Shown here: one piece after another, positions 1 to 64,000 of the stretch
How positions within the stretch are numbered: position 1 is the first letter of the stretch
Layout of the letters: every line of letters starts with the position of its first letter
IMG/VR virus record: IMGVR_UViG_3300032287_003123
Coordinates: 1,147 to 65,146 of that record
Direction: 5' to 3' (one strand)
Source of the DNA: a virus
Lineage: Duplodnaviria; Caudoviricetes
DNA length: 64,000 nucleotides
Notes under the pieces: model-generated
What the model saw: only the letters and a program-made list of their open reading frames with translations
Databases searched by the model: none
What the model was told of the DNA's origin: nothing
Made by a program: the position numbers and the translations under genes

Positions 1-39
1 AAGTTAATATTATCTGAAATAAAAAATAATTTGATATAG

Positions 40-68
40 TTGAATTTGTCAGTTCAATGATGTATAAT
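40..68 (+). promoter_or_regulatory. Promoter TTGAAT-17-TATAAT containing TGTCAG-N10-TATAAT (PafBC/RecA-NDp-like)
   Basis: TGTCAG 47-52, TATAAT 63-68, upstream of ORF 90. Confidence 0.7.
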
Positions 69-89
69 TGATATAAGAGGGGTGGAGCA

Positions 90-620
90 ATGACTTGTAT
101 TGCAGTTGTTCGTGATGAAATAAATAATAAGGTTTACATGGCTGGTGATCGTGGTGCATCTGACGATGGAACAATTTTAGCATTGTCTAGTCCAAAAGTT
201 TGGAAACTAGGACCTTATTTAATTGGTTATGCAGGTGCTATGGATGGTGAGCGTATTCGTTATAATTTTAATCCTTATGTTCCAGACATTAAAGACACTG
301 ACAAATTTATGCAAACTAAATTTATCAAACAACTTAAAAATTTTTATAATGATTTTTGGGTAGATACATCTAAAGATGGAGACCTTGGTTTAATTATTGC
401 AGTTCGTGGAAATATATATGAGCATAGTTCTGCAGATATGTCTTTATCTAAATATACCTTGCCGTATTTGGCTATGGGTTCAGGTGCAGAATATGCCTAT
501 GGATATTTAAATGCTACAGAAAAAACAAAAGATGCAAGAAAACGAGTGGTGGGCGCTGTAAATTCAGCAATTAAATTTAGCCCATCATGCATGGGTCCAG
601 TTGACGTTGTGAGTGTTTAG
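90..620 (+). CDS. HslV/proteasome beta-like Ntn-hydrolase peptidase
   Basis: N-terminal M-T-C-I (Thr nucleophile after Met removal), AGDR, SPKV and AMGSGAEYAYG motifs. Confidence 0.75.
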   Translation: MTCIAVVRDEINNKVYMAGDRGASDDGTILALSSPKVWKLGPYLIGYAGAMDGERIRYNFNPYVPDIKDTDKFMQTKFIKQLKNFYNDFWVDTSKDGDLGLIIAVRGNIYEHSSADMSLSKYTLPYLAMGSGAEYAYGYLNATEKTKDARKRVVGAVNSAIKFSPSCMGPVDVVSV

Positions 621-635
621 GGGTATACTTATAAT

Positions 636-842
636 ATGAATCATTCACACGAAGAAGATTTATCTCCAGAAGAACAAGAGTTTGGTATCTGGCTTGAAAA
701 CGGTATTGAAAGAGGTTGGGTAACACCGCCATACTGCAATACTCATGATGGTGGATACGAATACATGGGGGAAGAAGAGCAAGAGGAATGGGAAGCAGGT
801 GGCGACCCATGCCAACATGTCGTCAGATTGATGATATCGTAA
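636..842 (+). CDS. hypothetical acidic protein
   Basis: ORF with CNTHDG and DPCQHV motifs; TATACT just upstream. Confidence 0.6.
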   Translation: MNHSHEEDLSPEEQEFGIWLENGIERGWVTPPYCNTHDGGYEYMGEEEQEEWEAGGDPCQHVVRLMIS

Positions 843-860
843 AAATAGAAAAGGAATAAA

Positions 861-1730
861 ATGAAAAAAGTAGTGGGACTATTAGCAGTAATGCTTGGCT
901 TTGTTGTAATTCAACCAGTTCAGGCAGCACCAACAGATACAATTGCAATTATTGATACAGCGATTGATTCTTCAAAAAATGCAAATGTGGTTTATGAAGT
1001 TTGCTTTACACTAAAGACATGCCCAAATGGAACTTCTTTTCAAGAAGGAAAAGGTTCTGCTATGGTTAATGATTGGAATGTAAAGGGTATTGATCACGGC
1101 TTCAATGTTTCACAGGCAGCAGTATTGGCAAATCCTTCTGTAAAGATTGTATTTATCCGTATCTCTGACATTAACGTTTATCCTACATTTAGTGCTATGC
1201 ACAATGATGGAAGGTCTTTGTCACGTGCAATTGAGTGGGTATCAAATAATGCTGCAAAGTTTAACATTAAGGCAGTTTCAATTAGCCAATCAAGAGTTAA
1301 CTTCACTGCTGGAACTTGTCCAAAAGATTTAGTTTTTGAGTCAGCAGTAAAGAATCTTAATGCTCAAAACGTTGCAACATTTGTTGCTACAGGAAATGAT
1401 TCAAGAAAGAATCAAGTAGGTTTTCCTGCATGTGTTGATGGAGTTGTAGGTGTTGGAGCACTTCGTCCAACTGTATCAACTAAGCCTTACCCTGAGTCAT
1501 CCTATACAGCATTGGCAAACTATACAAATGTTGGTCCTGGACTAGACTTGGTTGCTAGAGGAGATGCAGATGTAAAGGCATATGGTGGATGGGATATTAC
1601 AGTCACAGGAACATCAATTGCTACTCCAATTGCAGCATCCCTTGCTGTTGCAAAAAATGATTCAACAAATTGGAATGTGTTTATTTCTAGTTTGCCAAAG
1701 TCAGCGAATTACCAGTACATTTCAAAGTAG
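861..1730 (+). CDS. secreted subtilisin-like S8 serine peptidase
   Basis: signal peptide; catalytic D (IIDTAID), H (DHG), oxyanion N (ATGND), S (GTSIATP). Confidence 0.85.
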   Translation: MKKVVGLLAVMLGFVVIQPVQAAPTDTIAIIDTAIDSSKNANVVYEVCFTLKTCPNGTSFQEGKGSAMVNDWNVKGIDHGFNVSQAAVLANPSVKIVFIRISDINVYPTFSAMHNDGRSLSRAIEWVSNNAAKFNIKAVSISQSRVNFTAGTCPKDLVFESAVKNLNAQNVATFVATGNDSRKNQVGFPACVDGVVGVGALRPTVSTKPYPESSYTALANYTNVGPGLDLVARGDADVKAYGGWDITVTGTSIATPIAASLAVAKNDSTNWNVFISSLPKSANYQYISK

Positions 1731-1797
1731 TGTATAATAGGTAGTGCACCTGCCAAATGGGGGTGCACTAACTTATTCGCTTGAAAGGGGAATAAAA

Positions 1798-2226
1798 ATG
1801 GTAACACAATTCGCAATGGATCTATTTAATGATCCTTTTTTTATTGGCTTTAACAGAGAGTTAGGCCGTCTTAACAATGCACACAAGATCAATTCACAGT
1901 CATACCCTCCATATGATCTTCTAAAACTAGATGAAGATACATACAGGCTATCTATTGCGGTAGCAGGGTTTGGCAAAGATAATATTGATGTGTCAGTGGA
2001 CAATGGAACACTTATTATTAAGGGTGAAATTGTTGAAGTAACAGATGCTGAGATTGTTCACAAGGGAATTGCTGGTCGTAAGTTCACACGATCTTTTGCT
2101 CTTGGTGAATACATGGAAGTAACTGGAGCAGAAATGAAGGATGGTATGCTGCATATTAATGTAGATCGTATTGTTCCTGAAGAAAAGAAGCCAAAAACTA
2201 TTGACATCAAGGTTGCCAAAAAGTAA
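1798..2226 (+). CDS. small heat-shock protein Hsp20/IbpA family
   Basis: YPPYDL...AVAGF...HKGIAGRKFTRSF...DGMLHI; RBS AAGGGG before ATG 1798. Confidence 0.92.
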   Translation: MVTQFAMDLFNDPFFIGFNRELGRLNNAHKINSQSYPPYDLLKLDEDTYRLSIAVAGFGKDNIDVSVDNGTLIIKGEIVEVTDAEIVHKGIAGRKFTRSFALGEYMEVTGAEMKDGMLHINVDRIVPEEKKPKTIDIKVAKK

Positions 2227-2272
2227 TCTTTAGGATATAATAGTAATACAGAATCAATAAATTTTATTGATA

Positions 2273-2300
2273 CAGCCTGGGTACGCTGATAAACTGCCCA
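2273..2300 (+). ncRNA. small H-type pseudoknot element upstream of endolysin
   Basis: CAGC-CTGGGTAC-GCTG-ATAAAC-TGCCCA; compensatory variant of the CTGAGCA/TGCTCA family. Confidence 0.6.
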
Positions 2301-2319
2301 TTTACTTGATGGAGGAATA

Positions 2320-3102
2320 ATGGCAGTAAAAGGTTCGGTAGAGGCAATCATTGAGGTTGCAAAGAAAGAAATTGGAACTATTGAAGGTCCAAAAGATAAC
2401 GAAACAAAGTATGGCGCATGGATGAAAGTAAACTTCCAACCTTGGTGTCAGTCATTTGTTTCTTGGTGTGCAATGACAGCAGGGGTTGCAAAGTTCCCTA
2501 AGTCAGCATCAACAGTTGCAGCATCAGATCAGTTTAAGAAAGAAGGTCGTTGGGCAGATGCTCGTAATGACGATCCAACTCCAGGAGACTGGATTTATTT
2601 TGATTTCCCAGAAGATGGCGTAAATCGTATTTCACACGTAGGTCTTTGCATTAAGAACAATGGCGATGGAACTATCCAAGTTATTGAGGGAAACACTTCA
2701 GGAACTGCTAAGGGGGACCAACGCAATGGCGGAATGTGTGTTGAAAAGACTCGTGGTTATGTAAAAGATAACAAGAAGAAGTTGATGAATGCAGTTGTTG
2801 GTTGGGGTCGTCCAGTTTATGCTGGTGAAGAAAATGCACCATTGCTTTCAAAGCGTGATGCAGCACCTGCAGCAGCAACAACTTCTCCCGCAAAAAAGGC
2901 AGCACCTGCAGCATTTAAAACATTAAAGGTGGGATCAAAGGGGCAAGCAGTTAAGAATGTTCAAACACTTCTTGATCTTAAGGCAGATGGTGATTTTGGT
3001 CCAGGTACCGAAAAGGCTGTAAAAGCATTTCAAGCATCTAATAAGTTAAAGGTTGATGGCATTGTAGATGTTATTACTTTTAAGGCATTAAAGGCTAATT
3101 AA
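2320..3102 (+). CDS. endolysin: CHAP amidase plus C-terminal peptidoglycan-binding domain
   Basis: PWCQSFVSW, SHVG, IEGNT; C-terminal LKVGSKG..V..VQ..L...ADGDFGPGTEKAVKAFQ. Confidence 0.88.
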   Translation: MAVKGSVEAIIEVAKKEIGTIEGPKDNETKYGAWMKVNFQPWCQSFVSWCAMTAGVAKFPKSASTVAASDQFKKEGRWADARNDDPTPGDWIYFDFPEDGVNRISHVGLCIKNNGDGTIQVIEGNTSGTAKGDQRNGGMCVEKTRGYVKDNKKKLMNAVVGWGRPVYAGEENAPLLSKRDAAPAAATTSPAKKAAPAAFKTLKVGSKGQAVKNVQTLLDLKADGDFGPGTEKAVKAFQASNKLKVDGIVDVITFKALKAN

Positions 3103-3104
3103 GT

Positions 3105-3680
3105 ATGGTTAACTCAAAAAATGAATTTTTATTGCCAAAAGATTTAGAAGGACCTGGCATATCTTCTTATCAAGGAATTTGGGCTGATTCAGAAGAAACT
3201 ATTTTTGAATTAGAAAATTATTACAATCTAGATTCTTTTGCGTCTTTAAATGAAATGTCTAAAGACAGTGATTCAATAAACCAAATACTAAAAAGGTATA
3301 CAAAAATACTTCAAATAATTGTTTTTGGATATAATTTTCATTTTGGAGTTAATGAAGGATTTTACATAAACGAAGATTCTTTTGTTTTAAAGTTTGAAGA
3401 TGGTGAAGAACGTCAACTTAGTTATGGTGGAGGCACACAAACTGGTAGATCAATGTGTGCAATTCTTTATTTAAATGATGATTATGATGGTGGAGAGATT
3501 GAATTTGTTAACTTTAATTTAAAAATTAAGCCTAAAAAGGGAACACTTTTACTATTTCCATCTAACTTCTTATATTCATATAAAGAAAATAAAGTAACAA
3601 ATGGAACTAAATATTCAATTGTTAACTTCATTCACGATAGACCAATTGACGAAATATCTAAGCAAATTTTGGAACAATAA
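3105..3680 (+). CDS. 2OG-Fe(II) oxygenase (prolyl-4-hydroxylase-like) fold, metal ligands apparently lost
   Basis: LYLNDDYDGGEIEF...LLLFPSN...GTKY; no HxD or distal His at the expected positions. Confidence 0.7.
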   Translation: MVNSKNEFLLPKDLEGPGISSYQGIWADSEETIFELENYYNLDSFASLNEMSKDSDSINQILKRYTKILQIIVFGYNFHFGVNEGFYINEDSFVLKFEDGEERQLSYGGGTQTGRSMCAILYLNDDYDGGEIEFVNFNLKIKPKKGTLLLFPSNFLYSYKENKVTNGTKYSIVNFIHDRPIDEISKQILEQ

Positions 3681-3856
3681 TGCCTATATATGATTACAAA
3701 TGCACACAGTGCTCTAGTACTGTTGAATACAAAAGAGATTTTGGCGACAGCACTGAGCCTGTGTGTTGTAATCAAACAATGCAACGCCAATGGCAATCGC
3801 CAGGGGTACTTTTTAATGGTTCTGGATTTTATTCCACAGACAACAGAAAGAAGTAG
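3680..3856 (+). CDS. FmdB-family zinc-ribbon protein (not in ORF track)
   Basis: MPIYDYKCTQC...PVCC...GVLFNGSGFYSTD. Confidence 0.85.
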   Translation: MPIYDYKCTQCSSTVEYKRDFGDSTEPVCCNQTMQRQWQSPGVLFNGSGFYSTDNRKK

Positions 3857-3862
3857 TACAAT

Positions 3863-4093
3863 ATGAATACAATGATTGAACAAGAAGAGCAAGTATGGCT
3901 TTTAGACGCAACAGATCGTTGTGATAGATGTTCTGCTCAAGCATACGTAAAGGTAATTGGAAACTCTGGCGAACTGCTATTTTGTAGTCATCATTACAAT
4001 AAGGTAGTAGATAATGCTGTGGGATATGACAAAATCATGAAGTTTATGGTTGAAATAATTGATGAAAGAAAGAGACTAGAAAATGGGCAATAA
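3863..4093 (+). CDS. actinobacterial/actinophage small Zn-binding protein
   Basis: LDATDRCDRCSAQAYV...LLFCSHH. Confidence 0.7.
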   Translation: MNTMIEQEEQVWLLDATDRCDRCSAQAYVKVIGNSGELLFCSHHYNKVVDNAVGYDKIMKFMVEIIDERKRLENGQ

Positions 4094-4226
4094 TAAGCAT
4101 CCATTTAATGCTACGCAAATTAAAGATGGCAGAATTGTTAAGTTAAGAAAAGATGGTCGCATTAAGGCTGACCTAGGTCCATATTATGCTAATCATAATA
4201 AAGTAAAACCAAAGAGAGTTGGCTAA
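4083..4226 (+). CDS. small basic hypothetical protein (47 aa, not in track)
   Basis: MGNNKHPFNATQIKDGRIVKLRKDG...; fills the gap between flanking genes. Confidence 0.55.
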   Translation: MGNNKHPFNATQIKDGRIVKLRKDGRIKADLGPYYANHNKVKPKRVG

Positions 4227-4230
4227 TCGT

Positions 4231-4638
4231 ATGTATGAATATTATGTTCGTAAAGTAGAGAATGTCGTAGATGGGGATACCATTGACGTTCTTATTGATC
4301 TGGGTTTTGATATCCTATTTGCATCTCGTGTAAGACTGGCTGGTATTGATACCCCTGAGTCTCGCACAAAGGATATTGCCGAGAAAGCACTTGGTCTTGA
4401 ATCAAAAGAATATCTTAAGAAGCATTTAAAGGATGCAAAGTCTGTTATTATTAAAACTGAGAAGATGGACTCATCAGAAAAATATGGGCGTATTCTTGGT
4501 TGGCTTTATGTTAATGGAGACACAGAGTCTGTTAATGATAAGATGATTAATGATGGATATGCTTGGGGATATATGGGTGACACAAAAGTTAAAGACTTTG
4601 ATGCACTTGCTAAAGCCAGAAAGAAGTCTGGAAAATAA
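4231..4638 (+). CDS. thermonuclease (SNase-like)
   Basis: VVDGDTID, RVRLAGIDTPE, KYGRILG. Confidence 0.92.
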   Translation: MYEYYVRKVENVVDGDTIDVLIDLGFDILFASRVRLAGIDTPESRTKDIAEKALGLESKEYLKKHLKDAKSVIIKTEKMDSSEKYGRILGWLYVNGDTESVNDKMINDGYAWGYMGDTKVKDFDALAKARKKSGK

Positions 4639-4907
4639 TGAAACATGTAATGTATTTTACTGCCGAATGGTGTAATCCATGCAAAAGAATTAAGCCAATA
4701 GCAGAAGAACTAGAAAGAGAAGGTTTTGTTAATTTTCAAATAATTGATGCTGATGATAATCCAGAACTTTGTAAGAGTTTTGAAGTTCGTGGAGTGCCAA
4801 CCTTTATCGTTATTGAAGATGGAAAAGAAGTAAGAAGAGTTACTGGCGCACCTCCAACAAGAGAAGATTTCATTAACTTTATAGAAGGCAAAAATGGATC
4901 CAATTGA
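4638..4907 (+). CDS. thioredoxin
   Basis: FTAEWCNPCK, VRGVPTF. Confidence 0.9.
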   Translation: MKHVMYFTAEWCNPCKRIKPIAEELEREGFVNFQIIDADDNPELCKSFEVRGVPTFIVIEDGKEVRRVTGAPPTREDFINFIEGKNGSN

Positions 4908-5220
4908 TCAAACTATTGATGAATTAATCTTAAGTGGTGCAGTAGAGATTGCTGCAATTGACTCTATAACTGGAGAGCCTTTATACTCTTTTAGTCCTAA
5001 AATTAAAGAGGTAATGCCAAAACTATATGAGCAACACATGACAGAGGTAAACAGAGATATTATGGCTTTATGGGAAAAGGGTTTTTTAAACATAGAAATG
5101 CTTACTGATAACCCATTGGTTACCCTTACAGATAAGGCTTTTATTGATGATGAGATTGTAAAAATACCAAAAGAACTTCAATTAAGCCTGTCTGAAATTA
5201 AAAGACTTTTGGTTAAGTAA
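4894..5220 (+). CDS. hypothetical protein
   Basis: ORF overlapping thioredoxin end. Confidence 0.6.
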   Translation: MDPIDQTIDELILSGAVEIAAIDSITGEPLYSFSPKIKEVMPKLYEQHMTEVNRDIMALWEKGFLNIEMLTDNPLVTLTDKAFIDDEIVKIPKELQLSLSEIKRLLVK

Positions 5221-5254
5221 TCTGCTATAATCATGTTAGACAATAGGAGGCATC

Positions 5255-5815
5255 ATGCCATATAAAGTAGGAGCAAAGGGCTCATACGGCTGTTCTGGCT
5301 ACCCTGCAGTTAAAGAGGGTGGAGAAGTAATGGGATGCCACGACACAAGAGCAGAAGCAGCAGCACAAATTTATGCAATAAACCGTAGTGAGGGTAATAT
5401 TGGCAAGGCAATGCCTAATCTTAAAGAAGGCGATTTTGCCATGACTGCACATGGTGGAGATGAAGAGTTTCATGTTGGACAAGTAGTTCATGTTATGCGT
5501 GAAGGAATGCTTGGAGTTCCTGGTGGAGAATATACTCTTGAAGCGACACCAGAAAATCCTGCTGTAATGATTCAATTATTTGAGCAAGAAGAAGAAGGAT
5601 TTTGGGAAGCAACAAGACTATATACAGCATGCATGATGAGTTTGTATATTCCAATTGATCCACTCCCAACGGAGCCAGAGATGTCAATTGAAGATATGCC
5701 TAACATGAATGCACAACCAGACTTAATGGATGCATATGATGCGTCAATTGGAAAAAATGTTTACAAAACCGTATGGGGCGGAACAATTTTTGATTTGAGT
5801 CAGTTTACAAAATAA
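5255..5815 (+). CDS. hypothetical phage protein
   Basis: TGCTATAAT promoter and AGGAGG RBS; N-terminal MPY...GCH.T..EA..Q module. Confidence 0.65.
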   Translation: MPYKVGAKGSYGCSGYPAVKEGGEVMGCHDTRAEAAAQIYAINRSEGNIGKAMPNLKEGDFAMTAHGGDEEFHVGQVVHVMREGMLGVPGGEYTLEATPENPAVMIQLFEQEEEGFWEATRLYTACMMSLYIPIDPLPTEPEMSIEDMPNMNAQPDLMDAYDASIGKNVYKTVWGGTIFDLSQFTK

Positions 5816-5829
5816 AAAAGGGGTAGAGC

Positions 5830-5988
5830 ATGAATGATTTAACAATTGAAGAACTTAAGCAACTAATTGTTTTTTATAAGCAAAAAAGTTCGGATCTTGA
5901 GTTTGAACTTTTGAAAACACAACTAATGATTAATAGGGCAGTTACAACTAAAGTTCAACCAGAACCAAAAAACAAAAAGTCTGAATAA
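5830..5988 (+). CDS. small coiled-coil hypothetical protein (not in track)
   Basis: MNDLTIEELKQLIVFYKQK..., RBS upstream. Confidence 0.55.
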   Translation: MNDLTIEELKQLIVFYKQKSSDLEFELLKTQLMINRAVTTKVQPEPKNKKSE

Positions 5989-5999
5989 AAGGTCATGAT

Positions 6000-6419
6000 G
6001 TGCAATATTTTTTGCTTGTACTATTGACATTGTGCCTTAGTTCCTATATAATTTATAGAGGAAGAAAAGTAAAAATTTTTCCAGGTATGGTATATAGCCA
6101 AAGCAGTATACATATCATGATAAAAAACTTTCTTCCAAAAAATTTATACGAAAGGCCTATGCAAAAGTCTCAAGCATTAAAACATGCAGAGAAAAACAGT
6201 GTAAAGGTAATTTTCATAGAGGGGAAAGCATATTGGGTAAGCAATAATATATTTTATTGTGCAGAAGCAATTGGTGGAAATGTAAATATAGATACAACAG
6301 AACCAGTTGATACAAACAATATGTCAAAAAGAGATATTGATAAGATGTTGTTTATATTGGACAACTTAAAGAATGGAAATGATGATGATAGTAGTAGTGC
6401 AGGGAACAAAAGAATTTAA
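6000..6419 (+). CDS. hypothetical protein (start uncertain)
   Basis: ORF track. Confidence 0.5.
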   Translation: MQYFLLVLLTLCLSSYIIYRGRKVKIFPGMVYSQSSIHIMIKNFLPKNLYERPMQKSQALKHAEKNSVKVIFIEGKAYWVSNNIFYCAEAIGGNVNIDTTEPVDTNNMSKRDIDKMLFILDNLKNGNDDDSSSAGNKRI

Positions 6420-6735
6420 CGATTACCAGGTTTTTCTTCGTGCAATGGGAGTCGCTATGTCTGCTATGCAAGAAGAAGATAAAGAATTTTTAATATATTC
6501 TGTTGGTCCTGCAAAAATTAACTCAATGGTTTCAGAATTTTCTAATCTTTCTGAAAGAGGCATGAAGTCAAGAGGAAAAAAGATTAAATTTTTTAAGGTT
6601 CCGCCTTCTTATGTTGAAGAAAACATTGATTATGTAAATCATTTAGCATTTTTAAGCAAGCCAAAAGAACCACTTTCAAAGTTAGTCGCATTAGCCGAAC
6701 TCAAAAATATTGAAGTCGGAATTTACAGATACTAA
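6373..6735 (+). CDS. hypothetical protein, possible SLOG/YspA-like fold
   Basis: IVVVQGTKEFNDY resembles the SLOG N-terminal motif. Confidence 0.45.
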   Translation: MEMMMIVVVQGTKEFNDYQVFLRAMGVAMSAMQEEDKEFLIYSVGPAKINSMVSEFSNLSERGMKSRGKKIKFFKVPPSYVEENIDYVNHLAFLSKPKEPLSKLVALAELKNIEVGIYRY

Positions 6736-6744
6736 GGATATAAA

Positions 6745-6954
6745 ATGATTATAAATAAATTAGAAACAATGGAAGCAATTGTCAAGAAGAATCGTAATCT
6801 TCGCTGGGATGGATGGAACGTAATGGATCTTAAGAAAACAGACATTGCCAGAACATCCCCTCAAGGAATTAGAATTAATGGTGAATGGTACCTAAACAAA
6901 GTTTATGTATTAAATAGTAATGGCTGGGATATTCCGAATAAATACAAGGAGTAA
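6745..6954 (+). CDS. hypothetical protein
   Basis: ORF with RBS AAGGA. Confidence 0.6.
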   Translation: MIINKLETMEAIVKKNRNLRWDGWNVMDLKKTDIARTSPQGIRINGEWYLNKVYVLNSNGWDIPNKYKE

Positions 6955-6957
6955 CTA

Positions 6958-7245
6958 GTGAAGCAGCATTTATGGAAAGATGAAGCCAAGTGTCTTGGTT
7001 TAGAAACTGATTTATATTTTGATAAATATGAAGATGATATTGATTTAAGATTCAACATAGATAATTTTTGCGAATCCTGTCCAGTTGCAAAAATATGTTT
7101 TGCTAATGGTGTATCTGGCAAAGAGTGGGGTGTTTGGGGTGGTGTATACTTAGAAGGTGGAGAAATCTCTAGGGAGTTCAACAAACACAAGACAAAAGAA
7201 AAATGGGGTGAGGTGTGGAAATCTCTGACAACGGAAATGAATTAA
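6958..7245 (+). CDS. whiB: WhiB-family Fe-S transcription factor
   Basis: W...AKC...C-ES-C-PV...C...GVWGG (four Cys plus GVWGG turn). Confidence 0.9.
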   Translation: MKQHLWKDEAKCLGLETDLYFDKYEDDIDLRFNIDNFCESCPVAKICFANGVSGKEWGVWGGVYLEGGEISREFNKHKTKEKWGEVWKSLTTEMN

Positions 7246-7514
7246 CACCGTTTGAAAGTATTTGTGAAATACTTGCCGATTTATGGATTAATCATAAGCA
7301 TGAAAAAACATTTCAAGATTTTATATCTTATAATGATTTAGGGTTGCCCCTTGCTTTTTTAATTGATTCAGAATTAGTCATACCAACCGAACTAGCAAAA
7401 AGATATATTGAAGAAACTTGGAACATTCTTCTTAACTCTCTTGAAATTGAAAATGATACTGGTTTTGAATCTTTAGAAGATTTGTTTAATTATTCTAAAA
7501 TGGAAGAACAATAA
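7215..7514 (+). CDS. hypothetical protein
   Basis: ORF track. Confidence 0.55.
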   Translation: MEISDNGNELTPFESICEILADLWINHKHEKTFQDFISYNDLGLPLAFLIDSELVIPTELAKRYIEETWNILLNSLEIENDTGFESLEDLFNYSKMEEQ

Positions 7515-7744
7515 TGTATACATATGATATGCGTAAGGCTGTACACTCAATCATTCCTCCAAAAAATTTTGGTGTTCAAATTATTGACAATGATAGTTTT
7601 TTAACTATTAAACTTAATGAAATGGATTTTTTACCTATGGCTCATGATGAAAAAATAGAGGCTGTTGAGTATGTTGCAAGAGTAAAAAAAGCATTAGAGC
7701 AAAATGGTGCAATTGTTTTGGTTACAAGAGAGGCAGTTAAATGA
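7514..7744 (+). CDS. hypothetical protein
   Basis: translationally coupled ORF. Confidence 0.6.
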   Translation: MYTYDMRKAVHSIIPPKNFGVQIIDNDSFLTIKLNEMDFLPMAHDEKIEAVEYVARVKKALEQNGAIVLVTREAVK

Positions 7745-9309
7745 AAGATATTGTTGTAGTTGGTGGTGGTTCTGCAGGATGGATGACAGCAGCAATACTA
7801 ATAAAATCTTTTCCTGAAAAAAATATTTATGTACTTGAAAGCAATGATATTCCACGAGTTGGGGTTGGAGAAAGTACATACGAAGGCATAAACCATTATC
7901 TTGAGTATTTAGGAATTGACAGAGAATCATTTTTTGAATATACAAATGCTACAGTAAAACTTGCAATTCAATTTAGAAATTTTTATAAAGAATCTGGTGA
8001 GCCAGATTTCATTTATCCTTTTGGAGCGCCTACCTTTACTAAAGAAGGATCATCTTTAGATGATTGGATGGCAAGAAAAAATTTAGATAAAACTATACCA
8101 GTTACAGATTTTGCAGAGTCATATTTTCCAGCAGCACACCTAGTTAAACATAATAGGCTAACTGATAAAAACCATTATGGTAATTTTACACAAACTCTTA
8201 ATACTGCATTACATTTTGACGCAATAAAGTTTGCAGATTGGCTAAAGAATAATTATTGTTTGCCACAAAATGTTAAGCAAATTGTAGGAACTATAGAAAA
8301 AATTACCACAAACGACAATGGTGTAGATAAGTTATTCTTGTCGGATGGAACAACTGTTTCTGCAGATCTATTTGTTGATTGCACTGGGTTTAAAAGTTTA
8401 TTATTAGACAAAACTCTTAATGAAGAATTTATTTCTTATACTGATCTACTTCCTAATACAAACGCATGGGCAACACAAATACAGTATAAGGAACCAGAAA
8501 TTGAAATTGAAAATGTTACAAGATGCACAGCCCTAAAAAATGGCTGGTGTTGGAATATACCTCTTTTTTCTAGATTAGGTTCTGGCTATGTATATTCTGA
8601 TAAGTATACAACACATGAAGATGCACTTGAAGAATTTAAGAAATACTTAATGACAGAGTTAAAAATACCAAGAACAAAAGAAGAAGTTGAAAGCCTAGAG
8701 TTTAGGAATATACAGATGAGAGTTGGTATTCATAAACGTACTTGGGTCAAAAATGTAGTTGCAATTGGTCTTGCTGCAGGTTTTATTGAGCCACTAGAAA
8801 GTAATGGGCTTTTTACTGTTCATGAATTTTTGTTCTGTTTAATCAAAACATTACAGCATGATAAAATTTCTCAATGGGATAGAGACGTATACAACAAGGC
8901 TACAAAAAAGATATATGACAACTTTGTAGAGTTTATTAGACTACACTATGCTCTTAGTTTAAGAGATGATTCTGAATATTGGAAAAATAATTTCAATAGA
9001 ACATTTTTTAATGATGAAAACAGTTCAAGTGTTTTTAGTCACTTAAATGACATGGCAACAATTAAAATGAACTCAATAAGTTCAATGCCATTAAGAGGTG
9101 GAAATAGTTGGATTGCAACTGGGATGAACTATTTTATTCTTGATAGCGTTGCTTTGGCTTTTTCTGATATACTGTATGGTAATCTGGATAAGGAAAAAAC
9201 AAAAATAGTGTTTGAAAATTTAGATAATAACAAAAAAATATGGAAAAATTTAGCACTTGAATCAGAAACTTCGTATCAATACATAAAAAGGAAATATCAT
9301 AGTGAATAA
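7741..9309 (+). CDS. flavin-dependent tryptophan-halogenase family protein (PrnA-like)
   Basis: GGGSAG FAD motif, VGEST, ATVK catalytic Lys, WCWNIP, FIEPLES. Confidence 0.88.
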   Translation: MKDIVVVGGGSAGWMTAAILIKSFPEKNIYVLESNDIPRVGVGESTYEGINHYLEYLGIDRESFFEYTNATVKLAIQFRNFYKESGEPDFIYPFGAPTFTKEGSSLDDWMARKNLDKTIPVTDFAESYFPAAHLVKHNRLTDKNHYGNFTQTLNTALHFDAIKFADWLKNNYCLPQNVKQIVGTIEKITTNDNGVDKLFLSDGTTVSADLFVDCTGFKSLLLDKTLNEEFISYTDLLPNTNAWATQIQYKEPEIEIENVTRCTALKNGWCWNIPLFSRLGSGYVYSDKYTTHEDALEEFKKYLMTELKIPRTKEEVESLEFRNIQMRVGIHKRTWVKNVVAIGLAAGFIEPLESNGLFTVHEFLFCLIKTLQHDKISQWDRDVYNKATKKIYDNFVEFIRLHYALSLRDDSEYWKNNFNRTFFNDENSSSVFSHLNDMATIKMNSISSMPLRGGNSWIATGMNYFILDSVALAFSDILYGNLDKEKTKIVFENLDNNKKIWKNLALESETSYQYIKRKYHSE

Positions 9310-9319
9310 TGTAAATGCA

Positions 9320-9457
9320 ATGTCAATGATAAAAATGGCTATTGGATCAATAAGGTGTAAAAAAAATGGTCACAATCTTGATGAAAAAGTTTCATGCCCA
9401 TTTACAGGAAAATCATATCGTGGATGCATGGTGTGTGGAAAGGTAATAACTATATGA
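9320..9457 (+). CDS. small Cys/His Zn-finger-like protein (not in track)
   Basis: RCKKNGH...SCPFTGKSYRGCMVCG. Confidence 0.55.
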   Translation: MSMIKMAIGSIRCKKNGHNLDEKVSCPFTGKSYRGCMVCGKVITI

Positions 9458-9882
9458 GTTTAACGGTTATTTTGTCAGTTTGTCTTTTTTCAATGTCTGT
9501 TGCTTATCTTACATCAGTATATAATTTTAATAAACTTCGTTCTAGACATCAAAAACTTTTTATTGAGATGATGGTTCTTGAAAAAATAGTAAATGAATCT
9601 GAAGAATTAAAGATACAAAGCGATGAAAGTGTTCATAAGGAAAACTTTATTAAATTTTTATCTGATTCAAGAGATTGGGCCTATAAATATATTGAGGATG
9701 TACAGTCTGGGCTAAGCAATTTTATTGTTACCATTGAACCAGAAATTAAATATTTTAAAGAGTTTGGTGGTGTTCTTGGTGAAAGTGCTCCAAATTATTA
9801 CTCTATGAAAAAAATAACAGAAGAGTATGAAAAGTTAAAAACTTTATTACCAAAAGAAGAAAACACAAATTATGAAAAATAA
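9454..9882 (+). CDS. membrane-anchored hypothetical protein
   Basis: probable start ATG 9454 overlapping previous stop; N-terminal hydrophobic helix. Confidence 0.55.
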   Translation: MSLTVILSVCLFSMSVAYLTSVYNFNKLRSRHQKLFIEMMVLEKIVNESEELKIQSDESVHKENFIKFLSDSRDWAYKYIEDVQSGLSNFIVTIEPEIKYFKEFGGVLGESAPNYYSMKKITEEYEKLKTLLPKEENTNYEK

Positions 9883-10603
9883 AAAAGTATTTTTTGTTCC
9901 TAGAAGTCAGATTGTTTCCGATATAAATAGGTATCCACAACCATCCAAAAAATATATTCCTGAATGGTATAAAAAAATGAGTGGATCTTATAAAGAAAAA
10001 AATGGTTTCTTAGTTCCTGGACCTAAAAGTTGTATGCCATTTTTAGATTCTTTTACAAGTGGCTATACAATGGAATTGGCAACAGATGTTGTTATTCAAT
10101 ATAACGGAAAAGATCCTAAAACAAACAGAGATGACATTAGTTATACTTGGGCTGGTGGTGGTAATAACCTTACGGAAAGACCTATAACAACAAGACAAGA
10201 AGAAACTGATTCACCTTTTGCTCTTCCAAAGTTTGATGGATACTATGATACAGAATTTCAATGGTATACCATGTGGGATACAAAAACGCCACCAGGGTAT
10301 AGTACCGTATATCATCATCCGAATAATAGGTTTGACTTGCCGTTCCACACCTTTACTGGAGTAATAGATACGGATACCTGGAATGGTGATGGTCCAATTC
10401 CATTCCTACTAAAAGAAGGTTTTGAAGGGGTTATTCCAGCAGGTACACCGATTATACAGTTTACCTTCATTAAAAGAGAAAACTGGAAATCTGAAGCATT
10501 AGAGTTTGATCAAAAGAAAAGAAGAAGAGAAAAACATATGGTCAAAAGACATATTATGAATGGATACAAAAAAGAACATTGGAAAAAGAAAGAGTTTGAT
10601 TAA
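9872..10603 (+). CDS. dUTPase-fold-like paralog 1
   Basis: PEWYK, KSCMPFLD..GY, TPPGYS, GVIDTD, GTPIIQ. Confidence 0.6.
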   Translation: MKNKKVFFVPRSQIVSDINRYPQPSKKYIPEWYKKMSGSYKEKNGFLVPGPKSCMPFLDSFTSGYTMELATDVVIQYNGKDPKTNRDDISYTWAGGGNNLTERPITTRQEETDSPFALPKFDGYYDTEFQWYTMWDTKTPPGYSTVYHHPNNRFDLPFHTFTGVIDTDTWNGDGPIPFLLKEGFEGVIPAGTPIIQFTFIKRENWKSEALEFDQKKRRREKHMVKRHIMNGYKKEHWKKKEFD

Positions 10604-10604
10604 T

Positions 10605-10763
10605 ATGAAAGAAATACTTCTATCAACATTAACAGGTTTTGGATGTGGCGTAGTATTTGCTGCATTCAAATTGCCAGTACCAGCACCACCAGTTTTTGCG
10701 GGAGTCGCAGGAATTATTGGTTTATGGATTGGCTTTACAGTTATAACTAATATAATATCCTAG
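10605..10763 (+). CDS. XapX-domain (DUF1427) small membrane protein
   Basis: G..FAAFKLPVPAPPVFAGVAGIIGLWIG. Confidence 0.8.
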   Translation: MKEILLSTLTGFGCGVVFAAFKLPVPAPPVFAGVAGIIGLWIGFTVITNIIS

Positions 10764-10774
10764 GAGGAAAATAT

Positions 10775-11053
10775 ATGAATGAACAAATTAAGGCACTACT
10801 AGCATCATACGGACGATCAGTCCTTGGTGCAGGCCTTGCACTATACATGTCTGGGGTAACAGACCCTAAGACTCTTGCTTACTCACTATTGGCTGCGCTT
10901 GCGCCAGTTGCATTGAGAGCACTCAACCCTAATGATAAGGCGTTTGGTCGTCTTCCAGATGTAGCAGAAGTTGATGCTGCAGTTAAGAAGGCAACCGTTA
11001 AGAAGGCTCCTGTCAAGAAGGCTGTCAAGAAGGCTGCACCAAAGAAGAAGTAA
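10775..11053 (+). CDS. holin-like membrane protein with Lys/Ala-rich tail
   Basis: two hydrophobic segments, LNPND..FG motif, KKA repeats. Confidence 0.5.
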   Translation: MNEQIKALLASYGRSVLGAGLALYMSGVTDPKTLAYSLLAALAPVALRALNPNDKAFGRLPDVAEVDAAVKKATVKKAPVKKAVKKAAPKKK

Positions 11054-11060
11054 TTCTTTA

Positions 11061-11095
11061 GGGAGGGATATGCTTATCTAGCCTATCCCTCTCTT
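11061..11095 (+). terminator. intrinsic terminator-like hairpin
   Basis: GGGAGGGATA...TATCCCTCT followed by pyrimidine tract. Confidence 0.55.
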
Positions 11096-11097
11096 TC

Positions 11098-11829
11098 TTG
11101 GGTAATATTATGTATATATTTCAAAATCAAATTAAACCTAAATCTAAAACTGCATTAATAATGTGTACATACATTAGGTTAAAAAACATGCCTAAATTAT
11201 TAACAAAAATACAATTACAAACAAAAAAAGATTTTGATTTTTATATATCCAATAATGCAGAAAATCAAGATGTAAAATTGTTAAATTATTTTAAAAAATA
11301 TGGTTCAGATCTTGGAGTAAATGTTTATGTAAAAAATTATAATAATTTATATAAACAGTTTTCAAGGTTTTATATGGCAAAAGAATTAGCGATGCAGGGT
11401 TACGAAAAAATAATATTTGTGGATGATGATGAAGTTTTACCTTCTTCTTTTATTCAAGACTGCTATAACCAGTATGACCCAAAACATATAAAATCATTTT
11501 ATGCACATAAATTTGAACATGATTACTGGGAAAAGGTAAAACTTAAGGATGGTGAAACTGGAAACTATGCTGGAACTGGTGGTTTGATATGTTCTGCAAA
11601 GTTGTTTCTTGATACAAACTTTTTTAAATGTCCAGAAGAATATTATATAATTGATGATCTTTGGCTATCATATTATGTTTTAAATTTTACAGACTATACA
11701 ATATCTTTACTTAATACTGATATACAATTTATACATGACGATAAGGGAACCTTTAAAACTTTGCATGAACTTAAAAAAGATTTTTCAAATAAATATATAC
11801 TAAAAATAAAAGAGGCACATGATGATTAA
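11098..11829 (+). CDS. GT-A fold glycosyltransferase
   Basis: IIFVDDD DxD motif, GTGG, DDLWLS. Confidence 0.7.
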   Translation: MGNIMYIFQNQIKPKSKTALIMCTYIRLKNMPKLLTKIQLQTKKDFDFYISNNAENQDVKLLNYFKKYGSDLGVNVYVKNYNNLYKQFSRFYMAKELAMQGYEKIIFVDDDEVLPSSFIQDCYNQYDPKHIKSFYAHKFEHDYWEKVKLKDGETGNYAGTGGLICSAKLFLDTNFFKCPEEYYIIDDLWLSYYVLNFTDYTISLLNTDIQFIHDDKGTFKTLHELKKDFSNKYILKIKEAHDD

Positions 11830-12526
11830 TTTTGGATCTTTATGGATTGGTAATCCACTAAGCAAGGTAGAGCAAACTGCTTTATCATCAATAATTTATC
11901 ACGGTCATTCCATTACCCTATTTGTTTATAATATGGATCTAAAAGTTCCAAAGGGTGTCGTAAAAGCAGACGCTAATCAATTTATACCTGAGTCTGATAT
12001 TTTCAAGGTACAGAATTCTTACGGACCATTTGCAGACATTTTTAGATACAAGATGATAAAAGAACTAGGACTGATATGGACAGATACAGACTCAATATGC
12101 TTAAGATCTGATTGGGATTTTGGAGACTACATATTTGGTTTTGAAGAACCTGGAAGGCTGTCAAACAGTATTCTTGGAATGCCAAAGGATTCTGATCTTA
12201 TTGACATGATGCTGCTGGGGGCTAATAAACAGGACAAAGATAAGATAATTTGGTCTGAAATTGGACCAGACTTACTTACAAAGGCAACAAAAAAACTTAA
12301 TTTGACAAAGCATGCACAGCAGCCAGAAGTTTTCTACCCAATACATTTCTGGCAATGGAAGAAGATTTGGCTTAAGGATTATGCTAAAGAGGTAGTTAAT
12401 ACATGTCAAAATGCACATACATTGCAGGTTTGGAATCAATTTTTAAATAGAGAAGGAATTGACAAGAACAAGTTACCTAAAGGATCAGCAATAGAGTATT
12501 ATCATAATAAATTTGTTATTGATTAA
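11819..12526 (+). CDS. alpha-1,4-glycosyltransferase-like (GT32 DxD family)
   Basis: SLWIG, FADIFRY, WTDTDSICL, IGPDLLT. Confidence 0.8.
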   Translation: MMINFGSLWIGNPLSKVEQTALSSIIYHGHSITLFVYNMDLKVPKGVVKADANQFIPESDIFKVQNSYGPFADIFRYKMIKELGLIWTDTDSICLRSDWDFGDYIFGFEEPGRLSNSILGMPKDSDLIDMMLLGANKQDKDKIIWSEIGPDLLTKATKKLNLTKHAQQPEVFYPIHFWQWKKIWLKDYAKEVVNTCQNAHTLQVWNQFLNREGIDKNKLPKGSAIEYYHNKFVID

Positions 12527-14024
12527 ATATGTGTGACATGTTTATGTATTCTCCTGATTGAATAGTAGAATCCATTTCGTAAATATCACATATATTATTT
12601 AGACCGTACCTAATAGAGTAACCACTTAATTTTTCGTTATAAAATAACCAGTGATCAATCGGTCCATTAACTGGTTCTTGAACTTGCTTTAATAACTTTT
12701 CTACACCATTTTTGCTCACTATGTAACACAAGCAAGACCAAGACTGATATACCTTTGTAATATTTTGTTTTCCAACATCAAGAAGTTTTTTTTGTGTTTT
12801 TGCTCTACGATTCCCATAAGAGGGAATATATACTGTAAAAAAGTCCCAGTTATCTGGAAGTTCAGAAATATAACCAGATAGTTTTTGGTTAAAGTCTTTA
12901 TCTAGAACTATGTCATCTTCCATAAGCATAAGCATTTCACGTCCAGACTTTGCAAAATTTTTCCATGCTGAATAATTGCTTGCCCATATTCCAAGTTCAC
13001 CAAATCTCCATCCACGTTTTTCCCAGCCAAGTGGATCAATTTTAATTGCTTCACCATTAAAAAAATTCTTTACATCTTCTTCGTTTTTGATTATGATTGT
13101 TGGAGTTTCAATCTTGTCAAAGTTATCCAATAATTTGTCTGTTGCTCTTTGAACAAGAATTGACCTTCTCTTTAGTGAATCTGTGTCTCCATTAACATGA
13201 AAAATATTAAATACTAGATCAATATTTCCTTGTTTCTTTCTTTGAAGTCCATTCTTAACATCAAAAAAACTTTCTTTGGGATATTTTTTTGCATTTTTTT
13301 CCCACCAAGAATCAATATTATTCTTAGATCTTTTATGAAATGATTGATGATCTAGATTAATTGCATTTTTTGTATCAACAAAATGAGTAAATATTGGCAT
13401 TGAGTATGCTGTTCCAAGGTTATACAGTAAAACATCTGCTGGTTTATCCTTGTACTTACCTACTGTAAACTCATACTTTCCGTCAATTAAAAATGTATTT
13501 ACTATTTTTTCGGCATAAGATCTTTTAATTATATAGCATGCTGTTGACCATGCATATGGATAAACATCCTTACGACTATACTTTTCTTTTTCATGCATAT
13601 AAAACTTAACATTATTTTCTTTAATCATAACTAACTGAATAATGTCAGCATCCTTTGGCATATTTTCCATAAAATAATCCCAGTCCCATTGCCAATATTG
13701 GACAGTATCAAAGGTACAGTCATCTTCCATAATGATCCCATACTCTTCAGTGGAATCTTCTATCCAGGTCTTTATGGCGGTTATATGGGAGGCTAAGCAC
13801 CCTATCTCTGCTGGCCTTAGTTTGGGGTAGGCTCCATATACTATGCCTCTTAAATCGTCTTTACGCCCATCTACAGCCTCTATTACCTTATAGTTGGTAA
13901 CACCATACTTCATAAACTCTTTTTTAATGTTGTGAAGTCTTTTAGTTTGGTCTGGAAGATTAATTAAATAAACAGGGCCAAAGTTTTGCATTTTATTCAT
14001 GTTTGCGTATCCATACTTGCTCAT
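12516..14024 (-). CDS. tandem double GT25 glycosyltransferase
   Basis: YLINL...EAVDG...EIGCLASH...IMEDD, and a second GELGIWASN...LMEDD domain. Confidence 0.82.
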   Translation of the reverse strand: MSKYGYANMNKMQNFGPVYLINLPDQTKRLHNIKKEFMKYGVTNYKVIEAVDGRKDDLRGIVYGAYPKLRPAEIGCLASHITAIKTWIEDSTEEYGIIMEDDCTFDTVQYWQWDWDYFMENMPKDADIIQLVMIKENNVKFYMHEKEKYSRKDVYPYAWSTACYIIKRSYAEKIVNTFLIDGKYEFTVGKYKDKPADVLLYNLGTAYSMPIFTHFVDTKNAINLDHQSFHKRSKNNIDSWWEKNAKKYPKESFFDVKNGLQRKKQGNIDLVFNIFHVNGDTDSLKRRSILVQRATDKLLDNFDKIETPTIIIKNEEDVKNFFNGEAIKIDPLGWEKRGWRFGELGIWASNYSAWKNFAKSGREMLMLMEDDIVLDKDFNQKLSGYISELPDNWDFFTVYIPSYGNRRAKTQKKLLDVGKQNITKVYQSWSCLCYIVSKNGVEKLLKQVQEPVNGPIDHWLFYNEKLSGYSIRYGLNNICDIYEMDSTIQSGEYINMSHIFNQ

Positions 14025-14577
14025 CCATAATCATCAACTTATATTGACCATCAAACTCATTCAAAAATCTATCTATCCCTGGCTTTGGAGAGAGCATGAT
14101 ATTACCAGAATCATGCCTCCATTGATAGTCATCAAATGCCATAATCCCATAAGGTTTTAGCAGGGGCCAACTTAAATAGGCATCTGTATAAACACCTTCT
14201 GCAGTGTGATCTCCATCAATATAAATGAAATCATAATGTTTTTCTTCAGCATTTTTTAAAAAATCATCAGAACGTGACTTCATCTTGCAGACATTTTTAT
14301 AGTTTGACATACGATCATCATAGAACTGTTCAAGTTCATCCCAATCAAATTCTTTATGTGCTTCTTCTTCCGATCCAGACCAAGTGTCAACATCAGTTAG
14401 CCAAGAAGTTTCATGTGTAAGTATATTATCTAACATCCACTTTGATGCATCACCAGTATACGCACCTATCTGTAGAAAATCTATTAATGGTTTTCCTGCA
14501 AATCTTTTTGGAAGGGCTAATTTAAAGTAGTCAACAGCAGCAAGTTCAAACCAATTTGGATACCCCATATATTCCAT
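13993..14577 (-). CDS. class I SAM methyltransferase (Methyltransf_24-like)
   Basis: LQIGAYTG, YDFIYIDGDH, FDDY. Confidence 0.82.
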   Translation of the reverse strand: MEYMGYPNWFELAAVDYFKLALPKRFAGKPLIDFLQIGAYTGDASKWMLDNILTHETSWLTDVDTWSGSEEEAHKEFDWDELEQFYDDRMSNYKNVCKMKSRSDDFLKNAEEKHYDFIYIDGDHTAEGVYTDAYLSWPLLKPYGIMAFDDYQWRHDSGNIMLSPKPGIDRFLNEFDGQYKLMIMDEQVWIRKHE

Positions 14578-14608
14578 TATACACTATTGAGCGTGATATA
14601 CTTATATC

Positions 14609-15190
14609 ATGTCAATTAAAAACCTAATATCTCAAGATCAATTAAATAATGCAAAATTATATTCAACCAAATTTGAATTTATTAAGCACATTCCAAAAGG
14701 TGGTCACATCTTAGAGATTGGCACTCTTGGTGGAGATTACGCAGAACCATTGCTTGCAGCAAAGCCAGCAAGCCTTGACCTTCTTGATACATTTGAGTCA
14801 AGGGATTGGGAGGGGTCCAATAGGTTTAATGAGATCACCCATTATGAATACATTAAAGATAAATTTAAGGATAATCCAGAGGTATCCCTTTTGCGGGGTC
14901 ATACAGACAAAGTTCTTCCTAGCATTAAAAAGAAATATGACTACATATACATAGATGCAGATCATAACTATGCTCAGGTCAAGAAAGACCTTGATAATTC
15001 ATACAAATTAATTGCTGATGGTGGAATTATAGGCTTTAACGATTACATTTATGATGACAGATATTATAATGTATATGGTGTTATTCAGACTGTTTGTGAA
15101 TTCCTGGATGAGCATATAGATTGGCATGTTATTGGGTTTGCACTACAAGAAGAGATGTATGCAGATATTTATATTCAAAAAATACACTAA
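14609..15190 (+). CDS. class I SAM methyltransferase (Methyltransf_24-like)
   Basis: LEIGTLGG, YDYIYIDADH, GFNDY. Confidence 0.82.
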   Translation: MSIKNLISQDQLNNAKLYSTKFEFIKHIPKGGHILEIGTLGGDYAEPLLAAKPASLDLLDTFESRDWEGSNRFNEITHYEYIKDKFKDNPEVSLLRGHTDKVLPSIKKKYDYIYIDADHNYAQVKKDLDNSYKLIADGGIIGFNDYIYDDRYYNVYGVIQTVCEFLDEHIDWHVIGFALQEEMYADIYIQKIH

Positions 15191-15215
15191 TTTTTATATT
15201 ACAACATAGGATATA

Positions 15216-15791
15216 ATGGTAGTTATGGCTGATACATATACCCCAAATTCTGGCATGAAGGCTGCCGCTAGACGTGCTTTAAAATGGAAAGAAGATGGCA
15301 AGGCAACTGGTGCTGGAACTCCTGTAGGATGGGGAAGAGCAAGTGATATTGTTGCAGGTAGATCAATGTCTCTTGATACAGTTAAGAGAATGTATTCTTT
15401 TTTCTCCCGTCACGAAGTAGATAAAAAAGGTAAAGACTTTTACAATACATCTAATCCATCTAATGGTCGTATCATGTGGGATGCATGGGGCGGAGATGCT
15501 GGGTTTTCATGGTCAAGAGCAATTGTAAACAGAAATAAAGAAGCATCTGATCTATTTATTAATTTTGGTAAGTTTATTCCTGGAGCAGAAAGACTAACAG
15601 AAGTTTTTGATTTATCTAAAAAAGAAAATTACGGTGGTGTAATTGGAAACAGAAAAGGTGAACCAGCAGACAAAGAACTGTATGCAAGAGTAATTGCAGC
15701 AGCGAAGAAAAAGTTTAAGGTTTACCCATCAGCATACGCTAACGGCTGGGTAGTGCAAGAATACAAGCGCCGTGGCGGAACATATAAATAA
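15216..15791 (+). CDS. conserved phage protein (head-associated-type domain plus basic C-terminal domain)
   Basis: TVKRMYSFFSRHE...WGGDAG; C-terminal SAYANGWVVQEYKRRGG. Confidence 0.55.
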   Translation: MVVMADTYTPNSGMKAAARRALKWKEDGKATGAGTPVGWGRASDIVAGRSMSLDTVKRMYSFFSRHEVDKKGKDFYNTSNPSNGRIMWDAWGGDAGFSWSRAIVNRNKEASDLFINFGKFIPGAERLTEVFDLSKKENYGGVIGNRKGEPADKELYARVIAAAKKKFKVYPSAYANGWVVQEYKRRGGTYK

Positions 15792-15794
15792 AAG

Positions 15795-15866
15795 TACCCC
15801 TGGCAGGACTTGAACCTGCGACCTACACCTTAGAAGGGTGTCACTCTTCCACTGAGTTACAGAGGT
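15795..15866 (-). tRNA. tRNA-Arg(UCU)
   Basis: anticodon arm ACACC-CTTCTAA-GGTGT; GGTTCAA T-loop; acceptor stem pairs. Confidence 0.9.
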
Positions 15867-15867
15867 T

Positions 15868-15942
15868 TGGAGCCTTCTGTCAGGATTGAACTGACGACAT
15901 CTCGCTTACAAGGCGAGTACTCTACCACTGAGTTAAGAAGGC
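15868..15942 (-). tRNA. tRNA-Thr(UGU), CCA encoded
   Basis: CTCGC-CTTGTAA-GCGAG anticodon arm. Confidence 0.92.
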
Positions 15943-15943
15943 G

Positions 15944-16015
15944 CATCTCCAGAGAGAATTGAACTCTCGTTTACACCGTGAAAGGGTGTTGTCCTAACCA
16001 CTAGACGATGGAGAC
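15944..16015 (-). tRNA. tRNA-Glu(UUC)
   Basis: ACACC-CTTTCAC-GGTGT anticodon arm. Confidence 0.9.
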
Positions 16016-16016
16016 T

Positions 16017-16092
16017 TGGCTGGTCTGGCAGGCTACGATCCTGCGACTTCCGAATTAACAGTTCGGCACTCTACCAACTGAGTTACAGACCA
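16017..16092 (-). tRNA. tRNA-Asn(GUU), CCA encoded
   Basis: CCGAA-CTGTTAA-TTCGG anticodon arm. Confidence 0.9.
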
Positions 16093-16096
16093 ATAG

Positions 16097-16170
16097 TACA
16101 ACAGGTAGGACTTGAACCTACGATAACCGAATTATGAGTTCGGGGCCTTGACCAACTTGGCTACTGTTGC
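16097..16170 (-). tRNA. tRNA with CAU anticodon (Met or Ile2)
   Basis: CCGAA-CTCATAA-TTCGG anticodon arm. Confidence 0.85.
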
Positions 16171-16333
16171 TTGTTAATTATATTATATCCTGCATTATCT
16201 AGGTTGTCAACTATTGCATTAACAATAACTTCATAATCTATTTCCATAATAAAATGATTTTCTATCTTGTGCATGTTTATTGCAGTTGGTGCATGATGTT
16301 GCAATGATTTAGATATTATTTCTTTATAATCCA

Positions 16334-16597
16334 TTATTTACTCTTTGGCTTAGGGTTTCTGCTTTCAATAAGTTCAATTATTCTATCAAGACCTTCAGAG
16401 TAAGTCATTGCATCATCTTTAGCCCAAAATAAAGTACCATCTTCATTAAACGAACTGCCCCTGTATTCAAGATATTCTTTTTGTATTTGTTTTATTATGG
16501 TAACTAATTGTTTTCTTTCCCATTTAACTGCTTTTTGACAGCCACTACATGGACAGGCCCAATCTCCACGGTCAGGTGTTTGATTTGGATCAGCCAT
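16334..16597 (-). CDS. hypothetical protein
   Basis: ORF with CPCSGC. Confidence 0.55.
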   Translation of the reverse strand: MADPNQTPDRGDWACPCSGCQKAVKWERKQLVTIIKQIQKEYLEYRGSSFNEDGTLFWAKDDAMTYSEGLDRIIELIESRNPKPKSK

Positions 16598-16660
16598 TAT
16601 CTATCATGCTTTCCATGAACATAACCAACAATTATTCCACAAATAAAACCTATTACAAGG

Positions 16661-18220
16661 TCAATTACTTCCACTGTTTTCCTCCTCATATTTTTTAAAA
16701 ATTGTATTACCAATTATCATGTAATCTATTGGAGAACTATAAAATAAATCAATTGCATTTTCAGGATATCCAGCAATTGGTTTTTTATTAACATTTAAAC
16801 TAGTATTTAAAATTATTGCACATCCCGTAATATTGTAGAACTCTTCTATTAGTTTTCTAAAATAGCCATCATCTTTTTCAACTGTTTGTACTCTGCAAGT
16901 ATTATCAACATGTGTAATTGCAGGAAAATCATTTACAATAAAATTATTTGTGAATAACATATAAGGATCTTTATTTTCAAACTCAAAATAATCTTTTATA
17001 TTTTCAGACAAAACTGAAGCACCAAATGGTCTATAAAACTCTCTGTTTTTTACGGTGTTTATTATTTTTTTCCCATCTTTTATTCTGGGATCCATTAGTA
17101 TAGAGCGGTTCCCCAATGCTCTTGGCCCAACTTCTCCATGTTCTTGATACCAACCAACTATTTTACCTTCAGATAGTAACTGTGCAACCATTTTAATTGT
17201 TTCATCAGTGGGTTTGTCTTTTGGTGCAATATCATTTTGGCAGTAAGGAAAGTTTTCTAGTTTAAACTTTGGTAAATTATTTAACTGTCTTAAAAGTTCA
17301 ATTGCTCCTAGGCTTGTTCCTTCATCACTTGAATGTGGAGCAACAATAAGGTTCTTAAACTTATTTAAAATTTTTGTGTTCCATACAACATTTTGAGCCA
17401 CACCACCAGAATATGAAACAACATCATCGGTATCTGCGTATTCTAAAAATAAATTAACTATTAAATCTCCAACTGCTTCATGAACCGTTCTAATCCAATC
17501 AAGTTTATTGTGTGCAGCAAGTAGCAGATCGCCTTTATGTTCAATCCATCTTTCAAAATTAAAAATCTGATTTACTTCATCAATTGAATATTCTTTTGTT
17601 TTGTTTAAAAAATCATTATCTACTTTTCCATAAGACTGCAGCCCCATAATTTTTCCAGCGTTATCATGAATATTATTAGAATTAACTCCAAGCATCGGTC
17701 CAATTTCACCCATAGTAAGACCAATAGATCCGTTTTCTATTCTTCCATACCGAACAATTTTGTTGTTTTTAAATACAGTATAGGTTCTTCCTTGACCAAC
17801 TCCATCAATAACTATTTTTGTTGATGGCAAATTATTTTCATCTTCTAGCATCCAAGTTGACATAGCATGAGCATAGTGATGATTTAAATGCCATAACTCT
17901 TTTACTCCATGAACCGCAAACATATTTGCATGGTCTGGAACTTTATAATAGTTTTTGTTATAATCTCTTAAGGCCTCAAACCCATCAGGCTCTTTACCAC
18001 CATTAAACTTTGTGGCATCATAATCAATTGCTACTTGATCAATTTCTTTAATTTCAAAGTTAAATAATTTTTCAGCATCTTTTATGATTTCCCAAATTGT
18101 TTCATACCAAAAATGTTTTTCTTGTTTTGTTCTTTCAAATTTATGATAATATAGTTTTTCTCCATCAAAATAAGAAACATTGTTATCGTGATACATCAAA
18201 CTAATACCCAATAACTTCAT
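16661..18220 (-). CDS. carbamoyltransferase (NodU/CmcH family)
   Basis: HHYAHA, IDGVG, GKIMGL, SGGVAQN, GPRALGNRSIL, RPFGAS, LNTSLN. Confidence 0.92.
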   Translation of the reverse strand: MKLLGISLMYHDNNVSYFDGEKLYYHKFERTKQEKHFWYETIWEIIKDAEKLFNFEIKEIDQVAIDYDATKFNGGKEPDGFEALRDYNKNYYKVPDHANMFAVHGVKELWHLNHHYAHAMSTWMLEDENNLPSTKIVIDGVGQGRTYTVFKNNKIVRYGRIENGSIGLTMGEIGPMLGVNSNNIHDNAGKIMGLQSYGKVDNDFLNKTKEYSIDEVNQIFNFERWIEHKGDLLLAAHNKLDWIRTVHEAVGDLIVNLFLEYADTDDVVSYSGGVAQNVVWNTKILNKFKNLIVAPHSSDEGTSLGAIELLRQLNNLPKFKLENFPYCQNDIAPKDKPTDETIKMVAQLLSEGKIVGWYQEHGEVGPRALGNRSILMDPRIKDGKKIINTVKNREFYRPFGASVLSENIKDYFEFENKDPYMLFTNNFIVNDFPAITHVDNTCRVQTVEKDDGYFRKLIEEFYNITGCAIILNTSLNVNKKPIAGYPENAIDLFYSSPIDYMIIGNTIFKKYEEENSGSN

Positions 18221-18247
18221 GATTCCCCCAATTAAATGTTTTTGTTT

Positions 18248-18454
18248 TTATGAATTGGTTTGTTCTAAAACCATTCCATCATATTCTATGGTATGGGTGT
18301 TATCTTCATTGTGTACAATTGAATCAACTTCATGAGAGAAGTACCACATTTCTTTACAATCAGACGAAGCGCATCTGGTTAGAAACCAAACCTGCTTTCC
18401 ATCTTTTTGTACTCCGTCTGTAAAAACTATATCATCTGGTAAATTATTATTCAT
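18248..18454 (-). CDS. hypothetical protein
   Basis: ORF track; TGGTATACT just upstream. Confidence 0.5.
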   Translation of the reverse strand: MNNNLPDDIVFTDGVQKDGKQVWFLTRCASSDCKEMWYFSHEVDSIVHNEDNTHTIEYDGMVLEQTNS

Positions 18455-18469
18455 ATATACAGTATACCA

Positions 18470-18694
18470 TCATTCTTCCTTGAAGACTTCATTTTTCCCT
18501 TGAACAATAGAACGGCATGCCTCAAACGCTTTGCGTGTTCTGCGACTTTTCAAGAATCCTTTGCGTTCCCAGATTTGCTGGGTAAATAAAATATCTTGAT
18601 CCATTTGGTATCTTATTTCTTTTACCGTAGTAACAACAAGATCCATTATTTTTGTTTTTTGTTCTTCTGTTAGTTCTTCTGTCCAGTCTACCAT
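18470..18694 (-). CDS. hypothetical protein
   Basis: coupled ORF. Confidence 0.55.
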   Translation of the reverse strand: MVDWTEELTEEQKTKIMDLVVTTVKEIRYQMDQDILFTQQIWERKGFLKSRRTRKAFEACRSIVQGKNEVFKEE

Positions 18695-19383
18695 TGCTTC
18701 TTCTTCCAGTGTGTGTTTTTATACCATCCCAAAAAAACTGTATTTGCTTTTTCTGTGTTTTTAAATCCTTCTTCTAATATCTTATTGTTTTCTTTTAATT
18801 CCCATTTTTCATTTTTAAATGGTATTAGTTGTGCAATTGGGGTTCCTTGATGTATTACTCCCTCAAAGTTTTCTTTTAAAAAAAACGGAATACTTCCATG
18901 AGGTGCTAAAACATAACCACCCTCAAGAACTCCACTTAGTGTATAAAAAGGAAGATCGTTTCTGTTTAATGGGTGTGTAAACAAAATACTGTAGTCTTTA
19001 GGAACAGTAAAGGATCCAAAAGTTTTCCACACCCAATGTTCGTTAGAGTATCCATGAGGCACTGGCAAAAAGGGATTACTTTGTGGATTTCTTTGATCTA
19101 CTAACTGATCTCTATTTCTCCAAAAAAATGCCTGCTTGCCATTTTTAATAGAAACCATTATGTCTGCAGGTAAAAGTAAATGATATCCAGTTGTGATTGC
19201 TTCTAAAAATGGTGTACAGGCCTTAAATGTTCTGTCGTCAACTTCTGAAAACTTTCCACTTAAAAATTTTGGAGTTTTCTTGTACCAGTCTGGCACAGTT
19301 GCAGATGCCTGCTTTACTGTTGGAAAATCATTTTGAACTATAGAAGCATGCTCAAATGTTGGTTTATCTTTTTTAAATATCAT
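18688..19383 (-). CDS. dUTPase-fold-like paralog 2
   Basis: PDWYK, TFKACTPFLEA..GY, HPLNR.DLPF, GTPIAQLIPFK. Confidence 0.6.
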   Translation of the reverse strand: MIFKKDKPTFEHASIVQNDFPTVKQASATVPDWYKKTPKFLSGKFSEVDDRTFKACTPFLEAITTGYHLLLPADIMVSIKNGKQAFFWRNRDQLVDQRNPQSNPFLPVPHGYSNEHWVWKTFGSFTVPKDYSILFTHPLNRNDLPFYTLSGVLEGGYVLAPHGSIPFFLKENFEGVIHQGTPIAQLIPFKNEKWELKENNKILEEGFKNTEKANTVFLGWYKNTHWKKKQW

Positions 19384-19385
19384 TA

Positions 19386-20087
19386 TTATCCAAACTCATA
19401 CATTCCTATGTGTTTTGCTACTGCGTATGGAGCCAAGTAAACTTTGCCCCCAGTTTTTATCCAGGACTTACAAAAATAATAATCTTCTGATAAAAGAGTG
19501 TTTGTTTCTTCATCAATTTCTAAACTAAAAAAGTTTTTTGTAGTTTTATCTTCACTGTTTTTAAACATTAAAGAATTATTTGTATAAGTTTCTGCATCTA
19601 TTATATCAAATACTTCTCTCTTTATCAGCATGTATCCCGTTCCAATTCCAGAAACTTCCTGTACTTCATTGTTGTCAAAAAAATCATTGTTATTTTTTTG
19701 TGTAAAGACATAATTAAATCCATTTTTATGAAAATTAGAGTCTCCATTAAGCACGGAAGACCTAATCTTAATCCAATCAATCTTTTTTAAAGGATATAAA
19801 CCACCAATAATATCTCTATCTTCTTTTACTAATCTTATAACGTCTTTTGCATTAAAATAAATATCTGCATCAATAAAAAGTAAATGAGTTGAATCTGATT
19901 CTAAAAATAATTTTGTAAGGTCATTTCTTGCACGATTAATTAGTGATTCATTATATATAAAAGCAGTTGAAAGACCCCATCCTTCTTTTTCAATCTCTTG
20001 CTTTAGTGCTAATATTGCTTTTGTGTATTCTCCACTGCACATGCCTCCATACATGGGGGTTGCTAAGAATATGCTTGGTGTTTTCAC
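19386..20087 (-). CDS. GT-A-like glycosyltransferase family protein
   Basis: ATPMYGG, ESLINRARN, FIDADI, GTGYMLI, LSEDYYFC. Confidence 0.72.
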   Translation of the reverse strand: MKTPSIFLATPMYGGMCSGEYTKAILALKQEIEKEGWGLSTAFIYNESLINRARNDLTKLFLESDSTHLLFIDADIYFNAKDVIRLVKEDRDIIGGLYPLKKIDWIKIRSSVLNGDSNFHKNGFNYVFTQKNNNDFFDNNEVQEVSGIGTGYMLIKREVFDIIDAETYTNNSLMFKNSEDKTTKNFFSLEIDEETNTLLSEDYYFCKSWIKTGGKVYLAPYAVAKHIGMYEFG

Positions 20088-20237
20088 TTGTGTCCTTTCA
20101 TATGTCTTACAAGTGTATCACTAGCCATCCTTGATCTTGACTCAATTTCTTTTTTGCATACTGGACATATAACTATTTTAGCCATAACTACTCCCACTCT
20201 ACGTTGTTGATACTAAGCCAATCAAGATAGTTAATGA

Positions 20238-20624
20238 TCATATTCCGTTTTCTTCCATATACTTTAATCTTTCTTCATATTTTTTCCAGTACGGAATATT
20301 ATTTTCATCATAATCTGATCCAAGCATTTTTACAACTGGATCATTTTTTAACTTTTCTATGTAATATGTATCTAATTCATAAACTGTTCCCCACTTATAG
20401 TATGGTTTGTAAAATAGTTCTGACATAAATGAATGGTATTTATTAGCAAAACCCCAATCGCCTGCCTCATCTAAACGTATAGCCTTAACTAAATGGTAGT
20501 GACCAAAAATTTCACAAGAGTTAGCAAACCATCTAAGCGGAAGTATCTTCGTCCTGTGTTGCTTGGTAAACTTCTCTAGGAACCCATCGTACTCTTCCAT
20601 CTTTATACTCTCTTTCATATCCAA
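20238..20624 (-). CDS. hypothetical protein
   Basis: ORF track. Confidence 0.5.
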   Translation of the reverse strand: MDMKESIKMEEYDGFLEKFTKQHRTKILPLRWFANSCEIFGHYHLVKAIRLDEAGDWGFANKYHSFMSELFYKPYYKWGTVYELDTYYIEKLKNDPVVKMLGSDYDENNIPYWKKYEERLKYMEENGI

Positions 20625-21339
20625 GTGACTTCCAGTCCATTCTCATAATCTTAGGATCTTTTGGCATTTACACACCATATATTTCCATCTTGCATTGTTT
20701 GATGTGCTTCCCAAAAGTATTCGGATTCTTTTGACATATAACACTTATCGCAAATATTTTTATTTTCCATTTTATTACTCAAATGATTCTTGTGTTTTAT
20801 AAAAATCATCACTGCCAAACATAATATCTATCATTTTGTTTTCAACTTTATCTAAACATTTAGGGCATTTTTTAGTAGGTCTTGGAGTATCGTAATCAAC
20901 CTCAAAGGCATAGCCACAATCAAAACATAATACCTCTGGCATTATAGATCCTCCATAATATAATCAAACACTTTTTCCACTACTCTGTCAATTTGTTCGG
21001 GGTACTTATACTCCAACTGACACACCCTACAATCACACATATATCCAGTATACCAAATAGGGCATAAAAGTCAAGCCGAAAATAGGTTTTTAAGTTCGGC
21101 GACGTATAGAGGTTTTAAACCTTACTAAGCCCTATAAGGGCTATATCGGTTAATAGCCTGGTTTGCTGCCAATTCTGCATCTTCTTCTGTGTGGGTATAT
21201 CCAAATGTTATAACCTTAAACCCATTATATAAAGTCCATTTCCAAGGAATCGTGGGAAGAAAAAACTTATCCTGATTCTTAACAGGCTTACCATTAGATT
21301 TAACAGGAGGTTTATATTCCTCAATAACTATCTTAAGTG

Positions 21340-21813
21340 TCAAACCAATATCCCAACATGAGTAGGCCAATAGTATAAACACCTATCGCAACAAGGTTTG
21401 GCAACACTATTCCTATACTCTGCATAGTAAAGCGGATCTTTGCGATATAGGTTAGCCTTATGGCTATCAAGAACTCTCTTCAACTGTTCTTGGTTTTGCA
21501 TCCAAAAGGGAGTATTGTTACCCCAATCTGATGAGAATCTAATTTCTAAGTCTTTGAGGTTTGCAACATTCTTGTCGGTCTTGATGCCACGAAAGTTTGC
21601 TTCGTAAACCATATGGTCAATATAACTCTTTAGTTCATACTCACAGCCTTTCCACATAAGAACTGCTGGATGGTTTCGCCAAGCACCAGACTCAGATGCG
21701 CCAGATAGAATCTTAAGGATTTGATAGCCTTCTAGAATCTGCTTGTTAAGGCGCTTATTGTCTAGGGTTTGGGCAGTGTATTCGTAATCTGCTGAAGGTA
21801 GAAAGGTTTGCAT
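21340..21813 (-). CDS. pyrimidine-dimer DNA glycosylase/endonuclease V-like protein
   Basis: MQTFLP...LDNKRLNKQILE...WRNHPAVLMW...SHKANLYRKDP..Y. Confidence 0.8.
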   Translation of the reverse strand: MQTFLPSADYEYTAQTLDNKRLNKQILEGYQILKILSGASESGAWRNHPAVLMWKGCEYELKSYIDHMVYEANFRGIKTDKNVANLKDLEIRFSSDWGNNTPFWMQNQEQLKRVLDSHKANLYRKDPLYYAEYRNSVAKPCCDRCLYYWPTHVGILV

Positions 21814-21853
21814 ATATCTATTATCTCAAGGTTTGCAGATAAAGTCAAGTTTT

Positions 21854-22084
21854 TTATAAATGTATTTTATTGACAGGTTCTTTAGACCAATGTATATAAG
21901 ATTTAATATACACTGCTGCATAGGCAATTGCTGCAAAGATAAAGCCATATTGCTTAGTGGTTACAGCATAGATAATCCATAGGAACTCGTTGAACAATAA
22001 CAATAGCCATCCCCAGATGGTCTTACGACCAACAAAGAATATGCCTGTTACACCGATTGCTGCTAATATATATGACCACCACAT
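21854..22084 (-). CDS. small multi-pass membrane protein (PnuC-fragment-like)
   Basis: three hydrophobic segments, WGW motif. Confidence 0.55.
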   Translation of the reverse strand: MWWSYILAAIGVTGIFFVGRKTIWGWLLLLFNEFLWIIYAVTTKQYGFIFAAIAYAAVYIKSYIHWSKEPVNKIHL

Positions 22085-22090
22085 ATATCC

Positions 22091-22453
22091 ATGATACCAG
22101 GTTTTGGCGGGGAAGTCAAGTATAATGAATCCATGGCAATCCTATATCTAATATATAACCCTATATTTAAAGCCTTCAAGATAGGTGTAGGAGATTTGTC
22201 TGGAAGTAGATACTCAGAGCATAGGCGTAAGGGATGGGTTCTGGTCAAGTATTGGTATTTCTCAGATAGATCAAAAGCCTTCAAGGTGGAGAAGATGGTT
22301 TTACAAACCCTAAAGAAGAGGTTTATGTCTGGTTTTGTATCCAAAGAAAATATGCCACAGGGAGGGTTTAGCGAAACCTTTGATGCTTCTCAAACCTCAT
22401 CTACTAAGATTATTAGAACAATAAACAGGGCGATCAAAAATTCGGGGAACTAA
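22091..22453 (+). CDS. GIY-YIG-like (T5orf172-type) nuclease domain protein
   Basis: LYLI...FKIGV...R...A.KVE...GFSETF; inverted relative to neighbours. Confidence 0.6.
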   Translation: MIPGFGGEVKYNESMAILYLIYNPIFKAFKIGVGDLSGSRYSEHRRKGWVLVKYWYFSDRSKAFKVEKMVLQTLKKRFMSGFVSKENMPQGGFSETFDASQTSSTKIIRTINRAIKNSGN

Positions 22454-22975
22454 AAGGATGCTTCGTAATCCCTATAGTCATGAATCCATCTCTACAACAC
22501 CCTTAGTATCCAGACATAGTTTGCATATCTCAAAGAACATAGTTCCAGAAGAATCTATTCTATAGTCATAATCACATTCGTGTGGGGTTTTTCTCATATC
22601 GTTGAAACGCTTCCAAGGGTCTTGCATGAAGTCATCTATGTCCATGTATCCAGTATATCGTATGGACAAAGGTTTGATATACCCCCCAAATATAGTACCA
22701 AATGTCTGGTTTGATACTAGATATGGTGGTTTGATAGCAAATTAAATGTTACTGATATTTTTATGATTTATCCCAAAGTGGAGGAAAGTGGAGCATAGTG
22801 GGTTATTGAGCATTTCTAAGAAGGGCGTTCGTAATGTCTTGGGGGCCCCAAACCTCATATCCCCAAACCTTCCTAGCGGGATTATACTCCAAACCTTCCT
22901 ATTTGTCAAACCTTATATGCATGGTTTGGGCATTATATAACAAACCTTTATAGTTGTCAAGCCCATTTTATGCAT

Positions 22976-23066
22976 AAAAAAATCCTACAAAAATGCAGAA
23001 AAATGTAGGAAAATCCAGCAAAAAGGTTTGAAAGGTTTGGAAAATATCCAGAAAACCAGGAAAAAA
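22976..23066. other. helically phased A-tracts (intrinsically bent DNA)
   Basis: A3-A7 runs starting near 22976, 22989, 22999, 23010, 23020, 23031, 23041, 23052, 23061. Confidence 0.7.
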
Positions 23067-23122
23067 GGTTTGTTATTCTAATGGGGTTTATTACTATAGG
23101 GATTGGGATCTATTCTAAAAGT

Positions 23123-23250
23123 CCCGTGATTTTTTCTGAAGGGTTCGTAAAGGGTTATTGACAGAAATGGTTTGATGTGGTATGATCCCCGTGAATTTTT
23201 GCGAGGGGTTCGTAAAGTCCCGTGATTTTTTTTAGAGGGTTCGTAAAGGG
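23123..23250. repeat. three ~30-bp direct repeats CCCGTGAWTTTTT-N5-6-GGGTTCGTAAAG
   Basis: copies at about 23123, 23188 and 23219. Confidence 0.8.
23158..23186 (+). promoter_or_regulatory. consensus sigma-A promoter with no downstream ORF
   Basis: TTGACA-17-TATGAT with TG extended -10. Confidence 0.65.
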
Positions 23251-23297
23251 CGTTTTAAGAATTTTCGACAATTGAAAAAAACGGAAAGCAGCCTAGT

Positions 23298-23546
23298 CTA
23301 TGCTAGTGCTGCTAACCATTTGTCCATAGTTTTTGTATCTGGATCTATGTCTAATAGGATATTGAGTGCTTCCCAAGCGGTATTGATGATAGCCTTACCA
23401 TGAGAGGTAGCCTTAGCCTCACCCTTCAATATAAAACCACATAACTCACATTCGTTTTGGAAGTCTTTGAAGAACTCTTCAGGTACAAAATCTACTGCAC
23501 CATGATATAGAGAACTCATTATCTTTACTTTATTATTGAAGTCCAT
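23298..23546 (-). CDS. hypothetical early-region protein
   Basis: ORF track. Confidence 0.55.
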   Translation of the reverse strand: MDFNNKVKIMSSLYHGAVDFVPEEFFKDFQNECELCGFILKGEAKATSHGKAIINTAWEALNILLDIDPDTKTMDKWLAALA

Positions 23547-23766
23547 CTCTCCACCTCTGCCTCATTACATTTGGGTCAAGCACTGCTTCTCTTTCATATT
23601 GCATTGCCTCTAGTATAGCCTCTAGTCGTGTGTAAGTCAATTGTGGCAGTACCCTCGCCAACATGACTCCAGTAGTTTCAAGGTCAAGGTTTAGGTCTTC
23701 TACAATAGTTTTAATTCTCATTGCTACCCGTTCTTCGGGTGATGTCCCAGTCCGTAGTCTTCTCAT
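23533..23766 (-). CDS. hypothetical early-region protein
   Basis: ORF with RBS AAGGGAG. Confidence 0.6.
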   Translation of the reverse strand: MRRLRTGTSPEERVAMRIKTIVEDLNLDLETTGVMLARVLPQLTYTRLEAILEAMQYEREAVLDPNVMRQRWRDGLQ

Positions 23767-23858
23767 GAATCTCCCTTATCTATTGTACCAAAAAGTAGAG
23801 AGGGGGGCAAGTCCCACCACAAGCCTGCCCCCCATCTCATTATATGGACAGGGTGACC

Positions 23859-24221
23859 CTACCCTATCACTTGCTCAGTCAAGACTCGTGGGGCATATGC
23901 ATTAATGAATGCCTCCCAATCTACCGACACATTATCAATAACAGTCTTAGTAGTGAAGTCAACAATCACTGTTTGCTCACCTAGGTCAAAGTTATCTCCG
24001 TGGACCGCATAGATACCAAACCCTGTTTCATCAAGGATGTTATGTTGAATAAGATAACTGATCACCATACGTGTGCCATACGATGAGTCATCCCAGCGTC
24101 TACGTGCATGCTGCAGCGCCTCTGCAATGTCAGGCTGCCATGAATCCTGGCCCCAGTGTGAGTAGAGTACTACAGATGAATCGGTACCGTCTTTAAATAC
24201 AAAGTTAATCCGTGCTCCCAT
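23859..24221 (-). CDS. conserved phage hypothetical protein
   Basis: MGAR...LYSHWG motif. Confidence 0.65.
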   Translation of the reverse strand: MGARINFVFKDGTDSSVVLYSHWGQDSWQPDIAEALQHARRRWDDSSYGTRMVISYLIQHNILDETGFGIYAVHGDNFDLGEQTVIVDFTTKTVIDNVSVDWEAFINAYAPRVLTEQVIG

Positions 24222-24559
24222 TATTCCTGCTCCCCTAGTTCTCCGTCAAAGTCAATTACTACCATTGTGACACGTCCATCATCGTTTGTCTTTACATAAA
24301 CAGGATAAAGGCCGTCGCCGTATCCAGTAGAGAACACTACAGCGGAACCGTTGCCAATTACACCGTATGCCTCGTTAATAGTCTGATTACATGCTCCTAG
24401 ATAAGAATATTCGCCTATGTGATTTTCAGGTAGGAATTCATCCTCTGAGTTAGTATCCCATTGGTCTAGGTAGCAAGGGTCCCCAACCATAGCCTGTCCG
24501 CTGTCAACAGCAAAGGACCCCGCATAGGTTAAGTCTTTCATTAGTGTAGTGGTATTCAT
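24221..24559 (-). CDS. DUF4241-like protein
   Basis: VDSGQAMVGDPCY...STGYGDGLYPV. Confidence 0.7.
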   Translation of the reverse strand: MNTTTLMKDLTYAGSFAVDSGQAMVGDPCYLDQWDTNSEDEFLPENHIGEYSYLGACNQTINEAYGVIGNGSAVVFSTGYGDGLYPVYVKTNDDGRVTMVVIDFDGELGEQE

Positions 24560-25014
24560 TTTGTCTCCTCTAGTTCTTTCATTTCTTCAATGGTAGCACA
24601 GTTAGGGCATTTTTCCAAATCAATGCTATCAAATTTATCTCTAATTAAATTATCAGGGTCTTCAAACTCTGCGTCACAGTTGCCACAGTAAAACCATGGG
24701 TCTGATATCTTTACCTGAATAGTGGTATTTTCGGGGAATGGAATCTCAGTAATAAAATAACCAATCCTATTAACAAAGCCCCATCCAGACCATAGATAAG
24801 ACCCACCGTCATCACCATCTCCATACATCCAAATATGGTTTGGCGGGGTAGACTTAACAAACTCTACCTCATCCCCATAGGTCTCAAACATATGACCGTC
24901 AAAGGAAGCATTTACATCTATATGGTTTTTGATTGGTTTGTAGGTTTCAAACCATTCATCTTCTGTCATCTCAATAAAGTTATCCATTAGCCTTGGCCCT
25001 ATCTGATATAGCAA
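24556..25014 (-). CDS. hypothetical protein with C-terminal zinc ribbon
   Basis: VNRIGYFIT; CGNC...CPNC. Confidence 0.6.
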   Translation of the reverse strand: MLYQIGPRLMDNFIEMTEDEWFETYKPIKNHIDVNASFDGHMFETYGDEVEFVKSTPPNHIWMYGDGDDGGSYLWSGWGFVNRIGYFITEIPFPENTTIQVKISDPWFYCGNCDAEFEDPDNLIRDKFDSIDLEKCPNCATIEEMKELEETK

Positions 25015-25261
25015 ATGCTAGTTGATATGTAAGAGCATATACACTAGACAAAGCGTCAATGTATCCTGAATTATATAGTCGCTCAACGGTGTCTTCATAC
25101 TCCTCATCAGAACCAAGTTCATCAGAGTTCTCCAGCAGAGGCACGAGTATCTTCTCACACTCATACATCATATTCTTAAGTTCGCCATGGAGGATATCAG
25201 TTCCTGATTCCCCTAGGTCTACGAGTTTTTGCAGTCTTGGGTCTAGTTGTGTTGTTTCCAT
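24980..25261 (-). CDS. hypothetical protein, likely leaderless
   Basis: ATG 6 nt downstream of the -10 of a TGTCAG-N10 promoter. Confidence 0.6.
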   Translation of the reverse strand: METTQLDPRLQKLVDLGESGTDILHGELKNMMYECEKILVPLLENSDELGSDEEYEDTVERLYNSGYIDALSSVYALTYQLAFAISDRAKANG

Positions 25262-25414
25262 TATGCAATCATATCCTCTGCCACTGACAAAAGGTGGCGG
25301 GTATTATAAATCTCAGCCTCTTTAACCCTATAGAAATGATGGTCATTTACATAATCAATCTTCTCTAGGTCTTGCATTAAACTAATCTCATGTATCTTCA
25401 TATACTCAATGAAA

Positions 25415-25600
25415 CTATTCATCTGATTCATCTTCATCCTCTTCTTCAGGCTCTTCTTGCTCATCTACCTCAATAGAATAAACTTCAGCGCTATAAGAGT
25501 GCTCTTCGTAGTTCCAGCCTTCTTGTTCTGCTGCGGCTTCATCTTCTGCCTCAACTTCCATGAAGTACTCAACAATTACTTTAACATCATAAATGGGCAT
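25415..25600 (-). CDS. small acidic hypothetical protein
   Basis: EVEAEDEAAAE motif; RBS AAGGAG. Confidence 0.6.
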   Translation of the reverse strand: MPIYDVKVIVEYFMEVEAEDEAAAEQEGWNYEEHSYSAEVYSIEVDEQEEPEEEDEDESDE

Positions 25601-25631
25601 TTTTTTGACTCCTTCTTAATGGTTTGATATA

Positions 25632-25862
25632 TTAATTATAGGGGTTTGAGTCTATCTTTACAACCTGTGTGGGTGTGATGTTAGTCACATCTGTGATGAT
25701 AGGGGCATAGGCCTCTTCGTAACTAATATAGTTTAACATTCTGCCACAGGGACATTGCATCTGTACTACGCCCAGGGGAAAGTCATAGCCATCCCTGGCG
25801 GTAAACTCAATAAGAGCATCACACTCATCGGGATCGCATACAAATGTATATTTACTCCACAT
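25632..25862 (-). CDS. small Cys-containing hypothetical protein
   Basis: CDPDEC...CPCG. Confidence 0.55.
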   Translation of the reverse strand: MWSKYTFVCDPDECDALIEFTARDGYDFPLGVVQMQCPCGRMLNYISYEEAYAPIITDVTNITPTQVVKIDSNPYN

Positions 25863-26177
25863 TAGTCAAAGTACCCTTCTGCCCATAGGCCTTGCAAGAA
25901 GTCAGAGGCTTGTGTAAGGTTTCTATGTAGCCAAGGATCATCGTCAGAATTCACGGTAGTTAATGCAGAATCAATGGCAAGAACCATATTATCTAAATCA
26001 TCTCTCTCATATCCTAGCATTACTCACCCCAATACTTTAGAATGGTTTCAAGGGTATTACAGATATGACAGTCACAAGGGTCTCCCCCCATGTTGTCCAT
26101 AAAATCTATATGAGAGAAGTTATCTTCATAGATAGCCTCTACTAATTCAGAGATGGTTTGAGGTTTGAAGGTTTGGG

Positions 26178-26465
26178 TCATGCTATTTCCTTTTCATAGG
26201 CAGGTAGGCTTACTACCGTCAATTCTAGCATTTCATCAGGATATCTGTCAACTACCCAGTTCAAGGCTTCCCCAGCAGTTTTGAAATCAGTAGCAGTACT
26301 ACTAGTTCCATAACCGTTAATGGTGGCTTCCCAGCAATCAGTCCCACCTGGTGAGACAGAATAGTTCATTTCATATATTGCTACTTGTTTGGTCATATTA
26401 ATATTATAGTGGTTTGGACTGACATCTGCAAGTCCCGTGAATTTTTTACTAAAGACCTTAATCAT
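26178..26465 (-). CDS. hypothetical protein (true start probably MTKQ, leaderless)
   Basis: promoter 26403-26431 lies inside the annotated 5' part. Confidence 0.55.
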   Translation of the reverse strand: MIKVFSKKFTGLADVSPNHYNINMTKQVAIYEMNYSVSPGGTDCWEATINGYGTSSTATDFKTAGEALNWVVDRYPDEMLELTVVSLPAYEKEIA

Positions 26466-26537
26466 AAATAGTCCTCAGAAATATCATGATTTTTTCGACC
26501 CGCATTTTTATGCATTGCATTGCATTTTTATTTATTG

Positions 26538-26611
26538 CGATCCGTACGGGACTTGAACCCGTGACCTCTACCGTGACAGGGTAGCGAACTAACCAACTAT
26601 TCTAACGGACC
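26538..26611 (-). tRNA. tRNA-Asp(GUC)
   Basis: CTACC-CTGTCAC-GGTAG anticodon arm; GGTTCAAGTCC T-arm. Confidence 0.92.
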
Positions 26612-26616
26612 AAATG

Positions 26617-26647
26617 GTGAGCAGTTTTAATTCATGCTCAGGAAATT
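26617..26647 (-). ncRNA. H-type pseudoknot element between DUF932 stop and tRNA-Asp
   Basis: AATTTC-CTGAGCAT-GAATT-AAAAC-TGCTCAC. Confidence 0.6.
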
Positions 26648-26650
26648 GTA

Positions 26651-27667
26651 TCATGCTAGTTGCATAACATTCTGCACAACTTTTAGCAGACGATTTTTTT
26701 CTGCGTTGATAGCAGGGTCAAATCCACTTGCACTTGCAAGGATAGATTCGTTATTGCCACCACGAGCAGAACGGTACCAGTCTAGGCGCTCAGTAAGTGC
26801 ATTGAAAGCGCCCCATGCAGAGCCAGCAATCATGCCGTTAAATTCGCCAGTGTAAATATCGTTGATAATATCAACTTTATTTTCCCACTTCTTGACCGCA
26901 CCCTTAGCGTCCTTCTCAGGCTTAGGATAAGCAGCAAGAATGATGTCGTTGAATTGCTTAGCAGAAACTTCTTTCTCAATCATAGCCTTAGCCATAATAT
27001 CAAATTCGTCCATGTAAGTATTAGCAAGACCAAGAGTCTCACGAGCAATCTGCACTTTACCATTGGCAGTCTGCGTGTGGCGAATCTTGAATGATTGCTT
27101 GACACCATTCTTCTTCTTGCGTGAGCCTAGTGCAAGATTAAGAGTGTTAGCGCACACTACACGAACGGGTGTAATGCTTGCTTGAATAGCGATTGAGCCA
27201 TCGTGTGATGTGTTGATGAGCAAATAAGTCTTTACCTTATCTGCAACACCGCTAGGGTCTAGGATTGTTTCACGCTCTAATGCAAGAGAGCCGAATACAA
27301 CACGACCACCCTTGATTGCGCCTGCGGTTTCCCAACGACCACCGCCGTCTAGGATATTATCACCGAATGAGAATAAATCTTCATTCTGCAATACATGATA
27401 GCGCTCACCAACGACACCAAGAATATCAGTCTGGGTGTTATCGGTAGGATTTGTACGCAAAACATATTGGTATGCCTTGTCGCTAGTTAGATGTGATGGG
27501 GTTTCCAAATCCTCTAAGCGAACATTCCAACCGTTTAGATTTGCTGCTTCCAACATTTCTGCGGTTGTTTTTTCCTCAGTGAATACGGTACCCAATCCAT
27601 GCCATGCTGGTTCACGGAAAGATGCAAAAGATGTCTTACCGTTTTGTGTTTCTAGGTCATGTGCCAT
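26651..27667 (-). CDS. DUF932 / TIGR03299 phage-plasmid protein
   Basis: MAH...PAWHGLG, LGVVGERY..LQN, WETAG, NTSHDGS, RVVCANTL. Confidence 0.88.
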   Translation of the reverse strand: MAHDLETQNGKTSFASFREPAWHGLGTVFTEEKTTAEMLEAANLNGWNVRLEDLETPSHLTSDKAYQYVLRTNPTDNTQTDILGVVGERYHVLQNEDLFSFGDNILDGGGRWETAGAIKGGRVVFGSLALERETILDPSGVADKVKTYLLINTSHDGSIAIQASITPVRVVCANTLNLALGSRKKKNGVKQSFKIRHTQTANGKVQIARETLGLANTYMDEFDIMAKAMIEKEVSAKQFNDIILAAYPKPEKDAKGAVKKWENKVDIINDIYTGEFNGMIAGSAWGAFNALTERLDWYRSARGGNNESILASASGFDPAINAEKNRLLKVVQNVMQLA

Positions 27668-27697
27668 GAGTGTTTCTCCTTTTTGTTTGTTTATACA

Positions 27698-27726
27698 ATC
27701 ATAACATGACCCACCGACAAATGCAA
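27698..27726 (-). promoter_or_regulatory. promoter TTGCAT-T-TGTCGG-N10-TATGAT (perfect PafBC/RecA-NDp match)
   Basis: directly upstream of the DUF932 gene. Confidence 0.75.
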
Positions 27727-27829
27727 ATCAGGATAGTTAAATAGGGGTAAATCGGACATTTTGGGGGTGTGATCAATATCACGTAATCGTAACTTGACAA
27801 TGACTGGTCATTCGGGTCGAAAAATTTAT

Positions 27830-27993
27830 TAAGCCTTTTTCCATCATGCTTAGGATGTATGGGTTCTTACACCTGCCCAATAAGGTGGCTCTATAGTATT
27901 TCTATTATCGCCCTAATCAGCCTGGCGAAAAGTGAGCAGTTTACGTGGCCGTGCTCAGGGCCCTTACCTAGTTTATAGACATTCGGCATGTCT
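27830..27993 (-). ncRNA. tandem array of five small H-type pseudoknots
   Basis: five consecutive stem-loop + A-rich linker + loop-complement units (see findings). Confidence 0.6.
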
Positions 27994-28013
27994 TTTCATA
28001 GCCCCCTATGAAA

Positions 28014-28433
28014 TTAGTAGTCAACCTCGTCATAGTTAGTATCTACAACGTTTGAATCTTCATTCATGAGTTCAACGTGATATGAATTTACATTGAATTC
28101 AATTGTTGACAATATGTCATCAATGTCTTCACCTGATTCAACACATATGGTAAATGTATGGTCTACGGTCATAGTAACGTCATAGTTTTGTGATAACGTG
28201 AAGTCGCCAATCTTTGCAAGCGCTTGGGCCTGCTCCATGGAGATATTCTCTTCATTAAGTTCACTGCGGGTCCAGTCCTTTAGATCTTCCTTAAGTCTAT
28301 TAAGTGCTGCTGCAGTGTTCATGTCCCGCTGTGCAAGACGTGCATGTGATTCTTCTAGTTGAGTAATACGCAATGTGGCCTTGGCCAATTCATCACGTAG
28401 AAATGTCTCTGTTGCGTAGTTTACTGTATCCAT
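28014..28433 (-). CDS. hypothetical coiled-coil protein
   Basis: ORF track. Confidence 0.6.
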   Translation of the reverse strand: MDTVNYATETFLRDELAKATLRITQLEESHARLAQRDMNTAAALNRLKEDLKDWTRSELNEENISMEQAQALAKIGDFTLSQNYDVTMTVDHTFTICVESGEDIDDILSTIEFNVNSYHVELMNEDSNVVDTNYDEVDY

Positions 28434-28438
28434 AGGGG

Positions 28439-28702
28439 TTATTCCATTTCTTTCTCTAGTTGTTCAAATTCTTTGATGGTATTAATCATCTCATCCATTT
28501 GGTCTTTTGTCAAGCACACATTTGATACTAGTGTGGCAGTAAGTGAGGCAAGGTGAGCAGAATAACTCCAAATTGCCTCAATGAATTCTTGTTCTGTCAT
28601 TGATTCACGATGTTCGCTAATCTTTTTTGCCATTAGCATTGTGCTGAAGTCTGTAACTGCGTCGCCAGTTGCTTCTTGAATTTGTATTGCGGTGGATAGC
28701 AT
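28439..28702 (-). CDS. hypothetical protein
   Basis: downstream of promoter 28732-28760. Confidence 0.6.
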   Translation of the reverse strand: MLSTAIQIQEATGDAVTDFSTMLMAKKISEHRESMTEQEFIEAIWSYSAHLASLTATLVSNVCLTKDQMDEMINTIKEFEQLEKEME

Positions 28703-28847
28703 GAGGGCCTCTTTCTTTTTGGTTTAATATAAGTATATATCTCAGGACTGACAAATGCAATTTAAAACCCCGTGAATCTTAAATAGTGAGACGTAAACCA
28801 TGTGAGAAAGATCACACGGGTCGAAAAATTTTTGCGGGGAATTTATA

Positions 28848-28875
28848 GAGCAGTTTTACATCATGCTCAGGATGT
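28848..28875 (-). ncRNA. H-type pseudoknot element
   Basis: ACATC-CTGAGCAT-GATGT-AAAAC-TGCTC just after stop of ORF 28880. Confidence 0.65.
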
Positions 28876-28879
28876 TTAA

Positions 28880-29050
28880 TTACTTAGATGTTTTTACCAT
28901 TGCAAAGCGGTGTGCGCCGTTTGCTAACTGTAATGAAACTCTAGTTAGTTTAGCGTTGATAGGAGTAAAGTTGCTAATGCGACCTGTAATTCCTGTCTTG
29001 CTTGTTGTGAATAGATCACCGATTTGGTAAGTGTATCCGCCTAGTGTCAT
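28880..29050 (-). CDS. small SH3/KOW-like beta protein (not in track)
   Basis: MTLGGYTYQIGDLFTTSKTGITGRI...; RBS GAAAGG; paralog of 29700-29861. Confidence 0.65.
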   Translation of the reverse strand: MTLGGYTYQIGDLFTTSKTGITGRISNFTPINAKLTRVSLQLANGAHRFAMVKTSK

Positions 29051-29088
29051 TTTGGGTCTTGCCTTTCTGTTGTGGTGGTTAAAGTTGG

Positions 29089-29118
29089 TGAGCAGTTTTA
29101 GTTGTCATACTCAGGACA
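29089..29118 (-). ncRNA. H-type pseudoknot element
   Basis: TGTC-CTGAGTAT-GACA-ACTAAAAC-TGCTCA. Confidence 0.6.
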
Positions 29119-29133
29119 TTTCCCCGTTGGGAA

Positions 29134-29559
29134 TTATAGGTATCGTGCTACCGCATTGTATGTGGAAGTATTAACTACTTCCTCATCTGTCATCTTGAGG
29201 ATACGAATTGCGTTAGCAATTTCCTCTTTCTGACTTTGGTAGTCGTGTGAGTGTAGAACTACATAGTCTTTTGTTGGCTCTGCTGGCAGTTCCTTTTCTG
29301 ATACTGCTAGGTCAAAGTCAATGTTTAGGTTGTTGTTCCAAGAACGATATGAAGTGCGGAAGTTGGTTGCCTTCTTGATGTTTGCTACCGCATAGTCAAT
29401 AAGTTCCTTCTTATACTTCTCATAAGCCTTCTGATACTTTGCTTCATTGGCTTCTTGTGATGTCCAATCAAGTTCTAGTTTGGCAAGTGCGCCTTCTAGT
29501 GCCTTGATTACTTTAGGTGTAGCGATTTTAACGCTAATTGCTTTTCCTCTTGTTGCCAT
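29134..29559 (-). CDS. hypothetical protein
   Basis: RBS AAGGAG before MATRGK. Confidence 0.65.
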   Translation of the reverse strand: MATRGKAISVKIATPKVIKALEGALAKLELDWTSQEANEAKYQKAYEKYKKELIDYAVANIKKATNFRTSYRSWNNNLNIDFDLAVSEKELPAEPTKDYVVLHSHDYQSQKEEIANAIRILKMTDEEVVNTSTYNAVARYL

Positions 29560-29699
29560 TTTTTTGCTCTCTTTTCTTTGGTGGTTGATATTTATTATAG
29601 GGGGTGGAACTGACATTTCCCCCGAAGGGGGGAGAGTTCTTACTTACGACATTGGGCTAGAACACTCTCCTAAACTGCCCCTGTTTCGCTATGAAAGGC

Positions 29700-29861
29700 T
29701 TATGCCTTCCAAGTAGTCCAGCGTGGTGAGCCATTTACATCTAACTTGACACGAACTGTGTTCTTGTTAGTTGGCACAATTTCTACGATAGTGCCTGTAA
29801 TCTTAGACTTCTGTGAAGTATAAGTGTCGCCTACCTTGTATGTTGCTACGCCTACTGTCAT
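29700..29861 (-). CDS. small SH3/KOW-like beta protein (not in track)
   Basis: MTVGVATYKVGDTYTSQKSKITGTI...; RBS AAGGAG. Confidence 0.65.
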   Translation of the reverse strand: MTVGVATYKVGDTYTSQKSKITGTIVEIVPTNKNTVRVKLDVNGSPRWTTWKA

Positions 29862-30046
29862 TTGTTTCTCCTTTGTTTGGTTGATATATTAAGTCTAGCA
29901 TTTTCTACTGACATTTACAACATTTTTCCCTAAAAATCTCATATATTGAGATATATTGGGGTGTGATTTACATCACCTTCCGCCTGCCACCATCAGAATT
30001 GCCCCTACTATGGCTAAAATGATTATTAGATTATTCATTTATCCCC

Positions 30047-30769
30047 TCACTTTTTGGTTGCGCTAAACACTATATCAGATTTCTCATAAATACACAACTT
30101 GCAGGTGGCGCAGGCTGAGCCTTTCTGAGAGATAAGGGGGATAGCCTTTTTATTTTCAGGGCACTTAGCACCAGGCTTACCTGTTAGTGCCTTCATGTCT
30201 GCTTGCCCTATTAAGAAATTTTTGGCAAGGTATGCAAGGGATACGCCATGATTATTCTTGAGATCAATTCCCGTATCCTTATTCTCACTGTCTGTAGAAT
30301 AGTATAAAGATAGATTAGGAATGTCTTTAAGAATGAGCGCTGCAGATTTAACTCTTGTGTATACCCAGAATTGAATATCAGGATACTTATCCATAACTAC
30401 CTTCCACGCATATGCGTAGGTATCGTTAAAGAAATCGCCGTCCCAGTGGATACGAAATAACTTAGGTGCATTGCGCTTATCACAATCTGCATTAAATTCA
30501 TGAATCATTTCATTAAGTAGACGGACCATTGTTTCTCCGTCTGCGTCTTTAAGTAGTTCCCAGTTATGAAGTAGGTTAACCTTTACTGTTGGGAATACCT
30601 TTTCCAACTTGCCTGCGTAGCAAATAGTTTCGCAGATAGACGTTGCACCAGGACATGAAAAGTTTTTTCCTGCGGGTAATCCGAATGTGTTTGCGATACT
30701 TGCTTGTTTTCCATTTGGGGTGACGGCATTGGCGACTTTCCTATCTTTGCTTCTAAGTAATTTGGACAT
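30047..30769 (-). CDS. Gene product 88 (GP88)-like Fe-S/radical-SAM-related protein
   Basis: FGLPAG..SCPGA...C...CYA, FRIHWDGDF, FWVYTR, CP...C..C..C. Confidence 0.75.
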   Translation of the reverse strand: MSKLLRSKDRKVANAVTPNGKQASIANTFGLPAGKNFSCPGATSICETICYAGKLEKVFPTVKVNLLHNWELLKDADGETMVRLLNEMIHEFNADCDKRNAPKLFRIHWDGDFFNDTYAYAWKVVMDKYPDIQFWVYTRVKSAALILKDIPNLSLYYSTDSENKDTGIDLKNNHGVSLAYLAKNFLIGQADMKALTGKPGAKCPENKKAIPLISQKGSACATCKLCIYEKSDIVFSATKK

Positions 30770-30775
30770 GGTGGA

Positions 30776-30922
30776 TTACTCACTTTCTTTTTCTCTTTCT
30801 AATCTTAACATTAGGGACTGACATTTCTTTCGGTTGTATTTCTTTTTATTTGGGATCGCTGAGGCAGCATTAGAACGACGAAGTTCCATAAGTCTACGTA
30901 ATTCCTCAGATGTTTTTTTCAT
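30776..30922 (-). CDS. small basic protein (not in track)
   Basis: MKKTSEELRRLMELRRSNAASAIPNKKKYNRK. Confidence 0.55.
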   Translation of the reverse strand: MKKTSEELRRLMELRRSNAASAIPNKKKYNRKKCQSLMLRLEREKESE

Positions 30923-31003
30923 ACTTAATACTATCAGATTTAGGGGAAAAATACAAGTCTACGTAAAACGGACATTGCGGACAAAAGGGGCGGGTCGAAA
31001 ATT

Positions 31004-31264
31004 TTATTCGTCTAAATCTACATACACATATAAATCAACATATGCATCGTGTGCAAGTATTAGCGTATCACGTTCACCATATGTATCAGTGTATTCAATA
31101 AAATAATTATCGCCAGTTGAATCAGAATTAATTTCAATAACTTCAAGTAATTCTTCATCAACCTTTATTAGATCATCAACCATCAATGACCCTGGCGTTA
31201 ATTTATCTGCCCAGACTAGTTCCATGTTGTTTATTGTAGCAGTCATTTTAGTACCCCTCATCAT
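31004..31264 (-). CDS. hypothetical protein
   Basis: ORF track. Confidence 0.55.
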   Translation of the reverse strand: MMRGTKMTATINNMELVWADKLTPGSLMVDDLIKVDEELLEVIEINSDSTGDNYFIEYTDTYGERDTLILAHDAYVDLYVYVDLDE

Positions 31265-31586
31265 ATTCTAGTGAGAGTGGGAAGTCATCTGAGTCATCTT
31301 GCCAGTCATCTACTGGGTCAATGAAAGTGTGAAGGTGGTGCTGGTCTACAATAGCGTGTGCAGGTGCTTGCGTTGAGCCACGATATAGAATCTGAAAGTC
31401 ACCAACCTTTGGCATATCAATCATGCGGTCATAGTCCTCATCATAGTATGCGTCAATAGCCTCAATGCATGGTGCCACCATTTCTGCGGGTACTGGAGGA
31501 TAGTGATTACCCTTCAAGTGATATAGAATCTGAGTCTCCAAGTCCAAGACTGTATCTTTAATTCCTAGTGCTGTTACGCTTCCCAT
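31248..31586 (-). CDS. hypothetical protein
   Basis: HLKGNHYPPVP; AIVDQHHL. Confidence 0.6.
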   Translation of the reverse strand: MGSVTALGIKDTVLDLETQILYHLKGNHYPPVPAEMVAPCIEAIDAYYDEDYDRMIDMPKVGDFQILYRGSTQAPAHAIVDQHHLHTFIDPVDDWQDDSDDFPLSLEYDEGY

Positions 31587-31728
31587 TATTATTTCTCCTC
31601 AATTTCTGCGACATATACATCGCCTCTTTCAATGTTTCCATATTTTAATTTAAAATCAAAATTTTCAATTGCTTCATCATAGTTATCTGCTTCAACATTT
31701 ATGAAAGTAGTAAATTCATATACTGGCA

Positions 31729-31947
31729 TTATGCTCTTACCTGAACCCTTCCATCACGATAGAATACCTTAGTGTAACACTTACCTGTTGGTGTGTAGAT
31801 ATTGACTGTTGAGTATTCGTTAGCCAATCCCCAATCGGTAAAACGGAAAAAACTTTCCCATGCACCGAATTCATTTTCATAGCGTTGTGACCAATGAGGT
31901 GATTCCTCATAGTCATACTGGCAAGTTACTAGGTATTCATATTCCAT
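31729..31947 (-). CDS. hypothetical protein
   Basis: ORF track. Confidence 0.55.
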   Translation of the reverse strand: MEYEYLVTCQYDYEESPHWSQRYENEFGAWESFFRFTDWGLANEYSTVNIYTPTGKCYTKVFYRDGRVQVRA

Positions 31948-32366
31948 TAGTTATAGGTTCCTTTACATTCTGAGCAGAGATAATTAATTTTGCAGTAGCA
32001 ACCTACGGCAGTAGGCATATCAGTTTCATAGTAGTCATCATAGTAGGTCATTAGTTAGCCTCTTTCGTTAAGAATAGTTGGTCAATATAAGCATATTCTA
32101 TCATCGCTTCTACCTCTCGGTCAAGGTAGCAACGGAAGCAATAGAGTTCAGTTACATCTACTGCATTTTCATTACACTGCAAGCATACATCGGTCATGGG
32201 AGCCTTCTTTCTTTAATTAACTTGATATAAATATCTTATCAGGTTGGGGTGACATTTGCAATTCCGTAATCGGGCAATTTGGACAAGGTTCCCGTGATTA
32301 ATATCACATCGTACGTAACTTGTGGATAACCTGTGGACGACACGCCCGACTGCGGGTCGAAAATTT

Positions 32367-32395
32367 TGAGCAGTTTTAGATCTTGCTCAGGATTT
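32367..32395 (-). ncRNA. H-type pseudoknot element
   Basis: AAATC-CTGAGCAA-GATCT-AAAAC-TGCTCA right after a stop codon. Confidence 0.6.
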
Positions 32396-32890
32396 TTATT
32401 TATTTCTTTAGTCGTTCACTTCTCAATGCAATTTGCAATCTGCGAATTTCTTTTTGTTGTGCAATATTTTGTTTCCAAAACACACCCATTACAAAAAGAG
32501 AACTGAAAAGTGCAATTGTTATTCCGATTAGTGTTCCAGTGTCTAGAATCATTTTATACTCCCTTTTCACATGCCTCAATAAACTTATCACGTTTGAAGT
32601 TTGGATTGTCTTCTTCAAACATAATTGCGAAATCATTTACCAAATCTTCCCACCAAAAGTTATCTATCATGGCTTGATGATAACCTGCAAGAATATCGGC
32701 GACCTTTACATAGTCTTTACGTGTCATCATTATAGTGCCACCAATTTTTCTACATAGTTTGAGATTTGATTATATGCGTTAGCGCATTTGTAGCAATAAG
32801 TTTCGGTAGGAATACCACCAAGCATAAAGGCATCAGTTCCCGAATAAACTAATTCGGTAGATTCGCAATTTATTACTTTACATTGAGTCA

Positions 32891-33148
32891 TTATTCAGCC
32901 ACCTTTAGAATTGCATATGAACCGCCTGCGTTAATTTCGTCAATAGCAGGCTGAATCATTGGCGCAAGTAATTCCTTTAGCATTCCTTCAAGTAATTCTT
33001 TACGCATATTTTCTTCAAGTGCAATAAGTTGCATTCCGACTGGATGAGTTTCGTCTACTTCTGTGACGAATTTTAGAGAGTGTTCAATTTTTACCATTAG
33101 AGAGAGGCCTTTCCTCGTAGTGTGCCAGTAATTCCAAGAGTATCGCAA
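32891..33148 (-). CDS. hypothetical protein (start probably MVKIE)
   Basis: ORF track. Confidence 0.5.
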   Translation of the reverse strand: MRYSWNYWHTTRKGLSLMVKIEHSLKFVTEVDETHPVGMQLIALEENMRKELLEGMLKELLAPMIQPAIDEINAGGSYAILKVAE

Positions 33149-33279
33149 GCGATTTTTACGGATACGCCAACGGGTAATTGTGTTGGGTAAGTGTTGATAA
33201 ATTGTGCAACCGCCCCCTTAGAAGGCAGGCTGATTGTTTTTACTGAACCATTAAAGGTTTCTAGTTTTACATTGTACAT
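33097..33279 (-). CDS. small hypothetical protein, paralog of 35334-35507
   Basis: shared V...T..G....I.L..K..V..F...VKI.CD..G..G.L.G pattern. Confidence 0.6.
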   Translation of the reverse strand: MYNVKLETFNGSVKTISLPSKGAVAQFINTYPTQLPVGVSVKIACDTLGITGTLRGKASL

Positions 33280-33280
33280 A

Positions 33281-33496
33281 TTAGTTTTCCTTTCTTACTG
33301 CAATTGTACGGAAAGTCTTGCGACCCCAAGTATTGCTACCGCTATATGGTGCAATTTCTACAAGATAAGTTTCGCAACCATCATACCAAATTGGCTGAGG
33401 GTGCAATTCTGCACTTATGATTTCTCCACGCATTGTTTTGGAGATATATTCTTTCCCAATTAGTAGGGATTGGACTGAGTATACATTGGCTGGCAT
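33281..33496 (-). CDS. hypothetical protein
   Basis: RBS GAAGGTGG; downstream of promoter 33530. Confidence 0.6.
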   Translation of the reverse strand: MPANVYSVQSLLIGKEYISKTMRGEIISAELHPQPIWYDGCETYLVEIAPYSGSNTWGRKTFRTIAVRKEN

Positions 33497-34842
33497 ATTG
33501 CCACCTTCTTTCTTTTTCTTTATATTCTAAGTGTACCAAATTAGTCTGACATTATCAAATCCAAATTCGGACATTTAGGACATATTCTTTGTGATTTTCA
33601 TCACACGGACTTATTTACTTATTTAATTGTATAGATAGAATCTTAACACATAAAAGCCAAAAAGTCAACACGACACGCCGTAAACTAGGGGGTGATTTAT
33701 ATCACACGTAAACCCAAACTTGAGGGTGCGACACGCCCGACTGCGGGTCGAAAAAATCTAGTTGAAAGTTAAATCATTTTTTATGATCACTCTTTTAAGT
33801 GCAACCAAATTGAATAAATAAATAAGCCCAAGAAAAAAAAGAATGCAGCGTTTCCGTTTAAATAAAATTCTTTCATTTTTCTAGCACCTCAATCAGTTCA
33901 TCTGAAAATGCAATTGCAGTTTCATTTTGTTGTTCAGGCGTGAGCGTTGCCCACAAATAACCAAGCAAATAAGATTTTCCGCTATCTTCATTTCCATTAC
34001 GAATTGCGATAGCCATTTTTTTTACTTCTTGAAGTAATTGCATATCAGTTACCATTTATTAACCCCAGCATTCTTGGCATGTAGCCATTAGGTATTGAGA
34101 ATCTTCAAGAGCAACCTCAACGGCTGGCTCTTCGCAAATTTGACAAGATAAAGTTATCATTTCTTTTTTCATTAGTGTTGCTCCTCGCAATTTTCATAGG
34201 GATTAAATTCGCAGAATTGGCAACCCATCTGCTCAAAGTGTTCATCGCAAAAATAGCGGTATTGCAATTCTTCACAACAAATAAATTGGTCGTGATTTGT
34301 TAAGTAAGGGCTACCGAATCCGATAGGTGAAAGAACAAGTGTAGGGGTACTCATTATTTAGATACCTTCCAATCAGTCCACATTGGTAGACGCTCAGGGT
34401 CGGTATCGTTATACCAACGCTCAATATTTTGTTCACATTCCATGCAGAATGTAAATTGGTCATCATTTACTGATGAGATAGCAGGAACGAATGGAATATG
34501 TGTTTTACACATTGTGTTTAATGAAGTCATTTGGACTTCCTTTCTTTAGGGGGTTTACTTCTTTTTCAACCTTCTATACATAGAAGTATAGCAGGGGGGT
34601 CTGACATCTACTAGCCAGTAATCATACCAAAACGGACATTTTGAAATGTGATGTAGGTCATGTGGATAACTTGAGCGTGAAATGGGGGTGTGATCTACGT
34701 CATGTGGATAACTTTTTTTCGACATTTTTTTTCGACCTCATGTGGTGCAAATCACACTGAAAATGTCCGATTTGTCCGTGTCTAAACTTGACTTTTTGGG
34801 AAATGTATGCTAGTATTACTACTATAAAATTAAATAAAAAAT

Positions 34843-34941
34843 CCTAGTGAGCCTCTGAGCCTAGCAAATAACCCCGAAAGGGTGAGCCTAGCAAATAAGA
34901 GCAAATAACCTAGGTCAGCAAAAAGGTTAGAAAGTCTAACC
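34843..34941 (+). ncRNA. candidate structured leader RNA with repeated TGAGC / GCAAATAA modules
   Basis: closing stem CCTAG/CTAGG; three TGAGC and three GCAAATAA; follows promoter TTGACT-17-TAGTAT (34788-34816). Confidence 0.5.
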
Positions 34942-34964
34942 GAAAAAAAGAAAGGTGGTCTCAA

Positions 34965-35192
34965 ATGACTACATTAAATAACTACTATAACGAAATTCGT
35001 TCTGATATTGCCAAAGAGTTTGGCTTAGAGGCAGGTGGCTTCGCCCCTCGCCCTACTATGATACCTATTCGTGTTGCTCAACGCATTAACGATAAGTATC
35101 CACCTACCTATGAGGGTAGAAAGGTTATCCTCAACCCTATGGCTAAGCGTATTGCTAAGCGATATATGTCCATAGTTATGGGGGTTAAATAA
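34965..35192 (+). CDS. hypothetical protein, first gene of divergent early operon
   Basis: RBS GAAAGGTGG. Confidence 0.65.
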   Translation: MTTLNNYYNEIRSDIAKEFGLEAGGFAPRPTMIPIRVAQRINDKYPPTYEGRKVILNPMAKRIAKRYMSIVMGVK

Positions 35193-35333
35193 ATGATAAA
35201 AGATATCATGGTTATCCCTTGCGATGAGTGCAAGGGTGCAGGATTTATCTACTTCGGTGATGGTGATACCTACGATGTAGAGTCTTGCGATTGTGTAGAT
35301 AACGACGAATTAACTTTAGATTGGAATGAATAA
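35193..35333 (+). CDS. small Cys-rich protein (not in track)
   Basis: PCDECKGAG...SCDC. Confidence 0.55.
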   Translation: MIKDIMVIPCDECKGAGFIYFGDGDTYDVESCDCVDNDELTLDWNE

Positions 35334-35507
35334 ATGAAAGTAACAATAACAACAATGTCTGGAAATACTAGAGATATAAATCTCATGACTAAGCAAGAGG
35401 TCTATGACTTCATGCATCTATTCAAGACTACGCTAAATAAAAATCAGCGAGTAAAGATTACTTGCGATCTAATTGGCGTGGATGGATATTTACAAGGCAC
35501 ACACTAG
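35334..35507 (+). CDS. small hypothetical protein, paralog of 33097-33279 (not in track)
   Basis: MKVTITTMSGNTRDINL...VKITCDLIGVDGYLQG. Confidence 0.6.
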   Translation: MKVTITTMSGNTRDINLMTKQEVYDFMHLFKTTLNKNQRVKITCDLIGVDGYLQGTH

Positions 35508-35919
35508 CGTGTGTTATTTTGCTGGTAGTACTATCTAGAATATTGCTGGTAGTACTGCCTAACAAAATGTAGGCACTAGTGATCCCTTGTGTGCTCACTA
35601 TTTTTTTCAATTTATTTTTCTCAAACACGTATCGTACATCTGATAAAAATATTCAGATTTTGGTAAAATGAAAATTTTTTCAGATTTTCGGGGAATAGGG
35701 TATAATGTATCTATGGGAATATTAGATAACTTTGAAAATGCCTGGGATCCAGAATTACAATTTGAGTCAAACCCTATTCCTAAGACAGACTCTATGGGTA
35801 GAGATACATCTTTGGTAGAAAATGATGGTTTGGCACTAAAAATGTTTGAAGATGCATGCTGCGAAAGTTGTTCTTGTAAAAACTAACAGCATTTGATATA
35901 CTTAAAATTAGGGGGAAAC

Positions 35920-36624
35920 ATGAAAATAATGTTTAGAGCAGAATCCAAGATAGACTTTGAGGTTTGTCCTAGACCTGTACCTACATCACAATATCTCCCT
36001 GAATGGTGGAGAAAAGCCACACCCTATGAACCATCTAAGAATGATCCTGAAGGAAAGAAGATGAAGATTAGGGGTCGTGAGACTACTGCGATGATGAAGA
36101 AATGTACTCCAATGCTAGATCTTCTGACCGCTGGCTATATTGTTCCGCTATGGTCGGATGTATTGGTGGAGCAGGACGAACATAATCTAAATATAAGTTG
36201 GAGAGTTCAAAAGAACGTATTTGATACACATAATCCATCCGATATAGCGATTCCAGACGGATACAAGCATCAGGCTAAGTATATGAACTATTGGCTTACT
36301 AAGTTGCCAAAGGGATACTCTATGCTCGTAATACCACCCATAGGCTATCCTAATAATCCATTTAGGGTTATGCCAGCCATTATTGATTATGATACTTATC
36401 CGATCTCTTTAACTCCCCCCTGCTTTATAAAAGAAGGTTTTAACGGAGTTGTTGAACGTGGAACTCCAATGATGCAATTAATTCCATTCAAAAGAGATAA
36501 TTGGGAATCCGAATATAGTTATATGGAACCTGACGAACTTGTTGTTGCTTGGAATCGTGACCTTAAGAACACATTGGTAAATAACTATATAAAGAATTTT
36601 TGGCAAAAAAAGAGTTTTAAGTGA
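35920..36624 (+). CDS. dUTPase-fold-like paralog 3
   Basis: PEWWR, MKKCTPMLD..GY, LPKGYS, IIDYD, GTPMMQLIPFKR. Confidence 0.6.
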   Translation: MKIMFRAESKIDFEVCPRPVPTSQYLPEWWRKATPYEPSKNDPEGKKMKIRGRETTAMMKKCTPMLDLLTAGYIVPLWSDVLVEQDEHNLNISWRVQKNVFDTHNPSDIAIPDGYKHQAKYMNYWLTKLPKGYSMLVIPPIGYPNNPFRVMPAIIDYDTYPISLTPPCFIKEGFNGVVERGTPMMQLIPFKRDNWESEYSYMEPDELVVAWNRDLKNTLVNNYIKNFWQKKSFK

Positions 36625-37367
36625 TTAACCAAGGAAAAGACGTACCAGAAAAAACAATTGTCTATTTTCCTCACATTGAGCCAAAACCGATTAGCGACGA
36701 AAGAGTAAACTCAATTCTTCAAAAAAATACAAAGAAGAGAGAATGGTTTACTCCACACTTCTATAGGTGTTTGCCATTAACCATAGGAAACCAATACGGA
36801 TTCTCAGTGGTTTCTGAGTATGACTTTGAGTTTGTATGGGATGGCGGACACAACAAAGAATCCTTGAGTATTTTTATGGGAGAAGAGTTTCAAAAAGAAC
36901 AATTACATCCTTCTGTTTACTCACATTTTGGACAAGGAATAATTACGGTCAATCTTCCATTTTCTTTGAGAACACCGCCAGGGGTTAACCTCATGACCAT
37001 TAATCCACCTAACTACGTAATTCCAAATATTACAGTGATGACTGGAGTTGTTGAGTGTGATAATCTACGAAGAGACTTTACATTTAACCTTAAGGTTCAG
37101 ATTCCTGGAATACGTGTTCAAGTAACCAAAGGTACCCCTATTGCTGCTTTTATTCCTATTCCAAGATATTTTGCAGATCAGTTTGAACTAAAGAATGCAG
37201 AAGATGTGTTTGACGAAGAAACCATAAACGAAGAAATAAATGCAACCAATGATGCAAACATACACAGGTCAACGGTTGAATTAGAACTTCCTAATCAGGT
37301 TGGAAGATTTTACTTTAAAGGAACAGATGTTTATGGAAACGAATTTCCAGATCACCAAAAGCCTTAA
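36621..37367 (+). CDS. DUF6065-like / dUTPase-fold-like paralog 4
   Basis: FYRCLPL..GNQYG, RTPPGVNL...PPN, GVVECD, FTFN, KGTPIA. Confidence 0.6.
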   Translation: MINQGKDVPEKTIVYFPHIEPKPISDERVNSILQKNTKKREWFTPHFYRCLPLTIGNQYGFSVVSEYDFEFVWDGGHNKESLSIFMGEEFQKEQLHPSVYSHFGQGIITVNLPFSLRTPPGVNLMTINPPNYVIPNITVMTGVVECDNLRRDFTFNLKVQIPGIRVQVTKGTPIAAFIPIPRYFADQFELKNAEDVFDEETINEEINATNDANIHRSTVELELPNQVGRFYFKGTDVYGNEFPDHQKP

Positions 37368-38116
37368 CGTATAACCATAGGGTTTTCATCAATAAGATTT
37401 TTATTTATTTCTGTTAATACTTTTTCTCGCATTCCAATGTTTTTAAATCTTTCATATTTTTTGGCAAGTGTTGATCTTCCAAAAACCATACGAGATGTTG
37501 TTACGCTTTTCATTAACTCAACTAATTCTTTGGACATGTTAAATCTTATTAACTCAATTGGTCTATCTGTAAAAAACTCAATATACATCAATGCATCATT
37601 TTCGTTAAATCTAATAATGCCCTTATCTTTCCAGACTTGTAGTTCAAAACTAAAAGGCCTAAACCACTGACCAATATCATATTCTCCAGACATAATAGTT
37701 CCGTACTTTAAAAATTCTGAATTATGAAGATATGGTGGGGTTAATCTTGCTTTTAGGGGCTCTTCTGCAAAAAATATTGTTGTTAGTGGCATAATAAAGT
37801 TTGGACCATAATTATAGACAAAAGGTCTTGTTGAAACTATTGGAATTGCAACGTCACCGTTTTTACTAATATGTTTTTTACCATTAGAAAAATCATACTC
37901 ATACTCAGAGTCAACTGTATTAGAAAAAGTTAGCATCCTCTTGTACATATTGGCAAAAGCAGGACATGCAAATATAGTTTCATCCATATTATCTTTATTC
38001 TTTAATTTTAAAAGATTATTAAAAACCGTCTCAGGCTTATTAAACAAAAATGTGTAGTCTTCTGTATCTCTATCAAATACAGGTGCCCAATATACTTTTA
38101 ATGGTTTTTTCTTCAT
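37364..38116 (-). CDS. divergent member of the same family (paralog 5)
   Basis: FACPAF, PPYLH, GEYDIGQWFRP, DALMYIEF. Confidence 0.5.
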   Translation of the reverse strand: MKKKPLKVYWAPVFDRDTEDYTFLFNKPETVFNNLLKLKNKDNMDETIFACPAFANMYKRMLTFSNTVDSEYEYDFSNGKKHISKNGDVAIPIVSTRPFVYNYGPNFIMPLTTIFFAEEPLKARLTPPYLHNSEFLKYGTIMSGEYDIGQWFRPFSFELQVWKDKGIIRFNENDALMYIEFFTDRPIELIRFNMSKELVELMKSVTTSRMVFGRSTLAKKYERFKNIGMREKVLTEINKNLIDENPMVIR

Positions 38117-38117
38117 C

Positions 38118-38312
38118 TTACTCCTTGTTGCATCTTTCACAAATAATCATACCATGCTTGCATTTTGGTAGTGGACGATAAATATCAAACTGATTTAAAT
38201 AAAATCTAATTAGATCAGGATGGACTTTTACCATGTCTGCTATCCAGGCAACGCTACGGCCCATCGTAATATACTGATTTGTCAGCCAGTCTTTGTTTTG
38301 CCAATCTCTCAC
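38118..38312 (-). CDS. small HTH-like protein with Zn-knuckle tail
   Basis: WL..QY....RSVAWIA..V; CKHG.IIC..C. Confidence 0.5.
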   Translation of the reverse strand: MRDWQNKDWLTNQYITMGRSVAWIADMVKVHPDLIRFYLNQFDIYRPLPKCKHGMIICERCNKE

Positions 38313-39004
38313 TTATACTCTTTTCTTGTCCAAAAGAAATCTCTGTATTGAGCAAAAATATTTGCACCTAGTTTTCTTTTGTGTTTTTCGTAAGACTCTA
38401 AATCTTTCTTGTTGTCAATCTCAAGTTTCCACGACTCTCTCTTAAATGGAATAATCTGTGCTATGGGTGTGCCAGCAGGGATAACTCCTTCAAAATTTGG
38501 ATCCACATAAACAAAAGGAAAGTTAACAATATGCTCTTTATCTGTATCTACGACTCCTTCAAACATCTTTATTGGACTTTTATCTTGATGCATTGGCTGT
38601 GTAAATAAACAAGAATATCCTGCAGGAGTAAATACTGCAAAAGGATTTATAAACTTTTTTGCTGCAACACCTTTTTCTGCTTCAGGATAATTAGAAAATT
38701 GTTCAAAAACATGAGACTGAATAAATGGAAAATTAATAAGATTACTCCATTGGGTAACCTGTGTTTTTTGATTATCTTGATACTCAAATGAAACAAATAT
38801 ATCGGCATGCAGAAGTATTGTGTATCCACTCGTTATAGCATCAAAAACTGGGATGCATCTTTTAATGGTCATACCATGAGGATGTTTTTTATCGTTAAGG
38901 TATGGGTGAGTTTTTTTATACCATTCTGGTAAAACTGCATTGCTAGGAACTGGATAATATCTCTCATCAATATCATAAAGTTTAACTAATCCAAGCCTAT
39001 TCAT
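38309..39004 (-). CDS. dUTPase-fold-like paralog 6
   Basis: PEWYK, TIKRCIPVFDA..GY, TPAGYS, GVVDTD, GTPIAQIIPFKRE. Confidence 0.6.
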   Translation of the reverse strand: MNRLGLVKLYDIDERYYPVPSNAVLPEWYKKTHPYLNDKKHPHGMTIKRCIPVFDAITSGYTILLHADIFVSFEYQDNQKTQVTQWSNLINFPFIQSHVFEQFSNYPEAEKGVAAKKFINPFAVFTPAGYSCLFTQPMHQDKSPIKMFEGVVDTDKEHIVNFPFVYVDPNFEGVIPAGTPIAQIIPFKRESWKLEIDNKKDLESYEKHKRKLGANIFAQYRDFFWTRKEYK

Positions 39005-39005
39005 T

Positions 39006-39206
39006 TCACCACTTCCCAATCGGACAACGAGCATGCAGAAGTTCAGTCTTTAACTTCATAAAACATTTACATTTCTTGCATCTAGACATTTTTGAACTAA
39101 AGAACTCACATCCAGAGCAGATTTTTAGGCGGGAATCAATGACAGCATCGCTGGCTCTAGGCGAAGAAGGCTTCAACCAATCACTAAAGGAAACATCATC
39201 TGACAC
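39006..39206 (-). CDS. small Cys-rich protein (RxxICxxC...CxxCxC...CPIGKW)
   Basis: paralog of 48014-48247. Confidence 0.65.
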   Translation of the reverse strand: MSDDVSFSDWLKPSSPRASDAVIDSRLKICSGCEFFSSKMSRCKKCKCFMKLKTELLHARCPIGKW

Positions 39207-39802
39207 TATACAACCAACTTATCTGGATCGCCTATAACACTTAAATCAACGGTAGTCCATAACTGATGACTCATACTAGATACTATTCTAGCATGCATGC
39301 CTGGTATATCCATAACATATTTATACCCTAGGTCGTTATCCACCTTATTCCAAATACCGCCAGAATAGTCCAATAGAGCGCTATCAAAGACAAATAGGTA
39401 GTAAGTCTTGTCTTCACCCAGTTCGGGCGTTGGAGACCAGTCGTGGTCGTTTTTAGCCACACAGATGTAGTAGTCTGCATGGTTATCTTTGATAGATTTC
39501 ACCATTTCGTCTATGCCACTGTGCTTGCCTAATCTGCTCCCCGAAAATTTAAGGGTAGCATTTTTAATATTATACAAACCAGACTTAATTGAAAAGGTTT
39601 CTCCAGTATCTAGGGTAAAGTCTTTAGAGGGAGAGTTTGTTCTTTGAGGCTTCCAGTCATTTGGCATCCCGTTTTCTTTTAGGGTATCAGAGATAAGTTC
39701 TTCTAGATATTCCCCAATTGCAGGCAGCCTATATATTGTATGATGAAGCCTTAGTTTTTCCAGAAGGTGGACTTTTAAAATATTTTTTACACTCTCTACC
39801 AT
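39206..39802 (-). CDS. PD-(D/E)XK restriction-endonuclease-like protein
   Basis: EYLEE helix, SKD, SIKSG arrangement. Confidence 0.5.
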   Translation of the reverse strand: MVESVKNILKVHLLEKLRLHHTIYRLPAIGEYLEELISDTLKENGMPNDWKPQRTNSPSKDFTLDTGETFSIKSGLYNIKNATLKFSGSRLGKHSGIDEMVKSIKDNHADYYICVAKNDHDWSPTPELGEDKTYYLFVFDSALLDYSGGIWNKVDNDLGYKYVMDIPGMHARIVSSMSHQLWTTVDLSVIGDPDKLVV

Positions 39803-39927
39803 CTAACCATTGTATCGTAAAAGACTTGATCTGTCAATATAACAAAATGTTACCAATATGTGTACATAGGGCATTTTAAATGCAAGGTTTGTACATAGGT
39901 GGTTTGATATCTCTATTTCGGCGGACT

Positions 39928-40212
39928 CTAAAAGAAATGCTTTACAAGTGCTGCGGACGCTAAAATTGTCCAACCAACATTAAAGTATATAATCGTTGGA
40001 AGAGTTTTTACGGTTGAAGTTAATATGAGAGCCAGGCTTGAAACAAGAGCAAAAACATATAGCCACCAAAATTGAACTCCAAAAAGCAATCCAGGAATAA
40101 TAATACTTAGTTTTGTACTAAAGGCCCAGAACTCAATGGAGTTTGTTTTATTCCAATAGGACTTTTGACCAAGTTGTTTGGTGACTTCTACTATCTCTTT
40201 AGGCTTTATCAT
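39928..40212 (-). CDS. small membrane protein
   Basis: three hydrophobic segments. Confidence 0.55.
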   Translation of the reverse strand: MIKPKEIVEVTKQLGQKSYWNKTNSIEFWAFSTKLSIIIPGLLFGVQFWWLYVFALVSSLALILTSTVKTLPTIIYFNVGWTILASAALVKHFF

Positions 40213-40258
40213 TATATCTTCAGTATATCATATACATATTTTCTGGTATAATCTAGGT

Positions 40259-40540
40259 ATGACTCAACATTCCCTCACGACTCTTAGCAACACTTCTGCT
40301 ACCCGCTTGACTCCAACTGGTACACATACAGGCTTGGACATTACTATTCAAAATGTACATGCATCAGCCTATGTTTATATTGGTGGGATTGGTGTAACTT
40401 CTAATAATTATGGATACCGCCTTGCTCCAGGTGCTGCATGGTCTATTGAACTTTCAGGTAAAGATTCTGTATATGCAATTACTGACACAAATACTTCTAA
40501 GGTGGCAGTTCTTTCTACAAACCTAGAATCAGGAAATTAA
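40259..40540 (+). CDS. small beta-rich virion-associated protein
   Basis: TIQN...VYIGG..V....GYRL; leaderless after TGGTATAAT. Confidence 0.6.
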   Translation: MTQHSLTTLSNTSATRLTPTGTHTGLDITIQNVHASAYVYIGGIGVTSNNYGYRLAPGAAWSIELSGKDSVYAITDTNTSKVAVLSTNLESGN

Positions 40541-40542
40541 TT

Positions 40543-42087
40543 ATGGCACGGTTTACCCAAGCAGGTGGATCAGGTTCAGGAGAACCAGGACCACAAGGAC
40601 CATCAGGTAATGATGGTACAAACGGTGCAGATGGTTTAGATTCACTATTTCTTGGTACATGGAATAGCGTAACTGAATTTCTTGCAATATATCAGGGTGG
40701 TCCAGTAGGTTTAGCAGATGGTGATTGGTGGGCTTTTGTAAAAGATAACACTGATCCAAATAAAGTTTATGTAGTTCGTGAAGATCCTAATTCTGCAACT
40801 GGTTGGGTAATTGATGATAACGAAAGTTTTGTTTTACCTCAAGGTGAAGCAGGTGCAGATGGAGCAGATGGAGAAAATGGTACAGACGCACTATGGGATT
40901 ACCTTGGAGAATATAACGGCGGAGTAATATATGGGGCTGGAGCAGTTGTTACATACGATGGACAACTTTGGTATAGAAATGTTTATACATCTGCTGGATA
41001 TGTTCCTGGTGTTGGAAATACTTATTGGGATTTGCTTGCAGCAAAAGGTGCAGATGGTGCTGATGGAGCACAAGGCGACCCTGGCAGTCCAGGACTTGTT
41101 TATCTAGGAAATTATGTTTCAGGTAATGGATACATTGCAAACATTGCTGTTGTAAAAGGAAGCGATAACAATCTTTACATAGCAAAATCAAGTGGTGGAT
41201 TAGGAGATCCAGTTGGAAATAGTGCAGAGTGGAGCATATTCCTTCCAAAGGGTGTTGATGGAGAAGATGCAGTTCTTCCACAAGATTTAGGAACAACAGA
41301 CAGCCCAACGTTTAGCAAGATTACACTTACAAGTAACGGGGAAATAGATAATATCACAATTGGCGATGATGTACTTATTGGTGATGGAAATATTGCAAAC
41401 CACTTAGTAATTGTTGGAAATCAAGATTCAACACAAGGTGGAATTGTTCTTGGTGACAATAAAACTGAACAAGTTTCATCAGATGGGTCAAACCTTTCTT
41501 TAGATGCAGACAATGATATTATTCTTAATCCAGGAAGCACATATGCATATATTGGTACACCAACTATAGGTGGAGAAACAAGAATTGCTACTTGGGATTA
41601 TGTAAACGACACAATTAATACTGGGAGATACGGTGCATCAGCATCATTCTTTAGCACTGTAGACCAAGGTCCACAAGGGTCTGCTGACACTGTTCAGGCA
41701 TTTACATTTAACAATACAGACTGGGCAACAGGAATTACTCTTGCAAGCACTAGCAGAGTAACAATGACAAATGCTGGAAAATATAACATTGCATTTTCTG
41801 CTCAACTATACCAAACAAACAATACTGGAAATGTAAACATATGGCTAAACAAAAACGGTAGCCCAGTAGCAAACACAAACACAAAGGTTAGTATGAACTC
41901 TAATAACCACTACCTTGTTGCTGCTTGGAACTTCTTTGTAAATTCTAATGCTAATGATTATTACGAACTTATGTGGTCTTCATCTAGCACAAATACTTCT
42001 ATACAGTATGATCCAGAGGTTACAATTAATGGAAATGTTCATCCAGCAATACCTTCAATTATTTTGACGGTAAACCAAGTTGGTTAA
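40543..42087 (+). CDS. tail fibre / collagen-repeat protein with C1q-like C-terminus
   Basis: Gly-X-Y stretches, carbohydrate-binding-like repeats, AGKYNIAFSAQ. Confidence 0.7.
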   Translation: MARFTQAGGSGSGEPGPQGPSGNDGTNGADGLDSLFLGTWNSVTEFLAIYQGGPVGLADGDWWAFVKDNTDPNKVYVVREDPNSATGWVIDDNESFVLPQGEAGADGADGENGTDALWDYLGEYNGGVIYGAGAVVTYDGQLWYRNVYTSAGYVPGVGNTYWDLLAAKGADGADGAQGDPGSPGLVYLGNYVSGNGYIANIAVVKGSDNNLYIAKSSGGLGDPVGNSAEWSIFLPKGVDGEDAVLPQDLGTTDSPTFSKITLTSNGEIDNITIGDDVLIGDGNIANHLVIVGNQDSTQGGIVLGDNKTEQVSSDGSNLSLDADNDIILNPGSTYAYIGTPTIGGETRIATWDYVNDTINTGRYGASASFFSTVDQGPQGSADTVQAFTFNNTDWATGITLASTSRVTMTNAGKYNIAFSAQLYQTNNTGNVNIWLNKNGSPVANTNTKVSMNSNNHYLVAAWNFFVNSNANDYYELMWSSSSTNTSIQYDPEVTINGNVHPAIPSIILTVNQVG

Positions 42088-42113
42088 TCTTAAATAATGG
42101 TATAATAAATCTC

Positions 42114-42326
42114 ATGACTCCACAAGATTGGGCTGCATTAGTTTTAACTCTTTTAAGTATTTTTGGTATTCTTGTCGGCGGAGTTAAATTTTTAGTAAAA
42201 CATTATCTATCAGAACTTAAACCAAATTCTGGATCATCGCTAAAAGACTCCGTTAATAGATTAGAAGAAAAAACTGACAAACTTCACGATATGATGTTTG
42301 AACATCTTCAAAATCACTCTAAATAA
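42114..42326 (+). CDS. holin-like membrane protein
   Basis: N-terminal TM, ELKPNSGSSLKD coiled coil. Confidence 0.55.
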   Translation: MTPQDWAALVLTLLSIFGILVGGVKFLVKHYLSELKPNSGSSLKDSVNRLEEKTDKLHDMMFEHLQNHSK

Positions 42327-43055
42327 TTAACGATACTTTTTTGATTTCCAGTGATTAAGTCTATAATAATCTTTTAGTTTCTTATCTCTTTTAATTATTT
42401 TTGATGAATACTCTTTGGTCATTAATTCATCTGTTTTTGAATCCCAGTTTTCTCTTTTAAAAGGTATAACTTGTATCAATGGTGTTCCAGATGGGATTAT
42501 TCCTTGCCAACCCTTTTTAAACATAAAAGGATGTTTTCCAGCATCTCCCCAGCCATCAGTATCAATAACTCCACCTATTGTATAGAATGGAAGATCCATT
42601 CTGTTGATTGGGTGTATAAACATTGAACTATACCCTTTTGGTGTCTTTATGCACCATGTTGGTAGCCAACTAAACTCTGAGTCGTCATAACCTTCAATAT
42701 TTACAAAGTTATGTTTTCTTGGTTGATTGCTTTGAACTAATTGAGGAGATACGTTTTTATTATTAAGTGCCCACGTAATTTGTGGCTTTCCAACATTGTT
42801 TCTGGTTACCTGCATATCGTAAAAAGAAGATATGATGTATCCAGTTGTAAAGGCATCTGTAACTGGTAAACAAGATTTTACAGTTAAATTGTTTCCAGAT
42901 CCACCATAGTTTAAAAAATTTTTACCTTCACTATATTTGGGTAAGTTCCTATGCCATTCTGGGATAAAATTAAGTGCTGGTTTTGGTGGGTCTGAATATG
43001 TTGCAGCATACTCATCAACTGGATAAAAAAGTATATCGTTTTTGAATATTTTAAT
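42327..43055 (-). CDS. dUTPase-fold-like paralog 7 with probable ATT start
   Basis: frame open and homologous 80 codons upstream of ATG 42815 (PEWHR, TVKSCLPVTDAFTTGY); GGGGG RBS 8 nt before ATT. Confidence 0.6.
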   Translation of the reverse strand: MKIFKNDILFYPVDEYAATYSDPPKPALNFIPEWHRNLPKYSEGKNFLNYGGSGNNLTVKSCLPVTDAFTTGYIISSFYDMQVTRNNVGKPQITWALNNKNVSPQLVQSNQPRKHNFVNIEGYDDSEFSWLPTWCIKTPKGYSSMFIHPINRMDLPFYTIGGVIDTDGWGDAGKHPFMFKKGWQGIIPSGTPLIQVIPFKRENWDSKTDELMTKEYSSKIIKRDKKLKDYYRLNHWKSKKYR

Positions 43056-43290
43056 TTTATATACCCCCTATAATATATATATAATATATATAATATATCC
43101 TACTAGTTAGTTATTTCTTTTCTTTATATATTTTAAGTATACACCATCAATACCCTGGCCTATTAGGATAAAACGGACAATTAGGAATATTGTAATTGTA
43201 ACAATTTGATAACAATTTAATATATAACAAAACTTTATAAACTTTAATATACTCTGGCTATTTTTGATAATATAATGTTATAATCATACT

Positions 43291-43343
43291 GGTTGACCCC
43301 TAGGTTGCTCTCTACCCACCCCCACTGCCCCTAGGGGTTAATC
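43291..43343 (+). ncRNA. candidate hairpin sRNA with C-rich loop
   Basis: 14-bp stem GGTTGACCCCTAGG/CCTAGGGGTTAATC starting 6 nt after TGTTATAAT. Confidence 0.45.
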
Positions 43344-43369
43344 CTATTTATTATGGTATAATCAATGAT

Positions 43370-43765
43370 ATGTGCTCACCAACAATAGAAAAATTTGGGG
43401 CAACCCCAGCAAATATACAATGGACAGTTGTTCGTGGAGACTCTTCTTCTTTTACAGTTTCACTTCTTGAAAATGATGAGATAACAGAATTTGACACAGA
43501 AGGTTGGACATACTCTGCAACCGCTTACGACCCAACCTCAGACGTTTTAGATGATCTTCCAGTAACAGTAGATGGTAGCGTTATTACGGTAACAGCCCCA
43601 GCAGAGACAACAGCAAACTGGGGAACTCAGTATAAAACTGTTGTGTCAGAACTATCATTTGATTTACAGGCTAAAGTTCCAGATGGAAATTCAATAATCA
43701 CATGGACTCCAGTAATAGGAACTATATGTGTTCTTGGAGATGTCACACCTGTAGGTAGTCTATGA
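43370..43765 (+). CDS. BppU-like baseplate/tail adaptor protein
   Basis: WTVVRGD motif shared with 44596 and 49331. Confidence 0.55.
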   Translation: MCSPTIEKFGATPANIQWTVVRGDSSSFTVSLLENDEITEFDTEGWTYSATAYDPTSDVLDDLPVTVDGSVITVTAPAETTANWGTQYKTVVSELSFDLQAKVPDGNSIITWTPVIGTICVLGDVTPVGSL

Positions 43766-43854
43766 TAATTAAAATTAATGATAAAAATAATAAGATTCCT
43801 CCAGTAATAAAAATAAACGGAACAGTTTTTAAAACAAAAAAGTAGGAGAGGGAT

Positions 43855-44574
43855 ATGGCAATATCTAAAAGTATGGATTCTCCAATTAAAAAATCAACCT
43901 ATGCCTCTAAGGTAGAAGATTCTCAATATTCAGAAAATACATTATCTTTTTTGCCAGTACCAGGACCACAAGGGCCTCAAGGTCCAAGAGGTGAACAAGG
44001 TCCCCAAGGAATACAGGGCCTCACTGGAGAAAAGGGTGAGCAAGGAAAACCAGGTAAAGATGGAAAAAATGGGGTTGATGGAAAAAGTGTTTTATCTCCA
44101 TCAGAACAGCAAATAGGGTGGGGTTACTATGAAAATATATCACCAATTCAAAAAAGAACTGGCATAGATCAAGGACAAGATGGGTGGGTTACACTATACA
44201 TAAATAATGTTGGTGGCAATACAAACGAAAAATTTTTGCCAAAAGGCAATGTTTCTTTGTGGAATTCAACCACAAGAAAATTTAACTTTAAAACCTTAAA
44301 TATTGGTTCAATTATAACAATTCGTTATAATTTTATACTGACTACATATTCTAATAACACAGAGGTATGGCTAAAAACACTTTTATCTGAAGACTCTATT
44401 TCACCAATTTCTTATGTTGGAAACTTAAAATATCAGTACGACTATGAACTTTCTGTTGATCAAAAAATATTCATGCACGATCAAAAGGTTCAAAATTTTG
44501 GAGGAATACCTCAAGTAAGGACTGACAATCCGTGTGAAGTGGTTCTTGCGTCAGTATACATATCGGTTTCATGA
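43855..44574 (+). CDS. collagen-repeat virion protein
   Basis: about 14 Gly-X-Y triplets. Confidence 0.75.
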   Translation: MAISKSMDSPIKKSTYASKVEDSQYSENTLSFLPVPGPQGPQGPRGEQGPQGIQGLTGEKGEQGKPGKDGKNGVDGKSVLSPSEQQIGWGYYENISPIQKRTGIDQGQDGWVTLYINNVGGNTNEKFLPKGNVSLWNSTTRKFNFKTLNIGSIITIRYNFILTTYSNNTEVWLKTLLSEDSISPISYVGNLKYQYDYELSVDQKIFMHDQKVQNFGGIPQVRTDNPCEVVLASVYISVS

Positions 44575-44595
44575 TATAATGAATCAGGAGGAATA

Positions 44596-44955
44596 ATGGC
44601 ATTTCCAGGTACATATAATTTTAGTTATTATCGTGGCGACACTTTTGAGTTTGTGATTAGCCCGAAATCAGCAAACGGAACAACATTTTCTTTAGACTCT
44701 TTTACTGGTTCTGGCGCTGAAGCAAACTTTGTTATATCTGATGTAAGAGGTTCTGCAGGAGATCAAACAGTTGCACAAGCAGTTGTTGATGATGTTTTGG
44801 ATACAGTAACTTGTACAATAACTTCAACAGTAGGAAGATCCTTGACTGCTGGATCATATGTTTATGACGTTGAAATAGTTAGTACCACTGGTACCATTCA
44901 TACACTTGTTACTGGAACAATAACAGTAACAGACGATATCTCTGGAGCAGTTTAA
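44596..44955 (+). CDS. BppU-like tail protein
   Basis: YRGDTF...YVYDVEI...GTITVTDDI. Confidence 0.6.
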   Translation: MAFPGTYNFSYYRGDTFEFVISPKSANGTTFSLDSFTGSGAEANFVISDVRGSAGDQTVAQAVVDDVLDTVTCTITSTVGRSLTAGSYVYDVEIVSTTGTIHTLVTGTITVTDDISGAV

Positions 44956-45539
44956 TGCTTTCCATTCCCGTAAATACTGATGATCTTGCAATAATTGCTC
45001 CACCAGATATAATTGAGGTTGCAGTTGATATAGGACCAACTGGACAAAGAGGAAGCAAAGTATTTGTTGGCTCTGGAGAACCAAACGGAATTACTGTAGG
45101 TGGGACGATATTTGGACAAAATATTTTACTAAATGATTTGTACATAAATGTTTCTCCAGGTACAAATTATTCTTATATGTATCAATATGTATCAGTGCCA
45201 GGATCAAATCAATGGGAAGAAATACTAAGGGTTAATCCAGCACTACATTCAAGACTTGATACAACAGTTGATTTTTCTTCTGGTACCGCAACTATTACAG
45301 TTCCAATATCTTCAATAGCAACAGTTAGCGGATCTCCGTTTACTGCCTCAAGTTTTAATATTCAGCACAACATAAAGCATTCAAACGTAGTTTCATCCTC
45401 TATATCAAATGTCCAGGTTTCTGGTTCAAATCTTCAAATAACTATAAAGGCAATGGAGTACAGCGGTTCTTGGCAAACACTGACTGCTACAGATGTTTCT
45501 GTTTATCTGTTTATTTCAGTAAACACAACTGTGGTATAA
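44955..45539 (+). CDS. virion structural protein
   Basis: GPTGQRGS, DLYIN; structural context. Confidence 0.55.
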   Translation: MLSIPVNTDDLAIIAPPDIIEVAVDIGPTGQRGSKVFVGSGEPNGITVGGTIFGQNILLNDLYINVSPGTNYSYMYQYVSVPGSNQWEEILRVNPALHSRLDTTVDFSSGTATITVPISSIATVSGSPFTASSFNIQHNIKHSNVVSSSISNVQVSGSNLQITIKAMEYSGSWQTLTATDVSVYLFISVNTTVV

Positions 45540-45557
45540 TCTCTATGAGGTGAAAAT

Positions 45558-46088
45558 ATGGCAGTTGAAACAATTGGCGAGTTAATCCCCACAAAAATAC
45601 CAGGGTATGCTGATTCTGCTGACATTCAGGCAGCACTAAGAGCATATCATTATGGATCATATGACTATGATGTTAATGAAACAAATGCATCAAATTTAGT
45701 AAGCCCTTCTATGGCATACACAATTAACGACTTGCAAACTCAAATAAATAATATAGATACAATTGGCACTGCTGCCTTAACCTCAAAGGGCGCTTTAATA
45801 AGCGCATCTAGTCCTGGGACTGTATCAATTTTATCAGTTGGAACTAATGGAAAAGTTCTAACTGCTAACTCTGGAACCGCCAGTGGGCTTGAATGGGCAG
45901 CACCAGAGGTAACACTAAGCAACTCAATAACTTTCTCCAACAAAACAATAAGTGGACTAAATAATACAATAACAAATATTGGCAATAGTTCATTGGTTAA
46001 TTCATCTATTACAGTTGATGGGTTTGAAGTTGCACTTGGAGAAAACATAGATTTACTTCCAAACGTAATTATGCTAATGGGATGTTAA
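45558..46088 (+). CDS. tail-fibre-like protein
   Basis: LSVGTNGKVLTANS...GLEW; NSSLVNSSIT repeat module. Confidence 0.6.
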   Translation: MAVETIGELIPTKIPGYADSADIQAALRAYHYGSYDYDVNETNASNLVSPSMAYTINDLQTQINNIDTIGTAALTSKGALISASSPGTVSILSVGTNGKVLTANSGTASGLEWAAPEVTLSNSITFSNKTISGLNNTITNIGNSSLVNSSITVDGFEVALGENIDLLPNVIMLMGC

Positions 46089-46129
46089 AAAATCTATGAT
46101 ACAATATGTAAATAACGGAAGGATCCACC

Positions 46130-46456
46130 ATGGCAACAACTTATAAGGTTCTAGCGCAGGCAGCACCTAGCGCAACAACAGAAACAACTCTCTACACAGC
46201 AGGTGCAGCAGCAGTGGTTTCTACAATTTCAATATGTAATCAGGCTGGAACAGCAGGTACTTATCGTATTGCAGTTCGTCCAGCAGCAGATGCCTCAACT
46301 ACTCAGAAGCACTGGATTGTTTACGGAGCAACAGTTCCAGCAAATGATTCAATTATGCTTACAGTTGGAATAACCCTTGCTGCTTCAGATTTGATTCGTG
46401 TCTACGCTTCTTCAGGAGACATGTCATTTGCAGCATTTGGTTCAGAAATTTCCTAA
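46130..46456 (+). CDS. small virion structural protein
   Basis: MATTYKVLAQ...FGSEIS; structural context. Confidence 0.6.
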   Translation: MATTYKVLAQAAPSATTETTLYTAGAAAVVSTISICNQAGTAGTYRIAVRPAADASTTQKHWIVYGATVPANDSIMLTVGITLAASDLIRVYASSGDMSFAAFGSEIS

Positions 46457-46478
46457 TTAAAGATTGAGGTAATCTATT

Positions 46479-47999
46479 ATGGCAGTAAGAAAAGCAAGTG
46501 ATTCTAACCTAACAGGTAAAAAGTACAATGATGGTTCTGCTGGATCAGCAAAAATTGCAGACGTTCCAGAACTTCCAACTATTAGTTCTGTATCAAACGT
46601 TGGAACAGGTCGTGGTTACAACAATGCAGCAGCAACTGTTAGTTTTGCAAGAAATTCAAAAGGTGGAATCCCAGCATCATACGTGGTTACATCTGTTCCA
46701 GGAGGATTTACAGCAACAGGAGCATCAAGCCCTTTAACTGTAACAGGACTTCAATCAGGAACTTCGTATACATTTGTTGTTAAAGCAGTTGGAGGAAGCG
46801 GTTCAACCCAAACAGCAAATACCGCTGCATCTAGTTCAATTACTGCAACTTCTGTTGGTGCACAGCCTACTACTGGCACACCTACAAGAACAAATAAAAC
46901 AACAGTAGTTGTTCCATTTACACCAGCAGATGGTGGTGGATCAGCAATTACTAGTTACCTAGTTCAAAGTAATCCATCAATTCCATTAACAGTTTCAGGA
47001 AGTTCAAGCCCTCTAACAGTTACTGGTGCTTTTGCTCAAAACGTATCTTACACATTTAGCGTTTTAGCAGTTAACGAAAACGGAAACTCTACTGGAGGAA
47101 CATCAAGTTCTCTTACACCAAATACAGTTCCACTTGCAGATGGAGATACATTCAATAGAACAACAACAATTTCACTAGGAAATACAACAACTGCTGATTC
47201 AGAATGGCAAGCACTTACAGGTACTTGGTATGCTAATGGATCTAGAGCAGAGACAGTTTCTTCAACTGCAGTTGCAGTAATTACAATGAATAGCAACTGG
47301 GGAACAACAAAGGCTGGATCATTAACACCAGGAACAGGTCTTGTTTATTGGGCAACAGATGCAAACAATTATATGGCAACATATAGTTTTGGAACTGTTG
47401 GAACATCAACAAACTGCGGTGGATATTCATCAAGAGGCTGCTCTGGAAACGGATGTAACCCAGGTGGTTGCTGTACTGGCGTAAGTTATAGTTGTTCAGC
47501 AACTTATGTACAGTATTCACCAACTGGTGGATCAGCACCAAGAAACCTTGGTTGCAACTGCAACACCTGTCAAGGTGATGAAGCAGCAAGATGGTCGTTC
47601 TGCTGCAGCATCGGAGGATTTACTCAATACTATAATGGTTCATGTGGAACAAATGCAACAGTTTCAACTGTTACAAACTACATGAGAACAATTAAGGTTG
47701 AAGGTGGTTCAGCAAGCACAATTGAAGACTTCAACATGGGATCTGGAACTCAGATTGCTCAGTCTGATGCATCAAACAATGCGCCAAAACTATCATCAAT
47801 GACTGTTGCTACCGCATCTAATGGTTCTGTACAAATTGTTGGTTATCCAAACGATAATTACACTGGTACACCATACACAACTAGAAATCTTAATCCAACA
47901 TTTAATACAAAGTCAAACAAGTTTGGTATAATTAAAACATCTTCTGGAGCAACCAATCAAGGTAACTCAGTTGATGATTTTGAAACAACAGGTTTCTAA
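46479..47999 (+). CDS. fibronectin type III tail protein with Cys-rich insertion
   Basis: two FN3 repeats (SSPLTVTGL..GTSYTF.V.A); 12 Cys in about 80 aa. Confidence 0.72.
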   Translation: MAVRKASDSNLTGKKYNDGSAGSAKIADVPELPTISSVSNVGTGRGYNNAAATVSFARNSKGGIPASYVVTSVPGGFTATGASSPLTVTGLQSGTSYTFVVKAVGGSGSTQTANTAASSSITATSVGAQPTTGTPTRTNKTTVVVPFTPADGGGSAITSYLVQSNPSIPLTVSGSSSPLTVTGAFAQNVSYTFSVLAVNENGNSTGGTSSSLTPNTVPLADGDTFNRTTTISLGNTTTADSEWQALTGTWYANGSRAETVSSTAVAVITMNSNWGTTKAGSLTPGTGLVYWATDANNYMATYSFGTVGTSTNCGGYSSRGCSGNGCNPGGCCTGVSYSCSATYVQYSPTGGSAPRNLGCNCNTCQGDEAARWSFCCSIGGFTQYYNGSCGTNATVSTVTNYMRTIKVEGGSASTIEDFNMGSGTQIAQSDASNNAPKLSSMTVATASNGSVQIVGYPNDNYTGTPYTTRNLNPTFNTKSNKFGIIKTSSGATNQGNSVDDFETTGF

Positions 48000-48013
48000 G
48001 TTAAGGGGTATAA

Positions 48014-48247
48014 ATGACAGAGAGACGGGCAGCAAAGCCGTGGGATCTTATTGATCCAACAAAAAAGAAAGTAAGTAAAGAGATTGCAGAAGAAAGAATG
48101 GAGATCTGTAAGGGTTGTCCAAGACTTATTCAAGCAACAAAGCAATGCAAAGAATGTGGGTGTATAATGGTCCTTAAGACAAAACTAGCATCAGCATTTT
48201 GTCCGATAGGAAAATGGGAAGCCATAGAAACAGAGGAAGTGAAATAA
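48014..48247 (+). CDS. small Cys-rich protein (RxxICxxC...CxxCGC...CPIGKW)
   Basis: paralog of 39006-39206. Confidence 0.65.
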   Translation: MTERRAAKPWDLIDPTKKKVSKEIAEERMEICKGCPRLIQATKQCKECGCIMVLKTKLASAFCPIGKWEAIETEEVK

Positions 48248-48248
48248 T

Positions 48249-48560
48249 ATGACAGAAGAGACTGGACCAAAAGAGGGTGTAGTGGGAGATATAAACCCTC
48301 CAACAGAAGTTAATACAGCCCCTATTCATGAACAAGCAAGAGCAATTGCCTTTGTTGTTGATGATGAAATTGCAGAGATCATTTTTACCGATGATAGACT
48401 GGCTGCAGTGTTTTTAAGCGATCCTACAATAATTGAGATTACAAGCCTAATGTCTGATCCATTGCTACATCCAGCAACAGGTTGGGGATATGATTCTGAT
48501 ACAAACTCATTTATTGGAAGAGATTCAGAAGACAATGTAGTTTCTTTGCCACTAAACTAA
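48249..48560 (+). CDS. hypothetical acidic protein
   Basis: AFVVDDE...RLAAVFLSDP. Confidence 0.55.
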   Translation: MTEETGPKEGVVGDINPPTEVNTAPIHEQARAIAFVVDDEIAEIIFTDDRLAAVFLSDPTIIEITSLMSDPLLHPATGWGYDSDTNSFIGRDSEDNVVSLPLN

Positions 48561-48570
48561 TAACTTAATA

Positions 48571-48614
48571 AAAAAAATACCCCCTAAGCACAAAAGCCTA
48601 GGGGGATTTTTTTA
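48571..48614. terminator. bidirectional intrinsic terminator
   Basis: A-run, CCCCCTAAGC/GCCTAGGGGG stem, T-run between convergent genes. Confidence 0.75.
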
Positions 48615-48627
48615 TTCCCATTAAATT

Positions 48628-49167
48628 TTAACCAGGAAACTTTTCCATCCACATTCTGGTCTTTGGGGTTATACCTTTCCAAGAAGACCAGTCGTCTCCA
48701 CCTCTGGACATATAGTATGCAATCTCTGCATTCTTGACTGGATTGAATAGGTCAGCGTTATGGTCCAAATCAAATTTTTCTCTTCTATCTGGGCCAAGAC
48801 CATCAATCATATTTATTTGAAACATCCCATAGGATGAATCACCAGTCTTATGGTTTCCATTAAATGCTAAAGGACGACCATTAGACTCTTTTTTGGCTAT
48901 AGCCCAAGCCACAACCAAATCTTTTCCCTTAAAGCCTACAAGTGACAAAAGTTCTTTCAACTGAACATCTGTTAGATGTGTCATGTTTTCATAACTTTCT
49001 AGTTTTTTGGCCTTAGAAACAACTAATGCCGCTTTTTGGGCGGCAGCAGTAACTTCAACGGGCTTAGTTAGTAAATTATTTTTAGAGGTAGCATTTGCAT
49101 TATTTGCAAAAATAGCAGATGAAACCACCAAAATCATAATTCCCAACCACACTTTTGTTTCTTTCAT
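48628..49167 (-). CDS. secreted lysozyme-like/lytic transglycosylase
   Basis: signal peptide; AIAKKES, SSYGMFQIN, W.SW. Confidence 0.8.
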   Translation of the reverse strand: MKETKVWLGIMILVVSSAIFANNANATSKNNLLTKPVEVTAAAQKAALVVSKAKKLESYENMTHLTDVQLKELLSLVGFKGKDLVVAWAIAKKESNGRPLAFNGNHKTGDSSYGMFQINMIDGLGPDRREKFDLDHNADLFNPVKNAEIAYYMSRGGDDWSSWKGITPKTRMWMEKFPG

Positions 49168-49330
49168 AGTTTTTACCTCCTAAGAAACGAATGAGACCTT
49201 TTTGGTCTCATAATCTAGTATAACACAATCTACTGACAAGTACAACATCAATGTCCGTTTTGTCCCATATGATTATAACAATTTGATAACAAAATATATT
49301 ATTAGTTATATATGATATAATAAAAGAACT

Positions 49331-49735
49331 ATGGCTACTTATAGAGGGCAAGAAATAAAAAATTCTTACGACGTTGGTTTAAGACCACCAATTGTTAATT
49401 GGACTGTTGTTAGAGGCGATACTGCTGCATTTAGAGTTTACACAACAGATGATAACCAAGATCCACTAACAATTGAAGATTGGAATATTCTTTGTGAATT
49501 TAGAAGACCAGACGTGGCAGGAGATATTTCTCAGGATTCAGCGGGTACAATTTTTACAATTATTCCAGCACCAACTCCACTAGATGGAGTAGGAGAGTTT
49601 ACAGTTTCTCTTACTGCTGCACAAACAATTCAACTTCAAACTGGAGATGTATTTGATGTTGAGTTAAGCGATGCAGATAGAGTCTGGACAGTTTGCCAGG
49701 GTAAGATGATAATCATTGAGGATGTAACTGACTAA
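49331..49735 (+). CDS. BppU-like tail protein
   Basis: WTVVRGDT; paralog of 43370. Confidence 0.55.
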   Translation: MATYRGQEIKNSYDVGLRPPIVNWTVVRGDTAAFRVYTTDDNQDPLTIEDWNILCEFRRPDVAGDISQDSAGTIFTIIPAPTPLDGVGEFTVSLTAAQTIQLQTGDVFDVELSDADRVWTVCQGKMIIIEDVTD

Positions 49736-49959
49736 TGGCTACTGCTGTAATTATTGATGATTACAGAAAAAGAGTTGCAATTCCAGAGTCTGTAGATTAT
49801 CCGATAACAAGAATAAAGTATTCTGCTCCTCTGACTCAGATTGAATCAATTCTTCCTTTTAGGGTAAGGTTTACAACTATTGGGATTGAAGGGTATTCTT
49901 CTTCAAATCCCCCAGGAATTGGAATCCAGGTTATTGGGTTTAGCAACTGGATTATTTAA
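49735..49959 (+). CDS. hypothetical virion protein
   Basis: coupled ORF. Confidence 0.5.
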   Translation: MATAVIIDDYRKRVAIPESVDYPITRIKYSAPLTQIESILPFRVRFTTIGIEGYSSSNPPGIGIQVIGFSNWII

Positions 49960-49990
49960 AACTTATAATTAATTATGTTATAATACATAC

Positions 49991-50437
49991 ATGGCCCAAA
50001 TATCAATTCCAAACGTAAAGACCAAGTTTGAGACTGGTGATCGTCCCTCCCAGCAAGACTATGTAGATTTAATTGACACAACTGCAGGACAAGCAACCAA
50101 TCTTGGTTCTTTTGGTAACAATGACAATACAATTTATGGAATTGAAAATGTTACCGTATTTGATAATTTTGATGCTACACAATGGAGAATGGTAAAGTAC
50201 ATAATCTCCATAGCAAAGACTTCTGCTGGCGATAATAAATTTTACGCCACAGAGATGACCATCCTAGTTGACGGAGAAGATGTTTCTGTTAGCGAGTATG
50301 GAACTATAGACACCGATGGGAATATTGGCACCATTAGCGTCTCCAGGGTTAGTAACACGGTTGCCCTCACTGTTACACCAGCCCAAGGAATAACCCCTAT
50401 CACCCTACGTTATGCACGTATTGGGTTGAAGGCTTAA
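49991..50437 (+). CDS. tail protein
   Basis: FETGDRPSQQDYVDLID; C-terminus resembles that of 50454. Confidence 0.6.
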   Translation: MAQISIPNVKTKFETGDRPSQQDYVDLIDTTAGQATNLGSFGNNDNTIYGIENVTVFDNFDATQWRMVKYIISIAKTSAGDNKFYATEMTILVDGEDVSVSEYGTIDTDGNIGTISVSRVSNTVALTVTPAQGITPITLRYARIGLKA

Positions 50438-50453
50438 TTAAAGGAGATAAAAA

Positions 50454-52862
50454 ATGGCAACAGTCAACAAAGACTTTAAAATTAAGCATGGACTTGTCGT
50501 TGAAGGTACAACAGGTACTATTGACGGACTTGACATTCTTACAAAAAAGCAGGATGACCAAGATTACATTATTGATCTTATTGGTGGAACTGCAACACCA
50601 GATAATACACCAGATACAGTTGTAAAGCGTGATGGCTCAGGAAACTTTGCTGCAGGAACAATTACAGCAGATTTAACTGGTCAAGTATCAGATATTTCAA
50701 ACCACGACACAGATGATCTTGCAGAAGGTACAACAAATAAGTACTACACAGATAGTCGTGTTAAGGATGTTCTTACAGGAGCAACAAAGACTAACATCAC
50801 TATTGAAACAATCTCTGGAGATCTTCACATTACTGCTGAAAATGGCGTAGCAGATTCAGACACTGACGATCTTGAAGAGGGTGCAACAAACAAGTACTTT
50901 ACAGAACAGCGTGTATGGGATTCACTAGAAGGTGGAGACGGAATTACATTTGGCGCAACAGGAACTATTTCTGCTGATGTCGCTGGTGGTCTTCACATTG
51001 ATAATGCACAAGTTAAGATTGATCGCACAACTGTAGATGGTTGGTACGATGCAAATGGTGCAGCAGGAGATGTTCAAGATAATCTTGATACACATACAAA
51101 TGCATCTTCAGGAGTACATGGAGTAACTGGTTCAGTAGTTGGAACAACTGACACACAAGATCTTTCAAACAAAAGAATTATTGATACACTCTACTTCTCA
51201 GATGGCGTAACAGTTTCAGAAGAAGGTGAAATTGCTGTTCGTGCAGTAAGCCATGATTTTGATGTTCAGGCTAACCAGGGAGACCTTCACCTTAAGACGG
51301 TAGCAGTAGATTCTGATGTTCAGATTACATCAACATATGGAGATATTCTTCTTAATCCAAATGCTGCTGGAGGAAAGAAAGCATACTACGGCTCTGCTTC
51401 AGCAGAACATGAGATTGCAACTCACTCATATGTAGACAATGCAATTTCAGGTCTTGACTGGAAGAATGCAGCACACGTGCTTTACGATGCAGCAACACCA
51501 GTTCTTACTGCAACATATTCAACCACACCTCTTACAGTTGATGGACACCTATTTGGTGCGGGAGAAGACGGACTCCGTGTTCTCGTAACAAGTGGTAACG
51601 ACGGTGGATCAGATGCTGGTATTTATGTTTACAACCATGGAACAACATGGACACTTACTCGTTCAACAGATGCTGATGCATTTGGAGAACTTCTTGGTGC
51701 AGCAATCTACATTGCAGAAGGTACACAGTACGGTGGAACTTCTTGGGTACAAAATAACCCATACCTAACAGATTTCTCTGCCCAGTCATGGACACAATTC
51801 TCTGGTGCAGGCTCTGTAACAGCAGGCGAAGGTATCACAGTAGATGGTCTTGAAGTTTCAATTGACCGTACAACTGTTGATGACTGGTATGATCCTGCAG
51901 GAGAGGCTACTTCAGTAGTAGGAACTCACGCTGCACTAACATCAACTCACGGTGTAACTGGAGATATTGTTGGTACATCTGATTCTCAGACTCTTACAAA
52001 CAAGACAATTGATGCTTCAAACAATACCCTTTCAAATATTGCTAACTCATCACTTACAAACTCATCAATCACAGTTAACGGATATGCAACTGCACTTGGT
52101 GAGACTGTAACTCTTGATACTGATGATGTTTCTGAGGGTGCAACAAATCAATACTTCACAACACAGCGTGTAAAGGATGTATTAACTGCTTCAACTCAGA
52201 CTAATATCTCAATTACTGAGGTTTCTGGCGTACTTACTATCACTGCTGAAAACGGTGTTGATGATGCTACAACAGACGATCTTGAAGAGGGTGCAACAAA
52301 CCACTACTTCACAGATGGTCGTGCAAAGGATGCAGCAGCAGATCTTTTGACTAATGCCTCACTTACAAACATCACAATCACAGGTACAGGTGCAGGACTT
52401 ACTATTACAGCAGAAAATGGTGTAGCAGATTCTGATACTGATGACCTAACAGAAGGTGCAACAAACCTTTATTTCACAAACCAAAGAGCAGTAGATGCTC
52501 TTGAGGCAGTTGTTCCAAACTTTGAAGCAGTTGAGATTGATTCAATTGCTAAGCAGATTGCAGCAACAACTGGCTTAGTTGCTACAGCATCAACCGTAAC
52601 CGCATACTCATTTGCTAAGGCTGACTATCGTTCAGCAAAGTTCTTAGTAAAGACAGCATACGGCTCACACACAGAAGTTGCAGAGGTTATTTTAACTCTT
52701 GACACTTCAGATAATATCGCAATCACAGAATATGCAATTGTTGGAACTAATGGTTCATCAATGACAATTTCTGCCGATATAAACGGTAACGATGTAAGAC
52801 TTCGTGTAACTACAATCAACAATAACTCAACAGTTAATGTTGTTGGAACACTACTAGCATAA
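50454..52862 (+). CDS. long tail fibre protein with internal repeats
   Basis: repeated TDDL.EG.TN.YFT and ITAENGV modules. Confidence 0.75.
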   Translation: MATVNKDFKIKHGLVVEGTTGTIDGLDILTKKQDDQDYIIDLIGGTATPDNTPDTVVKRDGSGNFAAGTITADLTGQVSDISNHDTDDLAEGTTNKYYTDSRVKDVLTGATKTNITIETISGDLHITAENGVADSDTDDLEEGATNKYFTEQRVWDSLEGGDGITFGATGTISADVAGGLHIDNAQVKIDRTTVDGWYDANGAAGDVQDNLDTHTNASSGVHGVTGSVVGTTDTQDLSNKRIIDTLYFSDGVTVSEEGEIAVRAVSHDFDVQANQGDLHLKTVAVDSDVQITSTYGDILLNPNAAGGKKAYYGSASAEHEIATHSYVDNAISGLDWKNAAHVLYDAATPVLTATYSTTPLTVDGHLFGAGEDGLRVLVTSGNDGGSDAGIYVYNHGTTWTLTRSTDADAFGELLGAAIYIAEGTQYGGTSWVQNNPYLTDFSAQSWTQFSGAGSVTAGEGITVDGLEVSIDRTTVDDWYDPAGEATSVVGTHAALTSTHGVTGDIVGTSDSQTLTNKTIDASNNTLSNIANSSLTNSSITVNGYATALGETVTLDTDDVSEGATNQYFTTQRVKDVLTASTQTNISITEVSGVLTITAENGVDDATTDDLEEGATNHYFTDGRAKDAAADLLTNASLTNITITGTGAGLTITAENGVADSDTDDLTEGATNLYFTNQRAVDALEAVVPNFEAVEIDSIAKQIAATTGLVATASTVTAYSFAKADYRSAKFLVKTAYGSHTEVAEVILTLDTSDNIAITEYAIVGTNGSSMTISADINGNDVRLRVTTINNNSTVNVVGTLLA

Positions 52863-52879
52863 TTAAAAAGGAGTAAGAG

Positions 52880-53338
52880 ATGGCAACAGTAACTAAAGAC
52901 TTCAGAGTAAAACATGGACTTGTTGTTACAAACAACGGCTTATTTGGAGGTACAGTTACTGTTTCCACTCCTACCAGTGGGGAACATGCAACAACTAAAC
53001 AATATGTAGATGATGCAATTGCTGGCTTTAGAGTGCCTTCAGGAAATGTGTTTCCAGATCCAGCACAAGAAGGACAGTTATTTTTTGATAACATAACTGA
53101 GCACTTATATCTATATATTAATTCTGCATGGAACTCATTAGCATTGCTTGATGACACATTAGACCTACCACAACACATTCACGATACTGCAATTGACGGA
53201 ACTGGTCTTGTTGTAAGTATTTTTAAAGATGCTGGGTATTATAATGAACCAGGTGATTATGTAGATGCTGGTTACTATAATCAAAATGCTTTTGAGTCAA
53301 CCTGGGATGGTGGAATTGCAGTTGATAATTTTAATTAA
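52880..53338 (+). CDS. tail fibre-associated protein
   Basis: N-terminus MATV.KDF..KHGLVV shared with 50454; HATTKQYVD. Confidence 0.6.
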   Translation: MATVTKDFRVKHGLVVTNNGLFGGTVTVSTPTSGEHATTKQYVDDAIAGFRVPSGNVFPDPAQEGQLFFDNITEHLYLYINSAWNSLALLDDTLDLPQHIHDTAIDGTGLVVSIFKDAGYYNEPGDYVDAGYYNQNAFESTWDGGIAVDNFN

Positions 53339-53381
53339 TTATCTGGTATAATAACAATAATATACGTTAGGAGTATATAAA

Positions 53382-55130
53382 ATGGCAATAAGAATGCAAC
53401 AGCGCAGAGGAACTGCACAGCAGTGGACAACTGCAAACCCAATCCTTAATCCAGGTGAAATTGGTTGGGAATCAGATAATAATAAATTTAAGATTGGTGA
53501 TGGTACTAATCACTGGGCTGACCTTAACTACTTCGTAGACGCAGATACCCTTATTGACGGTGCTCCAGGTCTACTAGACACATTAAATGAACTAGCAGCA
53601 GCAATTGGAGATGACCCATCATTCTTCACAACAGTTGCTACAAACCTAACAAACCATCAAAATGACACCACAAATGTTCACGGTATTGCAGACACAGCAG
53701 AATTAGCAACAAAGGCTTTTGCAGCATCACTCCTAACAGGTGCAACAAAGTCTAACATTACAATTACAGGTGATAAGAATGGTCTTACAATTTCTGCTGA
53801 AAATGGAGTCGCTGACTCTACAACAGATAACCTTACAGAAGGATCTACCAATAAGTACTTCACAAACGAAAGAGCACAAGATGCTGTTGGAGATTCTGTA
53901 GGAACTGGTCTTTCATACAATGATTCAACAGGTGCAATATCTGTTGATACAACAGCAATTCAGGCTCGTGTAGCAGATGTTTCAGATACTGAAATTGGAT
54001 ATCTAAACGGAGTAACCTCAGCAATTCAAACACAGTTAAATGCAAAGCAGGCAGTTGTTTCAGGTGTTTCAGATACTGAAATTGGATACCTTGACGGTGT
54101 AACTTCATCAATTCAAACTCAAATTAATTCTAAGGCACCAACAGCAGACCCAACATTTACTGGAACTGTTTCTGGTGTTACAAAGACCCACGTAGGCCTT
54201 GGCAATGTTGATAATACTTCAGATGCAAATAAGCCAGTTTCAACTGCAACACAAACAGCACTTGACGCAAAGGCTTCTCTTGCTGGAGCAAACTTTACAG
54301 CAAACGTAGAAATTGATGGAAATCTTGTTGTAGATGGTGACTTTACTGTAAATGGAACTAACTTTGCAGCATCAGCAACATCTATCACAATTGAAGATAA
54401 CTTACTTCAACTTGCTCATCAGAATGCAGCAAATACAGTTGACCTAGGTATTGTAGTTGGATATAACGACGGTACCGCAAAGCATGCAGGACTTGTAAAA
54501 GACACATCTGCAAGCACATGGAAACTATTTAAGGGTGTAACTACAGAACCAACAACAACAGTTGACTTTACACAAGGATCTCTTGATGATCTTGAAGTGG
54601 CAGGACTTGCAGCATCATCAATAACTTTAGGTGGTTTTGACGTTGCTACACAGGCTTATGTGGATGGTGCAGTTGGCAACGCAGAAGTTGACCAGTCAAC
54701 ACTTGCTGGATCAGGAATTACTTGGAACGTTTCAACTTCTCAATTTGATGTCAATACATCAACAATTCAAGCAAGAGTTGCAGATGTATCTGATACAGAA
54801 ATCGGATACCTTAATGGTGTAACATCTTCAATCCAGACACAGATTGATTCAAAGTCTGCAACAGCAGGAAACACATCACTTGTTACTCTTGGTACTGTGA
54901 CAACTGGTACATGGAATGCAACAACAATTGCAACAACAAAGGGTGGTACTGGACTAACAGGGTTTACTGCAGGAGACATGATTTATGCTTCAGCAACAGA
55001 CACTCTTGCTAAACTTGCAAAGGGTTCTGCAAATCAGGTAATGTACATGAACGATGCAGGAACTGCTCCAGAGTGGAGAACTGCAGCAGCAGGTGCAGCA
55101 TTCAGTGAATTAATGTTGATTGGTGCATAG
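53382..55130 (+). CDS. tail fibre with Mtd/hyaluronidase-type N-terminal domain
   Basis: QQRRGTA.QW...NPIL..GEIG.E.D..KFKIGDG; LDTLNELAAA; VGLGNVDNTSD. Confidence 0.78.
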   Translation: MAIRMQQRRGTAQQWTTANPILNPGEIGWESDNNKFKIGDGTNHWADLNYFVDADTLIDGAPGLLDTLNELAAAIGDDPSFFTTVATNLTNHQNDTTNVHGIADTAELATKAFAASLLTGATKSNITITGDKNGLTISAENGVADSTTDNLTEGSTNKYFTNERAQDAVGDSVGTGLSYNDSTGAISVDTTAIQARVADVSDTEIGYLNGVTSAIQTQLNAKQAVVSGVSDTEIGYLDGVTSSIQTQINSKAPTADPTFTGTVSGVTKTHVGLGNVDNTSDANKPVSTATQTALDAKASLAGANFTANVEIDGNLVVDGDFTVNGTNFAASATSITIEDNLLQLAHQNAANTVDLGIVVGYNDGTAKHAGLVKDTSASTWKLFKGVTTEPTTTVDFTQGSLDDLEVAGLAASSITLGGFDVATQAYVDGAVGNAEVDQSTLAGSGITWNVSTSQFDVNTSTIQARVADVSDTEIGYLNGVTSSIQTQIDSKSATAGNTSLVTLGTVTTGTWNATTIATTKGGTGLTGFTAGDMIYASATDTLAKLAKGSANQVMYMNDAGTAPEWRTAAAGAAFSELMLIGA

Positions 55131-55172
55131 CACTTTTAAAAAAGTAAAGCACTAACTCTAAACTAAAGATTG

Positions 55173-55203
55173 ACACGCTCTTATTGAGCGTGTTTTTCTT
55201 TTT
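55173..55203 (+). terminator. intrinsic terminator
   Basis: ACACGCTC-TTATT-GAGCGTGT followed by T-run. Confidence 0.75.
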
Positions 55204-55278
55204 AATTGTATGATATACTTAACACTACTTTGGAATTTACAAAGTACTCAACTTATTTTTGCTATGAAAGGTAAATAA

Positions 55279-57312
55279 ATGTCAGAAACCGTATTCTCTT
55301 TTCGTCTTTCAGATGAATTTGTAAATAAATATAATAATACTCCAGCCCCATTTGGATTCTCAGATGCAGGTTCCAACTCGTTAGGAGAGATTACATTTAT
55401 TCGTACATATTCTCGTGTCAAGGAAGATGGAACTAAAGAACGCTGGCATGAGGTTTGCCGTCGTGTAATTGAGGGTATGTATTCAGTACAGAAAAACCAT
55501 GCTAAAGATAATCGTCTTCCATGGAATGATAATAAGGCTCAGAAGTCAGCACAAGAAGCCTTTCAGAGAATGTTTGAATTGAAGTGGACTCCACCAGGTC
55601 GTGGTCTATGGGCATTTGGTACACCTATGACTATGGAGAAGCGTAACTCTGCTTCCCTGCAAAACTGTGCTATGGTTTCTACTCGTGACATTGATCGTAA
55701 TGATCCTGGTGCATTATTTTCTTGGGTAATGGATGCATTAATGCTGGGTATTGGTGTAGGTTTTGATACCCTTGGACAAGATAAGCAAATGTCTATTTAT
55801 GCTCCTACAGAGCCAGCATCAATCTATGAAATCCCAGATACTCGTGAAGGATGGGTAGAATCAGTTCGTCTTTTAATCAACTCATTTTTACGACAGAATC
55901 AGCCAATTCAGGAATTTAACTATGACCTTATCCGTCCTCTAGGAGCCCCTATTAAGGGCTTTGGAGGCGTTGCAAGCGGTCCACAACCACTTATTGATCT
56001 CCATACACGTATTCGTAATGTAATAGGTTCTAGAGCAGGAGAAGCCCTAGACAGTCGTGCTATTGTAGATATTGTAAACCTTATTGGTACCTGTGTTGTT
56101 TCTGGAAATGTTCGTCGTTCTGCAACTCTTGCACTTGGTGTACCAGAAGATGAAGGTTTTATTAATCTTAAGAATCCAGAAGTATTCCCAGAAAGAAATT
56201 CATACGATCCACAAAAACCAGGTTGGGCATGGATGAGCAACAACTCTATTGCTGCTGAAGTTGGAACAAAGTATGAAGACTATGTAGATTTAATTGCAGA
56301 CAACGGAGAACCAGGTTTTATCTGGCTTGATGTTGCTCGTGATTATGGCCGTCTTGCAGATGCTCCTGATTACAAGGACACTCGCATTATGGGCTTTAAC
56401 CCTTGTGCGGAGCAGCCATTGGAAAGTTACGAATTGTGTACACTTGTAGAAGTGCATCTTAATCGTCATGAATCCAAGGAGGACTTCCTCAAAACGTTGA
56501 AGTTTGCTTATCTTTATGGAAAGACCGTAACACTTATGCCAACACATTGGCAGCAGACAAACGGCATTATGCAGCGTAATCGCCGTATTGGTACATCTCT
56601 TACAGGTATTGCTGCATTCGCTGACGAGCATGGTCTTCCAGTTATTCGTGAGTGGATGGATGAAGGATATAATACAATTCGTAAATATGATCATTCATAT
56701 TCAGAATGGCTTTGTGTTCGTGAATCAGTTCGTGTAACAACAGTTAAGCCATCAGGATCTGTATCACTTCTTTCTGGTGCTACTCCTGGAGTTCACTGGG
56801 GACCTGGAGGAGAATTCTATCTTCGTGCTATTCGTTTTGGTAATCAAGATCCAATGCTTCATTTATTCAAAGCAGCGGGGTATAAAATTGAAGACGATTT
56901 AGTATCAGCAAATACTTCAGTAGTATATTTCCCAGTTGCATCAGGACACAAGCGTTCTGAAAAACAAGTTAGCCTATTTGAAAAAATTGGTTTGGCAGCA
57001 ACTGCTCAGAAGTACTGGTCTGATAATGGTGTTTCTGTAACTCTATCATTTGATAAGGAAGAAGAGAAGAAGTTTGTTGCTCCAGCACTCAATATGTACG
57101 AGGGACAACTCAAGGCAGTATCATTCCTTCCAATGGGCAACAAGACTTATCCACAGCAACCTTATACAGAAATCACAAGAGAAGAATACAATGCATACGT
57201 AGGTAAGATTGGAAAGATTGACTGGTCTGCTATTTATGATGGTATTGAAAATCTTGAGGCAGCAGGAGAAGCATATTGCTCAACTGATGCATGTGAGATT
57301 AAGTTTTACTAG
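55279..57312 (+). CDS. nrdJ: class II (adenosylcobalamin-dependent) ribonucleotide reductase
   Basis: RTYSR, PPGRGLW, NCA, GNVRRSA, NPCAEQ.L, TTVKPSG, C-terminal CSTDAC. Confidence 0.92.
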   Translation: MSETVFSFRLSDEFVNKYNNTPAPFGFSDAGSNSLGEITFIRTYSRVKEDGTKERWHEVCRRVIEGMYSVQKNHAKDNRLPWNDNKAQKSAQEAFQRMFELKWTPPGRGLWAFGTPMTMEKRNSASLQNCAMVSTRDIDRNDPGALFSWVMDALMLGIGVGFDTLGQDKQMSIYAPTEPASIYEIPDTREGWVESVRLLINSFLRQNQPIQEFNYDLIRPLGAPIKGFGGVASGPQPLIDLHTRIRNVIGSRAGEALDSRAIVDIVNLIGTCVVSGNVRRSATLALGVPEDEGFINLKNPEVFPERNSYDPQKPGWAWMSNNSIAAEVGTKYEDYVDLIADNGEPGFIWLDVARDYGRLADAPDYKDTRIMGFNPCAEQPLESYELCTLVEVHLNRHESKEDFLKTLKFAYLYGKTVTLMPTHWQQTNGIMQRNRRIGTSLTGIAAFADEHGLPVIREWMDEGYNTIRKYDHSYSEWLCVRESVRVTTVKPSGSVSLLSGATPGVHWGPGGEFYLRAIRFGNQDPMLHLFKAAGYKIEDDLVSANTSVVYFPVASGHKRSEKQVSLFEKIGLAATAQKYWSDNGVSVTLSFDKEEEKKFVAPALNMYEGQLKAVSFLPMGNKTYPQQPYTEITREEYNAYVGKIGKIDWSAIYDGIENLEAAGEAYCSTDACEIKFY

Positions 57313-57347
57313 TCTTTAGCCTGCTATAATAAGAGGATAGGAGAACA

Positions 57348-60300
57348 ATGTCTATTCCATCAAATTTATATGCAGAAAAGGTATTTGCGGAACACCCAAT
57401 AGGTCTTTGGTCATTAGATGATAAGTTAGACTACTTAAGTTTAATTAATGAGTCACAAAGAGAGATTGATGTAGAATGGGATATTTCTGGTGGCATAGCG
57501 TACTCAGGAACAGCAATAACTGGTGAACCTTTTATAGATAGCCCAACAACAGTTCTTGAGGGTGATGTCCCATCTGGAGATACAAACGATATTATTGTTG
57601 TTAGTCCAAACCTAGTTAATTTTAATTCACTAAATCAAGATTTTGGAAGTTTTTGTGTTGGATCTTATGTATTTTCGGATAGTGCATACATGCAATCAAT
57701 TTCTATTGGATATGAATATACAGACCCAGATACATTAGCAAATATTTCTAATATGAAAACTTTTGAAACAAATTCAACACAGGCTTGGCTTTTTGTTTCT
57801 GAAACATTTGAAACGCCAGATATTGATGCTGAGTTTAGAGTTGTTTTAAAAATAACAACAACCTCTGGTGCGGTAACAACAGAAGCATATAGGTTTTATG
57901 TAAATGGAATAACTGCTGGTCAGTGGTCAGAAGAGTTTAATGTAACATCTTTAGGTGTACACTCAACAAGCATTCCTTCAGAAATTTCAGTATATGGTGG
58001 ACAACAAGGAATATTAGCGGAACCATATGGAATCTCTGATGAAAATGGATATTACATAAATTCTAATGGCTTGCTTGCAAGAAATACAAGTATTCCAATG
58101 GTTTATGGTTCAACAAATGTAACAAAGGTTTTACCATCAGATAACGCTTCTATAATTGTGCCTGGCAAAGGATTTTTAAATAAAAAGGGTCAATACCTTG
58201 ACTATACAGTTGAATTTTGGGCAAGAATAAATTCAAGTGCAACTACGGATAAAAGAATTTTTGGTCCAATAGGCTCATCAGATGGTTTGTATGTAAATAA
58301 TGGTTTTCTTACTTTTGCAATTGGAAACGTTTTTGGTTCTCATTTTGTTGGAGAATGGTTTAGGCCAATGCTTATTCAGATTAGATTAATTCGTGACTCA
58401 GCATCAGTATTAATTAATGGAGAACAAGTTATTTCTTTTATTATAGACACAGACAATCTTTCTTTGCCAAACGAACTTGATAGTCAAAATAAAAATCAAG
58501 ACTGGTTAGGGTTTTATGCGTATAATGATGTTGATCCGTTTGAAATTGACTGTGTAGCCATATACCCTTATCAGGTGCCAATCAATGTTGCAAAGCGTAG
58601 ACTGGTATATGGTCAAGCAGTTTTGCCAACACAAGCAATTAACTCTTCTTATAATGGAACATCAGTTTTTATTGATTACCCATTTGCTGGTTACACAGCA
58701 AATTACTCTTATCCTAATTTTGCACAATGGTCACAAGGAAACTTTGACAATATTGCAACAACGTCATCATACTTGACTCTTCCAAATTATAGTTTGCCTG
58801 AAATAGTTACTGGCACAAAGTCACTAAATGATTTTTATCTAGATAATCAAGACATCCAATCTGAAGATTATAAGTTTACAACTTTTCATCCAAACTCTGA
58901 ATGGGACAATAATCACTCATATATTAATTTTAATTCTTTTAATGTTTTAAATGATGAGGTCCATGCTGTTTTTGGAATATTTAGTTCTGATAATTTATCT
59001 TCAGAAGAAACACTGTTTAAGATTTATAATTCTGTAACTGGAAACTTTTTTGGTGTAAGAAAAAATAATGACCAGATATATTATTATCTTGTATATAATG
59101 GAATTGAAGAAGAAATATATACATCAGATGAAATCATGTCGGATGAAAAATTTTCAGTTGGTTTTATCATAGAAGATTTGGTTAATGTTTTTGGTGGAAA
59201 TGTTTCAACATTTTTTGGAAATAGAAATGGTTTAAAACTTTATGTCGCAGGAGAAGATAATCCACAGTATTCTTTTACTGGAAAAATGTATTCTTTTGGT
59301 TTTTCTACAAAGTTTAACTCAAGAATAATTAAAGATCATTTTGATGATAATGGAATTGCTTTGCTATCTTCTTCTCAGGATTTACTTGATCATACAGCAA
59401 GTTATACCCTTGTTCCAATTGAAGAGTATGGTTCTTTTTATTTTGATATTTCTTCATACGGGTATTGGGAAGACTATCAACCATTATCATATTTTGGAAA
59501 AAATATTAAAAATAAAAATGGTACAGAATATTATGATTTAGATTTTTTACAGTTTAACATTGACTATCCATCAACATCAATAATTGGAGAACAACTTGTA
59601 GAGCCGTATCAGTTTTATGATACAGAAAACGCTTTTGTAAAAACATATATAACTTTTCAATACATAGAAAATGGGGCAAACGAACAACAGGACTATTTTA
59701 TTTATGAAGAAAAGCCAAATATTGATGGAGTTATTGACATTGACCTATATCCAAATTGGCTAAGAACTAAGTTTGAAGTTATCAATGGAACACTTTTGTA
59801 TCCAAGTAAAACTATTGACTTTAACGAACTTGCAATTGTTTATCATATTGAATTTTTTGTCCGTGGAACTATTAAGAAATCTTTGCAAATTAAAAAACTA
59901 GAAATTGCTTCTCAGTCTTTAAACGATAACTCATTTAATGAAATTGGCACAAAGTTTGGTGTTAAAATGTTTCCTTATAAAAAAACTGGATTGTATTATG
60001 ACTATAAAACAAAAAACCCATTTAGTATTTATAAAGGAAGCAGTCCGTACCTTTATTTAACAAAAGATTCAGGAATAAAAATTCGTGGAACTTTTGATGC
60101 TGATGTAAGTCGTGGAGTTGCAATATCAATAAATGATTCAAAGTCTTCTTCTTATCAGATTAATGCTGCTCAACTTTGGATGAGGTATGACGGAGTATCA
60201 TTTGACGATAACTCGTTAGAGTTATTTGACATAAGATATAAAAACGATACAATTAAGTTTTATTTTGTTGCAGACACCAATAAAAAAAATCGGGCAACAA

Positions 60301-60800
60301 TATATGCAAAAAGTTTACTAACTGGAGAAGATGTTAGTGGAATTGCATATTATGTAAATGGTGTTTTAGTTAGAGAGCCAAAAATTGGTATTGGAGAGTG
60401 GCTATCCCTTGGTATTTCTTTTTCAAATTCTTTAAATTTTGACTCCTATACTGGAGCAATTAGTCTTAGTGGCCCCATGCTTTTTAACAATATTTCATAC
60501 TATCAGGCAAACAGCCTTCAACAACTTCAAAGGTATATATCAAGACCGTGGATTAGCGTTAAAAATGATGGAATCATTGATCTAGACTGGCAGTACTGGG
60601 TCAACGACTATGTATGGCAAGAGGTTCTTGTTATTTCTTCCTCAAATCTATATTCAACAAATCCAGACGATATTTATAAATCTTATGTAGGAACCAATAA
60701 GATTATTGTTGATGACCAAGAGGGAATTTTGTTTGATGATGACAAATTAAAGATATATACCGAGAAAAACTGGCAGTCCATAGTCAAAACCCCAGTGTAA
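57348..60800 (+). CDS. large virion protein with LamG/ConA-like domains
   Basis: EHPIGLWSLDD, YTVEFW; 1150 aa beta-rich. Confidence 0.6.
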   Translation: MSIPSNLYAEKVFAEHPIGLWSLDDKLDYLSLINESQREIDVEWDISGGIAYSGTAITGEPFIDSPTTVLEGDVPSGDTNDIIVVSPNLVNFNSLNQDFGSFCVGSYVFSDSAYMQSISIGYEYTDPDTLANISNMKTFETNSTQAWLFVSETFETPDIDAEFRVVLKITTTSGAVTTEAYRFYVNGITAGQWSEEFNVTSLGVHSTSIPSEISVYGGQQGILAEPYGISDENGYYINSNGLLARNTSIPMVYGSTNVTKVLPSDNASIIVPGKGFLNKKGQYLDYTVEFWARINSSATTDKRIFGPIGSSDGLYVNNGFLTFAIGNVFGSHFVGEWFRPMLIQIRLIRDSASVLINGEQVISFIIDTDNLSLPNELDSQNKNQDWLGFYAYNDVDPFEIDCVAIYPYQVPINVAKRRLVYGQAVLPTQAINSSYNGTSVFIDYPFAGYTANYSYPNFAQWSQGNFDNIATTSSYLTLPNYSLPEIVTGTKSLNDFYLDNQDIQSEDYKFTTFHPNSEWDNNHSYINFNSFNVLNDEVHAVFGIFSSDNLSSEETLFKIYNSVTGNFFGVRKNNDQIYYYLVYNGIEEEIYTSDEIMSDEKFSVGFIIEDLVNVFGGNVSTFFGNRNGLKLYVAGEDNPQYSFTGKMYSFGFSTKFNSRIIKDHFDDNGIALLSSSQDLLDHTASYTLVPIEEYGSFYFDISSYGYWEDYQPLSYFGKNIKNKNGTEYYDLDFLQFNIDYPSTSIIGEQLVEPYQFYDTENAFVKTYITFQYIENGANEQQDYFIYEEKPNIDGVIDIDLYPNWLRTKFEVINGTLLYPSKTIDFNELAIVYHIEFFVRGTIKKSLQIKKLEIASQSLNDNSFNEIGTKFGVKMFPYKKTGLYYDYKTKNPFSIYKGSSPYLYLTKDSGIKIRGTFDADVSRGVAISINDSKSSSYQINAAQLWMRYDGVSFDDNSLELFDIRYKNDTIKFYFVADTNKKNRATIYAKSLLTGEDVSGIAYYVNGVLVREPKIGIGEWLSLGISFSNSLNFDSYTGAISLSGPMLFNNISYYQANSLQQLQRYISRPWISVKNDGIIDLDWQYWVNDYVWQEVLVISSSNLYSTNPDDIYKSYVGTNKIIVDDQEGILFDDDKLKIYTEKNWQSIVKTPV

Positions 60801-60812
60801 TGTGGTATACTG

Positions 60813-61214
60813 ATGGTTATGGATTCATTAATTAACCCTGAAACTGGCGAACCACTAGTAAAAAATGTTCGCAGACAAGTAATTGAAAAGAAGTATAACT
60901 GGGGTCTATACGTATATAAGAAATCAAATGGTAAGTGGTTTACTGATGGTAGCGGAAACGTACTTAATATTGAATCTATGCGTAACGACCTTACAAAAAT
61001 TGCAGAACTAAAGGCAGCAGCAAAGCACTATGGGGATGAGGGAGACGGTGAAGCCGTATTTGTACCTGGTCTTACAAGAATTACAGACGAAGAATACTCA
61101 GAGCAAATGGACAGAATGAAGTCTGGATTAATTCCATCAATGAATGATCTTGGTGCTTGGCATGCAGCACAACAAACTCTTAACAAAGCAGGCAAGGATC
61201 AGTTTGATGAGTAA
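60813..61214 (+). CDS. hypothetical protein preceding portal
   Basis: leaderless after TGGTATACT. Confidence 0.6.
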   Translation: MVMDSLINPETGEPLVKNVRRQVIEKKYNWGLYVYKKSNGKWFTDGSGNVLNIESMRNDLTKIAELKAAAKHYGDEGDGEAVFVPGLTRITDEEYSEQMDRMKSGLIPSMNDLGAWHAAQQTLNKAGKDQFDE

Positions 61215-62838
61215 TAGCGATTATATTGAAGCAAGGATTGGAACAAACGAAAAACAAGAAAGCCAGTTTAAGAATAGCGATCCTTTTAATAAGTCTTGGG
61301 ACGAATTAAAAAATCTTGGGGGACTTGAAGATAACTTTAAACGTCGTATAACCAGACAAGTAAACAAGGCAATGACACAAGAAGGTTATCTTGCTACAAA
61401 TGGAAATATTGATCTTCTTAGTACCCCTTATCTTGATTCAGCAAATGCTGATCCTAAAGGACTTAAAGATGCTGGATCAAAGGCAATAAACCCTGGCTTA
61501 GTGTACCGAAATGGTTACGGACTATTTGATGTAATTACACCACCATACAACATGTACGAACTTGCTAACTTTTATGATACTTCTTTTGCTAATCATGCTG
61601 CGATTGACGCAAAGGTAGAAAATGTTGTTGGTCTTGGTTACCGATTTGATGTAACAGATCGCACAATGATGAGTCTTGAAAATAATTCAGATCAGGCAGC
61701 AACTAGTCGTGCTCGTAATCGTATTGAACGAGCAAAGTTAGAACTTCGTGATTGGCTTGAGTCTTTAAACGATGACGATAGTTTTACACGTACAATGGAA
61801 AAAATCTATACAGATCTTCAGGCAACTGGAAACGGATATATGGAAATTGGAAGAACAGTAAGTGGGGAAATTGGATACTTAGGTCATATTCCATCAACTA
61901 CAATGCGTGTTCGTCGTATCCGTGATGGATATGTTCAAATCATTGGACCAAAGGTTGTTTATTTCCGAAACTTTGGTGCTACAAACAGAAACCCATTAAC
62001 AGCAGATAATCGTCCAAATGAAATTATTCACTTTAAAGATTATTCTCCATTAAACACATACTATGGAGTTCCAGATATTATTGCAGCGCTTCCTTCACTT
62101 ATTGGTGACCAACTTGCTTCACAGTATAATATTGATTATTTTGAAAATAAAGCGGTACCAAGATATGTAATTACTCTCAAAGGCGCTAAGTTGTCTGCTG
62201 ATGCTGAAGATAAAATGTTTAGATTCTTGCAGACAGGACTAAAGTCACAATCACATAGAACTTTGTACATACCACTTCCTGGAGATAATGATCAGTCAAA
62301 GGTTGAGTTTAAAATGGATCCTATTGAAAATGGTATTCAGGACGGCTCATTTAAAGAATATCGCAAGCAAAATCGTGATGATATTTTAATTGCACATCAG
62401 GTACCTATCTCTAAACTTGGTGGATCAGAATCAGGACTTGCAGCAGCACTCTCACAAGATAGAACCTTTAAGGAGCAAGTGTCTCGCCCAGAACAACAGC
62501 ATCTTGAAAAAATTATTGGAAAAATAATTAAAGAAAGAACGGATATTCTTCAGTTTAAGTTTAACGAACTTACTCTTACAGATGAGATCGCACAGTCTCA
62601 AATTCTTGAGCGATATGTTAAGAATCAGATTATGCTTCCTAATGAGGCACGTGAGATTTTGGATTTGCCACAGGCTGAACACGGAGATACTCCGCTTCAG
62701 TTGAGTCCAAGACAAGCAGCAGACGCAGCAGCAAATGGAAATCGTTCTAGAGATGCAGAAAGAACCAACAGCCAGTCCGATGGACCAGCAACGGTATCTG
62801 GTAGAAATCCGAAGGGTGAAGGCAGAGCGTCTCAATAG
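61207..62838 (+). CDS. portal protein
   Basis: TGNGYMEI.R, NEIIHFK.YSP...YYGVP, YFENKAVP, HQVP; precedes prohead protease. Confidence 0.88.
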   Translation: MSNSDYIEARIGTNEKQESQFKNSDPFNKSWDELKNLGGLEDNFKRRITRQVNKAMTQEGYLATNGNIDLLSTPYLDSANADPKGLKDAGSKAINPGLVYRNGYGLFDVITPPYNMYELANFYDTSFANHAAIDAKVENVVGLGYRFDVTDRTMMSLENNSDQAATSRARNRIERAKLELRDWLESLNDDDSFTRTMEKIYTDLQATGNGYMEIGRTVSGEIGYLGHIPSTTMRVRRIRDGYVQIIGPKVVYFRNFGATNRNPLTADNRPNEIIHFKDYSPLNTYYGVPDIIAALPSLIGDQLASQYNIDYFENKAVPRYVITLKGAKLSADAEDKMFRFLQTGLKSQSHRTLYIPLPGDNDQSKVEFKMDPIENGIQDGSFKEYRKQNRDDILIAHQVPISKLGGSESGLAAALSQDRTFKEQVSRPEQQHLEKIIGKIIKERTDILQFKFNELTLTDEIAQSQILERYVKNQIMLPNEAREILDLPQAEHGDTPLQLSPRQAADAAANGNRSRDAERTNSQSDGPATVSGRNPKGEGRASQ

Positions 62839-62879
62839 TTGAGAAATCTGCATAAACATTTGGTATAATGGAATACGAT

Positions 62880-64000
62880 ATGAACATAAATAAGGCTTTT
62901 TGGACCACTGATGGCGACAATGTTCGTCTATCAATGCCCTTTGGAAAAGTAGACGTAGAAAAGCGTATAGTCTCTGGATTTGCTTCTCTTGATAATCTTG
63001 ACAAGCAATATGATATTGTAACAACAGAGGCTTCAATGAAGGCATTTGCAAAATTCCGTGGAAATATTCGTGAAATGCATCAGCCATCAGCCGTAGGAAA
63101 AATGATTTCTTTTAAAGAAGAAAAGTATTTTGATCCAGAAACAAAAAAGTTTTATAAAGGTGTTTATGTATCAACTTATATTTCAAAGGGTGCAGCAGAT
63201 GCATGGGAAAAGGTTCTTGATGGAACCTATACTGGTTTTTCAATCGGGGGAAGAATGAATAAGTGGGATGATGCATACAACGAAGAATTAGAAAAATCAA
63301 TTAGAATTATTAAAGACTACGATCTTGTAGAGTTAAGTCTTGTAGACTCACCAGCAAATCAGTTTGCAAGCATTATGTCTGTTGAAAAAGTTGACGGTGT
63401 AGATGTTATTAAGGGTGACCTAGCAGATGTAGTTGTAGAAAATGTTTTTTATGATGAAGAAACAGGAATTGTTTTAACTTCTGATGAAGAAACATACGTT
63501 AGCCCAATAAGTGGCAACGAAATGAAGAACATTGGTTTTGTAGAAAAAAATGACTCAGAAAAAGCAAACATGATAAAGTTCTTAGTTGATAGTGCTAAAG
63601 GCATTAATACTTCTAAGATTAACAAGGAGGTAAACCCTATGTCAGAAGATACAACAGCAGTAGTTGATGCACCAGTTGCAGAAGCAGAAGCAGTATCCGC
63701 AGAGGTCACTCCAGAGGCACAACCAACAGAAGCACCAGAAGCAGTCGTAGAAGCAGAAGCACCAGTTGCTGAAGCAGAAAAGTCTGACTCTGTTGTAGAA
63801 GATAGTGCTACATCTTCAGTAGAAGATGCAATTCAGACTCCTGAAGCACCAGCAGCAGAAGATGTTGCAAAGGCTGATGAAGTAATTGCAAATGCAATTG
63901 CAGAAATCAAGGAATCTGTTACTAATGCCTTTGGCGATCTAACAGCAACAATTAAGTCACTTGGTGATGAAGTTGCTAATATGAAGAAGTCTCTTGATGC
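62880..64000 (+). CDS. HK97-type prohead protease fused to scaffold-like region (truncated by window end; not in track)
   Basis: RIVSGFAS...D.QYDIV, REMHQ..AVG, GFSIGG, ELSLVDSPAN; Ala/Glu-rich tail. Confidence 0.88.
   Translation, partial: MNINKAFWTTDGDNVRLSMPFGKVDVEKRIVSGFASLDNLDKQYDIVTTEASMKAFAKFRGNIREMHQPSAVGKMISFKEEKYFDPETKKFYKGVYVSTYISKGAADAWEKVLDGTYTGFSIGGRMNKWDDAYNEELEKSIRIIKDYDLVELSLVDSPANQFASIMSVEKVDGVDVIKGDLADVVVENVFYDEETGIVLTSDEETYVSPISGNEMKNIGFVEKNDSEKANMIKFLVDSAKGINTSKINKEVNPMSEDTTAVVDAPVAEAEAVSAEVTPEAQPTEAPEAVVEAEAPVAEAEKSDSVVEDSATSSVEDAIQTPEAPAAEDVAKADEVIANAIAEIKESVTNAFGDLTATIKSLGDEVANMKKSLD

What the first reader, a model, noticed from the sequence alone, without database searches (positions are those of the whole stretch)
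47..49238. Phage early promoters match host PafBC (RecA-NDp) DNA-damage promoters: TGTCRG-N10-TAnnnT x12
Seen: TGTCAG/TGTCGG followed by exactly 10 nt and a TAnnnT -10, directly upstream of genes, at 47-68 (+) and on the minus strand at 25268-25289, 26403-26424, 27698-27719 (perfect TGTCGG-N10-TATGAT), 28732-28753, 29594-29615, 29892-29913, 30802-30823, 32233-32254 (TGTCAC variant), 33530-33551, 34585-34606 and 49217-49238. Several also keep a weak TTGCAN -35 at 17 nt. Known: in mycobacteria the WYL-domain activator PafBC redirects RNA polymerase-sigmaA to a -26 element with consensus TGTCGG-N10-TAnnnT in the LexA-independent DNA-damage response. Inference: the phage wires its early transcriptome to the host DNA-damage/ssDNA sensor, so injected DNA or damage would switch on phage genes, or it uses its own PafBC-like activator. 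I am not aware of this being described for a phage.
Basis: partly seen in the sequence, partly recalled or inferred. Interest (0 to 1): 0.92.

Follow-up and report, generated by a model that had tools for sequence, protein, structure and literature searches.

The report
Lake phage promoters shaped like PafBC promoters
An uncultured lake phage of actinobacteria starts its block of small, probably early genes from about a dozen promoters built like the host promoters that the DNA-damage activator PafBC switches on, so it probably borrows that host switch, but neither the host nor any binding has been shown.

Summary
TGTCRG-N10-TAnnnT occurs 12 times against 1.0 expected, and only at spacing 10. 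All 12 lie 6-54 nt before a start codon. In 80 related IMG/VR loci there are 701 matches at N10, against 6-83 at other spacings.

The window is part of an uncultured phage of about 112-119 kb. Its portal, WhiB, GP88 and DUF932 genes tie it to large Streptomyces and Rhodococcus phages, so the host is probably an actinobacterium.

The box sits at -28..-23, which is exactly the published PafBC geometry (PMC8635444). I found no WYL, sigma or Crp gene in five complete relatives. Eight cultured actinophages lack the motif. The homologous early block of phage Yaboi uses plain -35/extended -10 promoters.

The reading "host PafBC reads these" is only partly supported. I could not reach a host genome or its pafBC. 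35% of sites keep a -35-like TTG, and nothing has been tested at the bench.

This scan has noted the same motif before in at least 91 related genomes. I found no paper describing it.

The parts
47..68 (+). -26-box promoter TGTCAG-N10-TATAAT. It heads the + strand operon 90-12526 (S8 peptidase, HSP20, CHAP lysin, SNase, WhiB and others).
25268..25289 (-). -26-box promoter TGTCAGTGGC...TATGAT. The ATG at 25261 lies 6 nt after the -10 box, so a leaderless start is predicted (ORF 24980-25261).
26403..26424 (-). -26-box promoter. The ATG at 26396 lies 6 nt after the -10 box, so a leaderless start is predicted. TTGCAG -35-like hexamer.
27698..27719 (-). -26-box promoter TGTCGG-N10-TATGAT with a TTGCAT -35-like hexamer. 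It drives the DUF932 gene 26651-27667. It is kept in 75 of 80 related loci.
28732..28753 (-). -26-box promoter before ORF 28439-28702.
29594..29615 (-). -26-box promoter, placed just after a terminator-like hairpin, before the ORF that starts at 29559.
29892..29913 (-). -26-box promoter before ORF 29700-29861.
30802..30823 (-). -26-box promoter before the GP88-family gene 30047-30769.
32233..32254 (-). Variant box TGTCAC-N10-TAAGAT with a TTGCAA -35-like hexamer, before ORF 32051-32197.
33530..33551 (-). -26-box promoter before ORF 33281-33496.
34585..34606 (-). -26-box promoter, the first of the leftward block, before ORF 34354-34530.
49217..49238 (-). -26-box promoter before the SLT lysozyme-like gene 48628-49167.
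49252..49273 (+). Possible divergent variant TGTCCG-N10-TATGAT before ORF 49331-49735. Weak, one mismatch.
6958..7245 (+). WhiB-family gene (actinobacterial marker), an ortholog of the WhiB of Streptomyces and Rhodococcus phages of about 130 kb.
22881..22960 (-). Second promoter class: two tandem perfect TTGACA-N17-TATAAT promoters with AAGGTTTG repeats, in an ORF-free stretch.
34788..34816 (+). Canonical-type promoter TTGACT-N17-TAGTAT (TG-extended) for the rightward operon that starts at 34965.
27768..27783 (.). CRP/GlxR-like palindrome (1 mismatch), centred about -84.5 from the predicted start of promoter 27719.
28801..28816 (.). Perfect TGTGA-N6-TCACA palindrome, centred about -83.5 from the predicted start of promoter 28753.
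29962..29977 (.). CRP/GlxR-like palindrome (1 mismatch), centred about -84.5 from the predicted start of promoter 29913.
33590..33605 (.). Perfect TGTGA-N6-TCACA palindrome, centred about -74.5 from the predicted start of promoter 33551.

Best explanation
These are real promoters of one class: a GTC-containing box at -28..-23 (TGTCAG, rarely TGTCGG), exactly 10 nt, then a SigA-type -10 box (TAnnnT). An extended-10 TG is often present and a weak -35 sometimes. I think they are most likely read by the host RNA polymerase-SigA holoenzyme together with the host's PafBC, or a close PafBC-like HTH-WYL activator. That activator would bind the -26 box ('sigma adaptation') once it has been switched on by single-stranded DNA. 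On this reading, injected, processed or damaged DNA raises transcription of the phage's block of small genes. That block holds the DUF932 and GP88 genes; two more promoters of the class drive the WhiB operon and an SLT lysozyme-like gene. About half of the promoters also carry a CRP/GlxR-type site in helical phase upstream, so the class looks assembled from host regulator sites. What is shown: the motif, its fixed spacing, its position before genes, its conservation, the phage's actinophage kinship, and the absence of a detectable phage WYL, sigma or Crp gene. What is inferred: who reads the box, the early timing, and induction by ssDNA.
For: (1) The motif is identical to the published PafBC consensus tGTCgg(N10)tA(N3)T. 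In that work PafB's HTH reads the GTC triplet at -23..-28 (PMC8635444 passages). RecA-NDp is said to extend to other Actinobacteria (PMC8223512 passages). (2) Window statistics: 12 matches against 1.0 expected, and N10 only. (3) In 80 related loci there are 701 matches at N10 against 6-83 at N6-N15. 639 of the 701 lie on the strand of the genes. (4) The orthologous DUF932 promoter keeps the exact motif in 75 of 80 loci while the 10-nt spacer varies freely. Four of the 5 exceptions still keep TGTC. (5) The box-to--10 distance is fixed while the -35-like TTG floats: spacer 17 in 107 and spacer 18 in 69 of 503 unique sites. 327 of 503 have no such TTG, and 119 of 503 have neither TTG nor an extended-10 TG. 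(6) Positions outside the search pattern resemble RecA-NDp (tTGTCRgtg, recalled from memory): T at +6 in 58%, and G or C at +7 and +8 in 85% and 83%. (7) Evidence for an actinobacterial host: WhiB at 38 bits, 40-45% identical to the WhiB of 136 Streptomyces and Rhodococcus phage records. The portal is 44-45% identical to that of Streptomyces phages. GP88 matches Mycobacterium and Streptomyces phages. (8) No phage reader was found. No WYL match over the family's cut-off in the record or in 5 of 5 complete relatives; the only hit is one 11.8-bit stretch in a 28-aa frame. Sigma70_r2 in 0 of 5; Sigma70_r4 only two hits of about 13 bits. None of 43 early-region ORFs hits an HTH, sigma or WYL Pfam family. 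(9) The phage also has perfect TTGACA-N17-TATAAT promoters, so the box class is distinct from the host's ordinary promoter type. (10) CRP-like palindromes lie upstream of 282 of 543 unique promoter contexts, against 5 hits in downstream control windows. They peak at about -64.5, -74.5 and -85. No phage Crp HTH in 5 of 5 relatives.
Against: I reached no host genome, so pafBC in the host lineage and the same box before host recA or uvr genes remain untested here. The likely hosts are streamlined freshwater actinobacteria, and these could have lost pafBC. PafBC promoters are described as lacking a -35. Here 176 of 503 sites keep a TTG at 17-18 nt and 299 of 503 have an extended -10, so many may fire with SigA alone. 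Position 5 of the box is A in 95% of sites, against g in the mycobacterial consensus. The homologous early block of Streptomyces phage Yaboi has the same skeleton (TTGCAT, 17-18 nt, TGnTAGACT) without the box. The box is therefore an add-on whose sign, activation or repression, is unknown. A small phage protein of no known family could read it. I have no transcription start, binding or induction data.
Confidence: 0.55

Rival explanations
1. A phage-encoded protein of no known family reads the TGTCAG box, as MotA/AsiA do at T4 middle promoters. The class would then be a delayed-early or middle class, switched on by a product of the canonical TTGACA/TATAAT promoters. The match to PafBC would be convergent geometry.
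For: Canonical consensus promoters exist in the same phage: 22881-22960 and 34788-34816. They are conserved in 40 of the 60 loci that reach that position, so an earlier class could make a factor. Most early ORFs have no family at all. The PafBC paper itself compares this geometry with T4 MotA/AsiA. The motif is absent from 8 cultured relatives and other actinophages whose hosts are Streptomyces, Rhodococcus and Mycobacterium, genera in which PafBC or its promoter type is reported.
Against: No DNA-binding, sigma or WYL family was found in 43 early ORFs or in five complete genomes. In 30 related loci the divergent operon at the upstream end of the block also uses the box on the opposite strand. 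The operon that holds WhiB starts with a box promoter too, so few genes are left outside the class. An exact coincidence of both the core sequence (GTC) and the 10-nt spacing with the host-phylum activator is unlikely by chance.
Confidence: 0.2
2. The promoters are ordinary SigA promoters (weak -35 plus extended -10). TGTCAG is then either an operator for a repressor, host or phage, that shuts the block off, or a spacer element touched by RNA polymerase itself. It is not an activator site.
For: The homologous promoters of Streptomyces phage Yaboi work with TTGCAT, 17-18 nt, TGnTAGACT and no box. 59% of sites have an extended-10 TG and 35% a -35-like TTG. The box overlaps the place where repressors commonly sit.
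Against: A repressor site need not keep single-base register with the -10 box. Here N10 gives 701 matches against 18 at N9 and 6 at N11, while the -35-like TTG shifts between 17 and 18 nt. 119 of 503 sites have neither TTG nor TG and would be poor SigA promoters on their own. Phased CRP-like sites upstream suggest promoters that need activation.
Confidence: 0.2

Closest known systems
PafBC-dependent (RecA-NDp) promoters of Mycobacterium and other Actinobacteria, read by RNAP-SigA through 'sigma adaptation'
   Same: A TGTCRG box at -28..-23 with a GTC core, exactly 10 nt to a TAnnnT -10 box, T and G/C after the box, and -35 weak or absent in about two thirds of sites.
   Different: They lie on a phage genome, before small genes of unknown function rather than repair genes. 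Position 5 of the box is A in 95% of sites. An extended-10 TG is present in 59% and a -35-like TTG in 35%. CRP-like sites lie upstream of half. The reader protein and induction by damage are not shown, and pafBC in the host was not tested.
T4 middle promoters (MotA box at -30 plus a sigma-70 -10 box, read through AsiA/MotA 'sigma appropriation')
   Same: A phage promoter class in which a box in the spacer region replaces the -35 while the host's -10 is kept. The PafBC paper draws this comparison itself.
   Different: In T4 the readers are phage proteins that remodel sigma region 4. Here no phage reader was found and the box has the sequence of a host activator's site. MotA and AsiA families were not searched for by name.
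SiwR-dependent dinS promoter of M. smegmatis (HTH-WYL activator acting at -26)
   Same: A second actinobacterial ssDNA-sensing WYL activator that needs the -26 region (PMC10693628 passages). This shows that -26 activation is a wider mode in the host phylum.
   Different: The SiwR site has a conserved GGA triplet and a palindrome, not GTC. It is known for one operon only.
Early promoters in the terminal small-gene block of Streptomyces phage Yaboi (Stanwilliamsviridae)
   Same: A homologous block with the same gene order (GP88 homologue, then a DUF945/DUF932-type gene). One promoter per 1-2 small genes. Skeleton of TTGCAT or TTGACT, 17-18 nt, TGnTAGACT.
   Different: There is no TGTCRG box. A different upstream box, GCCGCCCCGG..AAAGATCTT, stands in place of the CRP-like and AATGTCCG elements.

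Membership tests
PafBC-dependent (RecA-NDp) promoter class | -26 element with a GTC core (tGTCgg / TGTCRG) at -23..-28 | tested here: met
   The definition comes from PMC8635444 passages. Position numbers assume a start 7 nt after the -10 box.
PafBC-dependent (RecA-NDp) promoter class | Exactly 10 nt between the box and a SigA-type TAnnnT -10 box | tested here: met
   Window: 12 matches at N10 against 0-4 elsewhere. 80 loci: 701 against 6-83.
PafBC-dependent (RecA-NDp) promoter class | No -35 consensus | tested here: inconclusive
   327 of 503 unique sites lack a TTG at 16-18 nt and 176 of 503 have one. The DUF932 promoter keeps TTGCAT or TTGACT in most relatives.
PafBC-dependent (RecA-NDp) promoter class | The organism that transcribes it encodes PafB and PafC (tandem HTH-WYL-WCX genes) | not tested
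   The phage has none.
PafBC-dependent (RecA-NDp) promoter class | PafBC binding, and PafBC- and ssDNA- or damage-dependent transcription | not testable with these tools
   Needs reporter, ChIP or in vitro transcription experiments.
Canonical sigma-70/SigA -35/-10 promoters | TTGACA-like hexamer 16-18 nt before TATAAT | tested here: not met
   This is not met for the class as a whole: 35% have TTG. True consensus promoters exist elsewhere in the window at 22881-22960.
T4-type MotA/AsiA middle promoters | Phage-encoded box reader and anti-sigma co-factor | tested here: inconclusive
   No HTH, sigma or WYL family in 43 early ORFs or in 5 complete genomes. MotA and AsiA Pfam families were not searched by name, and a protein of no known family cannot be excluded.
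Actinobacteriophage (host phylum Actinomycetota) | WhiB gene and hallmark genes shared with cultured actinophages | tested here: met
   WhiB at 38 bits, over the family's cut-off. Among the 14 control genomes that family matches only C. glutamicum.

The most novel reading that the evidence does not exclude
An abundant group of lytic lake phages has rebuilt the early promoters it inherited from soil-actinophage ancestors. It inserted the host's PafBC -26 box, and often a phased CRP/GlxR site. Its take-over genes would then be gated by the host's single-stranded-DNA alarm and cAMP state. That would be the first case of a virus co-opting 'sigma adaptation', and a natural reporter system for PafBC in uncultured freshwater actinobacteria.
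Probability: 0.45. Interest if true: 0.8.

Novelty: new variant of a known kind. Interest (0 to 1): 0.62.

Why it matters
PafBC is the main DNA-damage activator of mycobacteria and their relatives. It is known only as a host defence and repair switch. One cited paper (seen only as a citation in PMC12848934) links pafBC to phage resistance. A phage that places PafBC-type boxes before a dozen or more of its own promoters would show the reverse flow: a virus using the host's ssDNA alarm as its own 'go' signal, or soaking the activator up. The group is very abundant in lakes: 433 related stretches in IMG/VR and thousands of near-identical proteins in metagenomes. The mechanism would therefore bear on infection of the dominant freshwater actinobacteria under UV stress. 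It is also directly testable with existing M. smegmatis or C. glutamicum pafBC mutants and purified PafBC. The comparison with Streptomyces relatives shows how a promoter class can be re-wired by adding a 6-bp box.

Tried and rejected
Host genome and pafBC. All routes failed. (a) search for related loci on genome contigs with the RNR protein returned 8 loci, 7 of them 81-95% identical. (b) I sampled 121 genomes of the class of one such MAG for WYL (62 of 121 with a match). Taxonomy is hidden there, and that MAG and 4 neighbours have no WhiB outside the phage contig, so the class is not actinobacterial. (c) All three homologous-protein searches were unproductive: HSP20 (the best 120 are all the phage group), Rhodococcus phage WhiB (1 hit), Coruscant DnaE (the best 120 all lie on contigs of at most 262 kb, and every named one is a Streptomyces phage). 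(d) HSP20 representatives and their clusters lie only on metagenomic contigs of at most 170 kb. (f) The Atlas gave viral clusters for WhiB. For the CHAP lysin it gave viral clusters plus one bacterial cluster, commonest phylum Actinomycetota. That is a lead only.

Transcripts. One metatranscriptome run held 7% of the sampled words. Laid at 88% likeness or more, it gave 41 short contig pieces over parts of the early genes. Contigs cannot show starts or strand, and DNA carry-over is possible, so I do not use this.

Genome ends. The 'direct terminal repeat' of relative G005 is a 123-bp overlap. It is a circular assembly and says nothing about which end enters first.

Rejected readings. TGTCAG as the -35 of an opposite-strand promoter: there is no conservation where its -10 would lie. 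TTGTCA as a -35 for a second -10 box 17 nt downstream: only weak A/T-rich signal there, and N16 gives 4 window matches against 12 at N10. WhiB as the specific reader: orthologous WhiB genes occur in Streptomyces and Rhodococcus phages, and the five genomes of these that I scanned (Coruscant, Birchlyn, Karimac, Yaboi, Grayson) lack the motif.

Papers. PMC8635444, PMC6789036, PMC8223512, PMC12848934, PMC10693628, PMC10914622 and PMC12143481: passages found by term. PMC10202952: part 1 of the whole text plus one passage. All others: search listings only. Gamulin 2004 and Muller 2018 were not in the library and are recalled or cited through the papers above. I opened no supplements. The supplementary tables of PMC10202952 (host genome annotation) and the PafBC regulon tables could bear on whether Nanopelagicales carry pafBC.

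Full report
What is in the sequence. The pattern TGTCRG-N10-TAnnnT matches 12 times in the 64-kb window. Dinucleotide shuffles give 1.00 +/- 0.99 matches (largest 4), and 0 of 100 reach 12. The twelfth (32233-32254) is the TGTCAC variant it described. One extra exact match (42258-42279, minus strand) has no gene start behind it and is probably chance. When the spacing is varied from 4 to 19 nt, N10 gives 12 matches and every other spacing gives 0-4. At all 12 sites the -10 box ends 6-54 nt before an ATG on the same strand. At two of them (ATG at 25261 and at 26396) the gap is only 6 nt, which predicts leaderless mRNAs. The others have an AAGGAG-type ribosome site (contexts). Without presupposing the box, TGTCAG at the N10 offset is the commonest fixed-offset 6-mer upstream of all 240 TGnTAnnnT sites in the window.

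What the DNA is. The window is bases 1147-65146 of a 65-kb IMG/VR virus record that CheckV rates 59% complete. It has about 36% G+C. There is no nucleotide match in the phage collection. The portal is 44-45% identical to that of Streptomyces phages of about 130 kb. A WhiB gene lies at 6958-7245 (38 bits, over the family's cut-off). It is 40-45% identical to the WhiB of 136 phage records, 127 from Streptomyces and 9 from Rhodococcus. Among the 14 control genomes the WhiB family matches only Corynebacterium. PMC10202952 calls whiB exclusive to Actinobacteriota and a marker of actinophages. The GP88-family gene (30047-30769) matches Mycobacterium cluster-A-type and Streptomyces phages at about 50% identity. 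So the host is very probably an actinobacterium. Given the lake origin of the relatives and the low G+C, it is probably a low-GC freshwater one. That last step is inference.

Conservation. The DUF932 protein (26651-27667) has 433 relatives in IMG/VR. The 80 best (91-96% identical) were fetched with up to 10 kb of flank on each side. In these 1.35 Mb the motif occurs 701 times at N10, against 6-83 at N6-N15. 639 of the 701 lie on the strand of the genes. The promoter directly before the DUF932 gene keeps the exact motif in 75 of 80 loci (52 of 57 distinct sequences), while the ten spacer bases vary freely. Four of the 5 exceptions still read TGTC. In five relatives rated 100% complete (112-119 kb), 39 of the 49 matches fall in one block of about 7-10 kb; the backwards-read control gives 8 matches in all. 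A logo of 503 distinct sites shows further signal outside the search pattern. There is A or T before the box, T after it (58%), then G or C at the next two positions (85% and 83%). TG sits two and three bases before the -10 box (T 65%, G 74%). The start region is A/T-rich. Position 5 of the box is A in 95% of sites.

Comparison with PafBC promoters. From passages of PMC8635444: ChIP-seq gave the consensus tGTCgg(N10)tA(N3)T. PafB's HTH contacts -23..-28 (the '-26 element') and reads the GTC triplet. PafBC inserts between SigA region 4 and the DNA. No -35 motif is found in these promoters. Conservation of the guanines is near absolute across actinobacteria. If transcription starts 7 nt after the -10 box, the phage box lies at -28..-23. 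So the sequence core, position and spacing all match.

Two features differ. 176 of 503 sites keep a TTG where a -35 would be, and 299 of 503 have an extended-10 TG. Against a plain SigA reading, the TTG sits at a 17-nt spacer in 107 sites and at 18 nt in 69, while the box never moves relative to the -10. In addition, 119 of 503 sites have neither TTG nor TG. A second WYL activator, SiwR, also acts at -26 but through a GGA triplet (PMC10693628 passages). Activation from -26 therefore looks like a wider mode in this phylum, and the GTC core points specifically to PafBC.

Who could read the box. The phage record and five complete relatives have no WYL domain over the family's cut-off; the one hit is 11.8 bits in a 28-aa frame. 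They have no Sigma70_r2 and only two Sigma70_r4 hits of about 13 bits. None of 43 ORFs of the small-gene block and its neighbours hits a DNA-binding family. Only DUF6065, DUF4241 and an NMN-transporter match are clear. This leaves a host factor or a phage protein of no known family.

The same phage carries perfect TTGACA-N17-TATAAT promoters (22881-22960) and a TTGACT-N17-TAGTAT promoter (34788-34816). The first pair is conserved in 40 of the 60 loci that reach that position. So the host's ordinary promoter type is the usual one, and the box class is separate.

CRP/GlxR-type palindromes (TGTGA-N6-TCACA, at most one mismatch) lie within 160 nt upstream of 282 of 543 distinct promoter contexts. 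Equal windows downstream give 5 hits. The centres peak near -64.5 (50), -74.5 (36) and -84.5/-85.5 (67), with a smaller off-phase peak at -69.5 (22). Five complete relatives have no Crp-type HTH. Promoters that carry one host-type regulator site in helical phase make a second host-type site more plausible. This is an argument by analogy, not a test.

Relatives without the box. Eight cultured actinophages were scanned: Streptomyces phages Coruscant, Birchlyn, Karimac and Yaboi; Rhodococcus phage Grayson; and Mycobacterium phages Bxz2, KingCyrus and Zaka. They have 0-3 matches each, no more than the backwards-read control. In Yaboi the block at 1.5-8.2 kb is homologous to the window's block: a GP88 homologue, then an Lsr2-like gene, then a DUF945-annotated gene, in the same order and orientation, with one gap of about 110 nt per small gene. 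Its gaps read: terminator hairpin, then GCCGCCCCGG..AAAGATCTT, then TTGCAT or TTGACT, then 17-18 nt, then TGnTAGACT, with no TGTCRG. The lake phages therefore appear to have kept the ancestral skeleton, added the box just after the -35 position, and then often let the -35 decay. This shows the box is a lineage-specific regulatory addition. It does not say whether the box activates or represses.

What I could not do. The decisive check is pafBC, and the same box before damage genes, in the host lineage. I could not make it. The single genome-contig scan returned only mis-binned phage contigs. Taxonomy is hidden for genomes reached through loci. Metatranscriptome contigs cover parts of the block but cannot show starts.

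Prior notes and literature. This scan holds 112 notes on the same motif in at least 91 other genomes. Their follow-ups confirm the observation and call the PafBC reading 'partly supported'. Some of them state that likely hosts carry the layout before recA. I could not check that claim and give it no weight. The search 'PafBC' plus 'phage' finds 61 papers; I saw the listing of 20, and they concern WYL regulators of defence systems or PafBC itself. 'RecA-NDp' finds 9 papers; the two I opened have no occurrence of 'phage'. 'Sigma adaptation' plus 'bacteriophage' finds 6 papers. None describes phage promoters of this type. PMC12848934 cites a 2025 paper on pafBC and mycobacteriophage resistance, which I saw only as a citation.

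Verdict. The best reading is a promoter class read by host RNAP-SigA with the host's PafBC or a PafBC-like WYL activator at a -26 box (confidence 0.55). The rivals are an unknown phage-encoded reader (0.2), and a box that acts as an operator or polymerase contact on otherwise ordinary promoters (0.2). I class it as a new variant of a known kind. It is interesting if true, and directly testable with existing mycobacterial or corynebacterial tools.

Noticed in passing
window 27768-27783, 28801-28816, 29962-29977, 33590-33605; related loci L009-L088: CRP/GlxR-type palindromes (TGTGA-N6-TCACA) lie upstream of 282 of 543 distinct box promoters. Their centres peak at about -64.5, -74.5 and -85, roughly one helical turn apart, as at class I CRP promoters. 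Downstream control windows give 5 hits. No Crp-type HTH in five complete relatives.
   Followed up: partly
window 22881-22960 (-): Two tandem perfect TTGACA-N17-TATAAT promoters lie in an ORF-free, A-tract-rich stretch. AAGGTTTG / CAAACC words repeat inside and around them. A strict version of this promoter is present at the same relative place in 40 of the 60 related loci that reach it. This may be a separately regulated, perhaps earliest, promoter pair.
   Followed up: partly
window about 27745-27765 and the equivalent gaps; loci L009-L088: A conserved box AATGTCCGATTTRTCC lies between the CRP-like site and the -35 position of the DUF932 promoter. ATGTCC occurs at preferred offsets of -41/-40, -33 and -24 from the TGTCAG box in 134 of 543 contexts. 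Its reader is unknown.
   Followed up: partly
L114 (Streptomyces phage Yaboi, record positions 1512-8234): The homologous small-gene block of a cultured relative has, in nearly every gap, a terminator hairpin, a conserved GCCGCCCCGG..AAAGATCTT box, and a TTGCAT / TGnTAGACT promoter. This looks like an unexplained regulatory cassette of that phage family.
   Followed up: partly
window 25259-25268 and 26394-26403: At two box promoters the ATG lies 6 nt after the -10 box, so leaderless mRNAs are predicted. Leaderless mRNAs are common in actinobacteria (that last point is recalled from memory).
   Followed up: no
window 90-620 (+): The first gene after the promoter at 47-68 has a weak match to the proteasome subunit family (PF00227, 17.8 bits, below the family's cut-off). 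It is curious in a phage whose promoters resemble those of the regulator encoded at the Pup-proteasome locus, but it may be noise.
   Followed up: no
window 49252-49273 (+): A one-mismatch variant, TGTCCG-N10-TATGAT, lies back to back with the promoter at 49217-49238 and before ORF 49331-49735.
   Followed up: no
loci L091-L098: Contigs of this phage group (RNR 81-95% identical) sit in public MAGs labelled Chitinophagaceae, Flavobacterium, Bifidobacterium, Gammaproteobacteria, Luteolibacter, Bacteroidota and Beijerinckiaceae. This looks like binning contamination. The 'Bifidobacterium' MAG has WhiB only on the phage contig.
   Followed up: partly
window 1744-2226 (+): The HSP20 gene belongs to a phage-borne HSP20 family. 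All of the 120 best 90%-cluster hits and the 20 nearest 50%-representatives that I looked up lie on metagenomic contigs of at most 170 kb.
   Followed up: partly
related loci, about 8 kb upstream of the DUF932 gene: In 30 cases a box promoter lies on the opposite strand at the upstream end of the block. The window has a TTGACT-N17-TAGTAT promoter at that place instead (34788-34816). The two promoter types therefore seem interchangeable at one position.
   Followed up: no

Follow-up and report, generated by a model that had tools for sequence, protein, structure and literature searches.

The window, by which we mean the whole stretch of virus DNA analysed (64,000 nucleotides), carries seven copies of a minimal H-type RNA pseudoknot of ~28–30 nt, a fold that is strongly supported by covariation in both stems. 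The copies represent one conserved pseudoknot family, whose carriers are many unrelated phages with hosts across many bacterial phyla. Its position is tied to the stop codon of the upstream gene, which is reported here as new, and its spacing to the next start codon is loose. The seven copies and the genes adjoining them are as follows:

1744..2226, plus strand: HSP20-family gene, 5′ of copy 1
2273..2300, plus strand: copy 1, CAGC-C-TGGGTA-C-GCTG-ATAAAC-TGCCCA; E = 1.9e-7
26537..26611, minus strand: tRNA-Asp(GTC), starting 6 nt beyond copy 2
26618..26646, minus strand: copy 2, stem 1 TTC/GAA, canonical stem 2; E = 2.6e-9
26651..27667, minus strand: DUF932-family gene, whose stop codon anchors copy 2
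27830..27857, minus strand: copy 4, a sub-variant, CATC-C-TAAGCA-T-GATG-GAAAAAG-GCTTA; partial match, E = 0.0078
27933..27962, minus strand: copy 3, GGCC-C-TGAGCA-C-GGCC-ACGTAAAC-TGCTCA; E = 6.2e-8
28848..28875, minus strand: copy 6, ACATC-C-TGAGCA-T-GATGT-AAAAC-TGCTC; E = 2.9e-11
29089..29118, minus strand: copy 5, TGTC-C-TGAGTA-T-GACA-ACTAAAAC-TGCTCA; E = 8.3e-9
32367..32395, minus strand: copy 7, AAATC-C-TGAGCA-A-GATCT-AAAAC-TGCTCA; E = 2.8e-10

All seven copies listed in the initial annotation were confirmed, and no others were detected. A covariance model (R1) that scores stem 1 by its pairing and everything else by its letters gave exactly these seven matches in 64 kb when run over both strands with filters off: six with E-values from 2.9e-11 to 1.9e-7 and the seventh (27837–27857, minus strand) with 0.0078, the next best being 0.4. 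Four of the window copies are part of the R1 training alignment and match by construction; copies 2, 4 and 7 are outside it. The core CTGAGCA-N(4–14)-AAACTGCTC occurs four times in the window and zero times in each of 100 dinucleotide shuffles.

Each of the seven copies follows the direction of the neighbouring ORFs, in agreement with the annotated sense of local transcription. The description of the copies as lying mostly just after stop codons applies to copies 2, 5, 6 and 7, and not to copies 1, 3 and 4. Copy 2 is located 3–6 nt behind the stop of the DUF932 gene; beyond it come CCATTT and, as annotated, tRNA-Asp. Copies 6 and 7 lie 4 nt behind the stops of ORFs of 56 aa and 78 aa, respectively, and copy 5 lies 15 nt behind the stop of a gene of 160 aa, with 38 nt between it and the next ATG. 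The distance to the stop codon is 46 nt for copy 1, which ends 19 nt before the ATG of the endolysin that it was said to precede, and 51 nt for copy 3. Copy 4 follows 75 nt past copy 3, with no ORF between them; its weak points are that loop 3 deviates (GAAAAAG) and that stem 2 has 5 bp, and the same AAAAAG-GCTC sub-variant was found at four other loci. A repeated promoter-like cassette, TTTTCGACCCG, is present 3′ of copies 4, 6 and 7, in the last case beginning 4 nt past the knot. No hairpin terminator was predicted on the minus strand between positions 26000 and 34500.

Stem 1 of the knot is 3–6 bp long and free in sequence, with C–G as the closing pair in every case. Loop 1, a single C or perhaps CU, spans the deep groove of stem 2, which consists of 5–6 bp (UGAGCA/UGCUC(A), core GAGCA/UGCUC). 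The junction between the stems is one base, almost never G, and the loop after stem 1 has the form (N0–3)AAAC. This AAAC-ended loop runs along stem 1 and, by analogy with luteoviral and coremin-type knots, probably forms minor-groove triples. The coaxial stack is mostly 10–11 bp long. The L1 C, U9, A14 and AAA are near-invariant (175–176 of 176 model matches, a set biased toward the consensus), and U9 does not vary even though 44 of 173 matches leave its partner unpaired. G is nearly missing from the two positions that follow stem 2 (2% each; 2 and 4 of 176). Placed there, it would form pairs with the CC preceding stem 2 and unravel the fold. Negative design against stem 2 extension accounts for this avoidance of G and for the preference for pyrimidines 3′ of the knot.

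Covariation, whose absence the initial annotation named as a refutation, was found in both stems. Among 131 unique IMG/VR copies picked by stem-2 letters only, stem 1 has at least 3 bp in 127 and at least 4 bp in 101, versus 11% with permuted 5′ strands, and three of its positions show all four Watson–Crick pair types. The proposed free variation of a paired stem 1 holds for the IMG/VR copies. In the window, a weak point is that copies 2 (3 bp, or 5 with one mismatch) and 7 have only three contiguous pairs. Stem 2 was assessed in 176 unique matches of a model blind to its pairing. Its four inner pairs display 26 double compensatory changes, 20 single changes to G·U and no mismatches, so that 46 of 46 changed cells remain paired; G·U pairs are tolerated on the sense strand only. 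The stem-2 changes seen earlier in copy 1 (TGGGTA/TGCCCA) and copy 4 (TAAGC/GCTTA) were recovered, and copy 5 has TGAGTA/TGCTCA with one U·G pair. The doubly compensated TGGGTA...TACCC is present in at least 114 IMG/VR stretches and the broken combination TGAGCA...TACCC in 25; none of the 11 unique instances script-read from these 25 has a stem 1 of 4 bp. Real sequences gave 115 matches and reversed ones 2. Many IMG/VR matches come from relatives of the window phage: one or more protein clusters are common to the window and 75 of 120 loci. Copy counts are therefore not independent events. The knot matched no Rfam family, including preQ1, other riboswitches and ribozymes, which leaves its novelty intact; a published architectural relative is the coremin xrRNA of eukaryotic RNA viruses.

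The spacer between stop codon and stem 1 is shorter than 4 nt in only 2 of 133 copies and measures 4–10 nt in 76, with a peak at 5–6 nt and a mode of 6. The closing C lies exactly 8 nt from the stop in 29 copies and closer in 3. A replicate set of independent copies, chosen by a different stem 2, gave the same picture (<4 nt, 1 of 73; 4–10 nt, 45 of 73; mode 6). The leading-edge geometry of a terminating ribosome matches this peak. About 40% of copies are more than 10 nt from the stop, and roughly one quarter, as well as copy 1 of the window and one copy in a Vibrio phage, are more than 30 nt from any upstream stop. The median distance is 23 nt to the upstream same-strand ORF versus 123 nt to the downstream ORF. 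Knot orientation follows the genes across copies. A single genome may have as many as seven knots. The genes 5′ of them are diverse and unrelated, and no protein was found to be a conserved neighbour of the motif loci; the commonest upstream gene in related contigs belongs to the DUF932 family (18 of 117 upstream ORFs scanned).

On the 3′ side, a same-strand tRNA (Asp, Arg, Ser, Leu or Gln) begins 3–13 nt past 19 of 193 copies, and no tRNA was found in the 60 nt upstream of any of the 193 or on the opposite strand. The same arrangement of knot and then tRNA was seen in the replicate set (8 of 100 copies; Asn, Met, Thr, Arg, Ile) and in Nostoc phage NMeng1. U-rich tails (five or more T among the first 8 nt beyond the knot) follow 42 of 193 copies (22%), compared with ~7% of random 8-mers, and 22 of 100 replicate copies. 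The next downstream ORF of at least 70 aa is on the opposite strand for 20 of 193 copies, in 9 cases within 60 nt. Some 70–80% of copies have no tRNA, U-tract or convergent gene behind the knot. The mean folding energy of the 32 nt 3′ of the knot (−2.73 kcal/mol) is close to that of shuffles (−2.60 kcal/mol). Metatranscriptome contigs touching the region are single-read-sized fragments and are uninformative about RNA ends.

Our preferred reading, which we hold tentatively and at somewhat below even odds, is that the knot is a protein-independent mechanical barrier capping the 3′ end of the upstream cistron. It would be set at the 3′ boundary of the cistron, at the nearest spot that a stop-bound ribosome leaves folded, and would mark and cap the upstream message with no need for a protein. 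The 3′ end itself may be made by a transcription stop in the following U-tract, by an RNase P cut at the adjoining tRNA or by an endonuclease cut farther downstream. From there 3′-to-5′ exonucleases would trim to the knot and halt, so that the stop codon and the coding region survive. We infer that the knot resists nucleases and sits at the 3′ end of stable RNAs, and likewise which enzymes are involved. The initial annotation had suggested exonuclease-blocking 3′/5′ caps, processing signals or protein decoys; the stop-codon anchoring, the tRNAs on the 3′ side only, the U-rich tails and the convergent downstream genes are circumstantial evidence for the 3′ cap or a processing boundary. A pure stabiliser, however, has no obvious need for invariant letters, and the closest published relative stops enzymes from the 5′ side, not from the 3′ side.

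That relative suggests the main alternative, which we consider somewhat unlikely: a phage counterpart of xrRNA that blocks 5′-to-3′ enzymes (RNase J, or RNase E scanning from the 5′ end) and protects the RNA downstream, i.e., the next cistron or a tRNA array, as coremin does against Xrn1. The architecture and letters of the knot resemble coremin, it lies 5′ of the tRNA that opens an array in 19 of 69 cases, and a flaviviral xrRNA stops the bacterial RNase J1 in vitro (PMC5760640). Yet the knot is anchored to the upstream gene and not to the RNA it would protect, and the copies with a U-rich tail, and those with a convergent gene, have little or nothing downstream to protect. The hairpin hp2, needed for coremin resistance, is absent after the knot, as the shuffle-like folding energy indicates. 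A strong copy also occurs in a Vibrio phage; gamma-proteobacteria are not known to have RNase J, which counts against this explanation.

The stop-codon spacing could also indicate a ribosome barrier or insulator, an unlikely explanation in our view. With the stop codon in the A site, the knot would stand at the mRNA entrance of the ribosome and stop terminating, read-through or post-termination sliding ribosomes from entering the spacer; the downstream cistron would be uncoupled and downstream folds, such as a tRNA precursor, shielded from unwinding. The sharp lower bound of 4 nt and the mode of 5–6 nt in two independent sets fit this proposal, as does the adjacency to tRNAs. Counted from the P-site codon, the spacing puts the first stem-1 pair at roughly +11 to +13, where the ribosomal helicase is reported to act (Takyar, Hickerson and Noller, 2005). 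Frameshift knots of the −1 type use the same spacing, and coremin blocks scanning ribosomes. The same spacing is, however, expected if the knot merely escapes unwinding, the many copies more than 10 nt from the stop do not fit, and there is no obvious need for uncoupling behind diverse genes.

Quite unlikely, too, is a biochemically active RNA, i.e., a very small riboswitch-like aptamer, a self-cleaving motif, or a site that binds a protein or serves as its decoy. A pseudoknot with near-invariant nucleotides and carriers in many bacterial phyla meets the description by which sophisticated RNAs are flagged (Weinberg et al., 2017; PMC5737381), and the invariance of U9 and the near-exclusion of G from the junction point the same way. 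The occurrence of as many as seven copies in one genome, each behind a different kind of gene, the lack of a conserved neighbouring protein and of Rfam riboswitch or ribozyme matches, and an anchoring to stop codons that is unexpected for an aptamer or ribozyme argue against it. None of the results favours a protein decoy or self-cleavage.

Very unlikely is a tRNA-like punctuation mark, in which the stem stack plus A-C-C(A) mimics an acceptor/T arm and RNase P or another tRNA-processing enzyme cuts polycistronic phage RNA at the knot. RNase P is known to accept the pseudoknotted tRNA-like ends of viruses as substrates. Of 138 copies, 24 have ACC after stem 2 and 15 have ACCA, many more than base composition would give, and the knot stands at the head of tRNA arrays with spacers of 3–13 nt, which resemble inter-tRNA spacers. 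Most copies, however, are without CCA, about 9 of the 15 ACCA cases are tRNA-adjacent and mostly from one homologous DUF932–tRNA-Asp context, there is no T-loop, the stack is mostly 10–11 bp long and not 12, and negative design already accounts for the pyrimidine preference and G avoidance. Finally, a repeat that arose by chance or a site that acts at the level of DNA (operator, promoter, recombination site) has negligible probability, even though TGAGCA...TGCTCA is an inverted repeat and copies adjoin the promoter-like cassette in the window phage: it is contradicted by the covariation of a free-sequence stem 1 interleaved with that repeat, by the 20 changes to G·U that would be A·C on the opposite strand, by gene-directed orientation, and by the shuffle and reversed-sequence controls, and the annotated RNA structure is instead strongly backed by the covariation of both stems in hundreds of copies from other phages.

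The knot resembles the coremin xrRNA and is outside the definition of that family. Coremin (xrRNA-C) and its Watson–Crick variant xrRNA-WCC occur in beny-, cucumo- and other eukaryotic RNA viruses and were described by Dilweg, Olsthoorn and co-workers, who searched RNA viruses only (PMC6546385; PMC10520033; PMC10321173); the word “phage” appears zero times in PMC10520033, where the coremin 20-mer is printed as GUCCGAAGACGUUAAACUAC. In vitro, Xrn1 and scanning ribosomes are halted by coremin, which also promotes −1 frameshifting, and it follows the last ORF at a distance of a few nt, for example 8 nt in SPlV5 (PMC6546385; PMC10321173; PMC10520033). Both elements have a free-sequence hairpin of 3–5 bp with an obligatory C–G loop-closing pair, a one-base pyrimidine L1 that is not substitutable, and an A-rich linker ending in AAAC before the 3′ strand of stem 2, and both are modelled as H-type with adenosines in the stem-1 minor groove. 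A GUCC start and a GACGUUAAACU stretch are also shared by phage copies such as ...CGTC-C-TGAGCA-T-GACG-TTAAAC-TGCTC. The phage loop, in contrast, has 8 nt (CUGAGCAN) and is not YGAD or YGNNAD, stem 2 has 5–6 Watson–Crick pairs versus about 3, largely non-canonical, in coremin, and a single junction base is present with no CUAC spacer end. Coremin needs hp2 for Xrn1 resistance, whereas no hp2 lies behind the phage knot, and the carriers are DNA phages of bacteria, hosts without Xrn1.

Luteoviral −1 frameshift pseudoknots (BWYV/PLRV type) share with the phage element the compact H-type fold, an L1 of 1–2 nt whose first base is C, a single base extruded at the junction, an A-rich loop beside stem 1 and a distance of 5–9 nt from the codon in the ribosomal A site (luteoviral features summarised in PMC10321173). 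The phage stem 2 is twice as long, and the phage knot stands behind a stop codon instead of a slippery heptamer, with no overlapping −1 frame; X_XXY_YYZ ending 4–9 nt before stem 1 was found in 7 of 173 copies versus 2 of 173 at a control position. The preQ1-I aptamer and the T4 gene 32 operator pseudoknot are similar in size, H-type topology and A-rich loop 3, but the phage knot lies behind genes and not in a defined 5′ leader, has many copies per genome and has different conserved letters.

Known 3′ stabilisers in bacterial or phage mRNA include REP and intercistronic hairpins and the hairpins left by RNase III on T7 early mRNAs; in MALAT1, a triplex lies directly 5′ of an RNase P cut at a tRNA-like fold. 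These are plain hairpins or a U-rich triple helix and have no sequence in common; the phage knot is one conserved pseudoknot family with a putative stabilising effect. Common to all is a structure just behind the coding region that would stop 3′ exonucleases, and the MALAT1 triplex before its tRNA-like RNase P site parallels the knot 3–13 nt before real tRNAs.

The initial annotation had described seven copies of an H-type RNA pseudoknot of about 28-30 nt (hereafter, the knot) in the window, and all seven are present:

2273, plus strand: copy 1, between the HSP20 gene and the endolysin gene
26618, minus strand: copy 2, between the stop codon of the DUF932 gene and tRNA-Asp
27933, minus strand: copy 3
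27830, minus strand: copy 4
29089, minus strand: copy 5
28848, minus strand: copy 6
32367, minus strand: copy 7

They were recovered by R1, a covariance model that treats stem 1 as structure and everything else, stem 2 included, as sequence. The next match in the window appeared only at E = 0.4, and three of the seven copies lie outside the training set of the model. The exact form of the core motif occurs four times in the window versus zero times in 100 shuffles.

Read from 5' to 3', the window copies consist of a stem 1 strand (3-5 bp, with C as its last base), a single C, TGAGCA or a related sequence, one base, the 3' strand of stem 1 starting with G, 0-4 bases followed by AAAC, and TGCTC(A) or the matching variant. 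Copy 4 deviates, with GAAAAAG in place of the AAAC-type loop. Stem 1 is 3-7 bp long among the IMG/VR copies listed. A single base spans the deep groove of the 6-bp stem 2, while a stretch of four to seven bases that ends in AAAC runs along a stem 1 of 4-5 bp; this is the most compact geometry possible for an H-type pseudoknot. The U that opens stem 2 (position 9 in alignments A2 and A3) is invariant in 176 of 176 matches listed, although the base opposite it is other than A in 54 of 173. This pattern points to a tertiary role, or to a loop 1 of two bases, and not to a sixth pair. In two copies (L062:6625-6673, plus strand; L071:3081-3144, minus strand, in the fetched loci), a further hairpin of about 15-30 nt is inserted at the one-base junction, as is typical of structured RNA families.

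The fold is supported by covariation in both stems. IMG/VR was scanned with the two conserved halves of stem 2 alone, with no demand on stem 1, and yielded at least 120 stretches. Among the matches listed, stem 1 has at least three contiguous pairs in 127 of 131 unique copies and at least four in 101 of them; after permutation of the 5' strands among copies, a stem 1 of at least 4 bp remained in only 11%. All four Watson-Crick pair types occur at stem-1 positions 1-3, and C-G closes the stem in 129 of 131 pattern hits and 172 of 176 unique R1 hits listed. Alignment A1 was preselected for pairing, so that only the variety of its pair types, and not its pair counts, is informative.

R1, which contains no stem-2 pairs, found 186 hits (176 unique) in the 120 fetched loci, counted among the matches listed. 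The inner four pairs of stem 2 contain 46 changed cells in these hits, all of them still paired: 26 double Watson-Crick replacements, 20 single changes to G.U and no mismatch. The doubly compensated form TGGGTA...TACCC was found in at least 114 IMG/VR stretches, with stem 1 in 71 of the 80 unique instances among the matches listed. The uncompensated form TGAGCA...TACCC was present in 25 stretches; none of the 11 unique instances listed reaches 4 bp in stem 1, and three related ones stop at 3 bp. For the two-wobble mix TGGGTA...TGCTC, with 31 stretches, stem 1 is present in 10 of 29. A scan of the fetched DNA for the geometry plus AAA in loop 3 gave 115 listed hits, 21 of them with a non-canonical stem 2, versus 2 in reversed DNA. 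A generic H-type scan allowing G.U returned hundreds of hits on both strands, and motif-anchored tests were used instead.

The flanking ORFs are both co-directional with the knot in 136 of the 193 copies listed. Since a sense-strand G.U pair corresponds to A.C on the complementary strand, and since the copies follow gene direction, the element is an RNA pseudoknot. The proposal of the initial annotation that it is an RNA structure and not a DNA site thus holds. Also, G is nearly excluded at the two positions after stem 2; by pairing with the preceding CC, a G there would reduce the knot to a simple hairpin, and we read this exclusion as negative design.

The window, with a G+C content of 36%, covers most of its source record, which comprises 65,146 bases and is 59% complete according to CheckV. 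The portal protein is ~45% identical to portals of large Streptomyces siphoviruses, and a class II ribonucleotide reductase, an endolysin and an HSP20-family protein are encoded. Other features are as follows:

7741-9309, plus strand: Trp-halogenase-like enzyme
15794-16170, minus strand: cluster of five tRNAs (Met, Asn, Glu, Thr, Arg)
16661-18220, minus strand: carbamoyltransferase-like enzyme
53382-55130, plus strand: protein with Mtd_N (major tropism determinant) domain

The Mtd_N domain hints at a possible target of a diversity-generating retroelement. Near-identical DNA was found in 20 rows of public runs, most of them labelled as freshwater metagenomes, while megablast of 10 kb of the window gave no match among cultured phages. 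Four RNA runs yielded only fragments of ~150-270 nt, in which neither transcript ends nor sequences spanning a knot were seen and which therefore weigh neither for nor against any role.

A scan of the whole window against Rfam 15 at gathering thresholds returned only the six tRNAs that were also identified by ARAGORN. The knot has no match in Rfam 15, in line with the novelty anticipated for it. The motif was not found in the phage literature searched, including the available parts of PMC10690425, PMC5737381 and two 2026 preprints, and a full-text search for the core word with pseudoknot and phage retrieved only a hammerhead paper. The knot may sit unnamed among the 8,495 candidate IMG/VR RNAs in the supplements of PMC10690425, a source available in part.

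Single strong copies (R1, E 1e-8 to 1e-11) were detected in phages, cultured or named, whose hosts differ widely. These include Mycobacterium phage Labelle and Microbacterium phage Count; cyanophage S-RIM4, Synechococcus phage S-EIVl and Nostoc phage NMeng1; Lactobacillus phage phiAQ113, Paracoccus phage ParMal1 and Vibrio phage D456; crAss-like phages cr7_1 and cr8_1; and one Microviridae genome. In the annotated phage records, the knot begins a few bases past an annotated stop codon and in gene sense, with the exception of the Vibrio phage, where the annotation of a small ORF is doubtful. The Microviridae copy (L434:597-630, OM869566.1; E 3e-8) lies 24 nt past a peptidase gene of a 6-kb ssDNA phage; the knot is therefore not confined to tailed phages. 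The cr7_1 copy (within L259:577-940, NC_055895.1 20629-20992; E 8e-9) has a fully compensated stem 2, TAGGCA/TGCCTA, and lies inside an annotated tmRNA, between the T-arm/acceptor 3' half of a tRNA-like sequence and tRNA-Cys. This tmRNA annotation may be spurious; if it is not, the knot belongs to a tRNA-related RNA in this phage.

A protein cluster in common with the window occurs in 75 of the 120 IMG/VR loci among the matches listed, so much of the sample represents one freshwater phage lineage and the counts are not independent events. The scan of GTDB genomes gave 121 pattern instances, of which only 27 reach 4 bp in stem 1; the others correspond to chance level in ~600 Gb, and the instances were excluded from the counts. 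BLAST hits in Pseudomonas phage PPPL-1 and its relatives were rejected as knots. The PPPL-1 sequence TTAAAACCCCTCACTATTGCGACAC (L264:900-925), located between the scaffold and capsid genes, is a T7-type promoter that passes for the knot's 3' half in BLAST, and such promoters are a source of false hits in Autographiviridae. A hit in Serratia phage Sureiya (E 0.51) was rejected as well.

The position of the knot follows a rule. Among the matches listed, an ORF of at least 50 codons ends no more than 60 nt upstream of 133 of 173 copies. The spacer between its stop codon and stem 1 is shorter than 4 nt in only 2 of these 133 copies and measures 4-10 nt in 76, with a mode of 6; the closing C lies exactly 8 nt from the stop codon in 29 listed copies and nearer to it in 3. 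In a replicate set with a different stem 2 (100 copies from 111 further loci, among the matches listed), the spacer is below 4 nt in 1 of 73 and the mode is again 6. The distance from the knot to the next start codon is broad, with a median of 123 nt among the matches listed. The knot is tied to the preceding gene, the stop of which is often double. These genes are diverse (DUF932 in 18 and HSP20 in 5 of 117 listed, many belonging to no known family). No protein family is common to all knot loci, the top clusters being the knot-preceding genes in relatives of the window phage, and no conserved sequence besides pieces of tRNAs was found downstream. Tandem knots occur without an intervening ORF, three within ~180 nt in one locus (L108:7399-7577, plus strand) and two 75 nt apart in the window (27830-27962, minus strand), so the knot can also stand away from a stop codon; the spacers between them might hold small RNAs.

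With a stop codon in the A site and a spacer of 4-6 nt, the first pair of stem 1 falls at +11 to +13, counted from the first base in the P site. Ribosomal unwinding of mRNA reportedly begins at about that position, as described by Takyar, Hickerson and Noller in 2005. The knot would therefore stand as near to the stop codon as possible without being melted by terminating ribosomes.

On the other side, a same-strand tRNA starts 3-13 nt past 19 of the 193 copies listed, with five tRNA identities represented; no tRNA was found within 60 nt upstream of the 193 copies or on the opposite strand. Among first-of-array tRNAs in these loci, 19 of 69 listed have a knot in front, and a tRNA follows the knot in 8 of the 100 listed copies of the replicate set. 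The five-tRNA cluster of the window, with spacers of 0-4 nt, has no knot in front, unlike the solitary tRNA-Asp. U-rich tails follow 42 of the 193 listed copies (22%, versus ~7% expected), and the figure is 22% among the listed copies of the replicate set too. The next downstream ORF of at least 70 aa is on the opposite strand in 20 of 193 listed copies, within 60 nt in 9 of them. The adjacency of tRNAs, the U-rich tails and the opposite-strand neighbours all point to the 3' side.

A second repeat, the 11-mer TTTTCGACCCG, occurs six times in the window versus 0.34 expected:

26492-26502, plus strand
27813-27823, minus strand
28817-28827, minus strand
30991-31001, minus strand
32353-32363, minus strand
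33744-33754, minus strand

The minus-strand sites are followed, after ~20-33 nt, by (T/G)TTACG. At three of these five sites, a 14-bp palindrome GTGATAT(T/A)(A/G)ATCAC comes next and contains TGATATTAA. The latter looks like an extended -10 promoter, and the cassette resembles an early promoter/operator present in several copies. Three of the cassettes stand immediately behind copies 4, 6 and 7, and the combination of knot and TTTTCGACCCG recurs in the close relatives L009 and L073.

The element is a real, widespread and uncatalogued RNA family, marked by strong covariation, a position rule pointing to the ribosome and a one-sided link to tRNAs. Its function we infer. The reading we favour, and consider plausible though far from assured, is that of a protein-free barrier capping the 3' end of the upstream cistron. 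A 3' end would arise in one of three ways, namely termination at a U-tract, an RNase P cut at the neighbouring tRNA, or cleavage farther downstream; the knot would then halt exonucleases and so keep the stop codon protected. The main rival, which we regard as rather doubtful, is a phage exoribonuclease-resistant RNA (xrRNA), which would halt RNase J, or RNase E as it scans, and so protect the RNA downstream. The closest published relative, coremin (the xrRNA-C of plant and fungal RNA viruses, which blocks Xrn1), does work from the 5' side, and a flaviviral xrRNA halts the bacterial RNase J1 in vitro according to PMC5760640. However, the knot is anchored to the upstream gene, is followed by U-rich tails and convergent genes, lacks the second hairpin of coremin (hp2), and has a copy in a Vibrio phage.

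A ribosome insulator set beside the stop codon appears improbable, and an aptamer, protein site or ribozyme marginally more so; a search of positions 26400-33900 against Rfam 15 with E up to 10 returned only tRNA-Asp and one chance miRNA match, and no preQ1-I, pistol, hammerhead or twister. Adjacent tRNAs notwithstanding, tRNA-like punctuation is highly improbable: as a TYMV-type tRNA-like arm or RNase P model substrate the knot was rejected, because ACCA is present in only 15 of 138 listed copies, a T-loop is absent, and the stack is mostly 10-11 bp versus 12, and ARAGORN made no tRNA calls at the knots. A Rho-independent terminator, in which a U-tract directly follows a G+C-rich hairpin, was also rejected, given U-rich tails in only 42 of 193 listed copies and a 3' helix of 5-6 bp with a 10-14-nt loop. 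A simple terminator scan predicted no terminator hairpin on the minus strand of the window between 26000 and 34500.

We further put forward, as a speculative proposal, that the knot could be the first class of RNA in DNA phages that resists exoribonucleases and helicases, a counterpart of coremin by descent or convergence. It would be a protein-free directional roadblock at the leading edge of the ribosome, acting at cistron borders against sliding ribosomes as well as against RNase J, scanning RNase E and 3' exonucleases, in phages of at least six host phyla and in Microviridae, and splitting polycistronic messages into units of separate lifetime. A self-sufficient barrier of less than 30 nt shared by phages of mycobacteria, cyanobacteria, lactobacilli, Bacteroidota and Vibrio would amount to a general design rule of phage mRNAs, missed by annotation pipelines. 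If true, it would offer a handle on how phages control the lifetime of single cistrons inside long transcripts, link bacterial viruses to xrRNA biology, so far known only from eukaryotic RNA viruses, and possibly supply synthetic operons with a ready-made, host-independent part that stabilises or insulates genes. The lower bound of 4 nt between stop codon and knot is sharp; it is a natural read-out of ribosome reach on mRNA and allows direct tests of how termination and downstream structure interact.

Among known systems, the -1 frameshift knots of luteoviruses sit 5-9 nt behind a slippery heptamer and involve an overlapping -1 frame, whereas the phage knot follows stop codons; slippery heptamers near the knot show no useful enrichment (7 of 173 copies versus 2 of 173 at a control site, among the matches listed). 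Models of luteoviral and coremin knots are braced by loop-helix triples, according to the available part of PMC10321173, and by analogy such triples may exist in the phage knot. Class 3 xrRNA (PMC11702639) has a different, larger fold and was rejected as a relative.

The likeness to coremin, taken together with its variant xrRNA-WCC, is closer. The first hairpin of coremin (hp1) has 3-5 bp and a C-G loop-closing pair, for which G-C does not substitute, according to the accessible portion of PMC6546385. Stem 1 of the phage knot has the same form, with C-G in 172 of 176 matches listed. Both share a one-pyrimidine L1, a linker with AAAC, an H-type model and a position just behind an ORF, and the phage knot shares much of a 20-mer printed in the accessible portion of PMC10520033. 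The differences are as clear. The hp1 loop of coremin has 4 or 6 nt (YGAD or YGNNAD), while the phage loop has 8 nt, C-U-G-A-G-C-A-N, with U as its second base in 176 of 176 R1 hits listed. The coremin spacer, as far as the accessible sources describe it, comprises a conserved stretch of 8-10 nt with ...AAAC and CUAC and pairs non-canonically with the hp1 loop. The phage linker has AAA in all 176 listed R1 hits, then C in 168 and U in 169, but continues with GCUC, the Watson-Crick partner of the loop, instead of CUAC. In the same sources, hp2 lies directly downstream and is required for Xrn1 resistance, while the 32 nt after the phage knot fold at a mean of -2.73 versus -2.60 kcal/mol for shuffles (n = 183, among the matches listed), with no sign of an hp2-like hairpin. 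Finally, stem 2 of the phage knot is a long Watson-Crick helix and its carriers are DNA phages. Given that the YGAD/YGNNAD loop, CUAC and hp2 are absent, the knot is not a member of coremin but represents a new family of the same general kind.

Follow-up and report, generated by a model that had tools for sequence, protein, structure and literature searches.

Four of the five RNA units that follow one another on the minus strand of a DNA stretch of 64,000 nt (the window) from an uncultured freshwater phage are predicted H-type pseudoknots backed by covariation in related phages. The units, called a to e, run in this order from position 27993 to 27830 (164 nt) inside the 3' UTR of ORF139. Units b and e belong to a widespread family of pseudoknots of about 27 nt, here called the gene-end family, which is carried by phages and mobile elements of many phyla, behind the stop codons of unrelated genes.

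The array and its surroundings

The array (Table 1) sits in the early region of the phage, whose complete relatives measure 111-119 kb; the 65-kb record is 59% complete. Its flanking ORFs encode a DUF932 protein and a protein without a family, ORF139, for which neither Pfam nor PHROG gave an assignment. A BLAST search of the 1.9-kb neighbourhood against GenBank phages found no near match, the only distant one being a Streptomyces phage, within the DUF932 gene.

Table 1. Features of the array, its surroundings and the gene-end pseudoknots of the window
Feature	Coordinates	Strand	Description
ORF139	28014..28433	-	From the ORF list; stop TAA at 28016-28014; 3' UTR bears the array
Small hairpin	27996..28011	-	6 bp, GGGG loop; begins 2 nt past the ORF139 stop codon
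Unit a	27966..27993	-	Stem 1 AGAC/GUCU, linker AUAAACUA, stem 2 GCC/GGU; covariation
Unit b	27933..27962	-	Stem 1 GGCC/GGCC, stem 2 UGAGCA/UGCUCA, 8-nt linker ending AAAC; 40.4 bits (training sequence)
Unit c (c-box)	27888..27929	-	42-nt box, nearly invariant; no covariation
Unit d	27860..27887	-	Stem 1 CACCU/AGGUG, linker UAAGAA, stem 2 UGGG/CCCA; covariation
Unit e	27830..27857	-	Stem 1 CAUC/GAUG, stem 2 UAAGC/GCUUA; repeat family D5; 48.6 bits (training sequence)
Repeated intergenic cassette, downstream half	27698..27824	-	Ordered elements; putative promoter function
DUF932 gene	26651..27667	-	Downstream of the array; bait for fetching 80 related loci
tRNA-Asp	26537..26611	-	Directly behind the knot copy at 26618..26644
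Main-family copy	26618..26644	-	6 nt past the DUF932 TGA, about 6 nt ahead of tRNA-Asp; 51.8 bits (training sequence)
Main-family copy	28848..28874	-	5 nt past the TAA of ORF 28880-29050; 57.9 bits (training sequence)
Main-family copy	29089..29117	-	GUC/GAC; UGAGUA/UGCUCA; 16 nt past the stop of ORF 29134-29616; 34.1 bits (not a training sequence)
Main-family copy	32367..32393	-	6 nt past the TAA of ORF 32400-32636; 55.9 bits (training sequence)
Divergent main-family copy	2274..2300	+	AGC/GCU; UGGGUA/UGCCCA; between two plus-strand ORFs; 21.4 bits, E 0.008

In the cassette downstream of the array, a T-run with CGACCCG is followed by a variable hairpin and GTTACG, then by the palindrome GTGAT-N4-ATCAC and lastly by TTGCAT-17-TATGAT, the promoter-like sequence of the DUF932 gene; the identical order of elements is found behind the copies at 28869 and 32389. 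Promoter consensus matches numbered 6 against 6.4 expected in shuffles, and the assignments also lean on conservation between cassettes. A scan for intrinsic terminators from 26500 to 29000 returned no terminator-like sites; unit e is directly followed by AAUAAAUUUUU and unit b by CUUUUC. A 32-aa ORF at 27891-27989 was rejected as coding, its ATG lying in the loop of unit a and being missing in many relatives.

Lake metatranscriptome contigs of relatives span the DUF932 gene and part of the c-box and unit d, DNA carry-over being possible. Four lake RNA runs were read as assembled contigs, which show neither RNA ends nor strand; they shared the words of the stretch only at 0.05-0.10, and the contigs were mostly below 95% identity to it. 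Uncovered parts and contig ends that fall at knots carry no weight, the latter because dispersed repeats yield such ends in assembly.

Covariation within the array

The original prediction had read five pseudoknots in this 3' UTR, and the sequence letters of the array do stand on the minus strand where it placed them. Covariation bears out units a, b, d and e, for which the proposed layout of stem, loop, A-rich linker and loop complement holds, but not unit c, whose hairpin is invariant. A strict knot scan of the 164 nt (at least 4 Watson-Crick pairs in stem 1, a loop of 5-11, a linker of 4-9 and, in stem 2, loop complementarity over at least 4 pairs) gave three non-overlapping matches, namely b, d and e, a number also reached by 2 of 1000 dinucleotide shuffles and by 3 of 390 other 164-nt minus-strand tiles. 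A loose regular expression for any stem, linker and complement was too noisy for use. Nested folding showed nothing special in the region (z of -0.52 on the minus and -0.46 on the plus strand), as is expected because pseudoknots escape it.

The covariation of unit a, unit d and the main family was judged against shuffle and slide controls. In unit a both stems pair fully (100%) across 19 sequences, and the changes compensate each other: stem 1 is GGAC/GUCC in one relative, and the pairs of stem 2 vary among GU, AU and GC and among CG, UA and UG. The predicted pseudoknot thus stands, with stem 1 reduced to AGAC/GUCU (two inner pairs are not kept) and with GCC/GGU, rather than TAGGTA, forming stem 2. 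The small hairpin behind the stop codon is likewise 100% paired in 19 sequences and covaries, with both-side changes at two pairs. The stems of unit d are 100% paired in 13 distinct relatives, with both-side changes at 6 of the 9 pairs; this count leaves out four sequences, the variant of the window included, that MAFFT set one column out of register, and these pair too by eye (CACCT/AGGTG or CAGT/ACTG, with TGGG/CCCA). Units a and d are lineage-specific knots that share the topology of the main family.

Unit b matches the conserved core of the family exactly, and b-type copies of relatives covary, with GGAC/GUCC as stem 1. The core of unit e, UAAGCA ... GGCUUA, carries a compensated change from G-C to A-U (from GAGC/GCUC) and has lost the final pair; its linker is GAAAAAG. 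The model scores of units b and e (Table 1) follow from the use of both in training.

The c-box was found in at least 119 IMG/VR contigs. Its candidate hairpin never varies, and a second possible hairpin shows single, uncompensated changes. The AGCC that had been proposed to pair in unit c is kept in only 6 of 29 distinct relatives. The box is preceded by differing modules in differing relatives: among the matches listed (94 distinct), a main-family knot precedes it in 8, a predicted hairpin in 64 and neither in 22, the hairpin criterion being uncalibrated. Its identification as the promoter of a phage single-subunit RNA polymerase was unsupported, since it occurs in 0-2 copies per complete genome and is absent from two of five. 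A PF00940 search of the five complete relatives gave no match, the controls of that search being equally silent.

The array is a juxtaposition of two 3'-UTR modules, one made of the hairpin with units a and b and the other of the c-box with units d and e, which stand apart behind two different genes in relatives. The intergenic region is mosaic, with a breakpoint exactly at the end of unit b. In relatives, the e-type module follows another ORF, whose stop lies 7 to about 100 nt ahead of the c-box that begins the module; in the window, units a and b lie within 20-50 nt of the ORF139 stop (unit b at about 50 nt) and unit e at about 155 nt. Compared with the main gene-end family at large, the array has two members in a single 3' UTR, interleaved with two other knot types and the invariant box.

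A widespread family of gene-end pseudoknots

The family consensus, xyC-C-UGAGCA-W-Gy'x'-NNNAAAC-UGCUCA, folds into a stem 1 of 3-4 bp, a 1-nt loop (C), a stem 2 of UGAGCA/UGCUCA, one junction nucleotide and a 7-nt linker ending in AAAC. The model behind the family alignment encoded stem 2 only. Over 150 aligned hits of relatives (98 distinct), pairing is complete (100%) in stem 1, where the two variable positions show four and three kinds of pair, and reaches 96.6% in stem 2; none of 500 shuffles matched the observed percentage paired, the number of cells with both-side changes or the covariation score. Both variable pairs of stem 1 are complementary in all 207 distinct phage-locus copies and, among the matches listed, in 119 of 129 distinct genome-locus copies, where chance would give about 14%. 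Across phyla, sequence conservation is strong in stem 2, loop 1 and the AAAC linker.

The window holds seven main-family copies, units b and e included. In the 80 related phage loci the model found 239 matches at E<=0.01, every one on the gene strand, and the motif also turns up across many phyla of bacteria and archaea, in at least 118 genome records, two of which are Methanobrevibacter. Cultured phage carriers include Mycobacterium phage Labelle, cyanophage S-RIM4 and Lactobacillus phage phiAQ113. No neighbouring gene family is present in more than 8 of the 118 genome loci among the matches listed; Pfam assigned ten representative neighbours to Replic_Relax, serine recombinase, DUF3768, DUF932, glutamine amidotransferase and ValRS, with four lacking a confident family match. 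In loci L120, L121 and L195, exact motif copies lie by eye between CRISPR-like direct repeats, from which it follows that hosts meet the motif on invaders. Mimicry of a tRNA acceptor ending in CCA was rejected as a family feature, CCA being found mainly in the copies that precede tRNA-Asp in this lineage and not in the genome set.

The family is apparently uncatalogued, as it was found neither in Rfam 15 nor in the literature searched (the supplementary motif lists of PMC10690425 and PMC5737381 lay outside that search). The accessible part of PMC10690425 contains nothing specific to the motif. The array itself matched no Rfam 15 family at gathering score or at E<=10, snoRNA and miRNA noise aside.

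Placement behind stop codons and before putative RNA ends

The knots are tied to the upstream gene and not to the downstream gene. An ORF of at least 40 aa ends within 120 nt upstream of 192 of the 207 phage-locus copies and, among the matches listed, of 104 of the 129 genome-locus copies. Spacers between stop codon and stem 1 set in abruptly at 6 nt in the phage loci (17 copies, followed by 12 at 7 nt, with 4 closer) and again in the genome loci listed (19, 15 and 7 copies at 6, 7 and 8 nt, with 4 closer), and their tail stretches beyond 100 nt. All three types of stop codon occur upstream. Readthrough and frameshifting were rejected, as the frame shuts after 7-8 codons in three window copies with spacers of 5-6 nt. 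Behind the knot, the 118 genome loci listed show a same-strand ORF start within 150 nt in 42, a convergent gene end in 14 and no ORF in 25; many copies lie 5-40 nt ahead of the next start codon within apparent operons.

Several kinds of RNA boundary are found directly downstream. For 75 of 293 phage-locus copies a tRNA-Asp begins 2-8 nt further on, and 3 of the 125 genome copies listed have the start of a tRNA 3 nt behind them. A DUF2800 RNA begins 1 nt behind the knot in five loci, with a sixth in which the RNA is cut off by the contig end, and in one locus (L090) a hammerhead core was seen by eye straight after the knot. U-runs follow 22 of 207 phage-locus copies and 13 of 119 genome copies listed, against 4 and 3 in the shifted control; about 89% of the copies have no U-run (about 11% have one), and most of these also have no known processing site. 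The promoter-like site of the next gene lies behind the knots, in the window as in relatives; judged by this arrangement, the knots are probably transcribed as part of the upstream message.

Comparison with known structured RNAs

The leader of T-even gene 32 and the frameshift knots of luteoviruses are compact H-type pseudoknots with a 1-nt loop over a stem 2 of 6-7 bp and an A-rich third loop. The gene-end family has the same topology and loop lengths. As its stem 1 has only 3-4 pairs, stability would have to come from tertiary contacts; docking of the third loop in the minor groove of that stem is likely. The known knots lie in 5' leaders or coding overlaps and serve gp32 binding or frameshifting, whereas the gene-end knots follow a stop codon and have no alternative frame.

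Bacterial and phage messages also carry 3'-end stabilisers, such as terminator hairpins, REP elements and the RNase III-cut hairpins of T7 early RNA. These share with the gene-end knots the proposed job and the position close behind a stop, between the genes of an early unit; they are, however, simple or irregular hairpins specific to a lineage, while the family is a pseudoknot conserved in sequence across phyla. Different pseudoknots also stand back to back in the upstream pseudoknot domain of the tobamovirus 3' UTR, where several knots precede a tRNA-like end and a translation factor is bound; the likeness noted is one of arrangement, and that domain, unlike the array, belongs to a eukaryotic RNA virus. 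The preQ1-I riboswitch is a pseudoknot of about 30 nt in which an A-rich tail pairs to a hairpin loop, situated in leaders where it hides the ribosome-binding site. The gene-end knots resemble it in size and in this tail but have no Rfam match, stand behind genes and have a junction loop of 1 nt, with no room for the C that pairs with the ligand.

A possible role as 3'-end caps

From the sequence comparisons we infer that the knots may act in cis as 3'-end caps against exoribonucleases, with a probability of about 0.4. A knot that begins just beyond the footprint of the ribosome at the stop codon would remain folded, and the folded knot would then form a mechanical cap that halts 3'-to-5' exoribonucleases and sets the stable 3' end of the upstream message. 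Such an end would arise directly downstream, through termination at a U-run, the RNase P cut at an adjoining tRNA or other processing. Several unlike knots in series would provide redundancy without sequence repetition. The original prediction had offered a nuclease-resistant RNA as one option; of its two readings this one suits the data better, and it would be compatible with caps.

Some features count against this model. The 42-nt c-box in the middle of the array falls outside it, most copies lack a U-run and a known processing site, stem 1 is short, and promoter consensus matches do not outnumber those in shuffles. The conservation of stem 2, loop 1 and AAAC across phyla also seems to exceed the needs of a simple roadblock, so that a specific partner is possible; the conserved letters could mean the ribosome, a nuclease or another protein. 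A broader and more speculative proposal, tentative even beside the cap itself, is that the knot of about 27 nt is the prokaryotic and phage counterpart of xrRNAs, a portable module that halts RNA-degrading enzymes (or ribosomes) from Actinobacteria to methanogens and that mobile elements have spread as a universal message-end cap. Mixed arrays would then be a layered armour of early phage transcripts, with the c-box as a docking or processing site that organises the array.

Alternative explanations

The barrier could in principle face the other way and halt 5'-to-3' decay (by RNase J or by 5'-end-dependent scanning of RNase E), shielding the RNA downstream as xrRNAs do against Xrn1. This is unlikely. 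Actinobacteria possess RNase J, the knot topology and A-rich linker are reminiscent of small xrRNAs, and the 42 of 118 genome loci listed with a same-strand ORF start close behind the knot would suit such a barrier. In 39 of the same 118, however, a convergent gene end or no ORF stands there, and a tRNA 2-8 nt behind the knot would be severed from it by RNase P, an established step. In the window, a promoter-like site belonging to the next gene stands about 100 nt behind unit e, and the sharp spacing rule concerns the upstream stop codon, not the downstream start.

A comparable xrRNA is coremin (xrRNA-C) of plant and fungal RNA viruses, which measures about 30-45 nt, lies in 3' UTRs or between genes and halts a processive enzyme (PMC10520033). 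Its fold, which is not drawn as H-type, needs a second hairpin besides a loop of the YGAD or YGNNAD type, and the enzyme it halts is Xrn1, which degrades RNA 5'-3' in eukaryotes (PMC10520033). The coremin spacer GUUAAACUAC (PMC10520033) resembles the linker of the main family (UAAAACUG) and that of unit a (AUAAACUAG), the latter likeness also speaking for a barrier to 5'-to-3' decay. In coremin a conserved spacer of 8-10 nt leads straight into the second hairpin; in unit a, AUAAACUAGG is followed after 4 nt by the stem-1 hairpin of unit b, and 7 of 10 positions match GUUAAACUAC in a count by eye only. The YGAD/YGNNAD loop is absent: unit a has the 9-nt loop AUGCCGAAU and the main-family loops read CUGAGCAW, set against the coremin consensus (PMC10520033). 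Furthermore, the hosts of coremin are eukaryotic and those of the array and family are prokaryotes.

An equally improbable explanation links the knots to translation: placed at the mRNA entry channel of the ribosome at the stop codon, a knot would tune termination or recycling, or block post-termination ribosomes and so insulate cistrons. The spacer onset at 6 nt in two independent data sets fits the spacing of this type that frameshift and readthrough knots use, and letters conserved in bacteria and archaea would agree with a partner common to all cells, such as the ribosome. In vitro, scanning ribosomes are stopped by motifs of the coremin type (PMC10520033). The spacer tail of more than 100 nt, by contrast, indicates that contact with a terminating ribosome is not obligatory, and units a and b of the window lie 20-50 nt behind their stop codon. 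The use of all three stops and the early closing of the in-frame extension in the three window copies leave readthrough without a product.

A role as protein-binding sites or decoys is somewhat less probable again. Here the knots would bind a host or phage protein, for instance titrating a defence endoribonuclease in the manner of type III pseudo-antitoxins from toxin-antitoxin systems, much as the original prediction had suggested in the form of a decoy panel. ToxI and AntiQ consist of tandem copies of one unit beside the gene of an endoribonuclease that cuts them. The array shares with them short RNA units able to form pseudoknots and a phage connection; letter-specific conservation of stem 2, loop 1 and linker, several copies per genome gathered in the early region, and the copies seen by eye in CRISPR-like arrays also agree with decoys. 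The panel nevertheless found no support, as the units are unlike each other rather than copies of one repeat and no curated antitoxin RNA model or other Rfam family matched. Tandem Repeats Finder (27600-28100, minimum score 30) returned no rows, so that direct repeats of about 34-36 nt of the ToxI kind are absent, and PF13958 (ToxN family) had no match in the 65-kb record, although the 14 control genomes of that search gave none either. Family members are scattered behind unrelated genes, with no common neighbour family among the genome loci listed, and strict placement behind stop codons would be needless for a decoy. Occurrence in many phyla, including the two Methanobrevibacter records, speaks against a partner from one defence system, and the position behind stops of unrelated genes argues for a general cis-acting role in the message instead.

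It is quite unlikely that the knots are transcription signals, either replacing the hairpin of an intrinsic terminator or serving as pause or antitermination RNA. U-runs several-fold above the shifted controls, as in Lactobacillus phage phiAQ113, and the location of knots between a gene end and the next promoter-like site would fit, but the great majority of copies have no U-run, the terminator scan around the array was empty and many copies lie just before the next start codon in apparent operons. Scarcely credible, finally, is a DNA-level element (recombination junctions that shuffle cassettes, or single-stranded DNA folds), which the breakpoint at the end of unit b and the different modules before the c-box might recall: compensating changes in two interleaved helices, co-orientation with genes in 239 of 239 matches and the stop spacing point to function in the transcript, and the simpler account of module shuffling is that dispersed repeats cause it as a side effect.

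Significance

In the array, knots of a shared topology but unrelated sequence are interchangeable and follow one another in series, and they travel as modules together with an invariant 42-nt box. If the gene-end knots are caps, an RNA stability element of very small size and defined sequence would be at work across distant prokaryotes. Such caps would bear on the early gene expression of phages and conjugative elements in hostile cells and would provide a compact part for the control of mRNA lifetime. Whatever their function, the gene-end knots form a structured RNA family with unusually strong comparative support, a broad range and several cultured carriers.

Reality and Setting of the Array

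The array in the 3´ UTR of ORF139 (units a–e) is genuine and comparatively well supported, comprising at least four pseudoknots and one invariant box. The letters of the units agree with the original prediction, which described all five as pseudoknots. Nested folding of the array was unremarkable, and uninformative because pseudoknots are invisible to nested folding. A strict pattern scan found three knots (b, d and e) within 164 nt; of 1000 dinucleotide-shuffled sequences just 2 did as well, and of 390 further tiles just 3. The decisive evidence for the reality of the array is comparative.

The array lies in an IMG/VR virus record of 65 kb, rated 59% complete, of which the window is the greater part; five complete relatives measure 111–119 kb, and no close relative was found among GenBank phages. 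No Rfam match was obtained in the gap between ORF139 and the DUF932 gene, and six tRNAs are the sole Rfam matches in the window. Three intergenic cassettes share an identical order of elements 3´ of a knot: a T-run with CGACCCG, a variable (covarying) hairpin, GTTACG, a GTGAT-N4-ATCAC-type palindrome and TTGCAW-17-TAWRMT promoter-like hexamers. Elsewhere, 9-nt-spaced short-period repeats may encode Gly–X–Y (collagen-like) stretches.

Coordinates of the array, its flanking genes and other features of the window
Feature	Position	Strand	Remarks
ORF139	28014–28433	−	no family matched
Intergenic gap		−	346 nt, ORF139 to DUF932 gene; holds the array
Array (units a–e)	27993–27830	−	3´ UTR of ORF139
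c-box (unit c)	27888–27929	−	~42 nt, almost invariant
DUF932 gene	26651–27667	−	other flank of the gap
tRNA-Asp	26537–26611		separate from the cluster
Five-tRNA cluster	15794–16170	−	Arg, Thr, Glu, Asn, Met
Intergenic cassettes	27698–27824, 28726–28847, 32230–32366	−	
Repeat family D8	23113–23250	+	42-nt direct repeat, three copies; region without long ORFs
9-nt-spaced repeats	40564–41084, 43956–44081	+	may be coding, in large plus-strand genes

When the gap was compared by BLAST with 80 related loci, retrieved with the DUF932 protein, it proved to be a mosaic. It consists of two modules, one of 86 nt (a hairpin, a and b) and, after it, one of ~110 nt (c, d and e). In relatives these lie 500–1000 nt apart, each behind a different ORF, and the breakpoint between them coincides precisely with the end of unit b. 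A rival reading takes the knots as a DNA-level junction; the covariation and strand rule described below show RNA-level folds on the sense strand. In other relatives, a main-family knot (the type of units b and e) directly precedes the c-box in 8 of 94 contexts, and the juxtaposition in the window is therefore recurrent.

A Broad Family of Gene-End Pseudoknots

Units b and e are members of a broad, uncatalogued family of gene-end pseudoknots, in keeping with their predicted fold: their stems are paired and covary among relatives. In a repeat search, unit e fell into one family (D5) with three more intergenic sites in the window, and the alignment of these sites with unit b reads xyC-C-UGAGCA-W-Gy'x'-linker ending AAAC-UGCUCA. 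The covariance model used for searching contained stem 2 only, with stem 1 unknown to it. In the window it detected six minus-strand copies at E ≤ 5e-6 and one weak plus-strand copy, a compensated variant lying between plus-strand genes.

Across the 80 phage loci, all 239 matches at E ≤ 0.01 lie on the gene strand. Among the 150 best matches (98 distinct), stem 1 is 100% paired, with UA, AU, GC and CG at one variable pair and UA, AU and CG at the other, while stem 2 is 96.6% paired and shows double changes in three pairs. None of 500 shuffles and no slid register came near the observed covariation. Both variable pairs of stem 1 are complementary in 207/207 distinct phage-locus copies and, among the matches listed, in 119/129 copies from prokaryote genomes, some of the ten exceptions resembling chance matches inside genes. 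The linker measures 7 nt in 172/207 and 103/119 copies, respectively. The five complete relatives carry 4–9 matches each at E ≤ 0.01, the stronger ones within about 6–8 kb.

A scan with the exact pattern, using one genome per prokaryote species, returned at least 118 records, including Saccharibacteria, Clostridia, Bacteroidota, Proteobacteria, Actinobacteria, cyanobacteria and two Methanobrevibacter records. Neighbouring genes are diverse, any one family being present in at most 8 of the 118 loci among the matches listed; relaxase, serine recombinase, DUF3768 and DUF932 neighbours point to mobile elements. A short BLAST search also placed the knot in cultured phages, four of which were verified by reading. 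In Mycobacterium phage Labelle it stands 6 nt after the TAA stop of gene 85, in Lactobacillus phage phiAQ113 a U-run comes after it, and in a crAss-like phage its stem 2 is doubly compensated; the fourth carrier is cyanophage S-RIM4. Rfam 15 has no entry for the family, and no description of it was found in the main text of published articles.

In crAss-like phage cr7_1 (NC_055895.1, 20629–20985), an annotated tmRNA contains the knot and overlaps tRNA-Cys; this annotation may be an artefact. Exact knot copies in three genome contigs (L120, L121 and L195) sit, by eye, between CRISPR-array-like direct repeats, which suggests spacers taken from motif-carrying elements.

The Other Units

Unit d was correctly predicted as a pseudoknot. 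Relatives contain at least eight stem-1 and four stem-2 sequences, always paired; in 13 distinct sequences, aligned without four of the window's own subtype (owing to alignment register), pairing is 100% in each stem, with both-side changes at 6 of the 9 pairs. The prediction for unit a held in part: stem 1 (4 bp) and stem 2 (3 bp) are 100% paired with compensating changes (19 sequences), while the additional pairs and the TAGGTA partner proposed for it found no support. The post-stop hairpin covaries as well.

Unit c differs in kind. Across 29 distinct sequences from the 80 loci, and across 94 distinct contexts in a set of at least 119 additional IMG/VR contigs, the c-box is nearly invariant; no compensating changes were seen among relatives, and Rfam gave no match. 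It occurs 0–2 times per complete genome, and behind it there always come 0–2 variable pseudoknots, with a main-family knot after them. In L023, L027, L041 and L062 (about 2096–2130), an extra knot type (GUAU/AUAC or CGAU/AUCG with UCGCA/UGCGA; linker UUAAAU or UGAAAU) separates the c-box from the d-type knot, and relatives' arrays thus reach three knots behind the c-box.

Position of the Knots and Proposed Function

For most main-family copies, the end of an ORF stands a short way upstream. The distance between its stop codon and stem 1 has a sharp onset at 6 nt in both phage and genome sets, with a tail beyond 100 nt. Given the footprint of a terminating ribosome, the knots are placed just outside its reach, and they are linked with the end of the gene that precedes them. 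Each of the three stop codons is represented. A translation-linked element is a rival explanation. Downstream of the knot, only 42 of 118 genome loci among the matches listed have a same-strand ORF start at a distance of up to 150 nt.

The sequence behind the knot is variable. Often an element that gives rise to an RNA 3´ end comes immediately after it: tRNA-Asp starts 2–8 nt behind 75/293 copies in phage loci (genomes add a few independent tRNA cases), and about 11% of copies have a U-run behind them, versus 2–4% in shifted controls. A transcription signal is a further rival in this light. In five Clostridia-type loci the knot is separated by 1 nt from the start of the DUF2800 RNA (RF02960), which in a sixth is cut off at the contig end (together L105, L117, L150, L152, L170 and L178); knot and RNA may be parts of a single larger unit. 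In a Polynucleobacter MAG contig (L090), hammerhead-like core letters stand, by eye, directly behind the knot, the Rfam-scored type III hammerhead being a different copy on that strand, some 200 nt upstream. The next promoter-like site comes only after the knots, both in the window and in its relatives.

Fold, strand, placement, 3´-end makers and promoter-like sites suggest that the knots would act in cis as 3´-end caps against 3´–5´ exoribonucleases, with different knots in series providing redundancy; we put the probability of this reading at about 0.4. Its weaknesses are that most main-family copies have no visible means of 3´-end formation and that letter conservation hints at a specific partner. 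Binding sites for a protein are a corresponding rival; its decoy form, originally proposed as ToxI-like, is unsupported: the array showed no tandem repeats and no Rfam match, and a search of the 65-kb record for a ToxN-family gene gave nothing, as it did in its control genomes.

In topology, the array knots equal classical compact H-type knots. A barrier to 5´–3´ decay is another rival. Small coremin-type xrRNAs would be the closest functional analogy. Their published spacer (PMC10520033) resembles the array linkers by eye, but their loop consensus is not matched by the array units. With 3´-end capping as the preferred reading, protection of message ends is plausibly the function of the array, a candidate role derived from sequence.
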